Source of the DNA: a bacterium
GTDB lineage: Bacteria > Verrucomicrobiota > Verrucomicrobiia > Limisphaerales > UBA11358
Length of the DNA: 64,000 nucleotides
Assembly (NCBI GenBank): GCA_021817945.1
Contig: JAKAFL010000002.1
Span: 84,929 to 148,928, forward strand
Direction of reading: 5' to 3'
Made by a program: the position numbers and the translations under genes. A model generated the notes under the pieces. The model worked only from the letters and a program-made list of their open reading frames with translations. It had not been told where the DNA came from and made no database searches. Shown one piece after another: positions 1-64,000 of this stretch. Position 1 is the stretch's first letter. Every line of letters begins with the position of its first letter.

Positions 1-777
1 ACCGAAGCCACATTGAAGCTGCTTCCCCTGCCACCCTTTCGGGCCAACCTGGCAGCGGGGTTCCCCTCCATGGCAACCGCCGTGGAGGCCCTTCAATCCA
101 TTTTTTCCGCCGGTTTTTTGCCCTGCGCCCTGGAGCTGGCGGATGAATTCACGCTGGCGGCGGCGGCCAGACGAACCGGAAGCCGGCGCCTGCTGGGATG
201 CGGGGCCCACCTCATCTGCGAACTGGATGGACAGGAAAAATCCGTGCGGGGTGAGATCCGGGAGTTGGAACGGATCATCCGTGGATCGAAGCCGTCTTTT
301 GTGGATCGGGGATTGGGCGCGGCGGCGTGTGAAACCGTATGGAAGATTCGCCGGGAGTTTTCCTATGCCCTGAGGGATACGGGGCTGACCAAACTAAACG
401 AGGATGTCGTGGTGCCCCGAAGCAAACTGGCGGGATTATTTCGATTCGCCGCGCAAATGCAAAAGCGCCATGGATTGCAATTGGCCTGCTTTGGCCATGC
501 CGGGGATGGCAACATCCATGTGAATGTGATGGTGGATATGAACCGTGAAGGTGCCTCAAAACAATCTGAAGCCTGCCTGGACGATTTATTTCAATGGGTG
601 ATCGCGTCCGGCGGCGCCATAACCGGGGAACATGGCGTGGGTCTGGCCAAGAAACGGTGGTGGCCCATGGCAGTTTCGGCAGAAGCCCAAGCCCTGCACC
701 TGACCGTCAAAAACGCCCTGGACCCCAATGGCATTTTGAATCCGGGCAAATTTTTGGATTCCAATCTCAAGAAATGA
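1..777 (+). CDS. FAD-linked oxidase, C-terminal part (GlcD / D-lactate dehydrogenase-like); 5' end outside window
   Basis: Frame is open from nt 1. Motifs GHAGDGNIHVNV and ITGEHGVGLAKK...LDPNGILNPGK are typical of the FAD-oxidase C-terminal domain. Confidence 0.8.
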   Translation, partial: TEATLKLLPLPPFRANLAAGFPSMATAVEALQSIFSAGFLPCALELADEFTLAAAARRTGSRRLLGCGAHLICELDGQEKSVRGEIRELERIIRGSKPSFVDRGLGAAACETVWKIRREFSYALRDTGLTKLNEDVVVPRSKLAGLFRFAAQMQKRHGLQLACFGHAGDGNIHVNVMVDMNREGASKQSEACLDDLFQWVIASGGAITGEHGVGLAKKRWWPMAVSAEAQALHLTVKNALDPNGILNPGKFLDSNLKK

Positions 778-820
778 TTTTGGGCGTCAAATAACTTTTG
801 GGAGATTTCTCAAACGCCCG

Positions 821-849
821 AAAAAAAAGCCAACTCAAGACGAGTTGGC
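821..849 (-). terminator. Intrinsic terminator closing the minus-strand glycan gene array
   Basis: Perfect 8-bp stem GCCAACTC/GAGTTGGC (829-836, 842-849) with a 5-nt loop. On the minus strand it is followed directly by eight U (A-run 821-828). It lies 30 nt after the stop of the TPR gene. Confidence 0.65.
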
Positions 850-878
850 TGGAACCAGACAGAGAAATGGAAAAACCC

Positions 879-2540
879 TCAGGGGGTCAGGCCAAATAAT
901 TTCCGTTCTTCAGGCAGAAGGTTGGGATTGGTGGCGGCGCGTGCCAGGTATTCACGGGCCATTTTCTCATGGCCATTGGCCCGCAAAACGAGGCCGTAAT
1001 AGCCCGCCACGCCGGTATCGGAAAGCGATTTGACATCAAATGGGGCAAAGACTTTCAAGGCATCGGCCGGCCGGTTCTGCTCGTAAAGAGAGAAGGCGTA
1101 GGTGGATGCATAAGAGATATTGGTTGGCTCCATGCCGTAAACCTGACTGGAGAGATCGAACGGTTTCAGCTCGGTTTCATTCAACAACAAGGCGGTCATG
1201 GCCAGGTTGTTTTTGGCCTGCAAATCGTTGGGGTCCTGCTCCACCTGCTGCTCAAAGAGGTTCATCAATTCACGCGTGCGCCCGCCGGCCTCGAGGTTTT
1301 TCATCATGAGCGGTACGGCCCACTTGGCTTCGGGATGATGCTTTAAGATGGAGGACAGCAGGTCTGTCTGCTCTGCGGTCCATTTCCATTCCATGGTTAG
1401 CTGGAGCAGAACCGTCAGGTTTCTGAGACCCACACCGGCGCCCTGCACGGCCTTGGCCCATTCGTCATTCATGGAATCGGTCAATTGTTCGCCGTAAAAC
1501 GCCTTGGCGAGGAGGGCATGGCGCATGAAATCCACGATCTGCCAATTCTGTGCCTGGAGGGATTGTTGCAGGCCGGACCAATCATGCAGGGCCATGCGGC
1601 ATTCGGCGGAGAGCATGGCCACCGGCTGGTTGGTTTGCAACGAGCGAGGCAGGCGCGTGAGCCAGTCCAGGGGGCGGTCTGCCGGAAGATGCCCTATTTC
1701 CCATTGGGCGAGGGAATTGATCAAATCCACGTTTTTACCCGCGGCAGCCTCTGCGCTGACCAAGGCGGGGCTCAAGCCCGGGTCCGAGGCGCGCTGCAAC
1801 AGGTCCAGTTGGAGGAGGCGGTCGGAGAAGGATGAATCCGGCTCGGCCAGCAATTTCCTGGAAAGTGCCAGCGCGGAGCGCATTTTTGAATGGACGAAAT
1901 CATCGGCGATCAACTCCCGCATGGCGCGGCATCGGTATGAGGCGTTTGTTCCTACTGCAAAGGCGTTTAGCTGCTGCACCGCCTCGGCCACGGACACCTG
2001 ATTGGTGCTGTGCAGGCGGATGACCGCCAGGTTCATTCGGGGGGCCTCGCTTGCGGGGTCCAGGCGGGTGGCGGCGGAAAAAGCCGCCTCGGCTGCCAGC
2101 GGTTCATGCAATGCGATGTCCAGAACACCGATTGCATTTTGGTATTGGGCGGTGTTCTGGCCGGATGCCGGGATCTGGTTCAGGGCATTGGTGGCAATAC
2201 TGAGATTATGCACCCCCAAGGCCACCATGGCCAATGCCACGCGGTCCTCGGTCGAGTTGGGGTCCAGGTCCACCACGCGCTGACGCCATTGCAGCTCATT
2301 CCCGCGGGGGTCGCCCGCCACCATGTCAGCCATCAGGCGGGTGGCCTCCACATTGCGTTTGTCCAGGCGGAGAACCTCCGAGAGGCTTAATCGCGCCTCG
2401 TTGAATTGGCCATGGGCGACGAATTGGCGGGACATCCGCATCAATCCCGCCTCCTTTGACCTTGAATAGCTCATAAAGGCCACGTAACCAACCAACAAAG
2501 CCAAGGTGGAAGCCAGACCGATGACAAAAAGTTTTTTCAT
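879..2540 (-). CDS. Membrane-anchored TPR-repeat protein
   Basis: 553-aa ORF with an N-terminal hydrophobic helix (FVIGLASTLALLVGYVAF), then Ala/Leu-rich helical repeats of TPR type. It is the last gene of the array. Confidence 0.65.
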   Translation of the reverse strand: MKKLFVIGLASTLALLVGYVAFMSYSRSKEAGLMRMSRQFVAHGQFNEARLSLSEVLRLDKRNVEATRLMADMVAGDPRGNELQWRQRVVDLDPNSTEDRVALAMVALGVHNLSIATNALNQIPASGQNTAQYQNAIGVLDIALHEPLAAEAAFSAATRLDPASEAPRMNLAVIRLHSTNQVSVAEAVQQLNAFAVGTNASYRCRAMRELIADDFVHSKMRSALALSRKLLAEPDSSFSDRLLQLDLLQRASDPGLSPALVSAEAAAGKNVDLINSLAQWEIGHLPADRPLDWLTRLPRSLQTNQPVAMLSAECRMALHDWSGLQQSLQAQNWQIVDFMRHALLAKAFYGEQLTDSMNDEWAKAVQGAGVGLRNLTVLLQLTMEWKWTAEQTDLLSSILKHHPEAKWAVPLMMKNLEAGGRTRELMNLFEQQVEQDPNDLQAKNNLAMTALLLNETELKPFDLSSQVYGMEPTNISYASTYAFSLYEQNRPADALKVFAPFDVKSLSDTGVAGYYGLVLRANGHEKMAREYLARAATNPNLLPEERKLFGLTP

Positions 2541-2599
2541 TTTTTAGTTTTCCATCCCAAAACCAAAACCTGCCGTTTCAAAACCGCCACTGAAAACCG

Positions 2600-4546
2600 C
2601 TACTTCAAACTGCCTTCCGCCACGGCTTTGGATTCTTTGGCGTCGGGGCTTGCCGCAGGAGCCCGGCCAATGATGATGATCTGTTCCCCGCTGGTCCACT
2701 CGCTCAGTTCCAAACCATGCTCAAGGCATGTTTGGCGCACTGCGGCGCTGGATTCCGGGGTTAAATCAGCCGTCACCACGATGGCATTGATGCCATGCCT
2801 GGCGATCAAGGCGGCAAAATCCCCGCGTCCACCCAGGACCGGGTAACCATACACCCATCGCCCGTGGAGAGTCGAGTCATCATCAACCAATCCCACGATG
2901 GATCGGCCTGTGGATATTTCCGCATTGGCAAAGCTGAGGTACCGCAACCAAAGCCAGCAGCGGGAGCCGGCGCCATAGACCAGGATGCGGCGACGCCCCA
3001 TCTTGGCAGAATCCCCGAAACGAGACCAGCCGACCAATTCCTCGACGACCCGGTAAAACACGCGCAGGGCCAGAATGGCGGGCTGGCCAATGGCAAAAAT
3101 GCTGAGGGCCACGAGCAGGATTTTCTGGTACTGGTTGTCCGGGTAAATCAGGAGCGCCAGGCCCAGGCTCAGCATCAGTCCCAGGACCAGGGTCAGGAAA
3201 AGAATGAGCACATCCCGCAACCGCGCGCGGCTCCAAATGGTGATGTAGGTGCGGGAAGCAGCCAGCAGCGCGAAGGTGGGGGTGAGCCAGATGGGAAGGC
3301 TGACGAACCAATCATACCAAAAATCCGAGGTATAGGTTTCGGTCAAAAATTTGGCCACCAATACGGCCAGGCTCATCCAGGCCATGTCCCAGGCGGGATA
3401 GGCCAGCGCCTTGAAAGTGATGGGCGTGGGGCGGCGCAGGCCCCGCATCAGGGCATTTCCGGTATCCCGCAGCTCGATGATGGCCAAATGCCTCAACAAC
3501 ACATAAGCGCCCGCCAGGAAGGCGATCAAAAAGATGCCCGCAGCGTGGGATTCGAACATGGTCACCATCAGGCCAAAAACCACCAGGGCGATATTGCCGA
3601 CACAGAGGACCATGGCTACACGACGGGTGCTGAGGCCGGATTTGAGCAGCCGATGATGGAGGTGATCCAGGTCCGGCTGCATGATTCCTGATTTTCCGTG
3701 ATTTGAGCCTTCGGGACCTTCCGATACCCAGAGGCTGCGCACAGACCGGCGCCAGATGGCCAGCATGGTGTCATAAATGGGCACGCCCAGAACCAGCATG
3801 GGAATGGCGAGCGAGAGGAGGAAGGTGTTTTTGGTGCAGGTATCCAGGGAAATGACGCCAAGCATGAAACCCAGGAACATGCTCCCGGTGTCGCCCAGGA
3901 AAATGCTGGCCGGATGGAGGTTGTAGCGTAGAAAGGCCAGGCAAGCGCCTATCAAACCCATCAGCACCATCACATTGCCGGGCATCCGGCCCAGAATGAA
4001 AACGCCGCACAAGCCCACTGCGGAAATGCACGCCAACCCGGAGGCCAAGCCATCCAGGCCATCAATCAGGTTGAATGCATTGATCACCGCCAGGAGCCAT
4101 AAAACCACCACGATATGATCCAGCCAAATCGGCATGTGCAGCCCGAAAAAATCGCCGAATTGTGTTCCTGAATACGTCATGAGGAGGGCCGCGCACGCCT
4201 GGCCGGCCAGCTTGATGATCGGGCGCATACCCCGCACGTCATCAATCACGCCCACCACCAGCAACACCAGGGAAGCCGCCACGAAATGCCGCCACCAATG
4301 AACGCTCAGGTTGCCTGCCACATCGGGCCAGGGGAAACACATGGCCACAAGGCAGGCCACATGCACGCCTATCACGATGGCCAGGCCGCCGCCCCGCGCC
4401 GTGGGTTGTTTGTGAGGCCGCCGGGCATTGGGCAGGTCCACGACCCCATACCGGCGGGCCAATGCCCGGACAATGGGGGTGAGAAAATACACCACCACAA
4501 ACCCGGTCAAAAAAACCGCCACATATTTGTTAAACGATCCGAACAC
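2600..4546 (-). CDS. WecA/MraY-family polyprenyl-phosphate HexNAc-1-P transferase fused to 4 extra TM helices and a C-terminal Rossmann-like (CoA_binding_3-type) module
   Basis: PNPT signatures VIDDVRGM and NAFNLIDGLDGLASG. The C-terminal RILVYGAGSRCW...IVGLVDDD...YPVLGG...INAIVVTA resembles the N-terminal module of WbaP/PglF-class proteins. Confidence 0.75.
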   Translation of the reverse strand: MFGSFNKYVAVFLTGFVVVYFLTPIVRALARRYGVVDLPNARRPHKQPTARGGGLAIVIGVHVACLVAMCFPWPDVAGNLSVHWWRHFVAASLVLLVVGVIDDVRGMRPIIKLAGQACAALLMTYSGTQFGDFFGLHMPIWLDHIVVVLWLLAVINAFNLIDGLDGLASGLACISAVGLCGVFILGRMPGNVMVLMGLIGACLAFLRYNLHPASIFLGDTGSMFLGFMLGVISLDTCTKNTFLLSLAIPMLVLGVPIYDTMLAIWRRSVRSLWVSEGPEGSNHGKSGIMQPDLDHLHHRLLKSGLSTRRVAMVLCVGNIALVVFGLMVTMFESHAAGIFLIAFLAGAYVLLRHLAIIELRDTGNALMRGLRRPTPITFKALAYPAWDMAWMSLAVLVAKFLTETYTSDFWYDWFVSLPIWLTPTFALLAASRTYITIWSRARLRDVLILFLTLVLGLMLSLGLALLIYPDNQYQKILLVALSIFAIGQPAILALRVFYRVVEELVGWSRFGDSAKMGRRRILVYGAGSRCWLWLRYLSFANAEISTGRSIVGLVDDDSTLHGRWVYGYPVLGGRGDFAALIARHGINAIVVTADLTPESSAAVRQTCLEHGLELSEWTSGEQIIIIGRAPAASPDAKESKAVAEGSLK

Positions 4547-4606
4547 TCTATTGGCTTTATATGTTAATTGTTTTCGTTAAATAGTTTACTTAAAAAAAAC
4601 AGGAAA

Positions 4607-5863
4607 TCATGATCCATGATTATTGACAGACATCAAGTCCTTAAGCACCGCCCCAAACCGAGGCACCAACTGTCGGCTCGAAAAACCCCGAGCCAGCATC
4701 CTAACCCCATTTGCCCCTGGCTGGAGCCGCAATTCTTTGATTTTTAATATATGGTCTTTCACGATACCGGATTCCCCGTGTTTCGCCATGGATTGAGCTG
4801 TTTCCGTGCCGCCCGCTTCGAGAATTCGCGAAATATGGCTCGGTTTGGGTCCCACATACAATAATGGGGCACCCACAAGCATGATATTATAGATTTTACA
4901 GGGATGCACAATACCCACAAAAGGATCGCCCATCACCACCAAGTGCAAGTCCGCCGCCGAGAGCGACCCGGCCAGTTGTTCAATGGGTTGGTAGGGCAGG
5001 CAGAGGATGTTCGCCAGCCCCTTGGATTCCTTGAAGGCTTTGACTCGTTTGAATTCGCTGCCGCCGCCCACAAAGCAAAAGGCAATATCGGACCGGTCCG
5101 CCAAATCCGCTGCGGCGGCCAAAACCGTGTCCAAGGGATGACACGGGCTATGATTGCCGGCATACATCACCACGAACTTGCCATCCAAACCGTGGGCCTG
5201 GCGAAACCTGGCCCTTCCCGCCTCGTCAAACCTTACATCCTCATCGTGGGACCAGGGCGGGACGACCTCGATTTTTTCGGAGGCAATACCCTTCTGCAAA
5301 ATCCGATCCCGCATGAATTCGTCGAGGACAATGATCTTTGACGCGGTTCGGAGGCTGAATCGGGAGCAAAATTCCAGGGCTTTGGCGACGGGTGAATGGG
5401 GGTTGAGCCAGCCTGCGGCCACGGCTTCATCCGGGTTCAGGTCCATCACCCAGTAGCAGAGCCGTCCGCCCCGCAATCGCACATACAGGGCTCCAATGAA
5501 CGAGATGATGGGCGGGGAAGTGAGGGTGACCACCAGGTCCTGCCTGGGCAGGCGCATCAGTTTGAAGCAGCAGGAAATGATGAAGGTGGCAAAATCAATG
5601 ATCCTGGAGAGCTTGGACCGCTTGCCGAATCCCGTGTTGGAAACGCGGTCAATCCGGATGCCGCGCCAGGATTCGCGTTTTGGGAAAAGCTTTGCTGGGT
5701 TGTCATAAGCGCGGCGGCTGGCCACCACGGTCACCTCGTGACCCGCCTCCTGCAACCATACCGCCAGGTCCTTGAGATGCTGGGCCGTGGAAACCAGGTC
5801 GGGATAGAAAGTCTGATTGATCAGTGTGATGCGCATCTTTGTAACACTTTTTAAAAATGGCAA
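4607..5863 (-). CDS. GT-B glycosyltransferase (GT4, WcaI/WbuB-like)
   Basis: MRITLINQTFYPDLVSTAQHL...GHEVTVV N-terminus and a GT-B C-terminal half. The true start is likely the internal Met at nt 5836. Confidence 0.75.
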   Translation of the reverse strand: MPFLKSVTKMRITLINQTFYPDLVSTAQHLKDLAVWLQEAGHEVTVVASRRAYDNPAKLFPKRESWRGIRIDRVSNTGFGKRSKLSRIIDFATFIISCCFKLMRLPRQDLVVTLTSPPIISFIGALYVRLRGGRLCYWVMDLNPDEAVAAGWLNPHSPVAKALEFCSRFSLRTASKIIVLDEFMRDRILQKGIASEKIEVVPPWSHDEDVRFDEAGRARFRQAHGLDGKFVVMYAGNHSPCHPLDTVLAAAADLADRSDIAFCFVGGGSEFKRVKAFKESKGLANILCLPYQPIEQLAGSLSAADLHLVVMGDPFVGIVHPCKIYNIMLVGAPLLYVGPKPSHISRILEAGGTETAQSMAKHGESGIVKDHILKIKELRLQPGANGVRMLARGFSSRQLVPRFGAVLKDLMSVNNHGS

Positions 5864-5901
5864 TGAACGGTATTATCTAATGTAGTGTCCCTCAAGTCCA
5901 T

Positions 5902-6309
5902 TTAAGCATCTGTGGCCAATTTCTCTCGTGCGCGTTGGATTTTTTTCAAGATTTCGGCTCCCTTGGCCCTCCACTCATACCGCACAGGATAGGGATTGCG
6001 CTCGGCCAAATACCCGAGGATGGCTTCGGTGGGTTGCTTTGTGCTGGTGAAGCTTCCATCCCGAACAACATATTCGCTCAGATCTCGGAAGAACCTCTCG
6101 ACCAGGTGCATCCAGGAACTACTGGTCGGGGCGAAATGGGGATCGATGGGCAATGGACCTGGGTAATTGAAAATGGTTCGCCCCGTCCCTATCAAATCCA
6201 TCCTCATTTTAAAGCCCTCTCGGGCAGAATTTGTGGTTCCAACCATAACTTGCCGCCCGGAGGCGAATGCTGGTTGGATGACGGAGCGCATGTTTGCCTT
6301 GCAAATCAT
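5902..6309 (-). mobile_element. IS630-family transposase remnant (C-terminal fragment only)
   Basis: HFAPTSSSWMHLVERFFRDLSEYVVRDGSFTS...ILGYLAERNPYPVRYEW matches the conserved C-terminal end of IS630 DDE transposases. The upstream catalytic part is absent or degenerate and no terminal repeats were seen. Confidence 0.65.
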
Positions 6310-6806
6310 AAATTAACATTTTTTTATGGAGTAAAAGCCTATGGTTTGGCTCACAATTTCTGCTAAGAAGGCTCAATAAGGACGTCTCCTCCTCGATCCG
6401 CGAAAGTTGAACTTTGAGGGTCGCGACACAAAGTCATAATAACCTCGTTGGACCAAATAAATCCATCATCGCCGGTCCGAAAATTAAAAATCCGGCCGTC
6501 AAACCAGCGGCCAAAATTGATGACATTTCTATTTCCAAAATGAATTTTTCTTCCGTTTAAAAAACTGCAGCCTACTTGAATTGGCGTCCCCTGCCCAATT
6601 GAGCCGAGTCAGCGCCGCAAATAGGTTTTCTTCAAGGCGCTGCATGGAATTTTGCCAACTCCTGAATTGTAGGCAAACGCCACCATATTGCCGACTAACA
6701 ATCGCCAATTCAAAATGACATCTGCCTAAGCATGGCCTTTTTCTTTTTCCAATTCAATGCCCACCCGCCCCAGAGCCAAGACAAAGAATCCAAGTCATTG
6801 GTTATT

Positions 6807-8021
6807 TTATGCACCAGCATCCACTAAAAGTTCTCGAAAATGTTCGACTGAAAAATGTTTGATCGCCAATGGTGCCTTTTCCATTGATTGCATTTTTAAA
6901 GCGCTGACTTTTTCTTCAAGTTGACGCAATGCAGACACAAGGATCTCCACATCCCCGTCCTCACATTCCACCGCAGCCCCAAATTTCTTGGCCTGCTGGG
7001 CCAGGGTTGTTCCCCGGGTAACGACCACGGGCAACCCATTCACCAGCGCTTCAATGACAACTCTGGACGCACGAAGCCCATAGGAGGATCGCCGGTATGG
7101 AAGCGCCAAGGCATCTGTTCTAGCCAACCATTGGCCATATTCTCCTTCTCGAAAAAGCCGTCTGATTATTTCAACACGAGGATGATATTTAATGGCCTGA
7201 GGCAAACAAGCCATTTTCCCATCGGGTAATCTGAAATCATTCACCCATTGAAGAACAAACCTGGCCCGAGTGTTGGGAAACCGATTCAGGTACAACTCAA
7301 TCGCAGCAACCAGCACATCACTTCCCTTTTCGTATCTCCCAGGACCGTAGCAGCCAATTAGAATATCTTTTTTGTCCTCAGTCACTTTATCGAAGACAAA
7401 ATTCCGATTCACCGGCTGGACAGGATGCGGAAAATATCGAAATGGAAGTCCGAAAACCTTTTCCCCGGAATACCGCATCGCTTCGGTCTCAACACCCAAA
7501 ATGACTTTGCCTGCCTTGACCTCCTTGGACAATCCGCGCAAGATCAATCGCATCAACTTTGCCGTATGGCTTTTTGCCAGACTCTCTCCATTCTCATCTT
7601 GCGTGATAGGCAATCCTGGAAAAAAGAGAAGCACTTTAACTGTTTGGCATTTCAACCGAAGTTTGGCCAGCGAATACCAGCCGACAAGATGATGGACCGT
7701 GGCCGTCGGGACAAAATAAAACTTGATCCCATTATCGTTTTGCAAGGAAAGGCTCACCGCCTGATAGGTTTTTAAACCATGCCATGGAACGCGTGCGTAA
7801 CGCCGCCATGTCGGCGCGCTGTCGCTTAATTTCCTATAAATAGACCCGGGCAAAACAGCTTTGGAGGCAAACTTTTGAAGCACCTCGGAACTGGCATTTT
7901 TTGGAACGAAAAACAAAACTTCATCGCCCAATCCCTTCAGTTCGTTTTGAAAACCAAGCAAATACTCGAACCAATGCCCAGCCCGATCTGTAAGCGAGTC
8001 CTCAACGATTACCCAATTCAT
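6807..8021 (-). CDS. GT-B fold glycosyltransferase
   Basis: 404-aa ORF. The C-terminal half (ALPYRRSSYGLRASRVVIEALVNGLPVVVTRGT) has the Glycos_transf_1 pattern. Confidence 0.6.
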   Translation of the reverse strand: MNWVIVEDSLTDRAGHWFEYLLGFQNELKGLGDEVLFFVPKNASSEVLQKFASKAVLPGSIYRKLSDSAPTWRRYARVPWHGLKTYQAVSLSLQNDNGIKFYFVPTATVHHLVGWYSLAKLRLKCQTVKVLLFFPGLPITQDENGESLAKSHTAKLMRLILRGLSKEVKAGKVILGVETEAMRYSGEKVFGLPFRYFPHPVQPVNRNFVFDKVTEDKKDILIGCYGPGRYEKGSDVLVAAIELYLNRFPNTRARFVLQWVNDFRLPDGKMACLPQAIKYHPRVEIIRRLFREGEYGQWLARTDALALPYRRSSYGLRASRVVIEALVNGLPVVVTRGTTLAQQAKKFGAAVECEDGDVEILVSALRQLEEKVSALKMQSMEKAPLAIKHFSVEHFRELLVDAGA

Positions 8022-8104
8022 CTTCTTGCCTTATCAGACTTCCATGCAACTACAGAAATATTTTTACATTGCTGAACGGTCTGCTGCACATTGCCGGGGG
8101 CGAT

Positions 8105-9052
8105 TCAATTCCGACGCATAGAATGGCGCAATTGATTAATTTTTCGGATGCCCATCCATTTGCGGGCCAGCATTCCTGGTGAGAACCACCAGCCAGGGCC
8201 TGCCAAATAAGATTCGGCCTGACGCAAAGCCTCGTCGGCAACCACATCCAAGCCGCAAGCCAACAACTGCAAATACTCCTGCTCAAAAACCCGGACCAAC
8301 ACAGATCGCTGTAACAAGGTCGGTGCCCTTCCCTGCTGGCGGAGAAAATCCAGGTTGCTTTCAACAACCCGGCAGACGGAATCAAATCGAATTTTAAGAT
8401 CCCGAACGGCATCGCGGCTGCTAGGTGTGGACAACCGGTAAATGGCGCCGCTTGCCTCTCCCCATGCCAATGTGGCATCTTGCAAAACCCCGAACCAAAA
8501 TACTGCATCCTCTGATTGCACCCGGTCGAAATCTTCCGACCAAGGTTTCAAAGATTTCAGCCAACTTCTCCGAATTAGCGCCGCGTGCAAAATCCATGGC
8601 GGATAAGCTATTGAGATTTCTTGGACAGCACGGGAGGGGATTCCGAACGTGGCTGGACGACATATTTTGAGCTTTTGCCGTTCACCATCTGGAAACTCCT
8701 CCCAAAAGCCTGCCAAAATATTTGCAGCCGGAATTCCTTCCACCAACCCCAGGCGCTCCGCCAGATAATTTGGCGCCAGCAAATCATCGGCATCCAAAAA
8801 CAAAACCCATTCGCCTGAGGCGTAAGTTAAACCGTGGTTTCGGGCCGCGCCGGGCCCCACTTTTTCTGAAACAATCAGCCGGATGCGCGGGTCTTTAAAA
8901 TCCCGTACAACTTCGCATCCGTTATCGGATGATCCGTTCTCCACCACGATCATTTCCCAATCCAAAATCGTCTGGGCAATCACTGAATGGATGGTTTCAG
9001 CAATGTATGGCCCCTTGTTGTGGAGAGCCGTAATGATGGAGACTCGTGGCAT
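8105..9052 (-). CDS. GT2 family glycosyltransferase
   Basis: VSIITALHNKGPYIAETIHSVIAQT...MIVVENGSSDNG...FLDADD, the classic GT-A/GT2 N-terminal domain. Confidence 0.85.
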   Translation of the reverse strand: MPRVSIITALHNKGPYIAETIHSVIAQTILDWEMIVVENGSSDNGCEVVRDFKDPRIRLIVSEKVGPGAARNHGLTYASGEWVLFLDADDLLAPNYLAERLGLVEGIPAANILAGFWEEFPDGERQKLKICRPATFGIPSRAVQEISIAYPPWILHAALIRRSWLKSLKPWSEDFDRVQSEDAVFWFGVLQDATLAWGEASGAIYRLSTPSSRDAVRDLKIRFDSVCRVVESNLDFLRQQGRAPTLLQRSVLVRVFEQEYLQLLACGLDVVADEALRQAESYLAGPGWWFSPGMLARKWMGIRKINQLRHSMRRN

Positions 9053-9067
9053 TTCTTGAACTCTAAT

Positions 9068-10243
9068 TTAATGCGAATTTCCAACGGCTTTGAGCACTTC
9101 CGCAGCATTGACAGCCCAGGATGCAAAACCTTCATATTCATCCCAGCGCGGTTTACTTTCTTGGATTAAAAGCGATTTCATTCCACCAACCACCGCATCC
9201 AGCGAGTCTGGGGCGACCACGATTCCCAGATCGAATTTTTTGACCGTTTCAACCAACGCGCTAGGCGACCCCGAGGCCAGGACCTGTTTGCGTGCCCTTG
9301 CCGCCAGATTAAGGACGCCGCTTTGGGAATGAAAGCTGGAGGCGTAGGTGAGCAAAACAAAATCCGCCCCGGCAAAATATTTGCCAAGCTCTGCATCGTC
9401 CACAAACCCCTCAAAGAACCGGCATCGTCCGGCTACGCCCAACTCATCCGCCAGCGCCCGATAATCTGAAAACTGCCTGTCCTTTGGCGAGACCACAGAT
9501 CCCGCCACGACCAGAAAAGCCTTGGGCGCTTGGGCCAGTGCGCGAATGGATAAATCGAGGTTTTTGGCATCGCGCACAAATCCGAAGGCGAGGAAGACCT
9601 TTTGGCCAGGAGCAACACCCCATTCAGCCCGAATCGAAGCGGGATCAAAGCCACCAGGGCTGATTTCGTACAAGCCATGGGGGACAAAAACAGTTCGAAT
9701 TCGTTTAGGAACCATCGATGGATCGGCCAGAGCTTCATGGATGGTGACAAATTCCAGGGGAAGATACGCCAACCAGACAGACCATCGGTGCCACCATTTC
9801 GGTCCGACCGCATAACTTCTAACGGGATCGTGTAAATTGGCCGCATAGCGATTACCGAAGACCTTGGCCAGAAATAAATGAGGCCATATCCAGAGTGGGG
9901 CCATGTATTCGACGAAATTATGCAGGAAAACCAAATCAGGACGATGTTTTGCCACATGCCACGCCAACACCAGCCGACATACTGAATAGTTCCACAGCAG
10001 AATCAGTTTTTTAGGCCAATCACTTGATTCCAGCCTGATCCAACCGCCAATAAATTCCCGTTTAGCAAACGCAACAGGCCGACCATTCAAAAAGTCCGGA
10101 GTGGAAACAAAAATTATTTCGGCACCCGATTTGGACAAGGCCTCAGCCTGACAATAGGCATATTCGGCCAACCCACCCATGGATGCGCCCGCAAAATATA
10201 GAATTTTGGGATTTTTTATGAACTCATCCGTTTTCAAAAACAA
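9068..10243 (-). CDS. GT-B fold glycosyltransferase (GT4-like)
   Basis: 391-aa ORF with the C-terminal pattern FLVVAGSV...GRCRFFEGFVDDAELGKYFAGADFVLLTY...VLASG. Confidence 0.6.
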   Translation of the reverse strand: MFLKTDEFIKNPKILYFAGASMGGLAEYAYCQAEALSKSGAEIIFVSTPDFLNGRPVAFAKREFIGGWIRLESSDWPKKLILLWNYSVCRLVLAWHVAKHRPDLVFLHNFVEYMAPLWIWPHLFLAKVFGNRYAANLHDPVRSYAVGPKWWHRWSVWLAYLPLEFVTIHEALADPSMVPKRIRTVFVPHGLYEISPGGFDPASIRAEWGVAPGQKVFLAFGFVRDAKNLDLSIRALAQAPKAFLVVAGSVVSPKDRQFSDYRALADELGVAGRCRFFEGFVDDAELGKYFAGADFVLLTYASSFHSQSGVLNLAARARKQVLASGSPSALVETVKKFDLGIVVAPDSLDAVVGGMKSLLIQESKPRWDEYEGFASWAVNAAEVLKAVGNSH

Positions 10244-10277
10244 ATATTTAAGAAAAAGTTAAAATTGGAATAACAAC

Positions 10278-11429
10278 TCAGGAAGAATGCGACAGCGCCT
10301 TTTCCAATTCTGCAAGAAATTGGGCGTGGATTCGATCAGAGTTAAATTCATCTCTTGCGGATTCTGCAGCGGCCATGGCATAATGTCGTAGCTGCGGGGG
10401 AGATTCGGCCAGGTTTTCTATTGCTTCCACCAAGACACAAGGACTGGGGTCGGTGACGCATAAGCCCCGGTCTCCATGGCTGGCCCATCGAACTGCGGAA
10501 CAATACTCAGGCCCCCAGATCACCAATGGTTTTCCAAATTGCGCAAATTCGATTAGTTTGGAAGGAAAGCTGGTTTCCATGCGCCGCCTGAACTGCGGAT
10601 CAAAAACCATGGGAATTAAAAAGGCATCAGCCTCAGCCAGCCATGAGTCCAATTCGCTGCGCCGGGCAAATTCTTTCCAGCGTCCCTCGTTCCGCATGGC
10701 ATCATGAAAATCTTCAGGCCAATTGGGATTGGCGCCCCGGACTTCAAAAAGAAGTTTTTCATTTTTTCCCGCTTCTTTGAGAGCCATGGCAAGCATTGGT
10801 CCGTATTCAAACAAATTTCCAAAATAATAAACCCGAAACCGCTTTGATCCCGCTTTCGTTTTTGTTATTTGAGGCAACAGCGGGGCATTTTTAGGGATTG
10901 GGAAAAGCACCGTTGCCCGGGGATTTTCCCCGAGGGCGCTTTTCATTCCCTCGCACACGCATAGAGCTGCGCTTGATTTCTGGTAAAGTTCTAAAAACTG
11001 GCTCGCCAACCTCCTGCGAAATGGCGAATGCACATTGGGGATGTCAGGCCACCAATCATGAAAAAATGTGACAAGAGGCAGATTGTTTTTCTGAGCAAAC
11101 CGCAAGGCTGCTTGGCAGTCACCAGCATGAGCCACGGTTAAAACGACTGTTCGTCCGGCTTGAATTGATTTCTGCGGTGAAATTGCGTCAATCCAACATC
11201 CATTCTCCAACACCATCAAATCCTCTGCATACCGGCTGAAGCGTGTTGATTTAATTCGTTGCACCACTTTCCAAAAGACACTTTTGCAGCCATCGTTTTC
11301 CGTTTGGCGCTTAAATTGGTCCAGGCAAATTCCGGGGCGCTCAATCAAGTGCCGATGCAAAGTAACTTGCCCTCCGGTTGTTGATTCTGGCAGAACGGAC
11401 GAAATGAGAATCACCCTAATTTCTCTCAT
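10278..11429 (-). CDS. GT-B glycosyltransferase, distant member of local paralog family (WbuB-like PSK motif)
   Basis: ETSFPSKLIEFAQFGKPLVIWGP motif. Alignable with ORFs 11416-12615 and 31897-33084. Overlaps the upstream gene by 14 nt. Confidence 0.6.
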   Translation of the reverse strand: MREIRVILISSVLPESTTGGQVTLHRHLIERPGICLDQFKRQTENDGCKSVFWKVVQRIKSTRFSRYAEDLMVLENGCWIDAISPQKSIQAGRTVVLTVAHAGDCQAALRFAQKNNLPLVTFFHDWWPDIPNVHSPFRRRLASQFLELYQKSSAALCVCEGMKSALGENPRATVLFPIPKNAPLLPQITKTKAGSKRFRVYYFGNLFEYGPMLAMALKEAGKNEKLLFEVRGANPNWPEDFHDAMRNEGRWKEFARRSELDSWLAEADAFLIPMVFDPQFRRRMETSFPSKLIEFAQFGKPLVIWGPEYCSAVRWASHGDRGLCVTDPSPCVLVEAIENLAESPPQLRHYAMAAAESARDEFNSDRIHAQFLAELEKALSHSS

Positions 11430-12615
11430 TCTTCACCAATTTTTCAATTTGCCCCACAAAAATCCCCTGCAACCGATCCGGATTAAAGATTGTCTGACTC
11501 AGTTCATGGGACTTAAGAGAAAGGTCCTTCCTCACTTCAGCATCACGACCAATGCTCCGGCAAGCGTCCAATACCTGTCCTGCATCTGGTGAATTTACCG
11601 CCAAGGCCCCGCCAGTTCGTTTTGCAACTCTTGAAGGAGTGCAATAATCCGGGCCCCAAAGAATGATTGGTTTTGAAAATGCGGAATAATCCAACATTTT
11701 CGTTGTGAAACTGGTCTGCATGTAAAGTTTATGCTCCTCCTCAAAACTCATCACCACAAGCAGCGCATCAGCGCCAGCCAAGACTTTTGCCGCTTCATCC
11801 GGTGGCTTAAAGCCCAGGCACACTCCAGCCTTTGTGGCTTCTTCCAAAATGCCTTTGGGCCAGTCGCCGGTAGGACCCACTATGATGATTTCTAAATCGC
11901 TCTCATCTTTTGCTTTTTCCAACAAAGAACGCAACATTCGCCCATAAAAGTTTTCCGCAGCTCCGACATAAACCAACCTGAATTTTTTATTTTTAGGTGG
12001 AAAAATTGTTTGAGGAATGGTCTGCTTTCCGGGCATGGGATAAATGACGTGGCTATTGGGATGTGGTCCCAAGACCTCCTGCATACCATCACTGGTGCAG
12101 AAGGCCAGATCGCATTGATTGTAAAGGCTCCGATATTGGCGGCTCAGCCAATCTCGAGTCCAGGCAGAACCAAAATGACCTTCCATGACGGGAAACCAAT
12201 CCAGAAATAATCCAGCCAACGGAATCCCATGCCTTTTGGCAGCCCTTGCAGCAATGTGACACAGGCTAGTTTCAGCAAGGGTCAAAACAACTTGTGGTTT
12301 GAATTTTTTGATCGTTTTTTCAAGCTCCCTGTTATGCATTTGCGTCCAAACGCAATTTTCATAGTCCCTAATCAACGAGGCCAGTCGGGGGCCAAACCTT
12401 GATTTTCGGAGACGGTGCAGCAGGTATGGCAAGCGCAACACCGTGTGAATAAGAAGATCGTCGGCAAAGTCAGCGTTGCTTGCAACATGCAACTCAAATG
12501 GATGCCGCTCCACCAAATGCCGATGCATGACAATTCGAACTCCATTATCATTGCGAGGCGGAACTATGCTTGCCAAAAGAACTTTGGTCCTTCTTTCAGA
12601 TTCTGGCAAATTCAT
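11416..12615 (-). CDS. GT-B glycosyltransferase, paralog family member
   Basis: Long identical blocks with ORF 31897-33084, such as PLAGLFLDWFPVM and CDLAFCTSDGMQEVLGPH.NSHVIYPMPG. Confidence 0.65.
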   Translation of the reverse strand: MNLPESERRTKVLLASIVPPRNDNGVRIVMHRHLVERHPFELHVASNADFADDLLIHTVLRLPYLLHRLRKSRFGPRLASLIRDYENCVWTQMHNRELEKTIKKFKPQVVLTLAETSLCHIAARAAKRHGIPLAGLFLDWFPVMEGHFGSAWTRDWLSRQYRSLYNQCDLAFCTSDGMQEVLGPHPNSHVIYPMPGKQTIPQTIFPPKNKKFRLVYVGAAENFYGRMLRSLLEKAKDESDLEIIIVGPTGDWPKGILEEATKAGVCLGFKPPDEAAKVLAGADALLVVMSFEEEHKLYMQTSFTTKMLDYSAFSKPIILWGPDYCTPSRVAKRTGGALAVNSPDAGQVLDACRSIGRDAEVRKDLSLKSHELSQTIFNPDRLQGIFVGQIEKLVKNERN

Positions 12616-13213
12616 TTTTTAAGACGTTGTGAACCATTACCATTTCGGATAAATTGCCAGCCATATTCCAGACAGACAAAGGCCTGATAAGATTAAATCC
12701 GTTTTGATCTGCTCAAACCAAACAGCATGCTCTGTGTTTGGCATTCTGAACAAATCAAAAATTCCGTGCCTGCGATGCTGACGAAAGGTTTATGCGCAAT
12801 GCTCATAGTTATTTTAACATGGTGCTGGCATGCGATAAACCCACCGCGTCTTACCCCCTCTCCGCCAATTTTATTGGGGGAGAGGGACGAGGAGAGGTGG
12901 TGCTGAGATTTCAAAAAGTGAGATTGTTCATCTTTCGCTCTGGCTGTTTGCGAGCACCCCTCTCCTTAATCCTCTCCCCACACTCCGTTTGCGGGGAGAG
13001 GAGACCAAAGGCGTCAGGTTATTTTATGCGCTTGAAAAGGTTGAGCATCTGTGGCGCTTGAAATGTTTTAAGACCGTCACAAACCCATCGTCTCTTTCTC
13101 CCTCTCCGCCAATTTTATTGGGGGAGAGGGGCGGGGAGAGGTGGTGCTGAGATTTCAAAAAGTGAGATTGTTCATCTTTCGCACCGACTGTTTGCGATGC
13201 CCCCCCCTCCCTT

Positions 13214-13405
13214 GGAGAGCCTGTCTGGAAATGGCAATGGGTGCTGTTGTCTGTCGAAAACCCTTCGGGCGGCTTGTCTTTTGGCTTCAGCCTTCGTTGC
13301 TCGCTCCTTGCAGACCCATGGCGGGTATGCTCGTCGTTCGCGCCTCGGCTGAAACCAAAATCCATTGCCGCACCACCCACTGTCATTTCCAGAAAGGCTC
13401 TTTCC
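13214..13405 (+). repeat. 192-bp inverted-repeat-bounded element, copy 1 (MITE-like)
   Basis: Ends GGAGAGCCTGTCTGGAAATGG...CATTTCCAGAAAGGCTCTTTCC. Differs from copy 47686-47877 at 3 positions. Confidence 0.9.
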
Positions 13406-13645
13406 CTCTCCCCACACTCCGTTTGCGGGGAGAGGAGACCAAAGGCGTCAGGTTATTTTATGCGCTTGAAAAGGTTGAGCATCTGTGGCGCTTGAAATGT
13501 TTTAAGACCGTCACAAACCCATCGTCTCTTTCTCCCTCTCCGCCAATTTTATTGGGGGAGAGGGGCGGGGAGAGGTGGTGCTGAGATTTCAGAAAGTGAG
13601 ATTGTTCATCTTTCGCACCGACTGTTTGCGATGCCCCCCTCCCTT

Positions 13646-13837
13646 GGAGAGCCTGTCTGGAAATGGCAATGGGTGCTGTTGTCTGTCGAAAACCCTTCGG
13701 GCGGCATGTCCTTTGTCTTCAACCTTTGTTGCTCCCTCCTTACAGACCCATGGCGGGTATGCTCGTCGTTCGCGCCTCGGCTGAAACCAAAATCCATTGC
13801 CGCAGCACCCACCGTCATTTCCAGAAAGGCTCTTTCC
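13646..13837 (+). repeat. 192-bp inverted-repeat-bounded element, copy 2
   Basis: Same end motifs and same length as copy 1. The central block is the B variant (CATGTCCTTTGTCTTCAACC). Confidence 0.9.
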
Positions 13838-14079
13838 CCCTCCCCACACTCCGTTCGTGGGGCGAGGGAATAAGACACTCTTGATTGTTTAACGGTCTTG
13901 AAAGGGTTAAGCGTCATTGGCACTTGTATTAGTTTAAAACCGTCACAAACCCATCCTCTCTTTCTCCCTCTCCGCCAATTTCATTGGGGGAGAGGTGGTG
14001 CTGAGATTTCGGAAAAAGAAGTTGTTCACCTTTCGCACTGACTGTTTGCGACCACCCCCTCTCCCTTGGAGGCGCTGAG

Positions 14080-15291
14080 TCACGCGAGTTCAACCCAGGG
14101 AGGGGGCGGCCCTCCGTGGGTGAGCCAGTCATAGACTCCCTTCATTTTTTCGGCAACTGCCTGCCATGTGTAATCTTTGCGGACCAAATTGCGCCCGGCT
14201 GCACCCATGGCGGCCAGTTCCGCCGGACCCATGGCCAGGAGTTTATCCAGTCCCTGCCCAATGCCATCCACGCCCGCCGACACCTCCACGGCGCCCCCGG
14301 CCCGGGCCAGTTCGCTGAAATGGCATTCCCGGGTGAGAAGCACCGCTAACCCCGAAGCCGCAGCCTCCAGCACGGCCATGCTAAATCCCTCGCTGTGGGA
14401 GGGCAGCACAAAGGCATCCGCCCCGGCCAGCATCGCGCTTTTGCGGTCGCCATAAGCGGGCCCGGCAAAAACCACCTGGTCGGTCAGGCTCAAATCCACA
14501 GCCATCCGCCGCAATTCCGCTTCGTGGCCGCATTCATCCGGTCCCACCACCACCAGCCGCCAATCCCCTGCACGGGGGCCCGCATGCGCCCAGGCACGCA
14601 GCAAGTCCGGCACCCCCTTTTTGGGATGAATCCGGGATAAAAACAGGAGAATTCGCGCGCCAACCAGATGCGGATGCTCATTCCAGACCCGCCGCGCCTC
14701 ATCCCTGACCAGGGAAGAGGGGAGATCAATGCCGTTGGGAATGACGGCAATGGGGGCTTTCAGGCCATACTCACGCAGGCTCAGCTTCTCCGCGTCGCAT
14801 AGCGCATGAAGGCAATCCGCGCTTTGAAGATTTTTGTTCTCGAAAAGCCGGCCCGCCAGCCGTTTTTTAAGGCTCCCCTGGCGCAAGGCCCAGGGTTCCA
14901 GCATGCCGTGCGGCGACACCACGCGCCGACATCCCATCCGCCGCGATAGGGAACGGCCCAAAATGCCGGGATGCATCCACAGACCGTGCACATGCACCAG
15001 ATCGCCCTTGCCCAGTTCCCCCGCCAGACGGCTTGCGAGATCTGGCGACCAGCCAAAGGCAGCCGGACCTTTCACACGGCCAGAGATGATCGTCAGGGAT
15101 TTGCGTGACCCGGAGTGCTGTTTGGAATCCTCCGCAAAAAAAGCGTCCTCTAATCCGCTCACCACGCCGGGAATACCTAAATCATCGAGGCTGCGGGCCA
15201 AGGCCCAAATGACCGGGGGAATGCCCCCGCCACGCCGCGAGAGCCAGGAGGTAAGATGAATGACCCGCCGCGCTGATTGCGGACCGCTCAC
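14080..15291 (-). CDS. GT4 family glycosyltransferase
   Basis: FVLPSHSEGFSMAVLEAAASGLAVLLT (EX7E-type motif). GTG start at 15291. Confidence 0.85.
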   Translation of the reverse strand: MSGPQSARRVIHLTSWLSRRGGGIPPVIWALARSLDDLGIPGVVSGLEDAFFAEDSKQHSGSRKSLTIISGRVKGPAAFGWSPDLASRLAGELGKGDLVHVHGLWMHPGILGRSLSRRMGCRRVVSPHGMLEPWALRQGSLKKRLAGRLFENKNLQSADCLHALCDAEKLSLREYGLKAPIAVIPNGIDLPSSLVRDEARRVWNEHPHLVGARILLFLSRIHPKKGVPDLLRAWAHAGPRAGDWRLVVVGPDECGHEAELRRMAVDLSLTDQVVFAGPAYGDRKSAMLAGADAFVLPSHSEGFSMAVLEAAASGLAVLLTRECHFSELARAGGAVEVSAGVDGIGQGLDKLLAMGPAELAAMGAAGRNLVRKDYTWQAVAEKMKGVYDWLTHGGPPPPWVELA

Positions 15292-15319
15292 GTGCTTGAC
15301 CTGCCTTTATGGGCCGCCA
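15283..15319. repeat. Direct repeat, left copy (26 nt perfect, ~37 nt imperfect) flanking the acyltransferase cassette
   Basis: ACCGCTCACGTGCTTGACCTGCCTTT is identical to 16625-16650. The extension still reads LAAHKGRSST* on the minus strand, against LMAHKGRSST* at the real GT C-terminus. Confidence 0.9.
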
Positions 15320-15386
15320 ACTTTTTCAGCTTCATTTGGTTCATTGGCCAACTCAACGTCGAATTACCATATATCCCACGTTTTGG

Positions 15387-16517
15387 TCAGTTAACGGCAT
15401 GCGACAAAGGGGTGCGTTTAGTTTTTATTCCGCTTGCCGCTTTTCTTATCCATTCCCTGCAAGGGTGCTCAAAATACCTATAGGAAAGCTCTGAAACCAC
15501 CAAGACCAAGCCAACCACAACAGAACAGGATAAAAATTCACCAAGATGATTTTTCATATAGTTGTTATGGAAAATAGTAATGAATGCTGCCTGCCACAGG
15601 TAAATTGAATACGACCTCTCACCCAGCCATTGAAACACCCTGGTCCTTAAAAGGTGAGCACCCATGCCCTTATCAGAGGCCATAAAGATCACTAAAAATG
15701 GAAAAATAAAAAGAACCGAAAAACCCGGTAAACCAAGAAACGCAACCGAAAACAAAATTCCAATGAACGCAAGCGTCGCCAAGTTGATCAGACGCAAATC
15801 CAAAAATAAGCTGATTTTTTCCCGATAAAGCGAACAAAGCAAAAAACCGATGCTAAACCCAATGATTCCGCGAGCTAGGAAGGCTGGCTTCCAATTAAAA
15901 TTAAAAATGGAGACATTCCCCAGTCTGTATGCCCCAACAACGCAAAAAGCCAAGATCAGAATGAGAACGGCTTTCAGAATGGTGCAAAAGGAATTCTTTT
16001 GCACAAGGCTTTGAAATAAAACAAGCATCGGGAAAATCATGATGTAACAAAAGAATTCAACACCTATGGACCATGCCGGACCATTAAAAGTTGGCAAAGA
16101 ACAGACTCCTGACATCAGGGTCAGATTCAATATAATTTCTCGATGTAGGTCAAAATAAGACCCAACAAATTTTAGCCCATATTTTTGTATACTGTGCAAA
16201 ACAATCGGTATTGCAAGAAATGTTGTCAAATAGTATAGCGGGCAAATTCTTGCAACCCTGGCCACAAAGTAGGATTTCCAATCCACAGGCTTATTTTCAG
16301 ATATGTAAGCCCAATGCAAAATAAAGCCGCTTAAAATAAAAAAGAGGTCCACTGAATATTCGCCCCACTGAAACAATTGGCATATTCGATTTGCCCGCAA
16401 GACACCACCACCCGCCCATGTTAGATGGAATAGAAAAACATATAAAGCTGCTATTCCCCGCAAACCAGTATGTGAATAAATTGCTTTTATTGAGGGTTTC
16501 ATCATTTTTAAAAACAC
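15387..16517 (-). CDS. Acyltransferase family 3 membrane protein (probable glycan O-acetyltransferase)
   Basis: LRGIAALYVFLFHL N-terminal motif and about 10 hydrophobic helices. The gene is strongly AT-rich relative to its neighbours. Confidence 0.8.
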   Translation of the reverse strand: MFLKMMKPSIKAIYSHTGLRGIAALYVFLFHLTWAGGGVLRANRICQLFQWGEYSVDLFFILSGFILHWAYISENKPVDWKSYFVARVARICPLYYLTTFLAIPIVLHSIQKYGLKFVGSYFDLHREIILNLTLMSGVCSLPTFNGPAWSIGVEFFCYIMIFPMLVLFQSLVQKNSFCTILKAVLILILAFCVVGAYRLGNVSIFNFNWKPAFLARGIIGFSIGFLLCSLYREKISLFLDLRLINLATLAFIGILFSVAFLGLPGFSVLFIFPFLVIFMASDKGMGAHLLRTRVFQWLGERSYSIYLWQAAFITIFHNNYMKNHLGEFLSCSVVVGLVLVVSELSYRYFEHPCREWIRKAASGIKTKRTPLSHAVN

Positions 16518-16624
16518 CCGATTTAATACCCCTGCTTATTCCCAATTCGAATTATATCGCCTTCCAATATTGGAAATATTTTTAAACCAAGTAAAAAAAA
16601 GGAGCCACCCTTTATTTTGGATAA

Positions 16625-16661
16625 ACCGCTCACGTGCTTGACCTGCCTTTGTGCGCCATCA
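16625..16661. repeat. Direct repeat, right copy, covering the stop codon region of GT 16630-17913
   Basis: Same 26-mer as 15283-15308. Confidence 0.9.
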
Positions 16662-17913
16662 GCAGCCAGAGTTGCAGACGGGCGAGCAGGGAAAACGAAG
16701 CGGGTTGGGCGGATATTGCCGCCAGCGCGGCCTGTTCCAAGCCTTGGGCGAAATGGTCGGTGCCCCATTTGGAAATGGCAAACCGGGATCTCCTGCCCAT
16801 GGCGGCCAGGTCCTGATCGGGCTGTCCGCAGCGCAACATCAACCGGGCCATTTGCACGGTGTCCCCGGGGTCGAAGGTAAAGCCATTCAACCCTTCCTCC
16901 ACCAGGTCGCCCGCGCAACCGCAGCGGCACGACACCAGCACGGGCAATCCGCACGCCATGGCCTCGTTCACCACCAGGCCCCATTGCTCGGTGATGCTGG
17001 GATGAATGAAAGCCGAGGCCAGGGCATAAAAAAGAGGCAGTTCCTGGTACTGCTTGAACCCGCGCAAAAGCACGTTTTCGCTGAGGCCCAGGGCGCGGAT
17101 GCGCTCAACCAAAGACTCGCGCAAGGGTCCATCACCCATGATGACCAAGTCCCATGGCTTGGCGCCATTGGCCCCATCCTGCACCTGCCAAAGCTGCCGG
17201 TACCGGGAATACGCCTCCACCAATCCATCCAGATTCTTCTTGGGCACAAACCGGGCTGATGCCAGGAAAAAGGTTTCCGGCAGGTTATGTTGCCGACGCA
17301 ATTCCCCGGCGTGACTTCTGAACTGACCCGATTGCTCCTGAAAATAGTCGTTGTCCACGGTGTCATAGCCCGTGAAAATGCGGTCAGCCGGGAAGCCCAG
17401 CTTCTTCAGATATTCTGCATGCGCCCTGCCCCCCACCAATGCGGCGCCGAACAGTTTCAGGAGGCGGCCCTTGATGCCTTCCTTGATTTGCTGGCGATTA
17501 AAATCCCAGGCCGTGGATTCGGACATGACCACGGCGGGCACTTTTTGTTTGGCACACCAATCCAGCGCAGCCAGCGCGCAGCGATCCGACCAGCCCGGGA
17601 TGGCCACCGCCTGGGGCTGAATGCGCGACAAGGTTTCATGGATTCGATGGCGAATCCGCCCGGCGGAGAGGTTTTCCACCGCTTCATTGGCGAACAATTT
17701 CACCCGCTCGAAACCGGCGGCTCCATCCATGGGGTCCCAGGCATACATCCGGTCCACGTCGGAGAATTCCACCGCCGTGACCTGCATTCTGCGGGCTGCG
17801 GCCTGGATCCGGGCATGATGATAAGGCCCCAAGCGATGGAACAGCACGGCCACGCGCAATTTTTTTGCCCCAGGCTTTCCCGCCCCGGATACCGCATGTT
17901 CAGAAATCATCAA
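16630..17913 (-). CDS. GT4 family glycosyltransferase
   Basis: FIHPSITEQWGLVVNEAMACGLPVLVS motif; 427 aa. Confidence 0.85.
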   Translation of the reverse strand: MMISEHAVSGAGKPGAKKLRVAVLFHRLGPYHHARIQAAARRMQVTAVEFSDVDRMYAWDPMDGAAGFERVKLFANEAVENLSAGRIRHRIHETLSRIQPQAVAIPGWSDRCALAALDWCAKQKVPAVVMSESTAWDFNRQQIKEGIKGRLLKLFGAALVGGRAHAEYLKKLGFPADRIFTGYDTVDNDYFQEQSGQFRSHAGELRRQHNLPETFFLASARFVPKKNLDGLVEAYSRYRQLWQVQDGANGAKPWDLVIMGDGPLRESLVERIRALGLSENVLLRGFKQYQELPLFYALASAFIHPSITEQWGLVVNEAMACGLPVLVSCRCGCAGDLVEEGLNGFTFDPGDTVQMARLMLRCGQPDQDLAAMGRRSRFAISKWGTDHFAQGLEQAALAAISAQPASFSLLARLQLWLLMAHKGRSST

Positions 17914-17978
17914 AGAGCCTGTCTATAAAGGACCTTGGGCGCTGCGTCAATGGATTTTGGGCCGTCCCACCGCCGTTT

Positions 17979-18036
17979 CTCACCCTCCCCCCGCGCTTCG
18001 CTGGCATGGGGAGGGAATAAAGACACGCTGGATCGT
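17979..18036 (+). repeat. Solo H3-type hairpin module
   Basis: CTCACCCTCCCCCCGCGCTTCGCTGGCATGGGGAGGGAATAAAGACACGCTGG, same family as H3 modules in the arrays. Confidence 0.8.
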
Positions 18037-18049
18037 TGGACGCCATCGT

Positions 18050-19594
18050 TCACCCCTGCCGGATCCCGGTAAACCCCTTGCGCTTGCGCAAACCGTGCCG
18101 GCGAGCTTCACTGAACATAAAGCTCAATCTTGGAGCGGCATGGGTCATGGCCCCCCACGCGGGTTGAGCGGCCGCCGGTTGGCGGGCTGCCTGTTGAGGC
18201 AGCGCGTCCGATCTGTGCGAGCCTACCCCGGCGCGCGCCCGACGCCGTTCGATCCACCAGATCAACCCGGCCCCGAACACAAAAGGATAAAGCGTGATCA
18301 AGGTAATGTCCCGGCCCAGGTTGAAAGTCAGGATCAAGCCCAGCGCGTACATGGGCAATCGGCCGAACTCCTGCACCTGCAAATCATATCTGGCCAGCCA
18401 GACCACCCAGAGACTCATGAGGAGCGCTGCGGCTGCGGGGCCTAAAATGCGGCCAAAATTCACCACCCCCTGCCCGATCATGCCGGTGGAGATGGTGGTG
18501 TCCACCGTGCCGTTTGGACCGGTGATGTGATGGCCCCGGGCAATGGCGTAATCCAGTCCGATCAAGGGCTTGTTATGCCACAACCCACGGGGGATGGGAT
18601 TCACCAACTCCGCAAAATAGCGCTGGCCCCAGTTGACCCGATAACGCCCGTTCTCAATGAAAGTGCTGATCCAGCACAGCTCCTCGTACATGTTGAGTCC
18701 CTCGTTGTGGACTTTCTTTTGGGCGCTCAAATTCAAACCTTGTTCCTGGAATGCCGCCGTGATGGTGGTATGAGACCGATTGGCGATGATGAATTTCATC
18801 CAGACATTAATGGCCAGAAAAAACAGGAGCAAAACGGCGGCTTTTTTCCACATGCCACCCCTTAACTTTAAGAACACCCAGCATAGGATTGCCGGAATCA
18901 CCAGCGCGAGCAACTGGTTGCGTGTGCGGCTGAAAATGAAAAAGGGCCAGGCTGCAATGCACAGGGCCAAGGCCTGGATCCGAACCTTCCGGTCTGCCGC
19001 CAAGGCCAGAACCACACCCAGCATGGTGGCCGAAAGCAATTGGAGATAAACGGCGACAATCGAAAAGCAATCGAAGCCCGCGCCGATCTGGCCGTGTGAC
19101 CACGGATTGGCCTGATAGCCGAGAAACGGAAAGACATAATAAATCACCTGATCTTTCAATACCAGGAAAGCCACGAAGAGAAGAAACAACCACACAGCGG
19201 CGCAGCCCGCAAAAACCCGTTTGATTTGCCTTTGAATCATTGGTTGATCCACACCGTGTTGGAACAACTTCATCACCCCGCTCCCCCGCGATTTCAGGCT
19301 GCCATTGATGCGGTCGTGCAGCATCGGTGCCGAAACTAGGAAAACCACAAGAAACCACGCCACCTGCCACCAGGCGCTGCTTAGCACTTCCGGCGTAAAC
19401 AATTTTACATGGTTGTGGGGGTAATCATTGTAAAAAGCATCACCCACGTACCAAGCAGCCACGGTGCCCAGGACTGCCAGCAGCGGCAGACCCGTGCCAT
19501 CCTTCATGCGATGCCAGCCCATCATGCCGCCCCACGCGAGGAGCAGAATGACCACCCAAAAGCTGACGGGCATTATGGAGAGAGTTTCGATCAC
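18050..19594 (-). CDS. Wzy / O-antigen-ligase-like polytopic membrane protein (putative polymerase)
   Basis: 514 aa with more than 10 hydrophobic helices. It has FIFSRTRNQLLAL and a large late loop with HNEGLNMYEELCWISTFIENG, as in the Wzy_C domain. The C-terminal ~70 aa are low complexity. Confidence 0.6.
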   Translation of the reverse strand: MIETLSIMPVSFWVVILLLAWGGMMGWHRMKDGTGLPLLAVLGTVAAWYVGDAFYNDYPHNHVKLFTPEVLSSAWWQVAWFLVVFLVSAPMLHDRINGSLKSRGSGVMKLFQHGVDQPMIQRQIKRVFAGCAAVWLFLLFVAFLVLKDQVIYYVFPFLGYQANPWSHGQIGAGFDCFSIVAVYLQLLSATMLGVVLALAADRKVRIQALALCIAAWPFFIFSRTRNQLLALVIPAILCWVFLKLRGGMWKKAAVLLLFFLAINVWMKFIIANRSHTTITAAFQEQGLNLSAQKKVHNEGLNMYEELCWISTFIENGRYRVNWGQRYFAELVNPIPRGLWHNKPLIGLDYAIARGHHITGPNGTVDTTISTGMIGQGVVNFGRILGPAAAALLMSLWVVWLARYDLQVQEFGRLPMYALGLILTFNLGRDITLITLYPFVFGAGLIWWIERRRARAGVGSHRSDALPQQAARQPAAAQPAWGAMTHAAPRLSFMFSEARRHGLRKRKGFTGIRQG

Positions 19595-19859
19595 AAATTC
19601 TTTTGCCGGGATTTTAGGGTTATTTAAACTCCCTGGCTACATCTTCAAATTGAAATTATCCGGTATGAAGTCAAATTGAACGCGTCATTTTTTGCTTCCT
19701 CTCCGCCAAGTACCAGAGGGGGCGGGCCAGCAGTACAACCGCGAATGGACGCCAATTCACGCCAATGAAAATTCTTTTGCGGGGCGGGGAGACCGGGGGC
19801 GCTGGGTGGGTGTTTGTTTTAATTGTCTCACTGACAGTTTGCGAGTGCCCCTCTCCCTT

Positions 19860-20051
19860 GGAGAGCCTGTCTTGAAATGGCAATGGGTGCTGTTGTCTGT
19901 CGAAAACCCTTCGGGCGGCATGTCCTTTGTCTTCAACCTTTGTTGCTCCCTCCTTACAGACCCATGGCGGGTATGCTGGTCACTCGCGCCTCGGCTGAAC
20001 CCAACATCCATTGCCGCACCACCCACTGTCATTTCCAGAAAGGCTCTTTCC
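19860..20051 (+). repeat. 192-bp inverted-repeat-bounded element, copy 3
   Basis: Same ends and length as copies 1 and 2. Central B variant, with the 3' end variant of copy 1. Confidence 0.9.
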
Positions 20052-20777
20052 CTCTCCCCACACTCCGTTCGTGGGGCGAGGGAATAAGACACTCTTGATT
20101 GTTTAACGGTCTTGAAAGGGTTTAGCGTCATTGGCACTTGTATTAGTTTAAAGCCATATCAAACCCACCGCGTCTTACCCCCTCTCCGCCAATTTTATTG
20201 GGGGAGAGGGACGGGGAGAGGTGGTGCTGAGATTTCGGAAAAAGAAGTTGTTCACCTTTCGCACTGGCTGATTGCGAGGTCCCCCCTCCCTGGCCCTCCC
20301 CCCGCGCTTCGCTGGCAGGGAGAGGGAATAAGAGGCGCTGGGTTGCTTATGCGTTTGAAAGGATTGAGCGTCATTGGCGCTTGAAATGTTTTGAGACCGT
20401 CACAAATCCACCGCTTTTTCTCCCTCTCCGCCAATTTCATTGGGGGAGAGGGACGGGGAGAGGTGGTGCTGAAATTTCAGAAAGTGAGATTGTTCATCTT
20501 TCGCACTGACTATTTGCGATCTCCCCCCTCCCTGGCCCTCCCCCCGCGCTTCGCTGGCAGGGAGAGGGAATAAAAGGCGCTGGATTTTTTAAGGATATTG
20601 AAAGGGTTTAGCGTCATTGGCACTTGTATTAGTTTAAAGCCATATCAAACCCACCGCGTCTTACCCCCTCTTCGCCAATTTCATTGGGGGAGAGGGACGG
20701 GGAGAGGTGGTGCTGAAATTTCAGAAAGTGAGATTGTTCATCTTTCGCACCGACTGTTTGCGATGCCCCCCTCCCTT

Positions 20778-20868
20778 GGAGAGCCTGTCTTGAAATGGCA
20801 ATGGGTGCTGTTGTTTGTCGAAAACCCTTCGGGCGGCTTGTCTTTTGGCTCAAGCCTGCGTTGTTCAT
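20778..20868 (+). repeat. 192-bp element, truncated 5' half (copy 4)
   Basis: GGAGAGCCTGTCTTGAAATGGCAATGGGTGCTGTTGTTTGTCGAAAACCCTTCGGGCGGCTTGTCTTTTGGCT..., then homology is lost into an H2 module. Confidence 0.8.
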
Positions 20869-21265
20869 TTCTCCCCTCTCCTTAATCCTCTCCCCACACT
20901 CCGTTCGCGGGGCGAGGAGACCGGAGGCGCTGAGCTTTCAAAAAGTGAGATTATTTATTTGTCGCACTGAATGTTTGCGAGTGCCCCCCTCCCTGGCCCT
21001 CCCCCCGCGCTTCGCTGGCAGGGAGAGGGAATAAGAGGCACTGGGTTATTTAGCGGTTTTGAAAGGGTGGAGCGTCTTTGGCCATCGAAACGTTCAGAGA
21101 CATTATTAGATCCAACGTCTTTTGATCCCTCTTCGCCAATTTTATTGGGGGAGAGGTGGTGTTGAAAGAACGCCGGGTGAGGGCACCCGGCCTACAAGGC
21201 GGCAGGTTTCGGTTTCTGTCGGCGCTCCGAGTTTGTGCCTGCGATGCGTTTGATAACAGACTTGG

Positions 21266-24200
21266 TTATTGGCCGGCAACAGAGAATGAAAAATGCATGC
21301 CTTGCGGAGAGGGCAGCATGACAAACAAATTGAGATTGGTTTGGGCTGACACACCGCTTTTGGTGTCTGTCACTTGTAAAACCCAGAGATTGGTGTTTCC
21401 TTCCTGGGCAGTCGAATAGGTCAAGCCCAAGGCAGGATTGGATCCGCTGCCGGAGGAATAGGAGGCCAAAGGTCCGCCGTTTACCCCCACCAGCCATTGC
21501 CAGGCAATGGGATCGCCCGCCGGACCTGCGGCGCTTGCGGACAATTGAAGGGAGCCTGGTTGGACGGCGTACACCGTGGAATTGGTTTCCGCGTTGGGAA
21601 CACTGACCGATATTGCAGAAACGGCCAACGTCGTATTTCCCGAACTGTTTGTCCCCTGTAAAACCCATTGGTTGTTCTGCCATGCCGCCGTCACCGATCC
21701 TCCGTTGGCAATCATAGTCTGACCGCCATTCACAGAATTCAGGTAAAAAGGAATGCTGAATGAGTTGAGATTGACGAAATAAACCTGTGCGCCGGATGGA
21801 ATTTCACCCGAATCCGAGTTTTGGATCACCCAGGCCGAGCCAGGGGCCGAATTATTGGCATAATACCGGGATCCATTGCCGTAGCTGAGAATGTTGGTGG
21901 CAGCAACCGGGCTTTGCACCTGGGTAAAATACTGGTTATCCAGCCCGATTTCGGCATAAGGCACCCCGCCCGCAGCGGACTGGACCAAGACTGAATTTTG
22001 CAAATTGTTGAATTGGGAACAATTGTTGCCGGAAAGCACAACGTTGGTGGACCATCCACCATCCAGAAACAGGGTGACGCCAAAATCCGGGTTTTCCAGT
22101 ACGTTTCCCGAGGCGATGACCGATTCTGAACGCCGAGGATCCGTTGCGGAGGATCCGCCGGAAATTTCCAAAAAAGTGGCGGGATTGATCACCGTGTTTG
22201 CGGTGATGAGGATATTGCTGTTGTCAAAGGTTCCCTGATACCCCGCCACGCCCAGGTTCACCACGTTGGCGTAATCCTGGCAAACGAACGTGTTGTTGGA
22301 GACCGTTAGATTGTCCGCAGGCCCGGTCTCGATGCCGTTCAAGCCATTGCCCGCCAGGTAAAACGAATTGTTGCAAACCACAAAACCGGGGTTTCCACCC
22401 GTTCCGCCCACAATCTCAAGGGTGTTTCCGGTGATGTTGGTACACAGGTTGTTTTCAAAATAACAGGTGTTGGTGGTGTAGGCCAGGGAATATTCAGCCA
22501 CCTGAAAAAGATTGTCAAACAGGCAGTTGCTGAAACAAATGGAAGAATCCAGGTTGAAAGCGGTCGCGTTGCCATCCAGGAAGGAACAATTTTGAACCAG
22601 AAGATTGGCGTTGACGCCCTGGTCCAGGGTTCTTGCCATGTCACCGCGCCAATGCTGAAACACCACATTAGTCCAAATCATCTGGTTGAACGCCACATCA
22701 GGGGCTGAATTTGCCACAAGAAATGCGTCGTGGGTCAAGTCCCAGCCCTGGCCATCCACCGGGTTGGCCGGGTAGCCATGCAATGAAGTATTGCCCTGCT
22801 GGACCCCGCCATCCACAGTCATGTTCTCGATGATAAAAGGCAGGTTGTTGGTGACCGGCGGATTTTCCTCAAACAGGAACCCGCGCCACGCGCTGCCGCC
22901 CTGCAAAGTCCAAGCCCCCTGGCTGATCAACCGGGTATTGCCAGGACCATCTCCCGTGAAGGCCAGGCCGCCCCGATTCAATCCAATGCCGAAATTTCCG
23001 TACCCCGGTGAAGTTGAGCGGGCCAAGACCAGATAGTTGCCTGAGGGAAAGTAAATCGCGGCATTGGCATTGGTCACGGCAGCCATGGCGCTTTGGATAT
23101 TGGCGCTGTTCTCGTGGCCGAAGGTGGCAAAGGCTCCGGCAGTGCTCTTTTGCGATGGAATCGAAATATAGACATTTGTCCCGCGAATCACCCTGGTGAT
23201 ATTGGCAATAAGATCCTGGTTTCCATAGCCGACGGTTCCATAGGAGTTGGTTCCATAGGTGCTTTGGCCCTGACCAAAAATCTCGATGGCATCCCCGACA
23301 CAAGACGTTGGAAGGACATTGGTGGTGGTCACCAAAACCGAATTGGAGCTGGTGTTGACATACAACTGTACTGCATCGCCAATCGCGCCATAATTGGTGA
23401 CATTCAGAGTCTGGCCAGGAATTGGAATCTCATTGATGGGACTGGAAACCGGGGCCACGACCTCAACAACCACTTGCATCTGCACGGACAACCCGTTGTT
23501 AGGATCTTTAACGGTCAATGTCCACACATTGGTGGTTCCGATCATCGCGGGTGTGTTTGTAAAACTCATGCTCGGATTCAAACCTGAACCCTGGGAATAA
23601 ACCGATGCCGCCCCCCCGTTTACAACCTCTGTCCATTGCCAGGTTAAAGAATCATTCGCCCCTGAAAAAGCTTGGGCCGAAAGCTGAAGAGGCCCAGGAT
23701 TGAACATCAGAACACCGCCATTTGTACTAACACCCGCCGGATTTGCAGTGATGGCGGACACCGAAGGCGCCGGATTACCGACATTAATCTCTGGCACCCA
23801 CCGACCGTTGGTCCAGTCAAACACCATCACTTTGCCCCACGGAATAATGATCGGACCCAAGGTCCGGGCGCTATTCAACCATATTGGAATGTTGGCATTG
23901 CTCCAATTTCCATTTGTCACAACAAGTTGAGCGCCCGCCGGAATGCTGTTGGAGTCGGCATCCGAAAGTTCGAATGTGACATTTGTGCTGTAATGATAGG
24001 TCAACAATTCCATTGGTCCACCACCATAACTAATGTTGACATTAGTTCCAGCACCCCCATCACACAATTGGTATGCCCAGTAATTATTATTTGTGGCAAT
24101 AAATGCGTAAGGCCCGGTATCTGACTGTTGGGCGTGCAATTGGTTTCCGTTAAAATTGTTTGATGCGATTTGGATGCCGGATGCCCAACCGTAATTAACG

Positions 24201-25717
24201 TAGAATGGACGAGGGCCATTTGCATTTATTATATTGTTTCCAGTGATTATTATATTTTGCGCACTGTTTGGATCGGTTGGCCCAGTTCCTCCTGCCATAA
24301 AATAGGTATAGAATCCATTTATAAAAGTGTTACCACTTATCAGGATATTGGTGTTACAAGCGTCCGGAGATCCCGGTTGCGCCCCAGCCTCCCCAATGTC
24401 TATAGCAATCGTAGAAGCTCCCGGCTCTTCGATAAATTGGTTGCTGACAATCAACACCGAGCTTGCCGGGCAGGTGGCAATGGCATTTCCACTGTTTTCA
24501 CAGGAAAAAACGTTATTTGAAATAATATACGGCTCATTGGTAAGCGTCCCGCCGTTTAAAGAAATCACATTGTGCCACACATTTGTGGTAACATTATTAA
24601 CGAAATAAGACGGGTAATTAGTGGGGTACTTCAAATAAAACTCCTCAACCTGATACATGTTTGAAAAAGTGCAGCCTGTGATCGTGTGCGCAAAATTATA
24701 GTTAAACACAGTCGCATTACCATCCCAGGCAAAACAATTGGTCACAAGAATTGTCTGATTTTCCGCCGAGCCGGTGATTCCTTTGATCATCTCACCGCGA
24801 AAATGGCGGAATTCGCAATTGTTGAATTCTTTGAAAAGATGAAGGGGCTGAATGCCAGAATCCAAACCGGCATATGAGGAGCCATCCCAGCCCTGACCAT
24901 CAATGGGATTCGCCGGTTGGGTTCCCTCATTCCCTGTGTCGGCAATTGGCATACCCCCATCAAAAGTCACCCCCTCCCAAATTAGCGGATAGTTGTTAGT
25001 CACCGGCCCAATGCAATTAAAAATGCCGCCACGGAGGCAGAACCCTCCCTGGTTCTTAAACGCTCCATCAGCCACAAGGATGGTCTTTCCAGGCCCGGCC
25101 CCTTCAAAATGAAGCCCACCTTTATTCAATATGATTCCTTGGCATAAAAAAACTGCAAAGTAGATTGGATTATTAAAGTTAGTGTATTGGCAATCTGGTA
25201 TCATCAAGAAATTACCAGCAGGAATATTGATGATTGTGTTCGTCCCTTGGGCTGCGTTGACTGCGGCTTGAAATGAATCCGAATTATTCTTCCCATAAAT
25301 GCAATAGACGCCATTTGACGTCACCTGTGGAATATCCCCTGAAATCACCGCGTTTGTTTCATTGACAACATTTCCAATGACCGCAATCAAATCCTGGGCA
25401 TTCGTTACGTAAAGGCCTTTAACATTATTCCCCACATTCAGGTCGCCCACACCAAACAGCATCACCGTTTTTCCGATATCCGCGCTGCTCAAACTATTGG
25501 TGAATGAAACGATGGTGGATTTGGCCACTGTCCTGACCCAGACCTGCCGTTCATCCCCCACCGCACCAAAATTGGCGACATTTAACGAAGTTTGGGCGTG
25601 TCCACACCTCGCGCCAAATTGGACCCATGCCCATAAAAGGCTAAGGCCCACCGAAATTCGGAACAATTGCCTGAAATTCAAAGGAATCTCTGTACACATT
25701 TTAAACAGGTGCCGCAA
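21266..25717 (-). CDS. Secreted 1483-aa protein with two tandem right-handed beta-helix (pectate-lyase-3 / tailspike-like) modules, each followed by beta-sandwich/Ig-like domains
   Basis: Signal-like N-terminus. LNVANFGAVGD and LNVTNYGAIGD module starts. Asn/Gly-rich beta-helix repeats. Paired segments LQLSAQAF...TWQW and LQLSASAA...AWQW. Confidence 0.65.
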   Translation of the reverse strand: MRHLFKMCTEIPLNFRQLFRISVGLSLLWAWVQFGARCGHAQTSLNVANFGAVGDERQVWVRTVAKSTIVSFTNSLSSADIGKTVMLFGVGDLNVGNNVKGLYVTNAQDLIAVIGNVVNETNAVISGDIPQVTSNGVYCIYGKNNSDSFQAAVNAAQGTNTIINIPAGNFLMIPDCQYTNFNNPIYFAVFLCQGIILNKGGLHFEGAGPGKTILVADGAFKNQGGFCLRGGIFNCIGPVTNNYPLIWEGVTFDGGMPIADTGNEGTQPANPIDGQGWDGSSYAGLDSGIQPLHLFKEFNNCEFRHFRGEMIKGITGSAENQTILVTNCFAWDGNATVFNYNFAHTITGCTFSNMYQVEEFYLKYPTNYPSYFVNNVTTNVWHNVISLNGGTLTNEPYIISNNVFSCENSGNAIATCPASSVLIVSNQFIEEPGASTIAIDIGEAGAQPGSPDACNTNILISGNTFINGFYTYFMAGGTGPTDPNSAQNIIITGNNIINANGPRPFYVNYGWASGIQIASNNFNGNQLHAQQSDTGPYAFIATNNNYWAYQLCDGGAGTNVNISYGGGPMELLTYHYSTNVTFELSDADSNSIPAGAQLVVTNGNWSNANIPIWLNSARTLGPIIIPWGKVMVFDWTNGRWVPEINVGNPAPSVSAITANPAGVSTNGGVLMFNPGPLQLSAQAFSGANDSLTWQWTEVVNGGAASVYSQGSGLNPSMSFTNTPAMIGTTNVWTLTVKDPNNGLSVQMQVVVEVVAPVSSPINEIPIPGQTLNVTNYGAIGDAVQLYVNTSSNSVLVTTTNVLPTSCVGDAIEIFGQGQSTYGTNSYGTVGYGNQDLIANITRVIRGTNVYISIPSQKSTAGAFATFGHENSANIQSAMAAVTNANAAIYFPSGNYLVLARSTSPGYGNFGIGLNRGGLAFTGDGPGNTRLISQGAWTLQGGSAWRGFLFEENPPVTNNLPFIIENMTVDGGVQQGNTSLHGYPANPVDGQGWDLTHDAFLVANSAPDVAFNQMIWTNVVFQHWRGDMARTLDQGVNANLLVQNCSFLDGNATAFNLDSSICFSNCLFDNLFQVAEYSLAYTTNTCYFENNLCTNITGNTLEIVGGTGGNPGFVVCNNSFYLAGNGLNGIETGPADNLTVSNNTFVCQDYANVVNLGVAGYQGTFDNSNILITANTVINPATFLEISGGSSATDPRRSESVIASGNVLENPDFGVTLFLDGGWSTNVVLSGNNCSQFNNLQNSVLVQSAAGGVPYAEIGLDNQYFTQVQSPVAATNILSYGNGSRYYANNSAPGSAWVIQNSDSGEIPSGAQVYFVNLNSFSIPFYLNSVNGGQTMIANGGSVTAAWQNNQWVLQGTNSSGNTTLAVSAISVSVPNAETNSTVYAVQPGSLQLSASAAGPAGDPIAWQWLVGVNGGPLASYSSGSGSNPALGLTYSTAQEGNTNLWVLQVTDTKSGVSAQTNLNLFVMLPSPQGMHFSFSVAGQ

Positions 25718-25762
25718 TGGCCGACACCCTGCCGGGAAACAGCATTCTTCATACCAGAGGAA

Positions 25763-26617
25763 TCAACCATGGCTGAGCCACTTCCTGTACATTTTCCATG
25801 CAACGGGCCTTCGCTTTTTTAAGCAGAATCCCACACCCTGCAAAGCCTGCCACCACCAAACAGGCTCTCGCAACACCCAATCCAAACCGCGTTTACGGGC
25901 ATATCCCAACTGGGAAAGCAGCCGATACGCTCCAACCGCCAAAAATTGCGGAAAGGGACATCGCAACCACACGCTCCATAGTTCATTCCGCGAATGGCGG
26001 TGGTGATTTCGGATTTCATTGCGTGTGGCCCCGCTGAAATGATGACGAATGGTGATCCCGGGATGATATAGAATTTCATACCCCGCAGCCACGCATTGAA
26101 GTGCATAATCCGGCTCTTCGTACATGTGAAAAAAGCGCGATTCGAAACCTGGAAGCGAAAGATAAACATCCCGTCGGAGAACCGCCCCCGAATTGGCAAA
26201 GGTGCGCGTCAATCGAGACTGCCCGAAGTCGGTCTGTGTCAGGGTATCCGGATATTCATCAGTTCTTTGGGGAAAATGCAAAACCGCCAGCTTGGGATTT
26301 TCCGCGAAACATTTCCCAATCAATTCCAAGGCGTTGGCCTGTTCCGGGTAACTGTCATCATCCAAAGCGAATACCAGTTCACCTTTGGCTTCTCGCATCA
26401 TGTGGTCCCGGGAAGCCACTGAACCTCTCCCTGTTTGATTCACGATCAATCTGGCATGGGGAAAGACCTCTTTCACAACCTCAACAGTATCGTCTGTACA
26501 ACCGTCTGCCGTAATCAAAACCTCATAGGGTTCTGGATTCAAAAGTTCAACCCGTGCACAAGTCCGCACCAAATCCGCAGATCGGTTGCGCGAGGTTATC
26601 ATTACGCTAACCCTCAT
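25763..26617 (-). CDS. GT2 family glycosyltransferase
   Basis: VSVMITSRNRSADLVRT...ITADGCTDDT...FALDDDSYP, GT-A fold with DxD. Confidence 0.85.
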   Translation of the reverse strand: MRVSVMITSRNRSADLVRTCARVELLNPEPYEVLITADGCTDDTVEVVKEVFPHARLIVNQTGRGSVASRDHMMREAKGELVFALDDDSYPEQANALELIGKCFAENPKLAVLHFPQRTDEYPDTLTQTDFGQSRLTRTFANSGAVLRRDVYLSLPGFESRFFHMYEEPDYALQCVAAGYEILYHPGITIRHHFSGATRNEIRNHHRHSRNELWSVWLRCPFPQFLAVGAYRLLSQLGYARKRGLDWVLREPVWWWQALQGVGFCLKKRRPVAWKMYRKWLSHG

Positions 26618-26672
26618 TACGGCTCAAATTTAAATTTTGCCCTGGCTTTCTGCATCATATGACATTGTTTTT

Positions 26673-27605
26673 TTATTTCCCGGCTTTCGCAATTAATTTG
26701 CGTCGAAGTATCTGGTGAATTTTTTTAATACAATCGCGATCATCTGTGTCAGCCACCGCGCCTGACAGGAGCCATGCGTCATTGATTCTACGAAACTCGG
26801 CCTGGTCCTGTTCCAGCGCATATCGAATCGTTTTCGATGGCGAAAAGCCAAAATCCGCCGGGTCAACCCACTTTGCACCTTTCAAGAACATTTCCCGCAC
26901 ACTGGGATGCGCGTGGTAAACTGGAATACAGCCCGCACGGGCCGCATTCACATACTTTTCAGTAAAATACCGCTCCTCCAAACAATTTTCCAGACAAACG
27001 GCCACCTTAAATTCTGAAAGAAAAAGAAGATATTCATCACTATAGTAGCCATTCCCCGGGGAACTTCTACCTTGGTGATTTAAAGGAAGACCTCGCCTCC
27101 ACACTCTGGGGAAATCCCTGAAACGCTTCCACGAGTCCAGATTGCCATAAAGCTCTACCAAAGGGTCTAAAATCATGCGGTTTCTTGACCAAATATGCTT
27201 TTTCAGAAACCATAATCTGCCTCCATAATTACTCACGCATGCAACTGCCGCTTCCCTCACCACAGGCTGCCGTGGAAATGTCATCGGACCCCGAAACGTT
27301 GGATGCGGAACGCGGTAGGCCGGATTTGGATTGCCGTAAAATACATGTTCGGATTCATCCAATTTCCTCATCAACTTCTTGCCAATGGGATGACTATGAA
27401 AATGATGATGCCATTTTGGTTCAATGGTAAACCAAACCTTGGGTCCGGAAAATTCAAGCAATTCTTCAGTGGGATCATAAAGGGCTACAAGACCATCTGC
27501 TTCCTTAAGATTAACCCGAGGAGAATAGAGCACGTCATCAATCTGAAAGTCGTTCCATTCCGACGTTCTGTATTGCTGCGATACAATCCTGAACTTATTT
27601 TTCAA
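26673..27605 (-). CDS. GT10-like (alpha-1,3-fucosyltransferase-type) glycosyltransferase
   Basis: FKVAVCLENCLEERYFTEKYVNAARAGCIPVYHAHPSV parallels the FucT motif FxLxFENSxxxxYVTEK...PVYWG. TTG start overlaps the upstream stop (TTGA). Confidence 0.55.
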   Translation of the reverse strand: MKNKFRIVSQQYRTSEWNDFQIDDVLYSPRVNLKEADGLVALYDPTEELLEFSGPKVWFTIEPKWHHHFHSHPIGKKLMRKLDESEHVFYGNPNPAYRVPHPTFRGPMTFPRQPVVREAAVACVSNYGGRLWFLKKHIWSRNRMILDPLVELYGNLDSWKRFRDFPRVWRRGLPLNHQGRSSPGNGYYSDEYLLFLSEFKVAVCLENCLEERYFTEKYVNAARAGCIPVYHAHPSVREMFLKGAKWVDPADFGFSPSKTIRYALEQDQAEFRRINDAWLLSGAVADTDDRDCIKKIHQILRRKLIAKAGK

Positions 27606-28585
27606 AATACTTCAAAGGTTGCAGGTGTTTTGCGGAAAATTCTCGACGATTTATATTTAGTTATTTTTTTAAATACTTTATTCCTTAGTGTTTTTGCATC
27701 TTCAATTATTATAATTAGCCAAGCCACTAATATATTATGAGAAAGCCTGTGGTGTTGCAGGCGAGCAATAGTGTAAGGTTTTGAATACGATCTAAAATCA
27801 TATAAAAACGGCTTTTTTCCGCAAAAATGGGCGACCCTCGGGCGTTTGATTTTTTCAGGAAAACGCCATCCGTGACCCAAACAATCAGTTTCAAATTCTT
27901 TTCTACCATGATGTTCTGGAATATGCTGAAGATCTGAATAGCCTGATTTAATTTTGCCATTTTGAGTATAGGAATGGACCAGATAATTGAGTATTCCCAT
28001 ATCATCAAAAGCAAACATTTTGGGTTGCTTTTCCGACTCTGATTTAAGTTTTAAATACTTTTCAATTTCAAATACTCCTCTTCGAGCCGCATAAACCCCA
28101 GCTGAGAAATAAACATTTCCACGCCATTCAAATGTAGGATCATATTTTACCAACAATGCAGGATCAAAATAATAATGTAGAAGCCATTGAGGAACCTCTT
28201 TTGCATCTTTTGGAATAGATATTCCCTCCCAGAATATTTGAAAATCTAATTCACTATTAATTTGAGGCGTGATATCCCCCCATAGAATTGCATCCGAATC
28301 TAACCAAACGTAGAATTCGAAAGGCCCCTCCCACATTGCCGCCTGTTTCGCATGAAAGCTTTTTTCAATTTGTTTTGATAATTTTTTATTTGAAAGCTCT
28401 GAAATTCGCAAAACAATAACTCCGTAATCACGAACCAGATCGGATACATCACAATCACCATCCACTGTGAGGCATATAGGTACTTTTGGACAATACTGTC
28501 GAATACTAGCCAATGTTGCTACTACTAAATGGCGGTCCCCAGCATGGCAGCCAGTAACAAAACCAAAAGGTGCTTCGATATTCAT
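27602..28585 (-). CDS. GT-A fold glycosyltransferase, GT8-like
   Basis: WLDSDAI (DxD), FSAGVY, DDMGILNYL and AHFCGKKP occur in the order typical of GT8. Very AT-rich. Confidence 0.45.
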   Translation of the reverse strand: MNIEAPFGFVTGCHAGDRHLVVATLASIRQYCPKVPICLTVDGDCDVSDLVRDYGVIVLRISELSNKKLSKQIEKSFHAKQAAMWEGPFEFYVWLDSDAILWGDITPQINSELDFQIFWEGISIPKDAKEVPQWLLHYYFDPALLVKYDPTFEWRGNVYFSAGVYAARRGVFEIEKYLKLKSESEKQPKMFAFDDMGILNYLVHSYTQNGKIKSGYSDLQHIPEHHGRKEFETDCLGHGWRFPEKIKRPRVAHFCGKKPFLYDFRSYSKPYTIARLQHHRLSHNILVAWLIIIIEDAKTLRNKVFKKITKYKSSRIFRKTPATFEVF

Positions 28586-28725
28586 TTTAATTTCAATTAA
28601 TTGAAGAACGGTAAACTATTTAGCAACCGCAATATTAATCACAATCCTTTAGATTTCCATTCCATGAATGCTCCGATTCATTCCGTTGCGGCTGCAAATT
28701 TCCTTCAACTGCTTGACGATAAACC

Positions 28726-29622
28726 TCAATTCTTTAGAGGTTCCGCAGGTTCTCCCGTTTGCTTGATTTCCTCAGGAGAAGAACCATTTTTTCCCGACAA
28801 ACAGACATAGCGATGCAGCTTCGAATGGTGGTACAAACGGTTCACTCCCGAGCCGTATAACACTGTGCATGGCTTGCCTAATGCAGCCGCCAGCGTGGCA
28901 GTCCCCGTTGTCAGGCAATACAATTCCTTGCAGGAAACAATCAATGAGCAGAAATCCTCCAGCGTTTCCGTTCGAATTTTTCGGTTTACTCCCCGCAGTT
29001 CCAAGGATTTGTTCCTTGATGCCATCTGTGCATCCACGCACACAGCGTTGTCTCGGAAGTACGTTTCCACGTCTGCCTCGCTTAATACCCCTGCATTGGT
29101 GATGAAATTCGGGTCGTAAACCGTCAAGGATTTGAATTCCTCGCGTTTGGTGATTTTGACGAAGACTTCCGGGTCATGAAATCGGATTCCATCCTCCAAT
29201 CCCATTTTCAACATGATTTGATCCAACAAATTGCAACCTGCATCCAGTTCAAGAATCCTGTTTTCCAGGCCCAACCGGCAAAGCCAGCTTAATTTTTTAC
29301 TCGGTAGCTGGTCATCGGTATGCGGCATTGAGATCGGCCAACCTCCCGCATCCACAAACCCATCCACGTAAGGATTGCTTTCCCAGATCAAGGACCGTTG
29401 CGCTCCATCCCGAAATGGCGATCGTCTTGAAACATAGACCTTTTCCAGATCCCCAGTCGTTTTCGCTATTCGGGGGATGTGGCTCAGAAACAAGTGATCT
29501 CCCAACCCCGCATAGTCTGATTGAATCACCAACGTCTTCCGAATGCGGCGGTTCCACAAAAATGCGGCTTTCCCGAATTCATTCGCCCGCCACCGGCTCA
29601 AATGACCCATGGCCCGCTTCAT
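28726..29622 (-). CDS. GT9-like (heptosyltransferase family) glycosyltransferase
   Basis: LVIQSDYAGLGDHLFLSHIP N-terminal motif and CLTTGTATLAAALGKPCTVLYG C-terminal motif. Confidence 0.5.
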   Translation of the reverse strand: MKRAMGHLSRWRANEFGKAAFLWNRRIRKTLVIQSDYAGLGDHLFLSHIPRIAKTTGDLEKVYVSRRSPFRDGAQRSLIWESNPYVDGFVDAGGWPISMPHTDDQLPSKKLSWLCRLGLENRILELDAGCNLLDQIMLKMGLEDGIRFHDPEVFVKITKREEFKSLTVYDPNFITNAGVLSEADVETYFRDNAVCVDAQMASRNKSLELRGVNRKIRTETLEDFCSLIVSCKELYCLTTGTATLAAALGKPCTVLYGSGVNRLYHHSKLHRYVCLSGKNGSSPEEIKQTGEPAEPLKN

Positions 29623-30851
29623 TTTAAAGCGTCTGCGGTCAGCCTTTGATAAAGCCTTCCATATCGCTCTGCCATCAGCTTGTCACTAAAACATTTGAGA
29701 ACGCGGCTGCGACCCGCCCGCGCCATTTCCATCCGCTCGGCAGGGTGATCCAGTATCCACCGCATCATCTCCACCAACCCCGTCACACTGCCAACATCCT
29801 TGCCCAAAAGCCCTGTTTCCCCGTGACTTACAACATCCCGCAATCCGCTCGTGTCATAGGCCACCACCGGCGTCTCACAGGCCATGGCCTCCATGGCTGT
29901 ATTGCCAAATGTTTCAAGCAAACTCGGGGTCACAAATAAATCGAGCGCCGAATAAAACACACATTGCAACCGCGCCAACCCGATGCCACCCAGGCAAATT
30001 GTCTCCACCCCGCTTTCCGGCCATTTTCCAGCCCCCATCACCAGAAGCCTCACCTTGTTTCGCGGCAACTCTTTCAGCGCCTCCTTCAACAATTCCGCGC
30101 CTTTGCGTCGCTCGCTCAAATCCATGCAACAAAATCCGATAACCAGCTTTCCATCGCTGATCCCCAAGGCGCGCCGCGCCACAGATTTCTCCACTGGCGC
30201 GAATTCATTTGTGTCCAACCCGTACGGAATCGTTTCAATTGATTTTACATGATCTGCCAAGGCCGAAGCTTTTGCCTGGGCCGTTGTCCATTCGCTGTTT
30301 CCAACCCAATGAATGTTGATGCGCCGATACCAGTCTCGCTTGATCCCAAATATACGCCGCGTCAAGTCCCTCTTGCCCGGCTTCCTCAACTGAGGACAAT
30401 TCCCGCATTCATTCTCAAAGCCCGTGCATTCCGCCGGATAATGACAACCGCCGGTGATCGGAATCAGGTCGTGCAGGGTCCAAACCACTGGCAGGCCAGC
30501 AGGAAGCGAATTAAAAAACGAGGGTAAATCGAGCCATCGGCTCACCCAATGCAAGTTGACAACGCTTGGAGTGCAGCCAACAACCGGCGCCGGCGTTTTC
30601 CGAATCCACTTTGGGTGCATCACAAATCCGCCATTCGCTGTTTGCCGATTACGCCAACTAACTTCAATCGCTGCCAGATTTCGCCATAAAAACGAACGGT
30701 TTTGAAATAGAGCAAAATGGCTTTCATCGGGCGGATCACCCGCCCCATAATAAAAGCGGCTATTATGACCCATTCTGCGCAACGCACTGTGAAGCCTCAT
30801 CCCGGCTATATTTGCACCGCCTGAAAGTTGTGAACCAAAATGTGCAATCAT
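29619..30851 (-). CDS. GT4 family glycosyltransferase
   Basis: LFVTPSLLETFGNTAMEAMACETPVVAYDTSGLRDVV. ATGA overlap with the downstream gene. Confidence 0.85.
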   Translation of the reverse strand: MIAHFGSQLSGGANIAGMRLHSALRRMGHNSRFYYGAGDPPDESHFALFQNRSFLWRNLAAIEVSWRNRQTANGGFVMHPKWIRKTPAPVVGCTPSVVNLHWVSRWLDLPSFFNSLPAGLPVVWTLHDLIPITGGCHYPAECTGFENECGNCPQLRKPGKRDLTRRIFGIKRDWYRRINIHWVGNSEWTTAQAKASALADHVKSIETIPYGLDTNEFAPVEKSVARRALGISDGKLVIGFCCMDLSERRKGAELLKEALKELPRNKVRLLVMGAGKWPESGVETICLGGIGLARLQCVFYSALDLFVTPSLLETFGNTAMEAMACETPVVAYDTSGLRDVVSHGETGLLGKDVGSVTGLVEMMRWILDHPAERMEMARAGRSRVLKCFSDKLMAERYGRLYQRLTADALK

Positions 30852-30952
30852 TCGACTAGAATTGATTTTTGGATTTTTCCGCTTAACACATTTAATTCTT
30901 TTTTTGACTTATCGCTTATCATCTAATGACTAGGACGCTGCTTTGCAGCGTT

Positions 30953-31900
30953 TCATACCTTTTCCCTGGATATACTATTGACCTTTTCCTCAATCTGCAT
31001 TTGTATCCTCTGAAGCTCCAATTCAGACACTCGCATACTTTTAAATCCCTTACGCATACGGATCCAATCTAACCACGCTTTTGAATAAATCTTTAAAACT
31101 TCAGTTTTTCCTACCAATAATTCCCCAATAAATATTTTAGCCAGGCTCCAATAGCGCTTCAGGCGGCCACGTTTCATGGGAAGGCTGGACCATTGAAAAA
31201 ACAATGAATGGCGCAAATATAACACATTTGCCTTCGCCAGCGGACTTACTTCCCAGCTAGCGTGTTCACGGTGCCATACAATACTCTCCGGTTCATAAAT
31301 AGTTCGCCATCCCCTGCGCCACGCACGAAAGCATAAATCAACATCCTCGCAGTATGCTGGAAAAAACAATCTTGAAAATCCATTTATTTCCACATACTTG
31401 CTTCGGTCCACCGCCATAAATCCTCCTGATGCAAAAAGTGTATGGCATAAGTCTTGCCTTTTACACTCAAAGTACCAACGAAAAAATCCATGATTATATT
31501 TTAACCGCGATTGCCCGCTTGTTCGCTGCCTTCCTTCCCAATCATAACTTGATGCCGATACGGCAAATACATCACTCCGATCAAAATGACGAAGCAACGG
31601 TTCTAAAAAATGACCATCAAGCCTTAAATCGTTATTGAGAATGACAACTATATCATCTTTTAACTGTGGAAAAAGCCAGTTGTAAGAAAATAGATAGTCG
31701 TTCTTCGGTGCAGTCATGGTTTTAACCTCCGGGAATGCGCCATGGACCCAATCCAAATCCCCTTCCGTGCTGCAATTATCCAACACAAGGACCCAAGTCG
31801 CTATCGGGGAATTCTTGGCTGCGGTAAGTGCAGTTGGCAACAAATGCTCAAGATGCTTTCTGCCGTTGAAATTCAGAATGGCAAGACAGACGGATTTCAT
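30953..31900 (-). CDS. GT2 family glycosyltransferase
   Basis: LAILNFNGRKHLEHLL...VLDNCSTEGD...ILNNDLRLD...GGFMAVDRSKY...EDVDLCFRAWRRGW. Confidence 0.8.
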   Translation of the reverse strand: MKSVCLAILNFNGRKHLEHLLPTALTAAKNSPIATWVLVLDNCSTEGDLDWVHGAFPEVKTMTAPKNDYLFSYNWLFPQLKDDIVVILNNDLRLDGHFLEPLLRHFDRSDVFAVSASSYDWEGRQRTSGQSRLKYNHGFFRWYFECKRQDLCHTLFASGGFMAVDRSKYVEINGFSRLFFPAYCEDVDLCFRAWRRGWRTIYEPESIVWHREHASWEVSPLAKANVLYLRHSLFFQWSSLPMKRGRLKRYWSLAKIFIGELLVGKTEVLKIYSKAWLDWIRMRKGFKSMRVSELELQRIQMQIEEKVNSISREKV

Positions 31901-33084
31901 GATTTGGAATTTGCCACCTTTTCAATCTGCGTGACAAAGATATTTTGAATTCGCTCCGGGTTAAAGAGGGTCTCATTTAATTTCCTAGCTTCCGCCGACA
32001 ACCGGCCCTGCAACTCGCTGTCATTTGCAATTTCACGGCAAACCGCCACAATTTTCCTGGCGTCAGGGGTGTTCACCACCACCGCTCCACCTTCCCGTTG
32101 AACAACTCGGACTGGAGTGCAGTAATCTGGACCCCAGAAAACAATTGGTTTGGCAAAAGCCGTATAATCCAAAAACTTTGTCGTGAAACTGGTCTGCATG
32201 AACAATTTGTGCTCCGGTTCAAAACTCATTATAACCAGCAAAGCGTCCGCTCCTGCAAGCACGCTTGCTGCTTCATGCGGTGGCTTGAAGCCAATGTAGA
32301 TTCCTCGTTCCCGAGCACATTTGAGTAACGCCTCCGGCCAATCCGCATTGGGACCAACCACGATGAGTTCAAGATCGGAGCAAGAAATTATTTCATTGAT
32401 CAACGAGCATAACGCCCGTCCGTAAAATTGTTCGACAGAACCCACATAAACAAGACGAAATTTGCCATTCTTTTCAGGAAATATTCCAGACGGAGGCTTG
32501 TGGCTCCCCGGCATCGGGTAAATCACATGGCTATTTGAATGGGGTCCCAAAACCTCCTGCATCCCATCACTTGTGCAAAATGCCAAATCACATTTTCTGT
32601 AAAATTGCCTAAAACGTTTATTTAAAATGGATTGCGTCCACAAATGACCATAATGGCCCTTCATTACCGGAAACCAGTCTAGAAACAGGCCCGCCAATGG
32701 AACTCCATACTTTCGCGCAGCTTTGGCTGCAAAACAACAAAGGCTGGTGTCAGCAACCGCCAAAATAACCTGTGGCTTGAATTCGAAGATCGCCCTTTCA
32801 AATTTCAATGGATTTTTCCAGACCCAAATTAAATTCTGGTAATCTAGAATCCATTTTATAAGTGCGGGGCCAAACCGACTTTTTTTAACTTTTTGAGGTA
32901 ACCAAGGAAGTTTCAACTTTATGCCTGGAGGACTTCCATGATAAAAATCCGCGTGGGTTGCTATCAATACATCGAACGGCTTTCGATCATAAAGGTGCCG
33001 GTATAGAACCACCCTCACACCCATGTCATTCTGGGGCGGGTCGACACTAAGAAGAAGCACCCGCAATTCCCTTTTAACATTCAT
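31897..33084 (-). CDS. GT-B glycosyltransferase, paralog of 11416-12615
   Basis: Collinear similarity along the full length to ORF 11416-12615. ATGA overlap with the downstream GT2. Confidence 0.65.
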   Translation of the reverse strand: MNVKRELRVLLLSVDPPQNDMGVRVVLYRHLYDRKPFDVLIATHADFYHGSPPGIKLKLPWLPQKVKKSRFGPALIKWILDYQNLIWVWKNPLKFERAIFEFKPQVILAVADTSLCCFAAKAARKYGVPLAGLFLDWFPVMKGHYGHLWTQSILNKRFRQFYRKCDLAFCTSDGMQEVLGPHSNSHVIYPMPGSHKPPSGIFPEKNGKFRLVYVGSVEQFYGRALCSLINEIISCSDLELIVVGPNADWPEALLKCARERGIYIGFKPPHEAASVLAGADALLVIMSFEPEHKLFMQTSFTTKFLDYTAFAKPIVFWGPDYCTPVRVVQREGGAVVVNTPDARKIVAVCREIANDSELQGRLSAEARKLNETLFNPERIQNIFVTQIEKVANSKS

Positions 33085-33126
33085 ATTATATTTTCCACCA
33101 GATCTTCTAAATATTCTTTAGGTATT

Positions 33127-33360
33127 TCCTATTTTATTGTTTTCTACCAATGTCGTTAGTCCAGAACCAAACCTTGATTTTCGGGAACGGTACCGGAAAT
33201 ACGGCAAACGCAATAATCTTTTGATGAAAAAGTTGGCATCTAGCCCCGCGATGCCTTCAAAATGCATTTCAAATGGGTCTTTTTCAACCAGATGCCTATA
33301 CTAAATAAAGCCTACCTCATTGCGCTTGAATGGGCCACAATTCTGACCAGCATAAGTCGG
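33127..33360 (-). pseudogene. N-terminal stub of a further paralog of the 11416/31897 GT family
   Basis: Minus-strand reading gives PFKRNEVGFI*YRHLVEKDPFEMHF...LRLPYFRYRSRKSRFGSGL, aligning with PPRNDNGVRIVMHRHLVERHPFELHV...LRLPYLLHRLRKSRFGPRL. It has an in-frame TAG and ends about 40 nt before the start of the intact paralog. Confidence 0.6.
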
Positions 33361-33393
33361 TTTTGGTTTTTTTCTGAAATAAATTACAGCCGG

Positions 33394-34590
33394 TCATGAT
33401 TTAATCATTGACTTAATCATGTTTTTAAAATTGAACCATTTTAAAAATAACTTCCCCTCGTTTGTTAATTTATGAGTACCACAAAAATGAAGAAACCCCA
33501 GACGATCATTTTTAGTGTTCAGAGAATAATTAAACAAGTCTTGAAATCGTTTTTGGTAGGATTTAAATCCTTTATAGAAATACTCCCGGTTTTCATCTGA
33601 GAAATCATACTCCCAAGCACTATGAGACCAACCGACTTCTTTTTCTTGGACTTCCAACAAAAGCTGAGCATGAGCTTTTGCCAAAATATTTTCTTTGGTA
33701 AGGTCGGGGTAGGATTGAATTAAACAATCCATGTACCTTTCGAAAGGCACTCGGTGATAAAAAACTAGATGAGTAGAACGCGCCGAAAGGTTGCCATCGC
33801 TCCCGCTGTATGTAAGCGATCGCAATCCAACACCAAAATCAATTGCAATGATTTGCAGCTCCTCCGCTATTTCGCTGCAAAGAATTTTTGCTCCTCCGCC
33901 CAATGACAAGAACAGGACATCAATTTCATTTTCCCGGATCAACTGGATAATATCAGTTTTTATTAAATCCAAATTTGCGGACAGGTTTTTTCCATTCTCC
34001 CGTGGTCGCAAAAACCAGACTGCGCTCTCCGAAAAGAGTGTTTCGGCAGGGGTGTTTCGAAATGCGTTTGTCTTTATCAAGTTCTCAAGCAAAGGCGCCT
34101 CGGCTCCGCAAAATAGAATCCGTTTCCCGCGACAAAAATCCCTGAATTCAAATTCCAGCCATGTTGGCAGAATAAATGAGGTTTCCCTGTTTGGATTTCT
34201 GAATCCGCCAGGCATTCGTTTGATTTGGGCTCGATCCAGAACGCTGGAGTCTTTCCATTGACGGTCATAAAAATCCAAATATGAAATTCGCTCCAAAGAG
34301 TTTCGCAACCTGAAAGCTTGATTATGCGACAAGCCAGGAGACGCAAACGCAGCGGTTCCCGAGATTTTTTCACTCGCTTTGTTATAAATAGATGCAGCTT
34401 GGACCGGATTTATCAAGAAACCAACATCGTAGTCACCTAACCTGCCAAATGAAAACATTTTTCCCTTGTGAAATAGGTTTGTTAGACGCTGCGCTTCGGC
34501 CAATCTCCCGGTCGCCATGGGATCAGGCCTGCTTCCAAAATGCAGACGTTGTTCACTTATATAATCCGTTATGTTTGAGGAATCCGGCAT
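33394..34590 (-). CDS. Hypothetical protein, possibly GT-D (DUF1792-like) glycosyltransferase
   Basis: 398-aa AT-rich ORF. FSFGRLGDYDVGF and DVLFLSLGGGAKILCSEIAEELQIIAIDFGVG loosely recall GT-D motifs. Family assignment is weak. Confidence 0.5.
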   Translation of the reverse strand: MPDSSNITDYISEQRLHFGSRPDPMATGRLAEAQRLTNLFHKGKMFSFGRLGDYDVGFLINPVQAASIYNKASEKISGTAAFASPGLSHNQAFRLRNSLERISYLDFYDRQWKDSSVLDRAQIKRMPGGFRNPNRETSFILPTWLEFEFRDFCRGKRILFCGAEAPLLENLIKTNAFRNTPAETLFSESAVWFLRPRENGKNLSANLDLIKTDIIQLIRENEIDVLFLSLGGGAKILCSEIAEELQIIAIDFGVGLRSLTYSGSDGNLSARSTHLVFYHRVPFERYMDCLIQSYPDLTKENILAKAHAQLLLEVQEKEVGWSHSAWEYDFSDENREYFYKGFKSYQKRFQDLFNYSLNTKNDRLGFLHFCGTHKLTNEGKLFLKWFNFKNMIKSMIKS

Positions 34591-34591
34591 A

Positions 34592-35278
34592 TTAAATCGG
34601 AATTAAACTGAATAAGCATTTTGAATCATACATTTGATTCCCGAATCCAAAATCACAAGCCACCCAAGAGAACTCGTCGTCACCATCAGAATTTAAATTT
34701 GCCCCCTTCCGATCCAACCGGTTTCCTATTTTTCATCCTCTAAAGGCATTTTCGTAGGCATCTGCAACTTGTTTTCGAACAACCAACCCTGCGCCGCATT
34801 GGATGGCGTTATCGCCTGCTATGTTTGACCAAAACGGTTTTTATTTTTCTCTCAAGGCCAGAAAAAAGGTGAACGGTTCTAATTCTTTCTCCCGTTTAAT
34901 TTCAAATTCAAGCTTAATAATCCCTTCTCAGAAAAACCCAATCCGAGGGTTTTCCTGAGATGTTTTCGACACTCGTTCTAGATAGTCAGCTTTTAATATA
35001 TTGTCGTCATCAACAAAAACAAGGAGTTCAGATTTTGATTCTTTTATTCCTCGGAGCCGGGCTGCTGTTAGGCCAAGTTCTCCTTCCCGCACATGGCGTG
35101 AATTGGGATGCCAGCTTAAATCGAAGATTTTTGATAAAATCTCGTCTGAGGCGTTATCAACCAGTAGAAGCTTCCACTCCTCCTTCGGGAAGGTCTGGGC
35201 CTTTAAACCCAAGATTGTCCGGTTCAAGTAATCTTTTCGCGGGTTATGAGAGCAGATTATTACTGATTTTAATTTCAT
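34592..35278 (-). pseudogene. GT2 glycosyltransferase pseudogene (three in-frame stops, 3' truncated)
   Basis: The N-terminal 116 codons are an intact GT2 domain (VIICSHNPRKDYL...LLLVDNASDE...FVDDDN). The same frame continues with GT2-like GAGLVVRKQVADAY and LDRKGANLNSDGDDEF through stops at 34928-30 (TGA), 34841-43 (TAA) and 34733-35 (TGA). Confidence 0.7.
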
Positions 35279-35288
35279 TTATCGCTTT

Positions 35289-37031
35289 TCATTTCACGCT
35301 GCCTGCCTCCAGTTGAATAATGCGGTCGCATCGTTCCAGCGTGGACAGGCGGTGGGCGATGATGATCATGGTCAGCGAGCCTTGCAGCCGGTATAAGGTT
35401 TCCATCACCGCTTTTTCCGTCTGGTTGTCCAGAGCGCTGGTGGCCTCGTCCAAGATCAGAATTTGCGGCTTATGATACAAAGCACGGGCCAGCCCGATGC
35501 GCTGGCGTTGCCCGCCGGAAAGGCGCACGCCCCGCTCCCCCACCACAGTGTTCATGCCATTCGGCAATTCCTTCTCAATAAAATCCAGAATTTGTGCCCC
35601 CAACGCAGCTTGCCGCAGCCATTCAGGATTGATTTCCTCTGATTTTTCGCCAAAGGCGATATTGGCGGCGATGGTGTCGTCCAAAAGATAAATATCCTGG
35701 GCCACATACCCAATGATGCTCCGCCACGAATCCATGAGGTTTTGATCCAAGACCTTTCCATCCACGCGCAGGCAACCTGATTGCGGTTGATGAAGGCCCA
35801 GTATGAGGTCCACGAGCGTTGATTTACCCGAACCGGAAGCGCCAGCGATGCCCACGGATTCATTGCGAGCGATCTTGATCGAAACATTCTTAAGCACCGG
35901 TTGTGCGGCTGAAGGGTATTGAAAGCTGACATCCTCAAGGCTCAACTCTTTTTCCAAGGTCAAGCCAACAGTTGACTTTGTCGTTGATGATTCCGGCCTG
36001 CTTTTGTTTATGGCCAATACTTCTTCCTCAAGCTGGCGCAGGGTGTAATGGCCGGCGGCGACGCTGACGAACTGTGCATAAAGCAACTGCAAGGCGGGCA
36101 GCAGCCGGTAACCGGCAAAAGCCATCACGGTGAGATTGGGCAATATCTGGGTGAAAGAACCGCCTCGCAAGGCAAGAACAATCACAATAGCCATAAGGCT
36201 GCCAAAGGCCAGCGGCTCGATCAGGTAACGAGGGCCGTTGCTGTAAATCGGAATCCGGGCTGAATAGACGCCTATGCGCTCAGAATGTTCCAAAGCCCTA
36301 GTCATGAAATAGGGACTTTTTCCGGTGACCAAGACGGTTTTGATGCCATTCAGAAAGTGATTAGTATGTTTCCAAAATCCGACGTAGTGTTGCTGAAGGC
36401 CGTTGCTCAAAGAGCGCAATCGCGGACGCAGAGCCACGAACACCAGCAGGTAGAAGCCGCCAAAAAAAATTGAGGCCCCCAAGGCCACCCAGGGCTGGAC
36501 AAAGAAAATGGCACCCACAAGCAGGATGATCAGAACCAGCCGGGTGAGAATTTCGCCGACCGGCAAAAGAACATTTTGAATGAAAGTTTGCGCATCAGAT
36601 AATCTCAGGTTCAACTCGGCGGAATTGCGCTGAAGGAAGAATTCATAAGGCCTGCTGGCGTAGTGTTGAAACAACCGTCCTCTCAGCCAGTGACAAAAGC
36701 CAAAGGCGTATCGAATCCGGAGGACTTCGCTGACAATGCTTCCGGCGTTTGACAGCACCAGCATGAGGATGGCAAAAACTCCTGCCACGACCAGCAACTG
36801 GTTGTCGGTCAGGGGCGGCAGGTGTTTTAGAAAGATGCCGCCGAGGTGGGAGGATTTCAGCCGGTGCGGATCCGCTGCCAACGCGAAAAAGGGGAACACG
36901 GCGCTGACGCCCACCAATTGCAAGACGCCGTTCAGCAGGATCAGTGCGAGGACGCCGAACATTTTCAACCGGCCATACGGGCGGGCCAGCCGGTAGCACC
37001 GGGCCAACAAACGAAAAAAAGTACGAATCAT
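35289..37031 (-). CDS. ABC exporter, fused TMD-NBD half-transporter (MsbA/PglK-type)
   Basis: Six N-terminal helices, Walker A GASGSGKST, signature LSGGQRQRIGLARAL and Walker B ILILDEATSALD. Confidence 0.9.
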   Translation of the reverse strand: MIRTFFRLLARCYRLARPYGRLKMFGVLALILLNGVLQLVGVSAVFPFFALAADPHRLKSSHLGGIFLKHLPPLTDNQLLVVAGVFAILMLVLSNAGSIVSEVLRIRYAFGFCHWLRGRLFQHYASRPYEFFLQRNSAELNLRLSDAQTFIQNVLLPVGEILTRLVLIILLVGAIFFVQPWVALGASIFFGGFYLLVFVALRPRLRSLSNGLQQHYVGFWKHTNHFLNGIKTVLVTGKSPYFMTRALEHSERIGVYSARIPIYSNGPRYLIEPLAFGSLMAIVIVLALRGGSFTQILPNLTVMAFAGYRLLPALQLLYAQFVSVAAGHYTLRQLEEEVLAINKSRPESSTTKSTVGLTLEKELSLEDVSFQYPSAAQPVLKNVSIKIARNESVGIAGASGSGKSTLVDLILGLHQPQSGCLRVDGKVLDQNLMDSWRSIIGYVAQDIYLLDDTIAANIAFGEKSEEINPEWLRQAALGAQILDFIEKELPNGMNTVVGERGVRLSGGQRQRIGLARALYHKPQILILDEATSALDNQTEKAVMETLYRLQGSLTMIIIAHRLSTLERCDRIIQLEAGSVK

Positions 37032-37057
37032 GAAAATTTATACCCAACCAGCAATTT

Positions 37058-37505
37058 AACCGCGAATGGACGCCAATTCACGAGGATGATACTTTATTTT
37101 TGGAGAGAGGGAATAAGACACGCTTGGTTTTTTAGCGGTCTTGAAAGGGTGGAGCGTCATTGACACTTGGAATGTTTTAAAGCCATATCAAACCCATCGC
37201 TTTTTTCTCCCTCTCCGCCAATTTTATTGGGGGAGAGGGACGGGGAGAGGTGGTGCTGAACGAACGCCGGGTGAGGGCACCCGGCCTACAAGGCGGCAGG
37301 TTTCCGCTCTGACTGTTTGCGAGCGCCCCTCTCCCTGGCCCTCTCCCCGCGCTTCGCTGGCAGGGAGAGGGAATAAGAGGCTATGGGTTTGCCATGGCAT
37401 CTACAAATATTCCGCTCCTACGGAGCTCCCAATTGGAGTGACGAGGAGACCAGAGGCGCTGGGTTGTTTAAGGCGTTTGAAAGGGTTGAGGGTTATGGGC
37501 GTGCC
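37058..37505 (+). repeat. Mosaic hairpin-repeat array 3
   Basis: Edge motif AACCGCGAATGGACGCC (37058-37074), H1 at 37211, P hairpin at 37267-37284, H3 and T modules. Confidence 0.9.
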
Positions 37506-37516
37506 CGCGCATTGGG

Positions 37517-38572
37517 TCAGGATTTGGCGCCGGATTTTTGGGCCTGATAAATTTCTGAGAACACGTCGTCAATGGACTTGGTGATGTCCCAGCCGGGGTA
37601 GTGCTGCTTCATCTTGGTCAGGTCGCTGATGTAGCAGATGTGGTCGCCGGCGCGGTTTTGGTCCACGTATTCGTACTGCATCTTTTTCCCGCTCAGGGCG
37701 GCAATGCGGTCGAAGGCTTCCAGGATGGAGACGCTGTTGGCGCGTCCGCCGCCGATGTTGTACACCTCCCCGCAGCGGGGATTTTCTGAAAAGGCGTGGA
37801 TGAACCGGGCGACGTCCAGGGAGTGGATGTTGTCGCGGACTTGCTTGCCTTTGTAGCCAAAGATTTTGTAGAGGCGGCCTTCCACATTGCATTTGACGAG
37901 GTAGCTGAGGAAGCCGTGAAGTTCCACGCCGCTGTGGTTGGGGCCGGTCAGGCAACCGCCGCGCAGGCAGCAGGTGTGCATGCCAAAGTAGCGGCCGTAT
38001 TCCTGGACGAGGATGTCGCCGGCGACCTTGGACGCGCCAAAGAGGCTGTGCTTGCTCTGGTCTATGGAGAAATCCTCGGCAATGCCGCCGGCATAGGCGG
38101 GATCGTCATAATCCCAGCGGGTGGGCAGTTCCTTGAGGCGGATGCCATTGGGCCGGTCGCCATAGACCTTGTTGGTGCTCATGTGGGCGAACACGACCTT
38201 GGGGACGTGCAGGCGCGAGGCTTCGAGAAGGTTCAGGGTGCCGACGGCGTTGACATCGAAATCGTCGAAGGGCCGTGAGGCGGCGAGGTCGTGGCTGGGT
38301 TGGGCGGCGGTGTGGACGAGGAGGTCGGGTTTGAGCTGGCCCAGCAATGCGGCCACGCCGGCGCGGTCGCGGATGTCCAGTTCATGGTGCTGGAATGTGG
38401 CGTGCATGGAGGCAAGCCGGCGCTGGTTCCAGCGGGTATCGCCGCCGGGGCCGAAGAAATCGGCCCGCATGTTGTTGTCCACGCCGTGGACTTTCCAGCC
38501 GAGGCGGCAGAAATAATCCACCACTTCGGATCCAATCAATCCTGACGAGCCGGTTACCAGCAGTTTTTTCAT
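37517..38572 (-). CDS. Extended SDR NAD-dependent epimerase/dehydratase (CDP-paratose 2-epimerase-like)
   Basis: [10 protein letters not shown] Rossmann motif, [17 protein letters not shown] (YxxxK region), GKQVRDNIH and [14 protein letters not shown]. Confidence 0.8.
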
Positions 38573-38654
38573 AAGATTTTATTTTTTAGAGACTGATTTA
38601 AAATTCGGAGTAGCGCCCCTCCCAATTTTAAAACAGTCTCTTAGACGGGTAGTT

Positions 38655-39191
38655 CAACCGCGAATGGAGCCTCGTTTACGGGGCGGGGAGACCGGAGGCG
38701 CCGGGCAATTTTGTTTGTTCAATTATCGCACTGACTGTTTGCGAGCGCCCCTCTCCCTGGCCCTCTCCCCACACTCCGTTCGTGGGGCGAGGGAATAAGA
38801 GGCTCTGGGTTGTTTTATGCGCTTGAAAGGGTGGAATGTCTGTGGCGCATGTAGTAGTTAAAGGCCAAATTGAACCTACCGCTTTTTTCTCCCTCTCCGC
38901 CAATTTTATTGGGGGAGAGGGCCGGGGAGAGGTGGTGCTGAGCTTTCAGAAAGTGAGATTGTTTATTTTTCGCATTGACTGTTTGCGATCTCCCCTCTCC
39001 TTAATCCTCTCCCCACACTTCGTTTGCGGGGAGAGGGAATAAGAGGCGCTGGGTTGTTTTATGCGCTTGAAAAGGTTGAGCATCATTGGCGCTTGAAATG
39101 TTTTAAAACCGTCACAAACCCATCGTCTCTTTCTCCCTCTCCGCCAATTTCATTGGAGGAGAGGGACGGGGAGAGGTGGTGCTGAGCTTTC
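38655..39191 (+). repeat. Mosaic hairpin-repeat array 4
   Basis: Edge motif CAACCGCGAATGGAGCC (38655-38672). H1 copies at 38893 and 39136 (period 243). It stops at ...GGTGGTGCTGAGCTTTC, directly before the DUF559 stop codon. Confidence 0.9.
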
Positions 39192-39199
39192 TCCATTTT

Positions 39200-39631
39200 T
39201 TAAGCCGTTTTCGTTCGGATGAGTTTCTCAGGATCTGGAGGCAAAAAGCGGTGATTCTGAGTTTTTCGCACCACTTTTACATATCCCGTTCGCTCATTCA
39301 ACTGACCCCAAATTTCCAACAAAACCCCCTCGCGCTGGCTTCGCCATTGCCGATTCCAAAAACGCATCACAACAATTCCATGATCGGCCAAATTTTTGTC
39401 TCGTTCCGTGTCGTGCTCCAACTGCATTGGCAATCCATGTTGAAAGCCATCAAGCTCCACTGCCAACCGGGCCAGGGGACAATAAAAATCGAGAACATAA
39501 TTCCCACATGAATATTGTCGCCGAAATTTGAACCCAGCAAAGCGCCCCGCACGCAAGACTCGCCACAATGATTTCTCATCATCCGTCATCGAGCGGCGAA
39601 GACGTCTGGCATTCCCTTTGACCAGCGTCAT
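39200..39631 (-). CDS. DUF559 (Vsr/restriction-endonuclease-like) domain protein
   Basis: LWRVLRAGRFAGFKFRRQYSCGNYVLDFYCPLARLAVELDGFQH...DTERDKNLADHGIVVMRFWN, the canonical DUF559 pattern. Confidence 0.85.
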   Translation of the reverse strand: MTLVKGNARRLRRSMTDDEKSLWRVLRAGRFAGFKFRRQYSCGNYVLDFYCPLARLAVELDGFQHGLPMQLEHDTERDKNLADHGIVVMRFWNRQWRSQREGVLLEIWGQLNERTGYVKVVRKTQNHRFLPPDPEKLIRTKTA

Positions 39632-39676
39632 AAATCCGTGAGTACAACACCTTGATATTGCATAAAGGCTGGATTA

Positions 39677-40097
39677 TCTCCCCTCTCCTTAATCCTCTCC
39701 CCACACTCCGTTCGTGGGGCGAGGAGACCGGGGCGCTAAGGTTTCGAAAAGTGAGATTGTTTATTTGTCGCACTGACTGTTTGCGAGCGCCCCTCTCCCT
39801 GGCCCTCTCCCCGCGCTTCGCTGGCAGGGAGAGGGAATAAGAGGCGCTGGGTTTTTTAAGGCTCTTGAATGGGTCGAGCGTCATTGACGTGCCAAAATAG
39901 ATTAAAACCGTCTCCAACCCACCGTCTCTTTCTCCCTCTCCGCCAATTTCATTGGGGGAGAGGGACGGGGAGAGGTGGTGCTGAACGAGCGCCGGGTGAG
40001 GGCACCCGGCCTACAAGGCGACAGGTTTCCGCTCTGACTGTTTGCGAGTGCCCCTCTCCCTTGGAGAGCCGCTGGGTGGGTTTATGCGTCATTGGTG
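39677..40097 (+). repeat. Mosaic hairpin-repeat array 5
   Basis: Starts with the H2 module TCTCCCCTCTCCTTAATCCTCTCCCC. H1 at 39936 and P hairpin at 39992-40009. It ends 3 nt before the DUF218 gene stop. Confidence 0.9.
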
Positions 40098-40099
40098 CC

Positions 40100-40735
40100 T
40101 TAATGCGCCACGCGGTAGTACAGGTATTTCACCACTTCATTCTGGAAGGCGATCACGCCCTGCTCATTTTTCCACCAATCATCCAGGTTGTAATCGAGTG
40201 TGGGCACGGCATCCATGTGGATGGCCACGCCGGAGCCCCGAAGAGCCCTGGCAAAGACCCAGCGGGCGCGACGGGTGTGAAAGGGGTCGGTGACAATTTC
40301 CACGGAGCGTAGGTGATGCTGCATGGCCCACTGGCGGACAGCGCGGGATTCATCAAAGGTGCTGGCGACGCTGGAGCCGATTGCGTGGAGGGCTGAAGCG
40401 GGGACCTTGCTGGCCTGCAAAATCTGACGGGTTTCATCGGCTTCGGCCAGGGTGATTCCCAATTTCTGCGCGGGAGTCACCCTCACGTTCATGTAGAGGA
40501 TGATCGGGGCCACGCCGGCCTGGTAGAGCGCGGCGGCTGCCAAGGGGCGCGTTTCCACCCCTCCGCCCAGAACCACAATGGCATCCACCCTGGGAGCGGG
40601 GTTATTGACGGTCCAGAGGCGGCCCAGGGCATCCAGTAGGCGCGCATGAAAAAGCCAGGCCAGGGCGCAGAGGAGGGCCATGAAGGCCAAGGCTCCCAAT
40701 AACCGTTTTACCATTCGCCAGCCGGGCAGGCACAT
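40100..40735 (-). CDS. DUF218 (YdcF/ElyC/SanA-type) protein
   Basis: N-terminal TM helix and IVVLGGGVETRPLAAAALYQAGVAPIILY, the DUF218 core. Confidence 0.75.
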   Translation of the reverse strand: MCLPGWRMVKRLLGALAFMALLCALAWLFHARLLDALGRLWTVNNPAPRVDAIVVLGGGVETRPLAAAALYQAGVAPIILYMNVRVTPAQKLGITLAEADETRQILQASKVPASALHAIGSSVASTFDESRAVRQWAMQHHLRSVEIVTDPFHTRRARWVFARALRGSGVAIHMDAVPTLDYNLDDWWKNEQGVIAFQNEVVKYLYYRVAH

Positions 40736-40802
40736 CTGTTTTTTGAGAAGGTCACACTCAGTTTTTGAAATTTCATAAAAAACGGCAAACCCGGCGTTTT
40801 TT

Positions 40803-40837
40803 CTCCCTCTCCATCAATCCCCATTGATGGGGAGGGG
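40803..40837 (+). repeat. Solo hairpin, ATCAAT-loop variant of H1
   Basis: CTCCCTCTCCATCAATCCCCATTGATGGGGAGGGG. Similar variants occur at 46402-46435 and 63768-63797. Confidence 0.8.
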
Positions 40838-41054
40838 TGGGCAGACTTCGTCCCGGTCAATTCGCAGTCCGCTTTTCAACGGGCGGGCGATTCACCCTAA
40901 GGCAACGAATCTTATTTTTCATTCACTGGCAAAGCCGCCACGCGAGCCGACTTGCAACAGACATGCCCAACTCAAACCAGACCCACACCAAACTCACACC
41001 AAAAGCATGTCAATCCCAACCATCAAAAAACCTGAAACCCTGCGCCTGGCCGGC

Positions 41055-43214
41055 TCATTCCTGGGCCTTGGCGGAGGGGTAATACTCGGCGTATTTGTAA
41101 TACTTGTAATCCCGGGACTTTGTATTGGCCATGTTAAACACCACGCCGATGATGCGGGCACGGCGCTGGGCGAGCATCTCGAGGGCCTCGCGGGTCATTC
41201 GGGCGCTGGAAAAATGGCTGCGCACGAGAAAGATGGTGCCATCCATGCAGGGGGCCAGGGTGGCGCTGTCTGCCACGGCAAAGACGGGACTGCTGTCCAT
41301 GAGGACATAGTCGTAATCCGCCTTCCACCGGGCGAGCAACTGATCGAGGTTCGGGGAGAGTAAAAGGTCGCCCGGATTGGCCTGGCTGGAGCCCCTGGAG
41401 ATAAAGGACAGGTTGTGGATGCCGTTGTGCTGGATGACATCGGCGGCGGCGCATTCTCCGGCGAGGAGGTTGACAAAGCCCTGGTCATTCTTCAAACCCA
41501 GTAAATCGTGCAAATGGCCGCGCCGGAGGTCCCCGTCCACGAGGAGCACTTTGGAGCCGGCCATGGCGAGGGTCTTGGCGAGGTTTGCGGACACGGTGGA
41601 TTTGCCCTCGTTTGGGGTGGCGCTGGTGATCAGGATGGTCTTGGGGCGGCTCTCGCCATGGGTGAGGAAATGCAGGGCGCTGCGGAGGCTGCGGTAGGAT
41701 TCTGCATAGAGATGCCGCTGGTCATTGGGCGCCAGCATCAGCGCCTGGTCTTTCATGTCCCGGGGCATGCGGGGCAGCATGGCCATGACGGAATCGCCGA
41801 GGGTCTGGTTCACTTCCACGAGGGAGGTGAAGCGGTCATCGCGCAGGCCCAGCAAAAACACAAAAGCCAGCCCGACTGCCAGGCCGCCCGCAATGCTCAT
41901 GGCGCGCACCTGGTTCTCCTTGGCCGCGGACCGGTACGAGGGTGAAGCCGGCTCCAGGATGGCCAGCGATTCCTGGTCAATGCTGCGGCTAATGCCGATG
42001 TTTTGGGAGAGCTGGGTGAGCCGGTCGTAATCGCTCTGGGTATGGGCGATTTTCATCTGCATGTCATCGGCCTGGCCGAGCACGGCGTTTTCCCCGCTGA
42101 TTTTAGCCTCCCATTCCTTGATGGAATCCTTGTCGTAATTGATTTTGATCTGGGTGACCAGCTTGTAGGCCTCCAGCCTGTCGTACATGTTCTGGACGAG
42201 GGCGCTTTTTCGGGCGGCCTGGGCCTGCTTGGCTCCCTTGATTTGGTCATCCAACTCCTGGATGGTCTCGCTGTTGGTCAGGAGTTTCTGGTTCACGATG
42301 AGGTCCTGGCGCCGCATCTCGAGTAAATCAACCTTGTTTTGGTCGTCGGGAGTGGACGCATCGGCCTGGGCCCCCGCCGAGCCGCCTTCCAGGTTGTTCA
42401 TCACGGCGAGGATCACGGCGTCGTTGGTGAGCAATGTCCCGGTTTTTTGCTCCTCCTTTTCCGCAGTCTCCACCAATTTGGATTGCAGTTCCAGGTCGGC
42501 CAGCTCGGTTTGGAGGCGGGTGAGATAGGCGGCTGCAACGGCCTGCTCGTTCTTCACAATCTCCACGTTGTTGGTGCGCTGGTAGGCACTGAGGTCATCC
42601 TGCTCGTTCTTCAAGTCCTCCTCCAGTTTGGCAATTTCATCGGTGATGGAGGCGAGGGTCATGCCGGAAATGGAATTGCGGGTGTCCCGGTCGTAGGTGA
42701 TGAAAGTCTCCATGAGCGCCTGCAGGTAATTCTGGGTGTAGGCGGGGTCCGAGCTGGCGGCACTGAGGTCCAAAATGGAGCTGTTGGGCGCGGATTCAAC
42801 CCGGATGATGACCGGGAGTGGAAAGCCGTCTTTCCCCAGTGGGATGGTTTTTTTGGCGGCATTGGCGGCCAGCCGGGCAAGGGTCATCTCACGGATTTTT
42901 TCGCTCTGCAAAAGCTGGATTTGGGTGCCCATCAAATTCTGCATGTCCTCGGAGTAGAGAGATTCCCCCGGCAACTGGACTTTGAGGGTTTCCCACATGC
43001 GGGCGGAGGAGACGTAAACGGGGACAAGGCGCCGGGCCGTGATGAAACCCAAGGCGGCGCCGAGAATAACGGTAATGAGCGGTATCCACCAGAATTGGCG
43101 GAGGGCAGCCAAAAACCTCCTCAAGCGCTGGGCTGAGGAAGGCGCGTGGGCCGCGTGATGAAGGTCCGATCCACGGTATTCATCACCTGAGACCGGAATC
43201 AATTCATGACTCAT
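41055..43214 (-). CDS. Polysaccharide co-polymerase / BY-kinase (Wzc-like tyrosine autokinase)
   Basis: Two TM helices flank a long coiled-coil region. Walker A TPNEGKST, A' VLLVDGDLRRG, B DYVLMDSSP, and a C-terminal Tyr cluster DYKYYKYAEYY. Confidence 0.85.
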   Translation of the reverse strand: MSHELIPVSGDEYRGSDLHHAAHAPSSAQRLRRFLAALRQFWWIPLITVILGAALGFITARRLVPVYVSSARMWETLKVQLPGESLYSEDMQNLMGTQIQLLQSEKIREMTLARLAANAAKKTIPLGKDGFPLPVIIRVESAPNSSILDLSAASSDPAYTQNYLQALMETFITYDRDTRNSISGMTLASITDEIAKLEEDLKNEQDDLSAYQRTNNVEIVKNEQAVAAAYLTRLQTELADLELQSKLVETAEKEEQKTGTLLTNDAVILAVMNNLEGGSAGAQADASTPDDQNKVDLLEMRRQDLIVNQKLLTNSETIQELDDQIKGAKQAQAARKSALVQNMYDRLEAYKLVTQIKINYDKDSIKEWEAKISGENAVLGQADDMQMKIAHTQSDYDRLTQLSQNIGISRSIDQESLAILEPASPSYRSAAKENQVRAMSIAGGLAVGLAFVFLLGLRDDRFTSLVEVNQTLGDSVMAMLPRMPRDMKDQALMLAPNDQRHLYAESYRSLRSALHFLTHGESRPKTILITSATPNEGKSTVSANLAKTLAMAGSKVLLVDGDLRRGHLHDLLGLKNDQGFVNLLAGECAAADVIQHNGIHNLSFISRGSSQANPGDLLLSPNLDQLLARWKADYDYVLMDSSPVFAVADSATLAPCMDGTIFLVRSHFSSARMTREALEMLAQRRARIIGVVFNMANTKSRDYKYYKYAEYYPSAKAQE

Positions 43215-43224
43215 ATCTTATTTA

Positions 43225-43241
43225 ATGCAAGTGACATGCCG
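43225..43241 (-). promoter_or_regulatory. Sigma-54-like -24/-12 element immediately upstream of wzc-like gene
   Basis: The minus strand reads CGGCATGTCACTTGCAT, against consensus TGGCACG-N4-TTGCW with correct GG-to-GC spacing. The predicted start would fall 1-2 nt before the ATG. No enhancer-binding protein is present in the window. Confidence 0.3.
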
Positions 43242-43245
43242 CAGG
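43233..43245 (-). promoter_or_regulatory. Shared 11-mer CCTGCGGCATG (minus-strand reading), site 1, ~19 nt upstream of wzc-like start
   Basis: Exact 11-mer CATGCCGCAGG on the plus strand. Identical at 45471-45481 and 50389-50399. Confidence 0.4.
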
Positions 43246-43393
43246 CGCAGAAAACGGTGTTTTTCGGGGTAAAAACCGCCAAAACCCGGGGTTGGCATGG
43301 CAACATGCGGCAATAGGCGCAGGCAGGGCTGAATAAAAGGCGCGGTCAAGCCGGGACTTGATGCAAAAACCGGTTGAAGAAACAATTGCCGGA

Positions 43394-44455
43394 TCATGGG
43401 ATAACCTCCCCCTGCCCACCAATTGGACGCGGCCTGCCTCTGGATGCGGCACTGCCCTTGACAGCCTCAACCATGAGGCGCGCCTTGATCGAACCGGAAA
43501 TTGGGGCAGAAGAGGATGGATTTGTCTGCCGATGGTTGCCACCGGGGGAATGGTTCACGCCGCTGAGGGGACAAATTCCGGAGGTCTTAAGCGGGCATTG
43601 TTCGGTGTCTTTTGATTTGCCGGCGAGCTGCGATTGTTCGCGCAGGGTGTTTCGCCACATGCCGGGAGTCTGGCCGAAGCGCCGTTTGAAGCAGGTGTTG
43701 AACAAGCCCAGGTGGTTGAACCCGCATTGTTCGGCCACGTTGATGATTTTCACCCTGGGATCCCGCAGGATGGAGGAGGCCTTGAGGAGACGGATTTCCA
43801 TTCGCAGGGCGGCGACTGAAACGCCAAATTTCTGATGAAACAGGCGGCTTAAATGCCGGCGGCTGCAACCGAACTTGGCCGCCAATTCATCCACGGACAT
43901 GGTCAGCAATTCATCGGAAGAAAGCTGCTCAAAAACCTGGAGCGTGTGGTCATCGGCTGAATCGCCGAGCGTGGACTGTTTTTGTTGCCAGGACCAAAAC
44001 TCGCCGGACAGCAGGAGGGCCACCACCTGCAGCAGGTGGCTGCGATGGATCAAATCCTGTTTTTCAGCGGCCTGGCGGATGAGGGAATGACACTGGCTGG
44101 CAGCGGGTTGTGAGGCTGAATAAATTTTGGGAGCCCTGAAGCCCTGAATTATGTTTTGGATGAAAGAGACTTCCCCGGGAGAAAACAAGGGGAACAAGCT
44201 GTCTGAGGAGACGGTGAACCACCGGAAGGCCAGGGGGGCGCCAGCGGCTGAAGGATGCACGGCCAGCTTGGCCTCAGACCGTCCGCTCACGACCAGCAGG
44301 TCACCCGGGGCCAAGCTCGATTGATTGGAAAACGCCGTGATTTGCCCCCGTCCGCTTTCCACAAAAATCAAAAACAGGCCTTCGCCCTCACAGGGCCAGC
44401 CCTCTGAGGATGCGATTGAGCCTACTTGAAGGGTGAGGTGATTTTGTGGTGGCAT
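43394..44455 (-). CDS. AraC-family transcriptional regulator (cupin-like N-domain, HTH, long Ser/Gly/Pro-rich tail)
   Basis: LAAKFGCSRRHLSRLFHQKFG...VAEQCGFNHLGLFNTCFKRRFGQTPGMWR. About 85 extra residues follow the HTH. Confidence 0.85.
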   Translation of the reverse strand: MPPQNHLTLQVGSIASSEGWPCEGEGLFLIFVESGRGQITAFSNQSSLAPGDLLVVSGRSEAKLAVHPSAAGAPLAFRWFTVSSDSLFPLFSPGEVSFIQNIIQGFRAPKIYSASQPAASQCHSLIRQAAEKQDLIHRSHLLQVVALLLSGEFWSWQQKQSTLGDSADDHTLQVFEQLSSDELLTMSVDELAAKFGCSRRHLSRLFHQKFGVSVAALRMEIRLLKASSILRDPRVKIINVAEQCGFNHLGLFNTCFKRRFGQTPGMWRNTLREQSQLAGKSKDTEQCPLKTSGICPLSGVNHSPGGNHRQTNPSSSAPISGSIKARLMVEAVKGSAASRGRPRPIGGQGEVIP

Positions 44456-44797
44456 TGTCCTCTAAATTTTTCCCTGAATAACAGCTAATCTAGAAACCTC
44501 ATGTTATATAAAATCTCAAATTTGGCAATTGATTTATCCCGCCCGCAGATAGTCCGAAGCCCTCTTGCGGATCGTTTGGGAATTTTATATTCCATTGGGA
44601 TACATGTCGTTGTAAAATTCTTGTGACTTTTCATCGCTTCAAGGCCCCATCCCTGCAAATTCTGTTCCAAGTGAGGGGTTTCAAGAGGAAATTTTCAACC
44701 CGGTTTTCATTTCGCATTCGGTTTAAAAACGACTTGAATACAGCTCGGCCCCCCGGTTTAAGGAGGGTGTTCAGCGCGGGTATGCGGCAAACAAGGC

Positions 44798-45418
44798 TCA
44801 GCAGGGTTCCAGGGAATCTGCGGGCAGCGAGACGGCTGCGGCCTGGCCAATGAAATCCAGGCGAAGGAGGACGATATTGGCGCCACTGCGCTGCTCCACC
44901 CAAGCCTCAAGCCCCTGCAACGGACCGTTTTTGATTCGCACCCTGGCCCCGACCCCTATTTCCGGGGCCAGGAGTATCTCGACCCCCGATTGGAGAGCGA
45001 AGAGGATTTCGCTGAGTTGTTTTTCAAAGAGGGCCTGGTCGCTGACATCCAGAAGGCGGGCGACATGGTCGCTTTGCCTGACTTTCTGCATTAACTCGGG
45101 CCTGGCTTTGAAAAAAAGGTAGCCTGGGAAGAGGGGTTTAAAGAAGTGCAGGGTTTTGCCCCGGTACTTGCGCACGGACTTGTAGGTGGGAAGAACACTT
45201 TCCAGGCCATCGCGATCGGCGCAGGCCTTGAGTTTTTTCTCCCGGCGGGGGAGTGTGTGGGCCACGAACCACTTCGAATCCTGACGGGGCGGAGTTTCCA
45301 GGTCCGAACCGCCCGCCAGCGTGGGTGGGTTCCCGGAAGCATGGACATTGGCTGCAAGCATCATGGAAGGGCCAGGAGGTTGGGATTCGCTCATGTTTAA
45401 GTTGCTTGCCGATTTCAT
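44798..45418 (-). CDS. NusG-family specialised paralog (RfaH/UpxY-like antiterminator)
   Basis: NGN-like KWFVAHTLPRREKK...FKPLFPGYLFF and KOW-like GARVRIKNGPLQGLEAWV. The ~45-aa N-terminal extension may reflect a later true start. Confidence 0.75.
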   Translation of the reverse strand: MKSASNLNMSESQPPGPSMMLAANVHASGNPPTLAGGSDLETPPRQDSKWFVAHTLPRREKKLKACADRDGLESVLPTYKSVRKYRGKTLHFFKPLFPGYLFFKARPELMQKVRQSDHVARLLDVSDQALFEKQLSEILFALQSGVEILLAPEIGVGARVRIKNGPLQGLEAWVEQRSGANIVLLRLDFIGQAAAVSLPADSLEPC

Positions 45419-45468
45419 TCGCAGGCAGGACCGGATTGGAGTGCGCGATTTATAACGGCCTTAACGCG

Positions 45469-45481
45469 GACATGCCGCAGG
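45469..45481 (-). promoter_or_regulatory. Shared 11-mer CCTGCGGCATG, site 2, ~50 nt upstream of NusG-paralog ORF start
   Basis: GACATGCCGCAGG is identical over 13 nt to site 1. Confidence 0.4.
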
Positions 45482-45508
45482 ATGCCTGTCCCAACCCCGC
45501 CTGAATGG

Positions 45509-46180
45509 CTATTTGACGCTATCCTCCACCCAACAAACGGCATAACGGATAAGGGAATTGAGATTTTTGAGCTTGAGCTTGCGCCGAATGCTGCCCACCA
45601 AACCGTCCACCTCTTTCACGGTCATCTCCACCTGGTCGGCGATTTCATTGGAACTGCGTCCCTGACCAAGGCCCTCCAGGACTTCCAATTCCACATCGGT
45701 GAGGGTGTCAATCAGGGAGGCGTCATCGGGGACAGGATTGCGCATGGCATCGTTGGCAAAAACATTTTCGCTAACGTAAATGCGTCCGGCCAAAACATCG
45801 CGGATAGCCAGAACAATCACCTCTGGGTCCTCCTGTTTCATGACGTAACCATCCCCGCCGGCCCTTAAAACCCGTTGTGCGTAAATGGCCTCATCGAACA
45901 TGGAAACAGCCAGCAACTTTACCGGGATGGCTTCATCGCGGATTTCCTTGATCAATTCCAGGCCGCTTTTGCCGGGCAAGCCGATATCCACCACCACCAG
46001 GTCCGGCTTGGCTTTGCGGATCATTTTGATGGCCTGGCACGGATCCCCAGTGCCGCCGCAAACCTTTAAATCAGGCTCTGCATTGAGCAATTTGCCCAAG
46101 CCCTCGCGAAAAACCGGATGGTCCTCCACCAAAAAGACCAGGCTTTTTTTGGTGCCAGCCTTTTTCCCTAGCTTGATCAT
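45509..46180 (-). CDS. NarL/LuxR-family response regulator
   Basis: REC domain (LVFLVEDHP...DLVVVDIGLPGKSG) plus LuxR HTH (LTDVELEVLEGLGQGRSSNEIA). Confidence 0.9.
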   Translation of the reverse strand: MIKLGKKAGTKKSLVFLVEDHPVFREGLGKLLNAEPDLKVCGGTGDPCQAIKMIRKAKPDLVVVDIGLPGKSGLELIKEIRDEAIPVKLLAVSMFDEAIYAQRVLRAGGDGYVMKQEDPEVIVLAIRDVLAGRIYVSENVFANDAMRNPVPDDASLIDTLTDVELEVLEGLGQGRSSNEIADQVEMTVKEVDGLVGSIRRKLKLKNLNSLIRYAVCWVEDSVK

Positions 46181-46270
46181 GCCAAAATCCTACACGGCAA
46201 GTCTGCATCCGCACAAGGGAATTGAGAGTGAAATTCCCCCTGCCCGCCCGCCGGAGCCGGGGCGGCAGGT

Positions 46271-46450
46271 CAACCGCGAATGGACGCCTCGTTTGCGGGG
46301 TGAGGGAACCGGGGGCGCTGGGTTGATTTATACGCTTGAAAATGGGGTTCACATTCAACGCTCGAAATGGTTTTAGGCCAAGGCAAGCCTTCCGCGTCTT
46401 TCTCCCTCCCCATCAATCCCGGTTGATGGGGAGGGCCGGGGATGGGTGGC
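46271..46450 (+). repeat. Mosaic hairpin-repeat array 6 (short)
   Basis: Edge motif CAACCGCGAATGGACGCC (46271-46288), H2 3' half, T-like tail and the ATCAAT-variant hairpin 46402-46435. Confidence 0.8.
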
Positions 46451-46724
46451 AATGTCCGCTTGGTGATATGGCGTGTCTCAAAGTCGCCTTGTTTCAAAAC
46501 CCCTTTATAAACTAGGATTTTAAGTGTCGCACAAAATAGGGATGGGCCGCACGCAACAATCGTGTGACGTTTAGGGCGGGGTGGTCGGGGACCCGTGGGC
46601 AGCCAGTGCCAGAGGTTTTGGAAATTGGTTGTGTCTGGTTATTCGTTGAGACTTCCTCTTGATGCGGCCTGAGGACCGGGGTGGGCGGCGCGGTGAATTT
46701 ATTTTCAGAAATTTTATAGTAAAA

Positions 46725-47093
46725 ATGACACAGGGCTCAAAAGGCATATTACTCGTTGACGACAACATTGATACCCGGATTTTAACCAAAATGTTTCTAA
46801 ACAATTTTGGTTACAATGTGGACTCAGTGGAGTCGGGGGAGGCGGCCTTGCAGAGATTTGACCCATCCATCCACAATCTGGTGCTTACGGATAATTCCAT
46901 GCCGGAAATGTCGGGCAGTGAAATGGCGCACCAAATCAAGGCCCGTTCCCCGCACACGCCTGTGCTGATGTGTACCGGGCACCCCCCACACGACGTTGCG
47001 GCCATAGACATGGTCATTCCCAAACCCACCCATTTGCTGGCAATCAAGGATGCCATCGCCAAGCTTTTGACGGATACGATGAGCCATTCCTGA
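46725..47093 (+). CDS. Single-domain CheY-like response regulator
   Basis: ILLVDDNIDTR...LVLTDNSMPEMSG...VLMCTGH. The start was chosen at ATG 46725, because the upstream part of the ORF from 46659 has no domain content. Confidence 0.8.
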   Translation: MTQGSKGILLVDDNIDTRILTKMFLNNFGYNVDSVESGEAALQRFDPSIHNLVLTDNSMPEMSGSEMAHQIKARSPHTPVLMCTGHPPHDVAAIDMVIPKPTHLLAIKDAIAKLLTDTMSHS

Positions 47094-47164
47094 CCGGGCT
47101 GGCTTGGAAGAGTTTCCCCTCCAGCATCTTGACCCTTTCCATTTAGCATTTCGGGTTCAATTGT

Positions 47165-47964
47165 CGCACTGACTGTTTGCGAGCGCCCCTCTCCCTAACC
47201 CTCTCCCCACACTTCGTTCGTGGGGCGAGGGAATAAGAGGCGCTGGGTTTATTTATACGCTTGAAAATGGGGTTCCCTTTCAACGCTCGAAATGCAATAA
47301 AGACCACCTTAAATCCATCGTCTCTTTCTCCCTCTCCGCCAATTTCATTGGGGGAGAGGGACGGGGAGAGGTGGCGCTGAGTTTTCTGAAAGTGAGATTG
47401 TCCATCTTTCGCTCTGACTATTTGCAAGCGCCCCTCTCCCTAATCCTCTCCCCACACTCCGTTCGTGGGGCGAGGGAATAAAAGGCGCTGGGTTGTTTAA
47501 TACGCTTGAAAAGGTTGATCGTCGTTGGTGCTTGAAATGTTTTGAGACCGTCACAAACCCATCGTCTCTTTCTCCCTCTCCGCCAATTTCATTGGGGGAG
47601 AGGGACGGGGAGAGGTGGTGCTGAGCTTTCAGAAAGTGAGATTGCTTTTTTCGCACTGACTGTTTGCGATTTCCCCCCCTCCCTTGGAGAGCCTGTCTGG
47701 AAATGGCAATAGGTGCTGTTGTCTGTCGAAAACCCTTCGGGCGGCTTGTCTTTTGGCTTCAGCCTTCGTTGCTCGCTCCTTGCAGACCCATGGCGGGTAT
47801 GCTCGTCGTTCGCGCCTCGGCTGAAACCAAAATCCATTGCCGCAGCACCCACCGTCATTTCCAGAAAGGCTCTTTCCCTCCCCCCCGCACTTCGCTGGCA
47901 GGGAGGGGGAATAAGACACCCTGGATAGTTTTATGCGTTTGAAAGGGTGATGCCTCCTTGGCGG
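47165..47964 (+). repeat. Mosaic hairpin-repeat array 7 (H1 at 47332, 47576)
   Basis: Period of 244 bp. It contains 192-bp element copy 5 and lies in the convergent gap between the CheY-like gene and the kinase gene. Confidence 0.9.
47686..47877 (+). repeat. 192-bp inverted-repeat-bounded element, copy 5
   Basis: Three differences from copy 1. Here it is nested in an H3-type hairpin rather than an H2-type hairpin. Confidence 0.9.
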
Positions 47965-48004
47965 ACGAACCACTCCCATTCCGGAACGAGCGCCTGGCCA
48001 ATTC

Positions 48005-50323
48005 TTAACGTTTGCCTTTTTTTGAACTGGCTGCCGCGCGGGCCTGCTTTTTTCTGGAGACCGGGGGGCTCTTTGCTTTTTGCAAAAACGTTCCATCCAC
48101 GGATTCATCGCTTTTGTCCACTTCTTCATCGTGCAAGGGAACGCGAACGAAGATGGAAGTGCCTTTTTGGGGTTCGGCCTTGATTTCGCACTCGCCATGC
48201 ATGGCCAGGGCGCGTTCGCGCATATTGGTCAGTCCCAGGCCGTGACGGGTTTTGCGGCCCGCCTCAACCACTGCGGGGTCGAAGCCCTGTCCATCATCCT
48301 GAATCCTGAGGAGGACGAGGTTATTGCGGACCTGCAAGGAAAGTTTGACATTTTTGGCCCTGGCATGCTTGGAGATGTTATTGATGGCTTCCTGGATGAT
48401 ACGGAAGAGGTGCAATTCCTTGGCTGGCGGCATGCGCTGCTTGGAGGCTGCCACGCGGCAATCAATGCGCAAGCTGGTGCGCGCCTGGACATCGTTGCAG
48501 AAGCTGGTGCAAGCGGCAGCCAGGCCCAGGTTATCCAATTCCGCCGGGCGAAGGTTATGGGCGATGCGCCGGTTTTCCTCAAGCACCCGCACCAACACCT
48601 GGTCGCAGCGCCGCAGGATTTCCCGTGCCGCAGGCTTCAGGTCCGGCAGTCCGGTCTCCACTTTTCTGAGCCTCATCTTGACCGATGCGATCAACTGATT
48701 GATGCCATCATGCAATTCCTGCGCGATCCGGGAACGCTCCGCTTCCTGCGCCTTCAGGATGCGTTGCGGGAGGGAGCGCAGCTCCGCCTCGGCCTTTTTA
48801 CGCTGGGTGATGTCCCGGATATACATGGTGAACATCACATGATCCGCCAGATTGATGGGGGTGATGGTGAATTCCGCTGAAAAACGGCTTCCATCCGCCC
48901 TCAAGGCGGGGATTTCGATGCGGCTGCCCAGCGCCGGGCCCTTGACTCCCAAAAAGCCCGAGGCCAGGCCGTTTAAAAACCATGGCTTGAAGGGAGGCGG
49001 AATGATGGCTACCACGTTTTGCCCCACGCATCTGGACTGGCTTAATGCAAAAATCTTCTCGGCCGCCGTGTTGAGTTCAATGATGTTTCCCTGCTGGTCA
49101 ATGGTGATGATGCAGTCCAAGGCGGCCTGCATGATGGCTCTCTTGCGGGCTTCGCTTTCCGCAAGGGAATCCAAGGCAGCCTTGCGGTGGGTGATGTCAT
49201 CAGCGATTCCCACCACCCGGTAAATCCGGCCTGATTCATCCTTGATGGGGAAACTGCGGTCCTGAATCCAACGAATGGAATTGTCGGGCCGGACGATGCG
49301 GTAAATTTCGTCGTACTCGCTTTCCTGGCCCCTCGAGAAGAGGCCAGCCAAAACCCTGCTGCGGTCCTCCGGGTGCAGTGAATCCACCCAGTACTGGGAT
49401 GATTCGCAAAGCCCGGTGCAGGGTTGTCCCCAGATATGCTCAAAGGCTGGACTGACGTAAATGAACCTGCTTTTGTCGGCATTGCTTATCCAAAAGACCT
49501 CGCGGATATTATCAGCCAATTGCCGGAATTTCTGCTCGCTTTCCCGGAGGGCATCCTGGGCGCGCGTCCTTTCATCCACATCGCGGACCATGCTGAGCAA
49601 TCCGGCAGGTTGTTCAGTGAGACCCAGGGAAACGGTTGCGCTCAATTCCACCCTCACGCGGGTGTGATCCCTGCGAATGAGCGTATATTGGGCATCCCGC
49701 AGCACCCCCACCTTCAGGGCGTGGGTTATATCCTGCTTGATCCGGTCATGGTCCTGTTCGGGTGTGAGATCAAAAATGGTTTTTTCGAGCAGATGTGCTG
49801 AATCTGTGTAGCCGAGCATTGAAACCGCCTGGCTGTTGGCGGTAAGCAGGCGTCCACGCGGATGGATCAGGAACACGGCGTCTGGAAGGATGTCTATCAA
49901 CCGCCGGTGGTAGGCTTCGCTTTCCCTGAGGGCGACGGTGGTGCTGTGCAACCTGACGAGGGTTTGGACCCGGGCCAGCAATTCGCGCAGGCTCATGGGC
50001 TTGACCAGGTATTCATCCGCCCCCAGGGCCAACCCGCTCACCTTATGGTCATCGCTCACCGCCTCGCCGGAACACAGAGCCACGAAAACATCCTGCAACC
50101 GGGGGTTTGTTTTGATGCGGCGACACACCTCATCCCCGCTGATATCGGGAAGCCTCACATCCAACAGGACAAGATCGGGAACACGGTGCTGGGCCATGTG
50201 AAGGGCTTGCTGGCCCGTATTGGCCTCAAGCACCTGGTAACCCGCATCCCTCAGCACGCTGCCAAAAAGCTGGCGAATCTCGTCGTTGTCATCCACCACC
50301 AATATGGTAACAGCCTTTTTCAT
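48005..50323 (-). CDS. Hybrid sensor kinase: N-terminal receiver, three PAS-like segments, HisKA_3 + HATPase_c
   Basis: ILVVDDNDE...LVLLDVRLPDISG, H-box RIAQELHDGINQ, and EAINNISKHA, DDGQGFD and GLGLTNMRERA boxes. Basic C-terminal tail. Confidence 0.85.
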   Translation of the reverse strand: MKKAVTILVVDDNDEIRQLFGSVLRDAGYQVLEANTGQQALHMAQHRVPDLVLLDVRLPDISGDEVCRRIKTNPRLQDVFVALCSGEAVSDDHKVSGLALGADEYLVKPMSLRELLARVQTLVRLHSTTVALRESEAYHRRLIDILPDAVFLIHPRGRLLTANSQAVSMLGYTDSAHLLEKTIFDLTPEQDHDRIKQDITHALKVGVLRDAQYTLIRRDHTRVRVELSATVSLGLTEQPAGLLSMVRDVDERTRAQDALRESEQKFRQLADNIREVFWISNADKSRFIYVSPAFEHIWGQPCTGLCESSQYWVDSLHPEDRSRVLAGLFSRGQESEYDEIYRIVRPDNSIRWIQDRSFPIKDESGRIYRVVGIADDITHRKAALDSLAESEARKRAIMQAALDCIITIDQQGNIIELNTAAEKIFALSQSRCVGQNVVAIIPPPFKPWFLNGLASGFLGVKGPALGSRIEIPALRADGSRFSAEFTITPINLADHVMFTMYIRDITQRKKAEAELRSLPQRILKAQEAERSRIAQELHDGINQLIASVKMRLRKVETGLPDLKPAAREILRRCDQVLVRVLEENRRIAHNLRPAELDNLGLAAACTSFCNDVQARTSLRIDCRVAASKQRMPPAKELHLFRIIQEAINNISKHARAKNVKLSLQVRNNLVLLRIQDDGQGFDPAVVEAGRKTRHGLGLTNMRERALAMHGECEIKAEPQKGTSIFVRVPLHDEEVDKSDESVDGTFLQKAKSPPVSRKKQARAAASSKKGKR

Positions 50324-50387
50324 CTTTTATTTTTTAGATGACGCACCGGCGCATCGCCTTTTTGAGCGATGCAGTTTCGACCGCTTT

Positions 50388-50399
50388 GCATGCCGCAGG
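50388..50399 (-). promoter_or_regulatory. Shared 11-mer CCTGCGGCATG, site 3, ~65 nt upstream of kinase start
   Basis: GCATGCCGCAGG on the plus strand. Confidence 0.4.
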
Positions 50400-50552
50400 C
50401 CGAAAGGTGATTGTGAATCAGCCGCAGCCAAAGGGAAACCTTTTTTATTCCGACCCTATTATGAAAACTTGTGAGCGCCATGCTTTTGGTCCTGAATCAG
50501 CTTTAAAGGCAAGGAGGCAAAAGGGGGGGCGGTCCATCGCCACATGGGGGTT

Positions 50553-51335
50553 TTAAAACCGATTATAACGGCTTACCACCGCCCGGACCAGCCAGCGGGG
50601 CAGGAACCGGGTTGACTGGACCAGCCATTGATTGGACCAACCGGGCACCGCGATGACCCTACCTTTTCGGTAAGCCATGACGCCGGCCTGGGCCACCTCC
50701 TGGCCGCCCATTTTTTTCCGTTCCCTTTTGCGCGGCCTGCCACCGCGCGCCACCTGTCCGAAATTGGACTCGGTGGGTCCGGGGCACAAGACGGAGACCC
50801 GCACGCCTGATCCGGCAGTTTCCGCTGCGAGAGCCTCGGTAAAAGATAAAACAAAGGCTTTGGTCGCGTAATAGACGGCCATGTTCGGACCGGGCAGAAA
50901 ACCGGCCACGGATCCCACGTTGATGACACCCCCCTGGCGGCGCTCCAGCATGGCAGGCAAAAAAAGATGGGTTAAATGCACCAGTGAAGCCACATTCACC
51001 TGGACCATTTCCATCTGCCGGTCCAGGGCCAGTTGAGTGAATTCGCCCATGAGACCGAACCCGGCATTATTGACCAGCACATCCACACGCCAACCTGAAT
51101 CCTTGACCTGTTTGAACAAGCTCAAAGAGTCATTGGGCCGTGACAGGTCACAGTCAAAAACGGCCACTTCCACGCCGTGCTTTTTTCCCAGATCCGAAGC
51201 AATGGCCTGAAGAACTTCCTTGCGCCTTGAAACAAGGACAAGGCGACAGCCAGCTTCAGCAAAGGTTCGCGCCAATTCCAGGCCAATCCCAGAGGAAGCT
51301 CCCGTCACCAGCACGGTCTCTGATGCGTTTTTCAT
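50553..51335 (-). CDS. Short-chain dehydrogenase/reductase
   Basis: VTGASSGIGLELA, NNAG and YYATK motifs. Confidence 0.85.
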   Translation of the reverse strand: MKNASETVLVTGASSGIGLELARTFAEAGCRLVLVSRRKEVLQAIASDLGKKHGVEVAVFDCDLSRPNDSLSLFKQVKDSGWRVDVLVNNAGFGLMGEFTQLALDRQMEMVQVNVASLVHLTHLFLPAMLERRQGGVINVGSVAGFLPGPNMAVYYATKAFVLSFTEALAAETAGSGVRVSVLCPGPTESNFGQVARGGRPRKRERKKMGGQEVAQAGVMAYRKGRVIAVPGWSNQWLVQSTRFLPRWLVRAVVSRYNRF

Positions 51336-51537
51336 CCCAAACGCCGGATGTCAGGCCTTGGGGTATGATAGGAAGCGACGAAGGCCGTTGGTGCGGGTAA
51401 AAGAGGACGCAACGCGGGAGGTGAAGACATGGGATTCCCGCAAAACTCCGGGGTTTTTGAGCAGTATCCAGGCGCGGCATCTGCCACCCGAATCCATTGT
51501 CCTATAATGCCGCTCATCGCCATTGGCAGACGGGTTA

Positions 51538-52866
51538 TTAATGGTTGTCCAAGCCAAACCTGCCCGTCAAGGGCCAGTAAACAAAAAAGGATTTTCCTAT
51601 CACGGCATCTTCTGGAATGGGTCCCCAAAACCTGGAATCCAGGCTGTTGCAGGTATTATCTCCCATGGGCATGCAATCCCGGTCAGGCACATCCACCACG
51701 GTCTGGCCATCCGGGAAATAGGGGAGCCCGCCGGGGCCCCGCAAAAGGCTGAAGATATTGTATTCCCGGGCCACGGCGCCATTCAGGTGGCCGCTCCATT
51801 GGCTGTCCCTGGGCGGCTGGGCCGGGTCAAAACCGTAAAGATTTTCAAAGTGCGGCGTGTTTTTATCAAGGCGCACACCATTGATGACCAGATGGCGGTC
51901 ATCACCAATCTGAACCTTTTCCCCGGGCAAGCCCACCAGTCTTTTGATGTAAAATTCATTGTCAGGGATGCCATAAACTTCCCTTTTCTCCTCGGGTATG
52001 CCAAGCGTCTCGAACACGATGATATCCCCGCGTCTGGGCGCGTGGAAATTGTAAGTCAGCCGGTCCACAAACAAGTGGTCACCGGCCCCCATTTGTAATT
52101 TGATGACATCCTCGCCCTTGTGGAAGACCCGTCCTTTCAACAGCCCCGCCCGATAAGACAAGGGGTTGATGCCTTGGGGCGTTTCCCCGTAGTCAGGCGG
52201 GAACCACAGGGTATGAGTCTGCCCGGCAAAGACAAAATTCTGCCATAGGTTGAAAATTAAAAAGTGTTGGACTGGTCCGACCGATTCAATGGAGCCATCC
52301 ACCGGCGCCACAAAGTGAATGTAAGAAATGCCCTTAAGCCAGGCGGCGACCCTATTCCAACCCTCAGGAATGATCATTTTTTCCTGCACCTCAGACGCCT
52401 TGCCAAACTGGGCGCGCGCCTTGTCATCCTCGCCGTTGTTGAGTGCCTCCCACATGGGGGTGTAATCCGGCGATGCGGTGATCCCGAACAAGGTGGGCTG
52501 CATGGAACCGGTGGGAATCTTGAAAGGTTGGAGGAAAAAGGTGCGGATGCCCATGGCCACAGCGAGCGCCACCAGGAGCACCTCCACATTTTCGCGCCAC
52601 GCGGCATTGGGATAGGGTGGAATCCATTTCTCGGCGGCAAATTGGAGTTCCTCGCAACGCAGGCGGATACTGCCCTGGTGACCCTGCGTCAGGGCGGCAT
52701 TCAAATTGCCGATGGCCTCCAGCACGGCACCCCGGGCCTGGGTGGACAACAGATCATCATGCGCAGCAAGCATGCGTCTGTAATGCTTCCGAACCGCGCA
52801 GGCATCCCGCACGGTTTGCGACATGATCCAACGGAATATTAGCATAAATTTGGCTCCAACGATCAT
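51538..52866 (-). CDS. lepB: Signal peptidase I
   Basis: PTGSMQPTL Ser box, GDIIVF, YIKRLVGLPGE and GDNTCNSLDSRFWGPIP. Conserved position after lepA. The start codon is uncertain. Confidence 0.8.
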   Translation of the reverse strand: MIVGAKFMLIFRWIMSQTVRDACAVRKHYRRMLAAHDDLLSTQARGAVLEAIGNLNAALTQGHQGSIRLRCEELQFAAEKWIPPYPNAAWRENVEVLLVALAVAMGIRTFFLQPFKIPTGSMQPTLFGITASPDYTPMWEALNNGEDDKARAQFGKASEVQEKMIIPEGWNRVAAWLKGISYIHFVAPVDGSIESVGPVQHFLIFNLWQNFVFAGQTHTLWFPPDYGETPQGINPLSYRAGLLKGRVFHKGEDVIKLQMGAGDHLFVDRLTYNFHAPRRGDIIVFETLGIPEEKREVYGIPDNEFYIKRLVGLPGEKVQIGDDRHLVINGVRLDKNTPHFENLYGFDPAQPPRDSQWSGHLNGAVAREYNIFSLLRGPGGLPYFPDGQTVVDVPDRDCMPMGDNTCNSLDSRFWGPIPEDAVIGKSFFVYWPLTGRFGLDNH

Positions 52867-52898
52867 CCCAAACCCGCCCCGATGCCGTCTGGGTCAGG

Positions 52899-54689
52899 TT
52901 ATGCCTTGAGCACCTCTATGAAGGCTTCCTGGGGGATGTTCACATTACCAATGGATTTCATCCGCTTTTTGCCTTCCTTCTGTTTTTCCAGGAGCTTGCG
53001 CTTGCGCGAGACATCGCCACCATAGCACTTGGCGGTCACATCCTTGCGAAACGCGCTGATCACCTCGGAGGCCACGATTTTGCCTCCTATCGCGGCTTGA
53101 ATCTTGATTTGGAATTGCTGGCGTGGGATGACTTCCTTCAGTTTTTCGGCCAGGGACCGGCCCCGCCCCTCTGCCTTGGAGCGGTGAACAATGCAGGAAA
53201 AGGCATCCATCGGTTCCGTGTTCACGAGCATGTCCAGCTTCACCATGTCGCTCTCCATATAGTCGCCCGGCTCATAATCCATGGAACCGAATCCGCGCGT
53301 GATGCTTTTGATCCGGTCATGAAAATCAATCAGGATTTCATTCAAGGGTATGAGGCTGGTCAGCATCACCCGGCGGGAATCAAGCGTCTCGGTATGATCC
53401 ACTGCGCCGCGCTTTTCGGAAATCAATGCCATGATGTCCCCGATGTTTTCATTGGGGCAAATCACAAAAGCCTTGACCATGGGCTCCTCGACCCGGTCTA
53501 TAAGCGTGACCTCCGGCATGAAAGCAGGGTTATCCACCAGTTTCATGTCCCCATTTGAAAGGTGAACCCGGTAAACCACGCTTGGGTAGGTGGCAATGAT
53601 ATCCATGTCGTATTCCCGGCGAAGCCGTTCCTGCACAATTTCCAAATGAAGCAATCCCAGGAAACCGCACCGGAACCCGAACCCCAGCGCCACGGAGGTT
53701 TCCGTGGCATAAACGAAAGCGGAGTCATTCAGCTTCAATTTCGCCATGGAGGATTTGAGCTGTTCATAATCCGCAGTGTTGATGGGATAAATCCCGCTGA
53801 ACACCATGGGGTGAATCTCCTTGAATCCGGGAAGCTCGCCGGAAGGATTCCGGGCGTCCGTGATGGTGTCACCCATTTTGACATCGCTTGGGGACTTGAT
53901 GTTGGCGGTGATATACCCGGTCTCGCCGGTCTCCAATTTTTCCCGGGTGTAAGGCTTGGGATTGAAGCTTCCCACCTCCTTGACCTCGAAGGATTTTCCG
54001 GAGTGCAGCAACTTAACCATCATGCCGGGCTTGATCTCCCCGTTAAAGACCCTGACATGGGTGACCACCCCCTTGTAAGTGTCAAAAAAGGAATCGAAAG
54101 CGAGCGCTTGCAGGCTGGCTGCCCCAGTGGCTTTAGGGGGAGGCACGCGCTCCACAATGGCTTCCAGGATTTCATCAATGCCTATTCCTTCCTTGGCGCT
54201 GCAAGGGATGGCCCACTCTGAAGGCACCGCCAGCACCTCCTCCAATTGTTGCCGGGCTTGGGGAATATTGGCATGCGGCAGGTCAATCTTGTTAATGACA
54301 GGGATAATTAGGAGGTTTTGCTTGGCAGCCAGGTGGTAATTGGCCACGGTCTGGGCCTCAACCCCCTGCGCGGCATCAATGACCAGCAAAGCCCCCTCGC
54401 AGGCACTTAGACTCCGGGAAACTTCGTAGGCAAAATCCACATGCCCCGGGGTGTCTATCAAATTCAGCTCATACGTCTCACCATTCCTGGCACGGTACAT
54501 CATGGTCACAGGATGAGCCTTGATGGTGATGCCTCGCTCGCGCTCCAAGTCCATGGCATCGAGCAACTGATCCTCCATGTCCCGCGTGGCGATGGTCCCC
54601 GTGCGATGCAATAGACGGTCGGACAAGGTCGTCTTTCCGTGGTCAATATGTGCTATGATGCTAAAATTTCGGATGTGCGCTGAGTCCAT
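52899..54689 (-). CDS. lepA: Elongation factor 4
   Basis: IIAHIDHGKTTLSDRLL, DTPGHVDF and NKIDL. Full-length 596 aa with the characteristic LepA C-terminal domain. Confidence 0.95.
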   Translation of the reverse strand: MDSAHIRNFSIIAHIDHGKTTLSDRLLHRTGTIATRDMEDQLLDAMDLERERGITIKAHPVTMMYRARNGETYELNLIDTPGHVDFAYEVSRSLSACEGALLVIDAAQGVEAQTVANYHLAAKQNLLIIPVINKIDLPHANIPQARQQLEEVLAVPSEWAIPCSAKEGIGIDEILEAIVERVPPPKATGAASLQALAFDSFFDTYKGVVTHVRVFNGEIKPGMMVKLLHSGKSFEVKEVGSFNPKPYTREKLETGETGYITANIKSPSDVKMGDTITDARNPSGELPGFKEIHPMVFSGIYPINTADYEQLKSSMAKLKLNDSAFVYATETSVALGFGFRCGFLGLLHLEIVQERLRREYDMDIIATYPSVVYRVHLSNGDMKLVDNPAFMPEVTLIDRVEEPMVKAFVICPNENIGDIMALISEKRGAVDHTETLDSRRVMLTSLIPLNEILIDFHDRIKSITRGFGSMDYEPGDYMESDMVKLDMLVNTEPMDAFSCIVHRSKAEGRGRSLAEKLKEVIPRQQFQIKIQAAIGGKIVASEVISAFRKDVTAKCYGGDVSRKRKLLEKQKEGKKRMKSIGNVNIPQEAFIEVLKA

Positions 54690-55081
54690 TTACAACAAAA
54701 TAATTCTTTAAACCAGCCCGGCAAAACCACCCGGGCGTCCCACCCGCCCCGCCTCCAAGGCTGTTTGCTGGTTTATCATGAGGGCCTAGCATAGCTGGAA
54801 ACAGTTTGATGCAAAGAAAAAACACCCGCCTGAAGCGGCGCTGTGCCCGTGGGATCATTTTCCGAAGGTTTAACCCGAAAAGGGAAATTGAAAGGGTCAA
54901 GATGCGGCAAGATGCTGGAGCGGAAACTCTTTGTAAAAATCGAAACCATACCCGAAGCGGTCTGGTGAGATTTTTCCAATGAGTTTGCGCCCAGTAGATT
55001 GGGGCAAATTGGCCTTTTCAATTTCGCTTTTCGGAAAAGCTCACTTTGAGCTGGTTGTAAATTTGCTTAACCCGCTCTCAT

Positions 55082-58000
55082 TCATGGCTTCCTGTTTTTT
55101 TCCAAAGGGTTGCCTCCACCTGCGTCAATATCGGGCGAAGCCGTGGGTACATCGTGATATTGGACCTGGCCAGTCTCTTCGGTCGGCAGGGGGTCGTCAG
55201 GCAAAACAGCCAGTTCCGCCAGGGCGGAGGATGTGTCTGGCCCAAAACCGGATAATGCGGTCAAACGTAAATACCGCGCCCTCATTCCCCGTTTCCATTC
55301 GATGGTTTGGGGGTCGTAGCTGGAAGCCAATTCGCCATGAGCCACCACCTGCCAGTGGATGTCGTCCAGACTGCCTTCCAAAAGGTATTGCCGAATATCG
55401 CCTAAATGTTCCCGTTGATTTTGCCGGGGCATAAGCAGGAGTCCATGAGTGGGGACCGTTTTGGGGAATGAAATAGTGAAAACGTGGGGATGCGCGGGTC
55501 CGCGGCCCCTGGCGTCTGCGCTCGACCAAAAGGTGTTGGGGTCGCCATCCATCAATTCCGGGGCTGGTTGTCCATCGGCAAGAATCGTTGCCCCCAACCG
55601 TTCCATGGACAGGTTGTCAAAAAAGAGATCGGACATGTTTTGGGAAGACACGGAAACATGAGGCGCAAACCCAGGGCTGTTCATGTACGCCAGCAGGGAG
55701 CGTCGCAGTTGGGCTCCTGCCGGGCCGGAATCCAAATCGGCCGTGCAAACCAGAAGGCTGCCTTTTAACACTTTGGCCTCAAAAATGACGGCCAGTTTTT
55801 CGTTGCGGTTCCAGTCATCAATAGCCCACACAATGGGTCGCAATTCCTTGGGCATGCGGTCCATGTCAATGGCGCGCGATTGTCCAATCACAGAGATCCA
55901 TTGCCAATCGCAAAAATCCGAGGTGGGAAAACCTGACAAAGCTGCCGAATGCAAATCGCAGTACAAGCCAAGCATCCGGCTCCAAGATGGCCCCATCAGA
56001 GCATTCCAAAAAACCGGAACCCGGCCCAGAGGCGGACTCCACCAACTCAGCGTGGAGGGCTGGGGAAGAAGCAACACCTTGTGTCCCAAAGCAAGTTGCT
56101 TGGCCGCATCGTCCCAAAACCGGGTCACCACCACTTCCGTTTTTGATCGCATGTCATTCGCTCCAACAGGTGGATACACCCAAAGATTCCACTGATTGGT
56201 CCGCGCCTGACCTTCCAGCGCCTTTCCGGCATCATCCACCGGCACCAAGGAGACCTGAAGCTGGTACTGCCCGGGGACAGGCAACGATGCCATTTCCGCA
56301 TGAACGGTTCCCAAGGGAATACCTTTACCCAATGGACAAGCCTGTTCCGTGAGTGGACCTGAAATACAGGGTCTGCCATTTTTATCTGCGATAAACCACT
56401 GCACCCGCACTCGGGCAAGGGGCGCCGCGCTAAAATTTGCCGCTTCCAAGCCGGCCACCAAGGTGTCTTGGGTTGTAAAAATGCGGCGCTTCAACCGGGC
56501 AAGGGGAACCAAATCACTGCAAAAAGACCGGAAAATTTCCGGAGTCAGCCGCCCCTTGGGTTTCCAAAAGGGATCAAGGAGTCCGACCAGAGCCGTCCCC
56601 TGCCCGGTGTAATCGTGGAGGTCCAACAATTGAAACCCTCCCAAGCCGGGCGTCCGGAGCGCCGCCTCGACCTCCTCCTTGTAACAAGCCAGTTGGAAAG
56701 ACGCCGATGCGGCGGCGAAAGCATGGTTCATGGGCAACACACCGTTAGCACGGGCCGAATCGCGAATGATCTCGAAATTGCCGGGCTGCATAAACCCATG
56801 AAAAACACGAATCATGTCCAAGTTGGGATAGGCGCACCACTGGCCCACTTCATGGGAAATAACCGGCACGTCCAAACCCTGGATCGCACGCTCATAGTCA
56901 CCGCCAAACCATCCGCCCTCACCTCGCACATGCCATCCACCCACCCTGCCAACATCCAAGTAATCTGCATCGCTCCTCACTGGTTCATGAGGGTCATCCA
57001 CCAGGGACCAACCGGTGTCTGGAGTGTATAAATGCCGCGAATCCTCCTTTCTGAAATGGCGCACCCATTCAGGCAAAACCTGCTTCCACCTTCCTGAGGC
57101 CTCATTGCTGGCGGAAATGAGCATGAGAGAAGGATGATTTCCAAAATCCTGAAGGATGCGCTCTGTTTCTGAGTAAAGCTGAAGGGTGACCGCGCTGCCG
57201 GGAGCGAAGGCATTCCACATGCCAGGCTCGACTTGCAGGTAAAAGCCGATCTCGTCTGCGGCGGTAAAAGCCGCCTCGGGTGGACACCACGAATGAAAGC
57301 GCATGTGGTTCAATCCGTAGTCTTTGCAGGTCTCAAACAATTTACGCCACGACTCCACCTCGGTGGGAGGATAACCCGTGAGGGGAAAATCGCCTCCAAA
57401 ATGGGTTCCCCTAAAAAATGCCGGATGCCCATTCAAGTAAAATTGAGTTCCAGAAGTCGTCAAACTCCGAAAGCCAAAGCGGACGGTCCTGGCATCTGTT
57501 CCCTCCCGGCTGGTCAGCAACAGGGTCCAAGTCTCCAGAGCAGGATGAAACTCATCCCACAGCCCTGCATGGGGGTCTGGCGGGATAATGCATTGGGTTT
57601 CCGCGCCGTTTGCCTGCCAACTCACCGGGACGGCGTCTGAGGACTTCCTCGATGAAGCTAAATTTCCGCGCACCACGGACAACCATCCGGATCCAGACTC
57701 TCCCGTGGCATTGCCAATGGTCACCTGCACCACGGCGGACCGATTGGTGACATCCGGAAAAACCCGTACCCGCTCAAGCCAAATCCTGGGCGTTGCCCTC
57801 AACTCAATTTTGCCGACCACTCCATTCCATGAATCATCCAGCGAATCGGAAATGCTATGGGCATCAGGTCGGTACGGAAGAATCATGCGGTTATCCACCA
57901 GCAGAGTCATCTCGTGCCTTCCTGGCTCCAGCGAGCCTAAATCATACTCGTGCGGCGTGCATAAGCTGATGTCCGAGCCCACCCGGTGATGGTCCACCCA

Positions 58001-58453
58001 AAGGGTGGTCTTCCAATGAGGACGCTCCAGAAACAAGGTGATGCGCTGTCCTTTCCATCCCACTGGAACGTCAAAATCCCGCTGGAACCATGCCGCGCCG
58101 GCATAGTGCCGCGGAGGCTGACTTAAAAAAGGAATCCGAACCCGTCCTGTATTGGTGTCGCCCTCATAAGCGGATCGCAAGTACCAGTAATGATCATATA
58201 GCGTCAAAACCCAAGGGGTATGAATGCCAATGGCATCTCCGTAGCCCTGCGCTTCCAGGATGCCAGGCAAATGGATTTCCCCGGACAGTGTGTGGGAAAA
58301 CCATTGGCTTTTTTCACCGACATCCGCAGGATCCATCTCAAAACGCCATTTTCCGGCGAGCGACTGGACATCCCCTGCGTGCGCCCAAGCGGCCAGAGCA
58401 CAGCACATCCAACCCAACAAAGGGGCTGTCTTCAAGAACTTTGAAAAAATCAT
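55082..58453 (-). CDS. Secreted glycoside hydrolase family 2-like enzyme with C-terminal F5/8 type C (discoidin) domain
   Basis: Signal peptide, GAAWFQRDFDVPVGWKGQRITLFLE sugar-binding-type domain, ISASNEASG in the TIM barrel and DGDPNTFWSS near the C-terminus. Confidence 0.65.
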   Translation of the reverse strand: MIFSKFLKTAPLLGWMCCALAAWAHAGDVQSLAGKWRFEMDPADVGEKSQWFSHTLSGEIHLPGILEAQGYGDAIGIHTPWVLTLYDHYWYLRSAYEGDTNTGRVRIPFLSQPPRHYAGAAWFQRDFDVPVGWKGQRITLFLERPHWKTTLWVDHHRVGSDISLCTPHEYDLGSLEPGRHEMTLLVDNRMILPYRPDAHSISDSLDDSWNGVVGKIELRATPRIWLERVRVFPDVTNRSAVVQVTIGNATGESGSGWLSVVRGNLASSRKSSDAVPVSWQANGAETQCIIPPDPHAGLWDEFHPALETWTLLLTSREGTDARTVRFGFRSLTTSGTQFYLNGHPAFFRGTHFGGDFPLTGYPPTEVESWRKLFETCKDYGLNHMRFHSWCPPEAAFTAADEIGFYLQVEPGMWNAFAPGSAVTLQLYSETERILQDFGNHPSLMLISASNEASGRWKQVLPEWVRHFRKEDSRHLYTPDTGWSLVDDPHEPVRSDADYLDVGRVGGWHVRGEGGWFGGDYERAIQGLDVPVISHEVGQWCAYPNLDMIRVFHGFMQPGNFEIIRDSARANGVLPMNHAFAAASASFQLACYKEEVEAALRTPGLGGFQLLDLHDYTGQGTALVGLLDPFWKPKGRLTPEIFRSFCSDLVPLARLKRRIFTTQDTLVAGLEAANFSAAPLARVRVQWFIADKNGRPCISGPLTEQACPLGKGIPLGTVHAEMASLPVPGQYQLQVSLVPVDDAGKALEGQARTNQWNLWVYPPVGANDMRSKTEVVVTRFWDDAAKQLALGHKVLLLPQPSTLSWWSPPLGRVPVFWNALMGPSWSRMLGLYCDLHSAALSGFPTSDFCDWQWISVIGQSRAIDMDRMPKELRPIVWAIDDWNRNEKLAVIFEAKVLKGSLLVCTADLDSGPAGAQLRRSLLAYMNSPGFAPHVSVSSQNMSDLFFDNLSMERLGATILADGQPAPELMDGDPNTFWSSADARGRGPAHPHVFTISFPKTVPTHGLLLMPRQNQREHLGDIRQYLLEGSLDDIHWQVVAHGELASSYDPQTIEWKRGMRARYLRLTALSGFGPDTSSALAELAVLPDDPLPTEETGQVQYHDVPTASPDIDAGGGNPLEKNRKP

Positions 58454-58558
58454 ATTGCAGGAAACTGAGGGTGTTTACACCTGATTCCACGCCGGGTAAA
58501 CCATTTTCGCCCGAATGAGTTTGGTTGCAGAATTGAATTTTTTCAACCGCCCGGTATC

Positions 58559-59629
58559 GTGGCGTGCATCAACCATTTGCAATATGGAAATGAAGCCATG
58601 AAAAACACAGGAAAAAGCCCGTCCGATCCTGAATTGCTGCGCCGCATAAGAGAACTGATCACCTACAAGGGAGGAGGGCACAATCAACAGGAAGTGGCTG
58701 ACATCGTGGAAAACGCGCTCAAGCTTTTGACCGATGTCCAGGACCGTGGTGATGTGAGGGTGATTCAAACAGCCTTGCGGGAATTGCGCTATGCCTTTCG
58801 CCTTTTCGCACCCTATGCCGACAAACGCAAGGTGTCTATCTTTGGATCCGCCCGAACCCGGCCCGATGCGGTGGAATATCATCAGGCAGTTGATTTTGGA
58901 CGCAAAATTGCCGAGGCGGGATTCATGGTGATCACGGGTGCCGGGCCGGGGATCATGCAGGCTGGCCATGAGGGTGCCACCCCGGCAAATAGTTTTGGCG
59001 TCAACATCCGCCTGCCTTGGGAACAAAGCGCCAATCCTGTCATCGCTGAAGACAAAAAGCTCATCACATTTAAATACTTTTTTACCCGCAAACTCATTTT
59101 CATCCGGCATTCGGACGCCATTGTTCTATTTCCAGGCGGTTTTGGCACCTTGGATGAGGGTTATGAAGCCATTACCCTCATGCAAACCGGCAAGTCCCAG
59201 CTTATGCCGCTGGTGTTGGTGGAAAAGCCCGGCGGATCCTATTGGAAAAACTGGGATGTCCAAGTGCGCCAGGAACTCCTGGGCAACCGCCTGATTTCAC
59301 CCGATGACCTGAGTTTGTACCAGATCACTGACAACACCGATGAAGCAGTGCGGATCATCCGTCAGTTTTATAAAAACTACCAATCCAGTCGTTTTGTCCG
59401 CGAGCTTTTGGTGATGCGCCTTAAGACCCTCCCAGGAAATGCAACTTTGGCCGCATTGAATAAAGATTTTAATGACATTCTTTTGAACGGCAAGATCCAG
59501 CCAGCGCCACCCACGCCGGAAGAACTTGAAGATCAAGACAACCTTGATTTGGAACGCATCACGCTTCCTTTCAACCGACGCGATTACGGCCGCTTGCGCC
59601 AACTGATTGACGCCTTGAACAGCATGTGA
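58559..59629 (+). CDS. LOG/TIGR00730-family nucleotide-binding protein with C-terminal extension (PpnN-like?)
   Basis: GAGPGIMQAGHEGA and PGGFGTLDE motifs. An alternative start is at 58598. Confidence 0.7.
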   Translation: MACINHLQYGNEAMKNTGKSPSDPELLRRIRELITYKGGGHNQQEVADIVENALKLLTDVQDRGDVRVIQTALRELRYAFRLFAPYADKRKVSIFGSARTRPDAVEYHQAVDFGRKIAEAGFMVITGAGPGIMQAGHEGATPANSFGVNIRLPWEQSANPVIAEDKKLITFKYFFTRKLIFIRHSDAIVLFPGGFGTLDEGYEAITLMQTGKSQLMPLVLVEKPGGSYWKNWDVQVRQELLGNRLISPDDLSLYQITDNTDEAVRIIRQFYKNYQSSRFVRELLVMRLKTLPGNATLAALNKDFNDILLNGKIQPAPPTPEELEDQDNLDLERITLPFNRRDYGRLRQLIDALNSM

Positions 59630-59831
59630 TGCTTTTTCGCGTCCTTTTCCAAACTGGGGCGGGAAGCACCACTCATCAGGTGCTTCCGGATAAAATGGGA
59701 TTCACTTGCTTAAATCCCATGACAGGGGCATGCCTCGCTCAGGCCGGCACCCCCGTCCCGGCGCTTGATGCTTTTTTACGCATTATCTCCATGGAGAAGA
59801 GGTGCGCCACCAACCTGAATGCTTGATGCCT

Positions 59832-61535
59832 TTAATTATTCATTCGCCATGGGGAAACTCCATTCCAGTTATTCAATGCCTCCTCGGCCCATTTCGTGGT
59901 TTTATCCTTATGACAAAGATTGCAGGCATTGGGAATGCCCAAGTTTTCCGAGTCTGCCGGAGTAATGAACCGAAAGGTATGACTGCGCACATTCACGTCC
60001 GCAATTGTTTGGGCAATTGGGGGCATATGACATGCTATGCAGTCGCTTCCCTTGCTTCCTGGCTTATGGTGCGTGTGCGCTTGGAGCGTGAGTGCATGGG
60101 GCCCGTTTGGGGAACCCGGCCCATGACAATCTAGACACAAGACACTCGCGGGCTTTCGAAGCAAGGCAGCCTGATCACTGCCGTGCGGATCATGGCAGGT
60201 GAAGCAGGTCACGCCGTGGATGTACATGTGGCTCAGGACAAAGTCATTTCCTTGCATCCGGTTTTTATGGGCAGTTCCATCAGGGAAATGGGTGAAAGTG
60301 GTGGTTCCCAGTTTATGCGCTTCAAGCTTCCAAAAATCGGAAAGCTTTTCACCCATGTGAAAACCCACGGGCCAATCATAATACATCCCATTCACCGGGT
60401 TGGCCACAGGTCTGCCTTGGGAATGGCATTGAATACAGGTGTCATTGGCTTGAACAAAATTCAATCGTTCAGGATTAATGATGGTGGCATCGACTGGATT
60501 CCTGACATGCTCGCTGCCGGGACCGTGGCAAGCTTCACACCCCACGTTCCACTCGGTGACGGTTTTTGCCTGAACATCATAATTGACCGAGTGACATCCG
60601 TCACAGGTGGGACCTGTGGGGCGCTTGAAATTATCCGGAGGATAAAGCGGCGCCCACCAATCGTCCCTGGCAAAATAAGGCCGCCAGAGCGCGTGGGTGA
60701 TGTCCCATTGCGCCGGCAGCGGATAATAGTCGGCCCCTATTCTTTTAAAATACCGCTGCTTCCACTTGGAACCGTAAACCAAGGCTATATCGTTCGTGGA
60801 AAAGGTGACGAGATTATTGCTGGCGGTAAAATCGGCGACCAAGGCACCGGGATGGACGCGCGGATCGCGAACGACGTTTGCCATGAGCGACTTTGCCCAA
60901 TGATTATAAATCTGCGCGTGGCAATTGGCGCAAGCCTTGGATCCCACGTAATGCGCTGTTGCTGACAGCCTCCGTGCGGTGGCGGAACGGGCCTTGCTGT
61001 CGGGCGCGACGGTTAACGGCAGGTTGTGGATATAAACGATGATCTGCCATATTTCCCGATCTGGTAGTTGCCAGCCTGGCATGGCTGTGTTTCGTATTCC
61101 ATTGCGGATGAAATAGAACAACTCGCCATCCATTCTTCCTCTCGATTCAAGCGCATCACGGCTCAGATCCAATGGTGGTGGGTAAAAACCGCTTCCCGCA
61201 GAAGTTTTACCCTTGCCATCGCAACCATGGCATGACTGGCAGTCCAACTGGTACAGCAGACGCCCTGACTCGGAATCCGCGCCATCCACTGCCGGATTGA
61301 GCGGGTTTTTGAGCTTTCGCGCCGAATTGGGCACGCTTAAATCCAAAATGTGACCTGCCAGAGACGTCTCCCAGGCAGGAGGTTTTTGACGAGCGATCAA
61401 ACCGCCCGATGAAATAAAATGCCACGTTACCGCCCAGGCCAGAACCAATGAAAACCCGGGGGCAACCAACCCGAGTACAAACCACTTCCATTTTTTCTTA
61501 ACAAAGGCCAACATGTCGCTGGGGACGCTATTCAA
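59832..61535 (-). CDS. Membrane-anchored multiheme cytochrome c (nine CxxCH motifs)
   Basis: N-terminal TM helix. Heme sites CQSCH, CANCH, CDGCH, CEACH, CIQCH, CFTCH, CLDCH, CIACH and CNLCH. Confidence 0.85.
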   Translation of the reverse strand: MNSVPSDMLAFVKKKWKWFVLGLVAPGFSLVLAWAVTWHFISSGGLIARQKPPAWETSLAGHILDLSVPNSARKLKNPLNPAVDGADSESGRLLYQLDCQSCHGCDGKGKTSAGSGFYPPPLDLSRDALESRGRMDGELFYFIRNGIRNTAMPGWQLPDREIWQIIVYIHNLPLTVAPDSKARSATARRLSATAHYVGSKACANCHAQIYNHWAKSLMANVVRDPRVHPGALVADFTASNNLVTFSTNDIALVYGSKWKQRYFKRIGADYYPLPAQWDITHALWRPYFARDDWWAPLYPPDNFKRPTGPTCDGCHSVNYDVQAKTVTEWNVGCEACHGPGSEHVRNPVDATIINPERLNFVQANDTCIQCHSQGRPVANPVNGMYYDWPVGFHMGEKLSDFWKLEAHKLGTTTFTHFPDGTAHKNRMQGNDFVLSHMYIHGVTCFTCHDPHGSDQAALLRKPASVLCLDCHGPGSPNGPHALTLQAHTHHKPGSKGSDCIACHMPPIAQTIADVNVRSHTFRFITPADSENLGIPNACNLCHKDKTTKWAEEALNNWNGVSPWRMNN

Positions 61536-61770
61536 GCAGTATCATAGGGCTGTCCACGGGAAGTTCCAATGAAGTTTGAGTTCTTTCTTGCTGGAATCCC
61601 ATTTTCAACCGGAACCATGGAATCTGCGTGAAGCCTCAATCCTGAAACTTGTCCGGAGATGAAAAGGAGCGATCTTTGCAAACCACCTCAACTTCACCAT
61701 CCGGGCCCGCAGTCATTTTAGGGCTGAACCCCGACCGTGGATTTCCCTCATGTCGCTTGATGACCGGTTT

Positions 61771-62835
61771 TCAATTCCGCAGATAATGACAGGTATATCC
61801 ACCGGGATTTTTTTGCAGGTAATCCTGGTGATATTCCTCCGCAGGATAAAATATCGTGGCAGGAATGATTTCCGTGACCACTGGATTCTTCCATTTTCCG
61901 GATTTGTCCACCTGCATTTTGACGCGTTCAGCAACCTCCCTTTGAGCCTGGCTGGTGTAAAAAATCGCTGACCGATATTGGGATCCGACGTCGTGCTGCT
62001 GGCGGTCACGCGTGGTGGGATCGTGCATGCGGAAGAAATAGCCAAGCAATTGCTCATAGCTCAACTTGGCGGGATTAAAAACCACCTTCACCGCCTCAGC
62101 GTGCCCGGTGGTGCGCGAACAGACCGTTTCATAGGTGGGATCGGGCGTGTGGCCGCCGGTGTACCCAACGGTGGTTTGAATGACGCCCGGAATGGAACGC
62201 AAAATTTCCTGCATCCCCCAGAAGCAGCCACCCGCCAGGATTGCGGTTTCGGTTTTGGGTTGAGGTTGGATCAAGCCAGCCTGAACGAATGGGGCAAGCT
62301 GATCGCCATAGCCAGCGGCGGCCATTTGGGCCAGGGGAATAAATTTAAGCGAAGCGGAATTGATGCAAAAACGCTGATGGGTTGGCCCCGGTCCGTCTTC
62401 AAAAACGTGCCCCAGGTGGGAATCCGCGCCAACCGAACGCACTTCAGTCCGCTCCATGCCAAAAGAGTCATCCGCTTTCTCAATGATGGCGTTCTGATCC
62501 ACAGGCCGGGTAAAACTGGGCCAACCGCAACCGGAATCAAACTTGTCCAGCGAGCTGAATAGAGGCTTTCCTGAGACGATATCCACATAAATACCCGGCG
62601 CATGATTGTCCCAGTATTCATTTTCAAACGGCGGCTCGGTGGCGGCCTCTTGGGTGACCCGGTACTGCATGGGAGTGAGTTTTTGCTTTCGTTCAGCCGG
62701 TGGAATGGGAGTGAAATGATTCATGGTGAAATTGTTTGATGCCAGCCCCGAACCAGCGCTTTCACTGGGTCGGCACCCAGCCAAAGCCATGGCAAGAAAG
62801 ACCAACCCGCACGCACGATTAAGAAACTGCCTCAT
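61771..62835 (-). CDS. msrBA: Exported (lipoprotein) bifunctional methionine sulfoxide reductase, MsrB domain followed by MsrA domain
   Basis: GCGWPSF and RFCINS (MsrB), then GCFWG (MsrA). Lipobox LAGC follows the Met at 62835. The ORF is open upstream to 63165, but that extension looks non-coding. Confidence 0.85.
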
Positions 62836-63289
62836 GCAGGTCAGACGCGCAACTGGCGATTTCCTTACATTCCTCTTTTCATGCAAGGATTGCCTTCTTT
62901 GATCAACCGACTCGAACAGCTCCTTCCGGGTTGCCACGCCCGCTCCCCTTTGGATAGCCGGGTCTTTTAAATGAATCCGCGTTGACCGTTGAGACTCATG
63001 GGGGTGGAAATTGCAAATACTCGGATTGAAAAATGCAACATAAGCCCCTCCCGAAAGCTCAGCTCGGGCGCATATCGGTTTTAGGCTGGTGAAATTTGGG
63101 TGGAAGGAGAGTGAAAGGGCGGTTTTGGGTTTGTTTTTGACCATGTGGAGCATAGGCATGCCCAACGGGGGGCGGATATTCCCCGCAATCTTGGTTAGAT
63201 TGGATGCTTTTTATGTGCCGCCCCTATGAGGCTCGGAATGATTTTTGGAGGTTGAATTTCTACGAATAGGTCGCCCCTCTGGGACTTGG

Positions 63290-63940
63290 CGGAACACCCC
63301 CATTCCGAAAACTCAGCACCACCTCTCCCCGTCCCTCTCCCCCAATGAAATTGGCGGAGAGGGGGTAAGACGCGACGGATTCAAGGTGGCCCTTATTCCA
63401 TTTCGAGCGCCCCAAACGCTCCACCCCTTCAAAGGCATAAAACAACCCAGCGCCTCTTATTCCCTCTCCCCGCGAACGGAGTGTGGGGGAGAGGGAAAGA
63501 GCCTTTCTGGAAATGACGATGGGAGCTGCGGCGATGGATTTTGGGTTCAGCCGAGCCGTGAGCGACGAGCATACCCCACGTGGGTCTGTAAGGAGTGAAC
63601 AACAAAGGCTGAAGACAAAAGACACGCCGCCCGATGGGTTTTCGACAGACAACAGCACCCTTTGCCATTTCCAGACAGGCTCTCCAAGGGAGAGGGGCAC
63701 TCGCAAACAGCCAGCGCGATAAATGAGCAATCTCATTTTCCGAAAGATCAGCGCCACCCCTCCCCGGCCCTCCCCATCAATGGGAATTGATGGAGAGGAA
63801 GAAAGCGGCGATGGATTCAATAGGGTTTTAACCATTTCGAGCGTCGAGGATGACCGGTATTTTAAAGCGCATTCAATAACCCTGCGCCTCTGGTTTCCTT
63901 GCCCCGCCAGCGGAGGGCTGGAAGAGGATCAAAGAGGGGA
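63290..63940 (-). repeat. Mosaic hairpin-repeat array 8 (inverted orientation; may continue to window end)
   Basis: Reverse-complement H1 at 63335-63361, 192-bp element copy 6, ATCAAT-variant hairpin at 63768-63797 and reverse H2 near 63880-63940. Confidence 0.85.
63494..63685 (-). repeat. 192-bp inverted-repeat-bounded element, copy 6 (most diverged)
   Basis: The reverse complement aligns end to end with copies 1-5 without indels. Confidence 0.85.
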
Positions 63941-64000
63941 AAAAACGGTGACTTTGCCGAAACTATTGAAATTTCAAACAGTGCGGGTGAACCGCCCAAA

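Follow-up and report, generated by a model that had tools for sequence, protein, structure and literature searches.

What fills the spacers of a surface-polysaccharide locus in an uncultured member of the Limisphaerales (phylum Verrucomicrobiota), and how did it come to be there? In the window, that is, the whole stretch of 64,000 nt analysed here, the first-pass annotation had described a single modular, non-coding family of hairpin repeats built from modules called H1, S, H2/H3 and T. Our analysis supports this description: all the modules are present in the order claimed, every repeat copy is intergenic, and H1 occurs 15 times at ≤3 mismatches (14 copies on the plus strand and one on the minus strand, at 63335-63361), against 0 copies in 100 shuffled windows. 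The H1 starts quoted were right to within 1 nt, two of them lying at 13102 and 39137 instead of 13101 and 39136, and the 242-244 bp period was recovered by TRF, which gives 242, 244 and 432 bp. Self-BLAST also returns the ~5.8 kb of repeats announced, a local density of ~9% of the window, but distributes them over 9-10 blocks and not eight arrays (Table 1). Three hairpins are of the ATCAAT type, as counted before (~40811-40830, 46410 and 63774-63793). As for the genomic setting, the proposed location of arrays at boundaries of GC content is clear for array 1 (47% vs 62%) but weak for array 2 (58% vs 54%), and the antisense orientation of the arrays to the genes holds in the window but not for the lone copies in a related genome, which show no consistent orientation.

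Table 1. Repeat arrays, isolated repeat fragments and the associated endonuclease gene in the window.
Feature	Coordinates	Strand	Self-BLAST block	Content and position
Array 1	12832..14077	+	12836-14077	Four H1/TM(+) hairpins at 12858, 13102, 13536, 13968; H2/TM(-) hairpins, linkers S and T; two ~210-bp M inserts (~13198-13405, ~13632-13839); right end 2 nt from stop codon of GT4 gene 14080-15291
Solitary left-arm fragment, H3/TM(-)-type	17978..18042	+	17912-18037	Occupies gap between two genes
Array 2	19727..21210	+	19727-21210	One M insert; three full 242-bp units (20046-20230, 20234-20472, 20476-20716); partial units onward to H1 at 21129
Array 3	37048..37505	+	37048-37505	Whole spacer from epimerase gene to ABC-exporter gene
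Array 4	38648..39192	+	38648-39192	Two units (38705-38941, 38945-39185); last TM(+) hairpin, 39129-39176, immediately before DUF559 gene
DUF559 / Vsr-like PD-(D/E)XK endonuclease gene, intact	39200..39631	-		143 aa; PF04480, E=7e-34
Array 5	39673..40075	+	39673-40075	Left arm from 39681 (CCCTCTCCTTAATCCTCTCCCC); one full unit 39743-39984
Partial unit	40744..40845	+	40800-40836	ATCAAT-variant hairpin 40811-40830
Partial unit (T + ATCAAT-variant right arm)	46264..46450	+	46264-46450	Divergent promoter region of two response-regulator genes
F2 fragment, then array 6	47113..47974	+	47155-47963	F2 fragment 47113-47155; full units 47149-47380 and 47384-47624; then S, M (~47670-47880), H3 arm
F2 full copy	54868..55040	-		1.4-kb insert at same site in another strain
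Inverted array	63303..63939	-	63303-63939	Units 63313-63499 and 63748-63939, M copy between

The modules and their order were thus found as described, but the chain H1-S-H2-T is better understood as inverted 64-nt arms around a core. On its sequence, the unit is best taken as a doublet of inverted arms, left and right being reverse complements of each other; arms compared in this way score 7-28 (≥14 in 15 of 19 units), whereas the same alignment of shuffled sequences gives 1.7-3.8 (sd 1.3-1.9). The consensus fold agrees with this anatomy: 96.6% of its cells are paired, the H1 variant shows compensatory changes (C-G to T-A), and G.U pairs are numerous on the plus strand alone. The form of the unit that carries no gene consists of a right arm, a linker S of ~70 nt and a left arm, with a core T of ~63 nt between successive pairs. 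Along the arrays the hairpins alternate -,+,-,+ and so do the two kinds of linker, following the pattern TM(-) - T - TM(+) - S - TM(-), with a head-to-tail period of 242-244 bp that becomes 432 bp when module M is nested within. M is a ~210-bp insert with its own terminal inverted repeats, and a second repeat family, F2 (~160 bp), ends in the inverted repeats CCGAAAAGCGAAATTGAAAGG. The copying of multi-module blocks between arrays was also confirmed, since 13632-14050 in array 1 and 19846-20277 in array 2 are collinear at 94% identity, and a rare S variant is limited to two sites, 14003 and 20229. Because the closest relative of a unit is usually not the adjacent unit, simple tandem duplication cannot account for everything.

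To what class do the arms belong? Hundreds of genomes carry BoxC/PIT/TM motifs, which have been on record since 1992 and are markers of unstable loci. Early descriptions are reportedly those of Bergler in 1992 and of Hoyne and Maher in 2000 and 2002, and to our knowledge these motifs have no known function, origin, mobilising gene or activity. Judged by its letters, each arm of the window is an intrastrand-triplex motif of this already described class. The published TM consensus is CCCTCNCCC - N3-6 - GGGNGAGGG - N3 - GGGNGAGGG, and the arms fit it as CCCTCNCCC-loop-GGGNGAGGG-N3-GGGNGAGGG. When the first loop was relaxed to 4-16 nt, the window contained 11 exact matches against 0 expected, and a looser TM pattern gave 20 (12 plus, 8 minus) against 0 in 20 shuffles. 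Indeed, the motif at 47188-47231(-) is identical at 30 of 31 non-loop positions to the BoxC element between ycjD and fabI of E. coli K-12 (L046, 7207-7240). Common to the window and this class are the succession of CCCTC(N)CCC, a loop, GGG(N)GAGGG, a 3-nt loop (TTA or CCG/CCA types) and again GGG(N)GAGGG, a conserved stem mismatch, exclusively intergenic location, inverted pairs, loci that are hyper-variable among close strains and the lack of a classical transposase nearby. Since a C-rich arm is followed by its G-rich complement and then by a third block, again G-rich, formation of a triplex is predicted to be possible; stable triplex was not found in vivo by Holder et al. 2015, who treated the BoxC/PIT/TM (TMECO) motifs (PMC4666352). 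The window departs from the TMECO consensus in its extended stems and first loops of 9-13 nt instead of 3-6 nt, the second loop being ACG/GCG/CCG, TTA or CCA. In addition, the motifs form part of 64-nt arms and are accompanied by conserved linkers, their pairs follow one another in tandem arrays with a 242-432 bp period that make up ~9% of the local sequence, and the host is a verrucomicrobium, Verrucomicrobia not being named in the main text of PMC4666352. A further difference is a DUF559 gene, a link unmentioned in the BoxC/PIT/TM literature.

Of all features of the arrays, this gene proved the most informative. The first-pass annotation had noted the absence of any RAYT or intact transposase, and Pfam searches of the window ORFs agree, but it overlooked the intact endonuclease gene at 39200-39631(-). 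The gene is the only one found between the arms; it stands exactly where linker S would be expected, with a TM(+) arm on one side and a TM(-) arm on the other, and takes the place of the linker after 55 nt of shared sequence. Its product keeps the residues that are invariant across 22 aligned homologs. The same gene, at 95.8% nt identity, sits in array 2 instead in strain DAIEDL. It could be a passenger that landed in, or was moved by, recombinogenic repeats.

Do similar hairpins accompany DUF559 genes in other bacteria? TM-like hairpins or G/C-rich inverted repeats were present at the gene ends in the four independent DUF559 lineages found first, and BoxC/TM-type hairpins adjoin DUF559 in 15 other sampled loci, E. 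coli ycjD included; they flank the gene in L045, in L035-L044 and at ycjD. In a test set of 12 DUF559 loci, taken from complete replicons of several phyla, motif density was 8.75/kb at ≤200 bp from the gene and 0.92/kb elsewhere (p=4e-24), with ≥2 near motif matches in 8 of the 12 loci (p=2e-8), and inspection by eye revealed TM-like hairpins or G/C-rich inverted repeats at the gene ends in all 12. Such repeats thus recur at DUF559 genes in many phyla, sometimes as tandem arrays, which in Neisseria, Photobacterium and another verrucomicrobium lie directly against the gene. These loci suggest an enzyme partner for the BoxC/TM repeat class, through a link that is purely positional. A DUF559 protein of Caulobacter leads to DNA damage in vivo (PMC12907096).

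We propose, giving the idea an even chance of being right, that a small selfish element, a DUF559 endonuclease gene bracketed by BoxC/PIT/TM-type hairpins, gave rise to the arrays as non-coding derivatives that lack the gene. The gene-less form would have multiplied genome-wide in this Limisphaerales lineage, its units piling up head-to-tail in spacers that were ancestrally only 3-38 bp long. By analogy with the mismatch-nicking Vsr, the DUF559 protein might bind or nick the folded hairpin with its conserved G.A or G.G mismatch. Repair of the resulting nick or break through recombination or copying would then spread the units, expand the arrays through unequal exchange and turn them into breakpoints at which the intervening glycan genes are gained, lost or shuffled. 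More tentatively, and somewhat short of even confidence, DUF559 (YcjD-like, Vsr-fold) endonucleases may be the cognate enzymes of BoxC/PIT/TM repeats throughout bacteria, a second partnership of nuclease and hairpin repeat besides RAYT-REP, here with a PD-(D/E)XK enzyme. On this view, the target of the enzyme would be the hairpin with its mismatch and its capacity for a triplex. Nicks made there would drive the spread of the repeats, their amplification in tandem and the local genome instability for which the motifs have long been noted, with the Limisphaerales arrays as an extreme outcome. That genes of DUF559, a small and uncharacterised nuclease family, are consistently found next to BoxC/PIT/TM motifs provides a concrete hypothesis for these motifs, testable in a model organism because E. 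coli K-12 has a member of the DUF559 family.

The distribution of the repeats bears on how they arose. They are not confined to this locus: they occur genome-wide in the species, on nine contigs of MAG clean1975, and units adjoin cysC as well as rpsB and tsf, the latter two in MAG DAIEDI, whose other contigs match the window at 99.99-100%. The next relative, at 78% HK identity, shows the same gene order without repeats, its spacers measuring 3, 21 and 38 bp (21 bp in place of array 3), so the arrays are recent, lineage-specific insertions. Unit number varies between strains. No clean pair of empty and filled sites was found, the polymorphic sites being replacements and not precise insertions; in MAG clean1975, for example, 52 bp of unrelated sequence replace array 6. 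Array boundaries match synteny breaks and a 7.57-kb gene-block difference between assemblies, in agreement with the hyper-variability of TM loci published for E. coli (PMC4666352), and this speaks for the DUF559/TM element proposed above. At the inverted array, homology to contigs of three other strains begins at ~63363-63384, inside the array, from where two contigs run through into different genes and the third starts there. The surface-polysaccharide locus appears to be divided by the arrays into blocks that are not the same in co-occurring strains, and for this reason the repeats may shape cell-surface diversity.

Could the repeats be useful to their host? They might be structural DNA or RNA elements under selection that spread by homologous recombination alone, either as H-DNA or cruciform recombination hot spots diversifying the surface-glycan locus, as insulators or as mRNA-stabilising hairpins between transcription units. 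We consider this unlikely, although the block copying between arrays and the differing GC content of the gene blocks that they bound are in its favour, as is the hyper-variability of TM loci in E. coli (PMC4666352). It also accommodates the synteny breaks at the arrays, the presence or absence of a four-gene block there and the different neighbours of the arrays in three strains. Nevertheless, units also stand next to housekeeping genes (rpsB, tsf, cysC), the close relative keeps the same cluster without them, and recombination alone leaves their dispersal to unlinked loci unexplained. Moreover, the hairpins have no T-runs, though the organism uses canonical terminators, and no activity as promoters or terminators was seen for PIT elements in E. 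coli (cited in PMC4666352).

It is rather improbable that the arrays are a conventional family of the MITE/REPIN type that owes its mobility to a RAYT/IS200-IS605 Y1 transposase or a DDE IS encoded elsewhere and acting in trans, with DUF559 as an unrelated passenger. The BIME-like architecture noted earlier is real, since oppositely oriented hairpins and linkers of two types follow one another in alternation, as in BIME-2-like clusters. REP/BIME and REPIN-RAYT systems (REPtrons) also share with the window the short imperfect palindromes with a conserved mismatch, the inverted doublets foldable to a long hairpin and a nuclease gene with its repeats on both sides. Two observations fit single-strand transposition, namely pairing that favours one strand (G.T on plus, A.C on minus) and the common orientation of seven of the eight arrays. 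Terminal inverted repeats typical of MITEs are present in the unit (64-nt arms), in M (~30 nt) and in F2 (~22 nt), and TGA lies at both junctions of three lone copies, with no empty site recovered. Like MITEs, Correia, ERIC/IRU, RUP, BOX and Nezha elements, the repeats are non-coding, ~200-260 bp long, intergenic, found within operons, nested in each other (M and F2) and multiplied in lineage-specific bursts. The inspected part of this genome is only ~81 kb, with one DUF559 copy. However, no RAYT (Y1/HUH) or IS was detected in the window, in 17.5 kb flanks or among 10 ORFs adjoining lone copies, and unlike MITE-like repeats the family has no identified cognate IS, no clear target-site duplication and a strong tendency to head-to-tail arrays. 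Identity with REPs was rejected, as no stem has an adjacent GTAG and CGTC precedes H1 by ~10 nt in only some of the copies; the hairpins also contain a third strand-like block, the period of 242 bp is much longer, and the gene encodes a PD-(D/E)XK Vsr-like nuclease, not a HUH/Y1 transposase. Holder et al. saw no transposase remnants at 23 E. coli TM loci and state that mobility genes were never found near the motifs (PMC4666352). The DUF559 association, moreover, is far too regular for chance.

Two further repeat systems were compared with the window. MIRU-type minisatellites (VNTRs) share tandem direct units in operon spacers and a strain-dependent unit number, but the present units are far longer, are made of inverted hairpin arms and are also dispersed singly. 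An integron attC cassette array was rejected, with no integrase among the Pfam matches and, on inspection of the sequence, no GTTRRRY core sites in the arms.

Could each unit be a gene, or part of one, for a structured non-coding RNA that folds into a three-way junction and is read from the plus strand, antisense to the glycan genes? This seems very doubtful. The consensus fold with its 49 pairs is certainly extensive, 96.6% of cells being paired and z-scores ranging from -3 to -8, and in 9 of the 10 units folded the plus strand is ~4-22 kcal/mol more stable than the minus strand, the remaining one showing no difference; this follows from the many G.U pairs, which exist on the plus strand only. 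Covariation is modest and equally expected of DNA hairpins or inverted repeats. An Rfam 15 search of the window gave 0 matches at the gathering score and only chance-level, miRNA-like ones (E ~0.2), no promoter-like or terminator-like signals were found in the units, and genome-wide orientation relative to genes is inconsistent. Besides, RNA does not form purine-motif triplexes (PMC4666352).

Finally, it is hardly credible that the arrays are an artefact of short-read metagenomic assembly: many contigs do end within them, and one assembly skips the 7.57 kb between arrays and leaves a circular-path contig, yet contigs from independent assemblies and strains contain them internally at 95-100% identity, arrays 1 and 2 share no exact match longer than 104 nt, which is below k=141, and the motif class is also present in finished genomes. 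The repeat family does explain why MAGs of this lineage are fragmented at the array points. Shortcuts taken through repeats during assembly may account for some of the 'rearrangements' between strains; among the contigs concerned is a circular graph path whose ends overlap by 141 bp, equal to the assembler's k.

Judged by their sequence, the hairpin arms in the intergenic arrays of the window are copies of the BoxC/PIT/TM intrastrand-triplex motif (TM), and this identification is secure. In each arm a C-rich block is followed by its G-rich complement and, after a 3-nt loop, by a second G-rich copy, three blocks in all. With a longer first loop, the published TM consensus finds 11 sites in the window where 0 are expected; a looser form yields 20, and their orientation alternates along each array. 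The copy at 47188-47231 shares 30 of 31 non-loop positions with the BoxC that lies between ycjD and fabI in E. coli K-12. The motif was first noticed beside envM (fabI) in E. coli; Hoyne & Maher and Holder et al. (PMC4666352) characterised it. TM motifs are described as always intergenic, often arranged as inverted pairs and devoid of promoter or terminator activity; compared with control loci, theirs vary far more from strain to strain, and they are reported to have no mobility gene nearby (PMC4666352). The first-pass annotation had called the repeats BIME-like, which is apt for the architecture, as these arrays also alternate in orientation and use two linkers; the elements themselves, however, are BoxC/TM motifs, an already known kind, and lack the GTAG/CGTC tag, which places them outside REP/BIME.

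The modules of that description (hairpins H1 and H2/H3, spacer S, tail T) were recovered in the order stated, and its H1 count, period, repeat amount, collinear blocks, rare S variant and ATCAAT hairpins are descriptively accurate, with coordinates off by 1 nt. The H1 pattern has 15 window matches at up to 3 mismatches (14 plus, 1 minus) and none in 100 shuffles, TRF gives tandem periods of 242, 244 and 432 bp, and self-BLAST delimits 9-10 blocks of repeated intergenic sequence, ~5.8 kb in total, spread over 12.8-63.9 kb. Positions 13632-14050 match 19846-20277 at 94% identity; the window has exactly two copies of the rare S variant and three ATCAAT-type hairpins. In an alignment of 19 units, two segments prove to be reverse complements of each other: one of ~64 nt, made up of the C-rich block, the H2 or H3 hairpin and GGCGCTGGGTT, and one containing AACCCAYCG..., the H1 hairpin and GGGGAGAGG; scores of arm against reverse complement range from 7 to 28 and reach at least 14 in 15 units, compared with 1.7-3.8 (sd 1.3-1.9) for shuffles. 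A unit is thus an inverted doublet whose ~63-nt core is the former T, and S (~70 nt) is the linker between units. The units share a consensus fold, a closed three-way junction in which 96.6% of cells pair and, on the plus strand only, many G.U pairs occur; covariation is modest, compensatory changes being clear in H1 hairpins of the ATCAAT type. Such features would fit any function needing folded single-stranded DNA or RNA, and do not discriminate between them.

What had been overlooked is a gene inside the arrays. The ORF at 39200-39631(-) encodes an intact DUF559 / Vsr-like PD-(D/E)XK endonuclease (Pfam, E=7e-34), among whose relatives PDB 3HRL is the only solved structure. The gene sits between a TM(+) and a TM(-) arm, in the exact slot of linker S, and the locus shares 55 nt with ordinary units before diverging into it. 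In strain DAIEDL it is array 2 that holds this gene (95.8% nt identity), with the genes for the 1483-aa and 507-aa proteins on either side, and a repeat-free relative, whose orthologous kinase is 78% identical, has no DUF559 gene at the corresponding junction. The other nine of ten ORFs inside the arrays gave no Pfam domain, so the repeats are not explained by protein coding.

Is the link between DUF559 and TM general? A 72%-identical homologue in another genome is bracketed by TM motifs found nowhere else in 6.7 kb. At the locus of a 67%-identical homologue, from another verrucomicrobium, a TM(+) lies 14 nt before the start and a TM(-) at 4446-4485 overlaps the 3′ end of the annotated 175-aa DUF559 ORF. 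Upstream of the gene in this organism (L037 2881-3996) are 2.6 repeats of a 426-bp unit. Each copy contains TM hairpins and duplicates the initial ~120 bp of the gene after DUF559, which has a T5orf172 domain; the element appears to have entered this gene at its 5′ end. At E. coli ycjD (48% identity), a degenerate TM covers the stop codon, the 3′ end is duplicated, and 170 nt downstream there is a perfect BoxC. A less biased test covered 12 DUF559 loci on complete replicons of Alpha-, Beta- and Gammaproteobacteria, Deinococcota and Cyanobacteria. Words of the CCCTCNCC type occurred at 8.75/kb within 200 bp of the gene and at 0.92/kb in the remaining 115 kb (p=4e-24), and two or more near matches were present in 8 of the 12 loci, where 5% was expected (p=2e-8). 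By eye, all 12 carry TM-like hairpins or G/C-rich inverted repeats at most 160 bp from the gene, two of them with variant sequences. Tandem TM-bearing arrays adjoin the gene in finished genomes from other phyla (see table). This link was noted neither in the TM paper (PMC4666352) nor in the DUF559 literature searched, in which a Caulobacter DUF559 protein is shown to cause DNA damage in vivo (PMC12907096). The doublet-and-linker array form in a verrucomicrobium is new; more important is the recurrent association of DUF559 with TM, which would make an old puzzle testable in E. coli.

Coordinates of the arrays, the nested and dispersed repeats, and the TM-bearing arrays next to DUF559 genes
Feature	Location	Repeat	Source
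Array 1	12832..14077		window
Array 2	19727..21210		window
Inverted array	63303..63939(-)		window
M copies	~13198-13405, 13632-13839, 19846-20051, 47670-47880, 63489-63700		window
F2 copies	54868-55040, 47113-47155		window
F2 copies	3265-3421, 3673-3829, 5861-6011		L028
Tandem TM-bearing array adjoining DUF559 gene	L053 5404-6263	281 bp x 3.1	Neisseria gonorrhoeae, finished genome
Tandem TM-bearing array adjoining DUF559 gene	L056 5349-7010	148 bp x 5.8 and more	Photobacterium, finished genome

The arrays are most economically read as gene-less derivatives of a DUF559/TM element amplified in this lineage. The positions of gene and repeats are secure, as is the recency of the arrays; we infer that the DUF559 nuclease would act on the hairpins, and the mode by which units may be copied is likewise conjectural. 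In the repeat-free relative, gene order is conserved from LepA as far as the epimerase and ABC transporter genes, 22 kb contain no unit, and the spacers measure 38, 3 and 21 bp where the window has arrays of 0.8, 1.5 and 0.5 kb, so the arrays are lineage-specific insertions into former operon spacers. With one genome per species, an exact H1 scan found H1 only in the related Limisphaerales MAG clean1975, on nine contigs, two of them syntenic with the window at 94-97% identity. Single units in this MAG adjoin rpsB, cysC and other housekeeping genes, always intergenic and with no consistent orientation relative to genes. Assembly DAIEDI, other contigs of which match the window at 99.99-100%, has units upstream of rpsB and downstream of tsf; the latter is missing in clean1975, with 670 bp of other sequence in its place. 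None of the three polymorphic sites examined is a clean empty site, each being a replacement or lying within homologous units.

Amplification by an unseen classical transposase was weighed as a rival: no RAYT or IS matches were found near lone copies. Viral contigs had no H1 match and only one remote DUF559-like locus, without TM, and phage genomes gave only two weak DUF559 matches. A second rival was selection for recombinogenic or insulating DNA. The locus itself differs between strains. In three ~99%-identical strains, homology to the window begins inside the inverted array (~63363-63384), two of the contigs crossing it into different genes and the third starting within it; in one strain, window 39191 is joined to other genes. 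One ENA assembly (L029 17723-18183) lacks window ~13158-20717, 7.57 kb with four genes (GT4, acyltransferase, GT1 and the 507-aa membrane protein), the junction falling inside homologous units of arrays 1 and 2. A separate 6355-bp contig (L032), with ends overlapping by 141 bp, carries these genes, and the window arrangement is backed by another MAG and Logan contigs. Since the longest exact match between the two arrays (104 nt) is below k=141, real recombination is plausible, the other option being an assembly shortcut at lower k. In the 3x-coverage clean1975, L009 1-3349 joins window 40805 via 2.2 repeat units to 46284, resembling a circular permutation of the regulator block, by either rearrangement or mis-join.

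For a structured RNA, the third rival, Rfam gave nothing real in the window at gathering or E-value thresholds, a tRNA/tmRNA scan gave none, and sigma-70 promoter and intrinsic-terminator scans gave no signal inside the arrays, with counts near shuffle expectation. Canonical terminators (GC hairpin plus T-run) follow tsf (L028 5808-5845) and the 1483-aa gene (window 21172-21191(-)); ordinary terminators are thus in use in this organism, and the repeat hairpins, having no T-runs, are of a different kind. An artefact is dismissed, as the arrays are internal to contigs of independent assemblies; contigs of several assemblies match the window at 99-100% identity.

Simple tandem duplication does not account for all the units. 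Only in array 1 are neighbours the closest relatives (97.8%); elsewhere the nearest relatives are mostly equivalent units in different arrays, a pattern that points to transfer of blocks, or gene conversion, from array to array. In array 1 the last H1 (window 13968-14004) lacks 12 nt (GGGGAGAGGGAC) present in its array 2 counterpart, which fits slippage between adjacent GGGGAGAGG blocks of the triplex motif.

Two further repeats occur nested within the arrays. M measures ~210 bp, has inverted ends of ~30 nt and contains a C(UUCG)G-type hairpin; every copy is inserted in the left arm, where it separates the C-rich block from the arm's hairpin, and it resembles a nested MITE. F2, a second dispersed family of ~160 bp with 22-nt terminal inverted repeats CCGAAAAGCGAAATTGAAAGG, typically brackets lone units (F2-unit-F2), with TGA at both junctions. 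In strain DAIEDH (L022 8455-9863), the F2 copy between lepA and a GH2-like gene (window 54847-55035) gives way to a 1.4-kb insert that carries two small ORFs and a gene with a SocA/Panacea domain.

Nearly all genes of the window are encoded by the minus strand and make up a surface-glycan cluster (GT4, GT2 and GT1 transferases, acyltransferase, ABC exporter, epimerase, Wzz-type tyrosine kinase), followed by regulators (AraC, NusG paralogue, LuxR-type response regulator, hybrid kinase) and then housekeeping genes. Antitermination by the NusG paralogue at ops-like sites was dropped, the NusG, AraC, LuxR and HK genes being kept in the repeat-free relative; an integron attC reading was rejected, with integrase and core sites both absent. 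Large cluster genes at window 21266-25717(-), 18050-19594(-) and 27602-29622(-), the 1483-aa protein among them, have no Pfam domain. GC swings between 39% and 62% across the glycan cluster, which suggests a mosaic of acquired blocks.

Follow-up and report, generated by a model that had tools for sequence, protein, structure and literature searches.

A MITE family member of 192 bp nested at a single site of a mosaic intergenic repeat in a Limisphaerales-like genome, with possible spread as a repeat module

The window, i.e., the whole 64-kb stretch of DNA analyzed here, contains five full copies of a 192-bp unit, each placed in a mosaic repeat of ~244 bp and always at one junction. The reading that we favor, with a probability of about 0.55, is that a MITE inserted once, long ago, in the loop of the host repeat, and that later recombination between the repeat units, rather than repeated site-specific transposition, has spread it.

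The full copies are located on the plus strand at 13214–13405 (c1), 13646–13837 (c2), 19860–20051 (c3) and 47686–47877 (c4), and on the minus strand at 63494–63685 (c5). Their number and coordinates, first given in a sequence-only reading of this DNA, were reproduced with BLAST and MAFFT, with zero indels. When compared to c1, the other full copies gave E-values from 1e-71 to 1e-98, which excludes chance similarity among them. Identities among the five ranged from 89.6% to 98.4%, with c5 as the most diverged (89.6%). The near-identical pair earlier named as copies 1 and 5 does show three differences (98.4% identity, 34.5 kb apart), the two members being actually c1 and c4. The 30-nt terminal inverted repeat, with 26/30 matches in c1, was read directly from the sequence, and the GAGCC...GGCTC core (13217–13400 in c1) measured 184 bp, both in agreement with the previous description. 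The interior hairpin was found as CCCTTCGGG in four full copies, while the minus-strand copy c5 has CCCATCGGG instead. All the window copies keep the terminal inverted repeats, as do the four full relatives considered below. Within 64 kb of host genome and a few kb of one relative, which is the scope of this census, the unit is short (184–192 bp), multi-copy (five full copies in 64 kb) and transposase-free inside. The open reading frames crossing the copies are mechanical only.

Concerning the host mosaic repeat, its units are composed of an H1 hairpin, an H2 half-site, a loop and an H3 hairpin, with three CTCTCC/GGAGAG hairpins per unit, and they were met in this lineage alone. About twelve units are empty, each with a 6-nt loop at the position of the element. 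The location of the site between the CTCTCC half-sites of H2/H3 and the loops TTAATC, CTGGCC and CTAATC agree with what had been noted, and a fourth empty loop, CTAACC, has to be added. On the plus strand, the array at 12837–14071 contains one empty site (loop TTAATC, 12966–12971), c1 and, in the next repeat unit, c2; the array at 19690–21160 contains c3, three CTGGCC empty sites, a half copy and a further empty site with the loop TTAATC; the arrays at 37105–40070 contain empty sites alone (CTGGCC, TTAATC) plus a stub; and the array at 47155–47963 contains two empty sites (CTAACC, CTAATC) and then c4. The array at 63303–63939, on the minus strand and thus in reverse orientation, holds c5. Copy c4 and its array were confirmed by an independent ENA contig, 99.99% identical. 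The arrays at ~13–21 kb are collapsed in short-read assemblies, and the order of units there is that of the window sequence alone. One assembly jumps over four exopolysaccharide genes at these arrays. An apparent deletion of 13.3–20.4 kb in the ENA strain was not real, as the four genes were on a separate contig from the same sample. Arrays of this kind break or short-circuit the short-read assemblies of the lineage, and knowing the repeats aids the curation of MAGs.

The junctions of the full copies are formed on the left by ...C(T/C)CTCC-CTT followed by GGAGAGCC, and on the right by GGCTCTTTCC followed by C(T/C)C(T/C)CCCC. The left junction, CCCTT and then GGAGAGCC, was the same in 6/6 cases (the half copy included), and the right one, GGCTCTTTCC and then C(T/C)C, in 5/5 full copies (CTC in four, CCC in c2). 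All the full copies have a single orientation relative to the host unit. No target-site duplication was found in the window copies: at the family termini GGA is opposed to TTT, and at the 192-bp ends CTT is opposed to CTC, with no direct repeat. The extra junction bases CTT-GGA and TTT-CC, which lie outside the family termini, are constant in all the window copies and correspond to no empty loop (TTAATC, CTGGCC, CTAACC or CTAATC). They are identical though the neighboring H3 subtypes differ, and in empty units those subtypes have different loops.

Incomplete forms were also observed. The 5′ half copy of the sequence-only reading, at 20778–20868 on the plus strand (right end 20866/8), was borne out; its left junction is as in the full copies, and its right end, ...GTTGTTCAT, is fused to a complete CTCC-TTAATC-CTCTCC site. 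A degenerate 3′-end fragment at 17912–17960 on the minus strand (82% identity over 49 nt) lies directly against the ATG of gene 16630–17910, a glycosyltransferase gene, and is inverted relative to the adjoining H3 hairpin, an arrangement unlike that of the full copies. Two stubs on the plus strand show the pattern CCCTT-GGAG(AGCC) at array ends: TTGGAG at 14066–14071, after the left half-site of H2, and GGAGAGCC at 40063–40070, after CCCTCTCCCTT and with host post-H3 sequence next. Both the stub at 14066–14071 and that at 40063–40070 are ambiguous, as each may be what a deletion left of a filled unit, or else a variant hairpin.

Relatives of the element were searched for with 19-mers of the terminal repeat, and the scans returned 77 metagenome and 51 genome loci; for the latter set, the estimated chance expectation is ~35. 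Seven loci were genuine (L088, L129, L089, L119, L101, L120 and L001), nearly all the others being single chance matches. An interior 24-mer gave zero matches in GTDB genomes, a 22-mer gave zero matches in viral contigs, and plasmid BLAST with the window element gave no matches. The best plasmid match of L088, on a Persicobacter plasmid, was rejected as due to chance: it lies inside a long reading frame and has no GAGCC terminus. That reading frame was inferred from similarity to toxin-complex proteins. Four full relatives (L088, L089, L119 and L101; 273–282 bp) have the common terminal repeat, the family termini reading GAGCCTGTCTGGAAATG..., and L129 shows one terminus only, at the edge of its locus. 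The relatives occur in other MAGs, in other phylum-level lineages, and the host repeat is absent from every fetched locus carrying one of them. Three of the four full relatives, L088, L089 and L119, are flanked by 3-bp duplications (TTA/TTA, TCA/TCA and TCA/TCA, respectively); the flanks of L101, TAG/CTA, are no clean 3-bp duplication. The element of L088 splits a hicA toxin gene, and the removal of the element plus one TTA yields a full-length HicA_toxin open reading frame (Pfam E = 2.7e-18, profile positions 1–58 of 58).

The 192-bp unit is a real MITE, because its longer relatives share the terminal repeat, show the 3-bp TTA/TCA duplications and, in one case, disrupt hicA. The window form corresponds to the long form minus alignment columns 36–125; judging from this alignment, the unit is an internally deleted family member (184-bp core), devoid of one ~90-nt hairpin module. 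Of the MITE with strict target preference that had been proposed, the MITE part is thus retained, while the strict preference is not: the relatives lie in unrelated, non-repeat contexts, the window copies are without duplication, and an orthologous site differs by modules plus element. Part of what the proposal had itself named as counter-evidence was found, namely variable lengths and contexts among the relatives and truncated intermediates in this lineage.

With respect to the source of transposase, the IS1031 group is characterized by a TNA target preference and an exclusive 3-bp direct repeat (PMC12016507; PMC1676026). The inverted repeat of ISLrh, GAACCTGTCTAG, which was the sole comparator, matches GAGCCTGTCTGG of the element in 10/12 positions over the first 12 nt. 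This one published inverted repeat and the type of duplication point to the IS1031 group of the IS5 family as the likely source. Origins of the IS200/IS605, IS110 and IS630 types were set aside, as the relatives have true terminal repeats and copy-specific, non-TA 3-bp duplications. No cognate full-length IS with these termini was found in the window or in the 135 fetched loci, and the 64-kb window yielded neither a transposase nor another pair of terminal repeats. The family was absent from Rfam, plasmid BLAST and PMC/bioRxiv full-text searches, which were limited, and a literature search for the terminal repeat gave unrelated primer sequences only. It may be considered a new MITE family for uncultured Verrucomicrobiota, probably dependent on an IS1031-type transposase.

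The copies of the element and their flanks are mosaic. Nine informative sites with 18 four-gamete violations indicate recombination among the copies. The left flank of c2 is 97.5% identical to that of c1, and the right flank of c3 is 94.5% identical to that of c2, while the left flank of c3 is a non-standard array edge. The element copies are 89–98% identical versus 64–97% for the left and 66–94% for the right flanks, and identity falls abruptly at the edge of the element, as in c1 and c4, which share 98.4% inside and 66% on the right, beside different H3 subtypes. Plain co-amplification of the element with its flanks is ruled out, as divergence is much greater in the flanks than in the element. 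The window copies offer no clean empty/occupied pair, and the one orthologous comparison, with the 94%-identical relative L120, is a module-level indel: at this site L120 has an extra ~181 bp that the window lacks, composed of a host module plus the half element and flanked on both sides by direct repeats of the H3 right arm. The internal breakpoint of the half copy was found again at another locus in L120.

The history that we infer would start in other genomes, with a family moved by a DDE cut-and-paste transposition that duplicates a 3-bp T-N-A target, the class of enzyme being deduced, and driven in trans by a transposase probably of the IS1031 group (IS5 family). One copy would have inserted in the loop between two CTCTCC half-sites of a BIME-like intergenic repeat of the Limisphaerales-like genome, its junctions would later have mutated with loss of the target duplication, and the present copies would all descend from that single composite. 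The element would now travel as a passenger, or module, among repeat units, be it by recombination or gene conversion between units, by module-level duplication or deletion at the repeated CTCTCC/GGGGAGAG arms, or by segmental duplication. Such a single origin requires hypothetical conversion events or crossovers ending at the 9–10-nt half-sites, or a concerted evolution of the element. These would be unnecessary if the MITE were active and site-specific, with a transposase acting in trans that recognizes H2/H3 and with each copy as an independent insertion, always at one point and in one orientation. This is unlikely in our opinion. Recent insertions into old, diverged units would explain why the element varies far less than its flanks and has a sharp edge, and why near-identical copies stand next to different half-site and H3 subtypes. 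The 6/6 identical left junctions also fit, and REP-targeting IS elements provide a precedent (PMC1525189). However, the duplication that the relatives make is missing here, CTT-GGA/TTT-CC cannot be derived from the empty loops by insertion alone, no such target preference is seen among the relatives, the sole orthologous occupied/empty comparison is a module-level indel, and the half variant, without one terminal repeat, is yet present at two loci. It is hardly credible, on the other hand, that the unit is not a transposon but an optional internal segment arisen within the host repeat: the constant place and orientation, the truncated forms and stubs, and the spread at the level of repeat modules would suit this, but homologues sharing the termini are known from other phylum-level lineages, free of the host repeat, with duplications and in one case inside hicA.

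Another matter to be weighed is the fold. In the family form, the body is predicted to fold as a closing stem of terminal repeats and two long hairpins, with a small CCCU(U/C)CGGG hairpin between them; the window form is without the first long hairpin, and the fold is rod- or Y-shaped. The predicted folding energies of the two strands are −87.5 and −95.6 kcal/mol (z = −7.3 and −9.7). In eight family members 93.6% of cells are paired; pair changes on both sides number 11 versus a shuffle mean of 6.2 (3/500 shuffles reach 11), and the covariation score is 0.162 versus ≤0.066 in slid controls, but these members amount to about four independent lineages, which makes the covariation statistics weak. 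L101 retains the closing stem, the two hairpins and the CCCUCCGGG center with unrelated hairpin sequences, and the loop of the mini-hairpin remains of the UNCG type (UUCG or UCCG). In agreement with the earlier remark that no known RNA family was recognized, an Rfam scan gave 0 gathering-threshold matches in the whole window; scans of the element and its relatives at E ≤ 10 gave chance-level miRNA/snoRNA matches only. No tRNA or tmRNA was found, and the promoter/terminator scan gave no signal above shuffles.

A structural role for the conserved fold is possible on these predictions. It would mean that the element was co-opted as a functional structured nucleic acid, with selection, and not recent copying, preserving its sequence, either as an RNA domain in intergenic transcripts (stabilizer, processing site or small RNA), a DNA cruciform or a protein-binding site; this would be compatible with a MITE origin, and we regard it as quite unlikely. 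The strong fold of both strands, the compensatory changes above both kinds of control, the architecture and loop type kept by L101 despite sequence turnover, and the higher conservation of the element relative to the surrounding repeat agree with it. The scans of Rfam and of promoters and terminators do not, nor does the variable gene orientation, with four copies antisense to minus-strand genes and one array inverted; disruption of a gene by one relative is selfish behavior, and foldback is common in MITEs without known host function. A functional fold would make the family a candidate for a new class of structured RNA. The closing-stem, two-hairpin and AACCCU(U/C)CGGG architecture is common to Verrucomicrobiota and a MAG labelled Alphaproteobacteria. 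Very doubtful, as a more speculative idea, is that this architecture, with replaceable long hairpins and an invariant center, might mark a functional structured RNA or ssDNA, or that the exchange at CTCTCC half-sites might reflect an unrecognized hairpin-directed recombination (RAYT- or HUH-like, or template switching) moving the element without duplication.

Several known systems can be compared to the window element. According to Tobes & Pareja (2006, PMC1525189), the IS that insert at a single exact position of REP sequences belong to five families, IS5 among them; orientation is fixed in some, and direct repeats are absent in some (ISPa11). The window element resembles REP/BIME-targeting IS (IS1397, ISKpn1, ISPsy8, ISPa11, ISPpu9/10, ISRm22) in its exactly constant position within a repeated palindromic unit, which in those IS often goes with a fixed orientation, and the left junction is shared by 5/5 full copies and the half copy. 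Those IS, however, are autonomous, their own transposase picks the target and most leave a target-derived duplication, whereas the window element is non-autonomous and duplication-free, its relatives ignore such repeats and its junction bases travel with it. Target choice driven by the element through independent insertions finds no support here, in view of the constant non-target junction bases, the unrelated contexts of the relatives and the module-level orthologous indel.

The likeness to IS1031-group MITEs lies in the exclusive 3-bp T-N-A duplication of the relatives, in the small, transposase-free and multi-copy nature of the element, and perhaps in the termini, which begin with GAGCCTGTCT.G as compared to GAACCTGTCTAG of ISLrh. 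The window copies differ in having extra constant junction bases and no duplication, and the interior of the element is a conserved two-hairpin architecture rather than residual IS ends. Mosaic or nested small repeats are represented by enterobacterial BIMEs, pneumococcal BOX/RUP/SPRITE and neisserial Correia elements. As in these, the host arrays are intergenic, with hairpin modules in variable combinations and small foldback elements nested within one another, and assembly breaks and rearrangements concentrate in them, although none of these systems is related in sequence to the host unit. If the favored history is right, the 192-bp unit would clearly exemplify how the relic of a transposon is taken up by a BIME-like mosaic repeat as one of its modules.

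The five gap-free copies of 192 bp and the 5′ half proposed in the sequence-only reading were borne out when the sequence was read and the claimed copies were aligned. The full copies are copies 1 (13214-13405), 2 (13646-13837), 3 (19860-20051) and 4 (47686-47877), on the plus strand, and copy 5 (63494-63685), on the minus strand. BLAST within the window gave identities of 98.4, 95.3, 93.2 and 89.6% between copy 1 and the other four copies (E from 1e-94 to 1e-71), located the 5′ half at 20778-20866, and added to the earlier list a degenerate fragment of 49 nt on the minus strand (17912-17960). The imperfect terminal inverted repeat (26/30 matches in copy 1) and the 184-bp core, from GAGCC to GGCTC, were also as claimed. 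All the copies are intergenic in the window, which has a G+C content of 52.5% and bears nearly every long ORF on its minus strand.

To find relatives of the element, metagenome and GTDB collections were scanned with a degenerate 19-mer taken from the terminal repeat. Most hits were single chance matches, and true relatives were picked by extended similarity or paired terminal repeats. Four full elements were found: L088, in a MAG labelled Verrucomicrobiota (273 bp, flanks TTA/TTA); L089 and L119, in possibly mis-binned MAGs labelled Bifidobacterium and Bifidobacteriaceae, respectively (273 and 282 bp, both with flanks TCA/TCA); and L101, in a MAG labelled Alphaproteobacteria (277 bp, flanks TAG/CTA). 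A fifth, L129, from the same MAG as L088, is truncated at the locus edge and keeps one terminus, with a left flank TCA. L101 lies at 6957-7239 of its locus, on a 2.5-Mb contig, and its flanks form no clean 3-bp repeat. The host repeat is absent from every fetched locus with one of these relatives. In L088 (2219-2780) the long form of the element splits a hicA-type toxin gene between REIL and KQLGISENEF, presumably inactivating it. Once the element is taken out together with one TTA, the reading frame is whole again and aligns to HicA_toxin over its full length (E=2.7e-18), which testifies directly to transposition that duplicated 3 bp. In alignment, the window form corresponds to the long form without a segment of about 90 nt just inside the 5′ terminal repeat.

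Concerning the class of transposon, the IS1031 group of the IS5 family prefers 5′-TNA-3′ and produces exclusively a 3-bp direct repeat (PMC12016507; PMC1676026), and the inverted repeat of ISLrh is GAACCTGTCTAGTATCT (PMC12016507); the element terminus, GAGCCTGTCTGGAAATG, equals it in 10 of the first 12 bases. Because of the TNA/3-bp type of duplication and the terminus likeness, the family can provisionally be assigned to IS1031-type mobilisation. The element works like a MITE belonging to an IS5/IS1031-type family, and its relatives qualify as one. No full-length IS partner was found in the window, the fetched loci or plasmids. A Persicobacter plasmid match was rejected as a chance similarity in an apparent coding region.

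The copies sit in arrays of a mosaic host unit of about 244 bp, which consists of the H1 hairpin (CCCTCTCC-GCCAATTTTATTGG-GGGAGAGGG), a spacer, the H2 left half-site (CCCCTCTCC), a 6-nt loop, the H3 hairpin (CTCTCCCC...GGGGAGAG) and a tail, with three CTCTCC/GGAGAG hairpins, variable loops and two H3 subtypes, some units being without H1. Its arrays occupy 12837-14071, 19690-21160, 37105-40070, 46285-46450, 47155-47963 and 63303-63939. In about 12 empty units the loop is TTAATC, CTGGCC, CTAACC or CTAATC, while all the filled units read ...CTCC-CTT / GGAGAGCC...GGCTCTTTCC / C(T/C)C(T/C)CCCC, the right-junction triplet being CTC in four full copies and CCC in copy 2. The half copy shares the left junction of the full copies, and its right end, ...GTTGTTCAT, is joined to a complete, empty H2/H3 site. 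Stubs CCCTT-GGAG(AGCC) stand at array ends near 14066 and 40063. The fragment at 17912 is inverted relative to the neighbouring H3 and immediately adjoins the ATG of a glycosyltransferase gene (16630-17910); at 17905-17930 a degenerate element terminus, ...GACAGGCTC-TTT-G, is continuous with that ATG, so the 5′ region of the gene is element and repeat sequence. Rfam gave no match for the host repeat, and among the fetched loci it occurred only in L001 and L120, of the same lineage; it may be a REP/BIME-like system of its own. Long mechanical ORFs run across arrays (13024-13386, 13141-13584, 19692-20137, 47629-48198 and 63245-63835 in the window; 5662-6354 in locus L136), and a public gene caller places a 231-aa 'gene' across one array; such annotations are probably false, produced by the repeats.

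Proteins of the window were found identical on ENA contig k141_1633830 (ERZ27237538), NCBI MAG contig DAIEDI010000005.1 and Logan contigs of SRR13299515, the latter being 100% identical to the window and stopping at repeats. Over 38005-60323 the ENA contig matches the window at 99.99% identity, so copy 4 and its array are independently confirmed. Near 13-21 kb the main ENA contig joins the second unit of the first array directly to the half copy. The four genes missing there were recovered from the same sample on a contig of their own, which looks circular; the apparent deletion was therefore put down to an assembly shortcut through repeats, and the skipping of the block may reflect either a fault of assembly or a genuine indel among strains, mediated by repeats. 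The block (14011-19866) encodes GT4 glycosyltransferases, an acyltransferase and a Wzy-like polymerase (genes 14080-15291, 15387-16517, 16630-17910 and 18050-19594) and is flanked by arrays, where copies 2 and 3 share element and right flank. The 94%-identical locus L120, labelled Limisphaerales bacterium (Verrucomicrobiota), matches with positions 1-3349 window 40805-42432 and 45214-46322, linking the 40.8-kb side to the 46.3-kb side via a repeat array; this junction stems from rearrangement, tandem duplication or a mis-join at the repeats.

By their behaviour, the window copies act as a module captured by a BIME-like repeat: a decayed MITE keeps its fixed position and seems to spread as a passenger of host-repeat recombination, to which we assign a probability of about 0.55. 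Against this reading, the element is clearly more alike among copies (89–98%) than the flanks are (64–97% and 66–94%), and identity drops abruptly at the element end (copies 1 and 4, 98.4% inside and 66% on the right). Recent independent insertions by repeated targeted transposition would give this pattern too, and REP-targeting IS of five families are known to enter at a single exact position, in some cases with no direct repeats (PMC1525189); this alternative seems unlikely. The target duplication that serves as a criterion for a MITE is absent from the window copies, GGA and TTT standing beside the family termini. The bases between family termini and half-sites (CTT-GGA and TTT-CC) are the same in all copies despite differing H3 subtypes, whose empty units have different loops, and insertion alone into any of the four loop types cannot give the filled-unit junctions. 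All copies have one orientation relative to the host unit, and the half variant, without one terminal repeat, recurs with the same internal breakpoint at a second locus, in L120. The orthologous L120 locus contains about 181 bp absent from the window, a block that combines a host module with the half element and has direct repeats of the H3 right arm on both sides; this is therefore a module-level indel and no MITE insertion. Moreover, the five copies are mosaic, with 18 four-gamete violations from 9 informative sites, and share flanks patchwise (copies 1 and 2, left, 97.5%; copies 2 and 3, right, 94.5%). All this evidence, set against element homogeneity and the REP-targeting precedent, leads us to prefer recombination of the host repeat. 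So, of the earlier proposal of a MITE with strict target preference, the MITE stands, by the duplications and the split hicA in relatives, and the target preference is not supported, by the junctions and the L120 indel.

The other earlier proposal, a structured RNA or DNA embedded in the repeat, found no Rfam match for the element, and simple scans for promoter and terminator signals gave nothing beyond chance. The fold of the window element is rod-like on both strands (-87.5 and -95.6 kcal/mol; z = -7.3 and -9.7). In the long forms the terminal-repeat stem closes two hairpins of about 100 nt with a CCCUCCGGG mini-hairpin between them, and L101 keeps the same plan with hairpin sequences unrelated to the Verrucomicrobial members. 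In an alignment of eight sequences, 93.6% of cells were paired, double-sided changes affected 11 of 53 pairs (shuffle mean 6.2, with 3/500 shuffles reaching 11), and the covariation score was 0.162 versus at most 0.066 in slid controls. Since independent lineages number about four, the covariation is only suggestive of a conserved structure, which fits RNA and DNA alike. A functional role as structured RNA or DNA, or module exchange by a hairpin-directed mechanism, seems quite improbable.

Autonomous IS elements are well known to nest in extragenic palindromic repeats at a single point. Less usual is the situation here, in which a decayed MITE stays at a fixed position and seems to be spread by host-repeat recombination.
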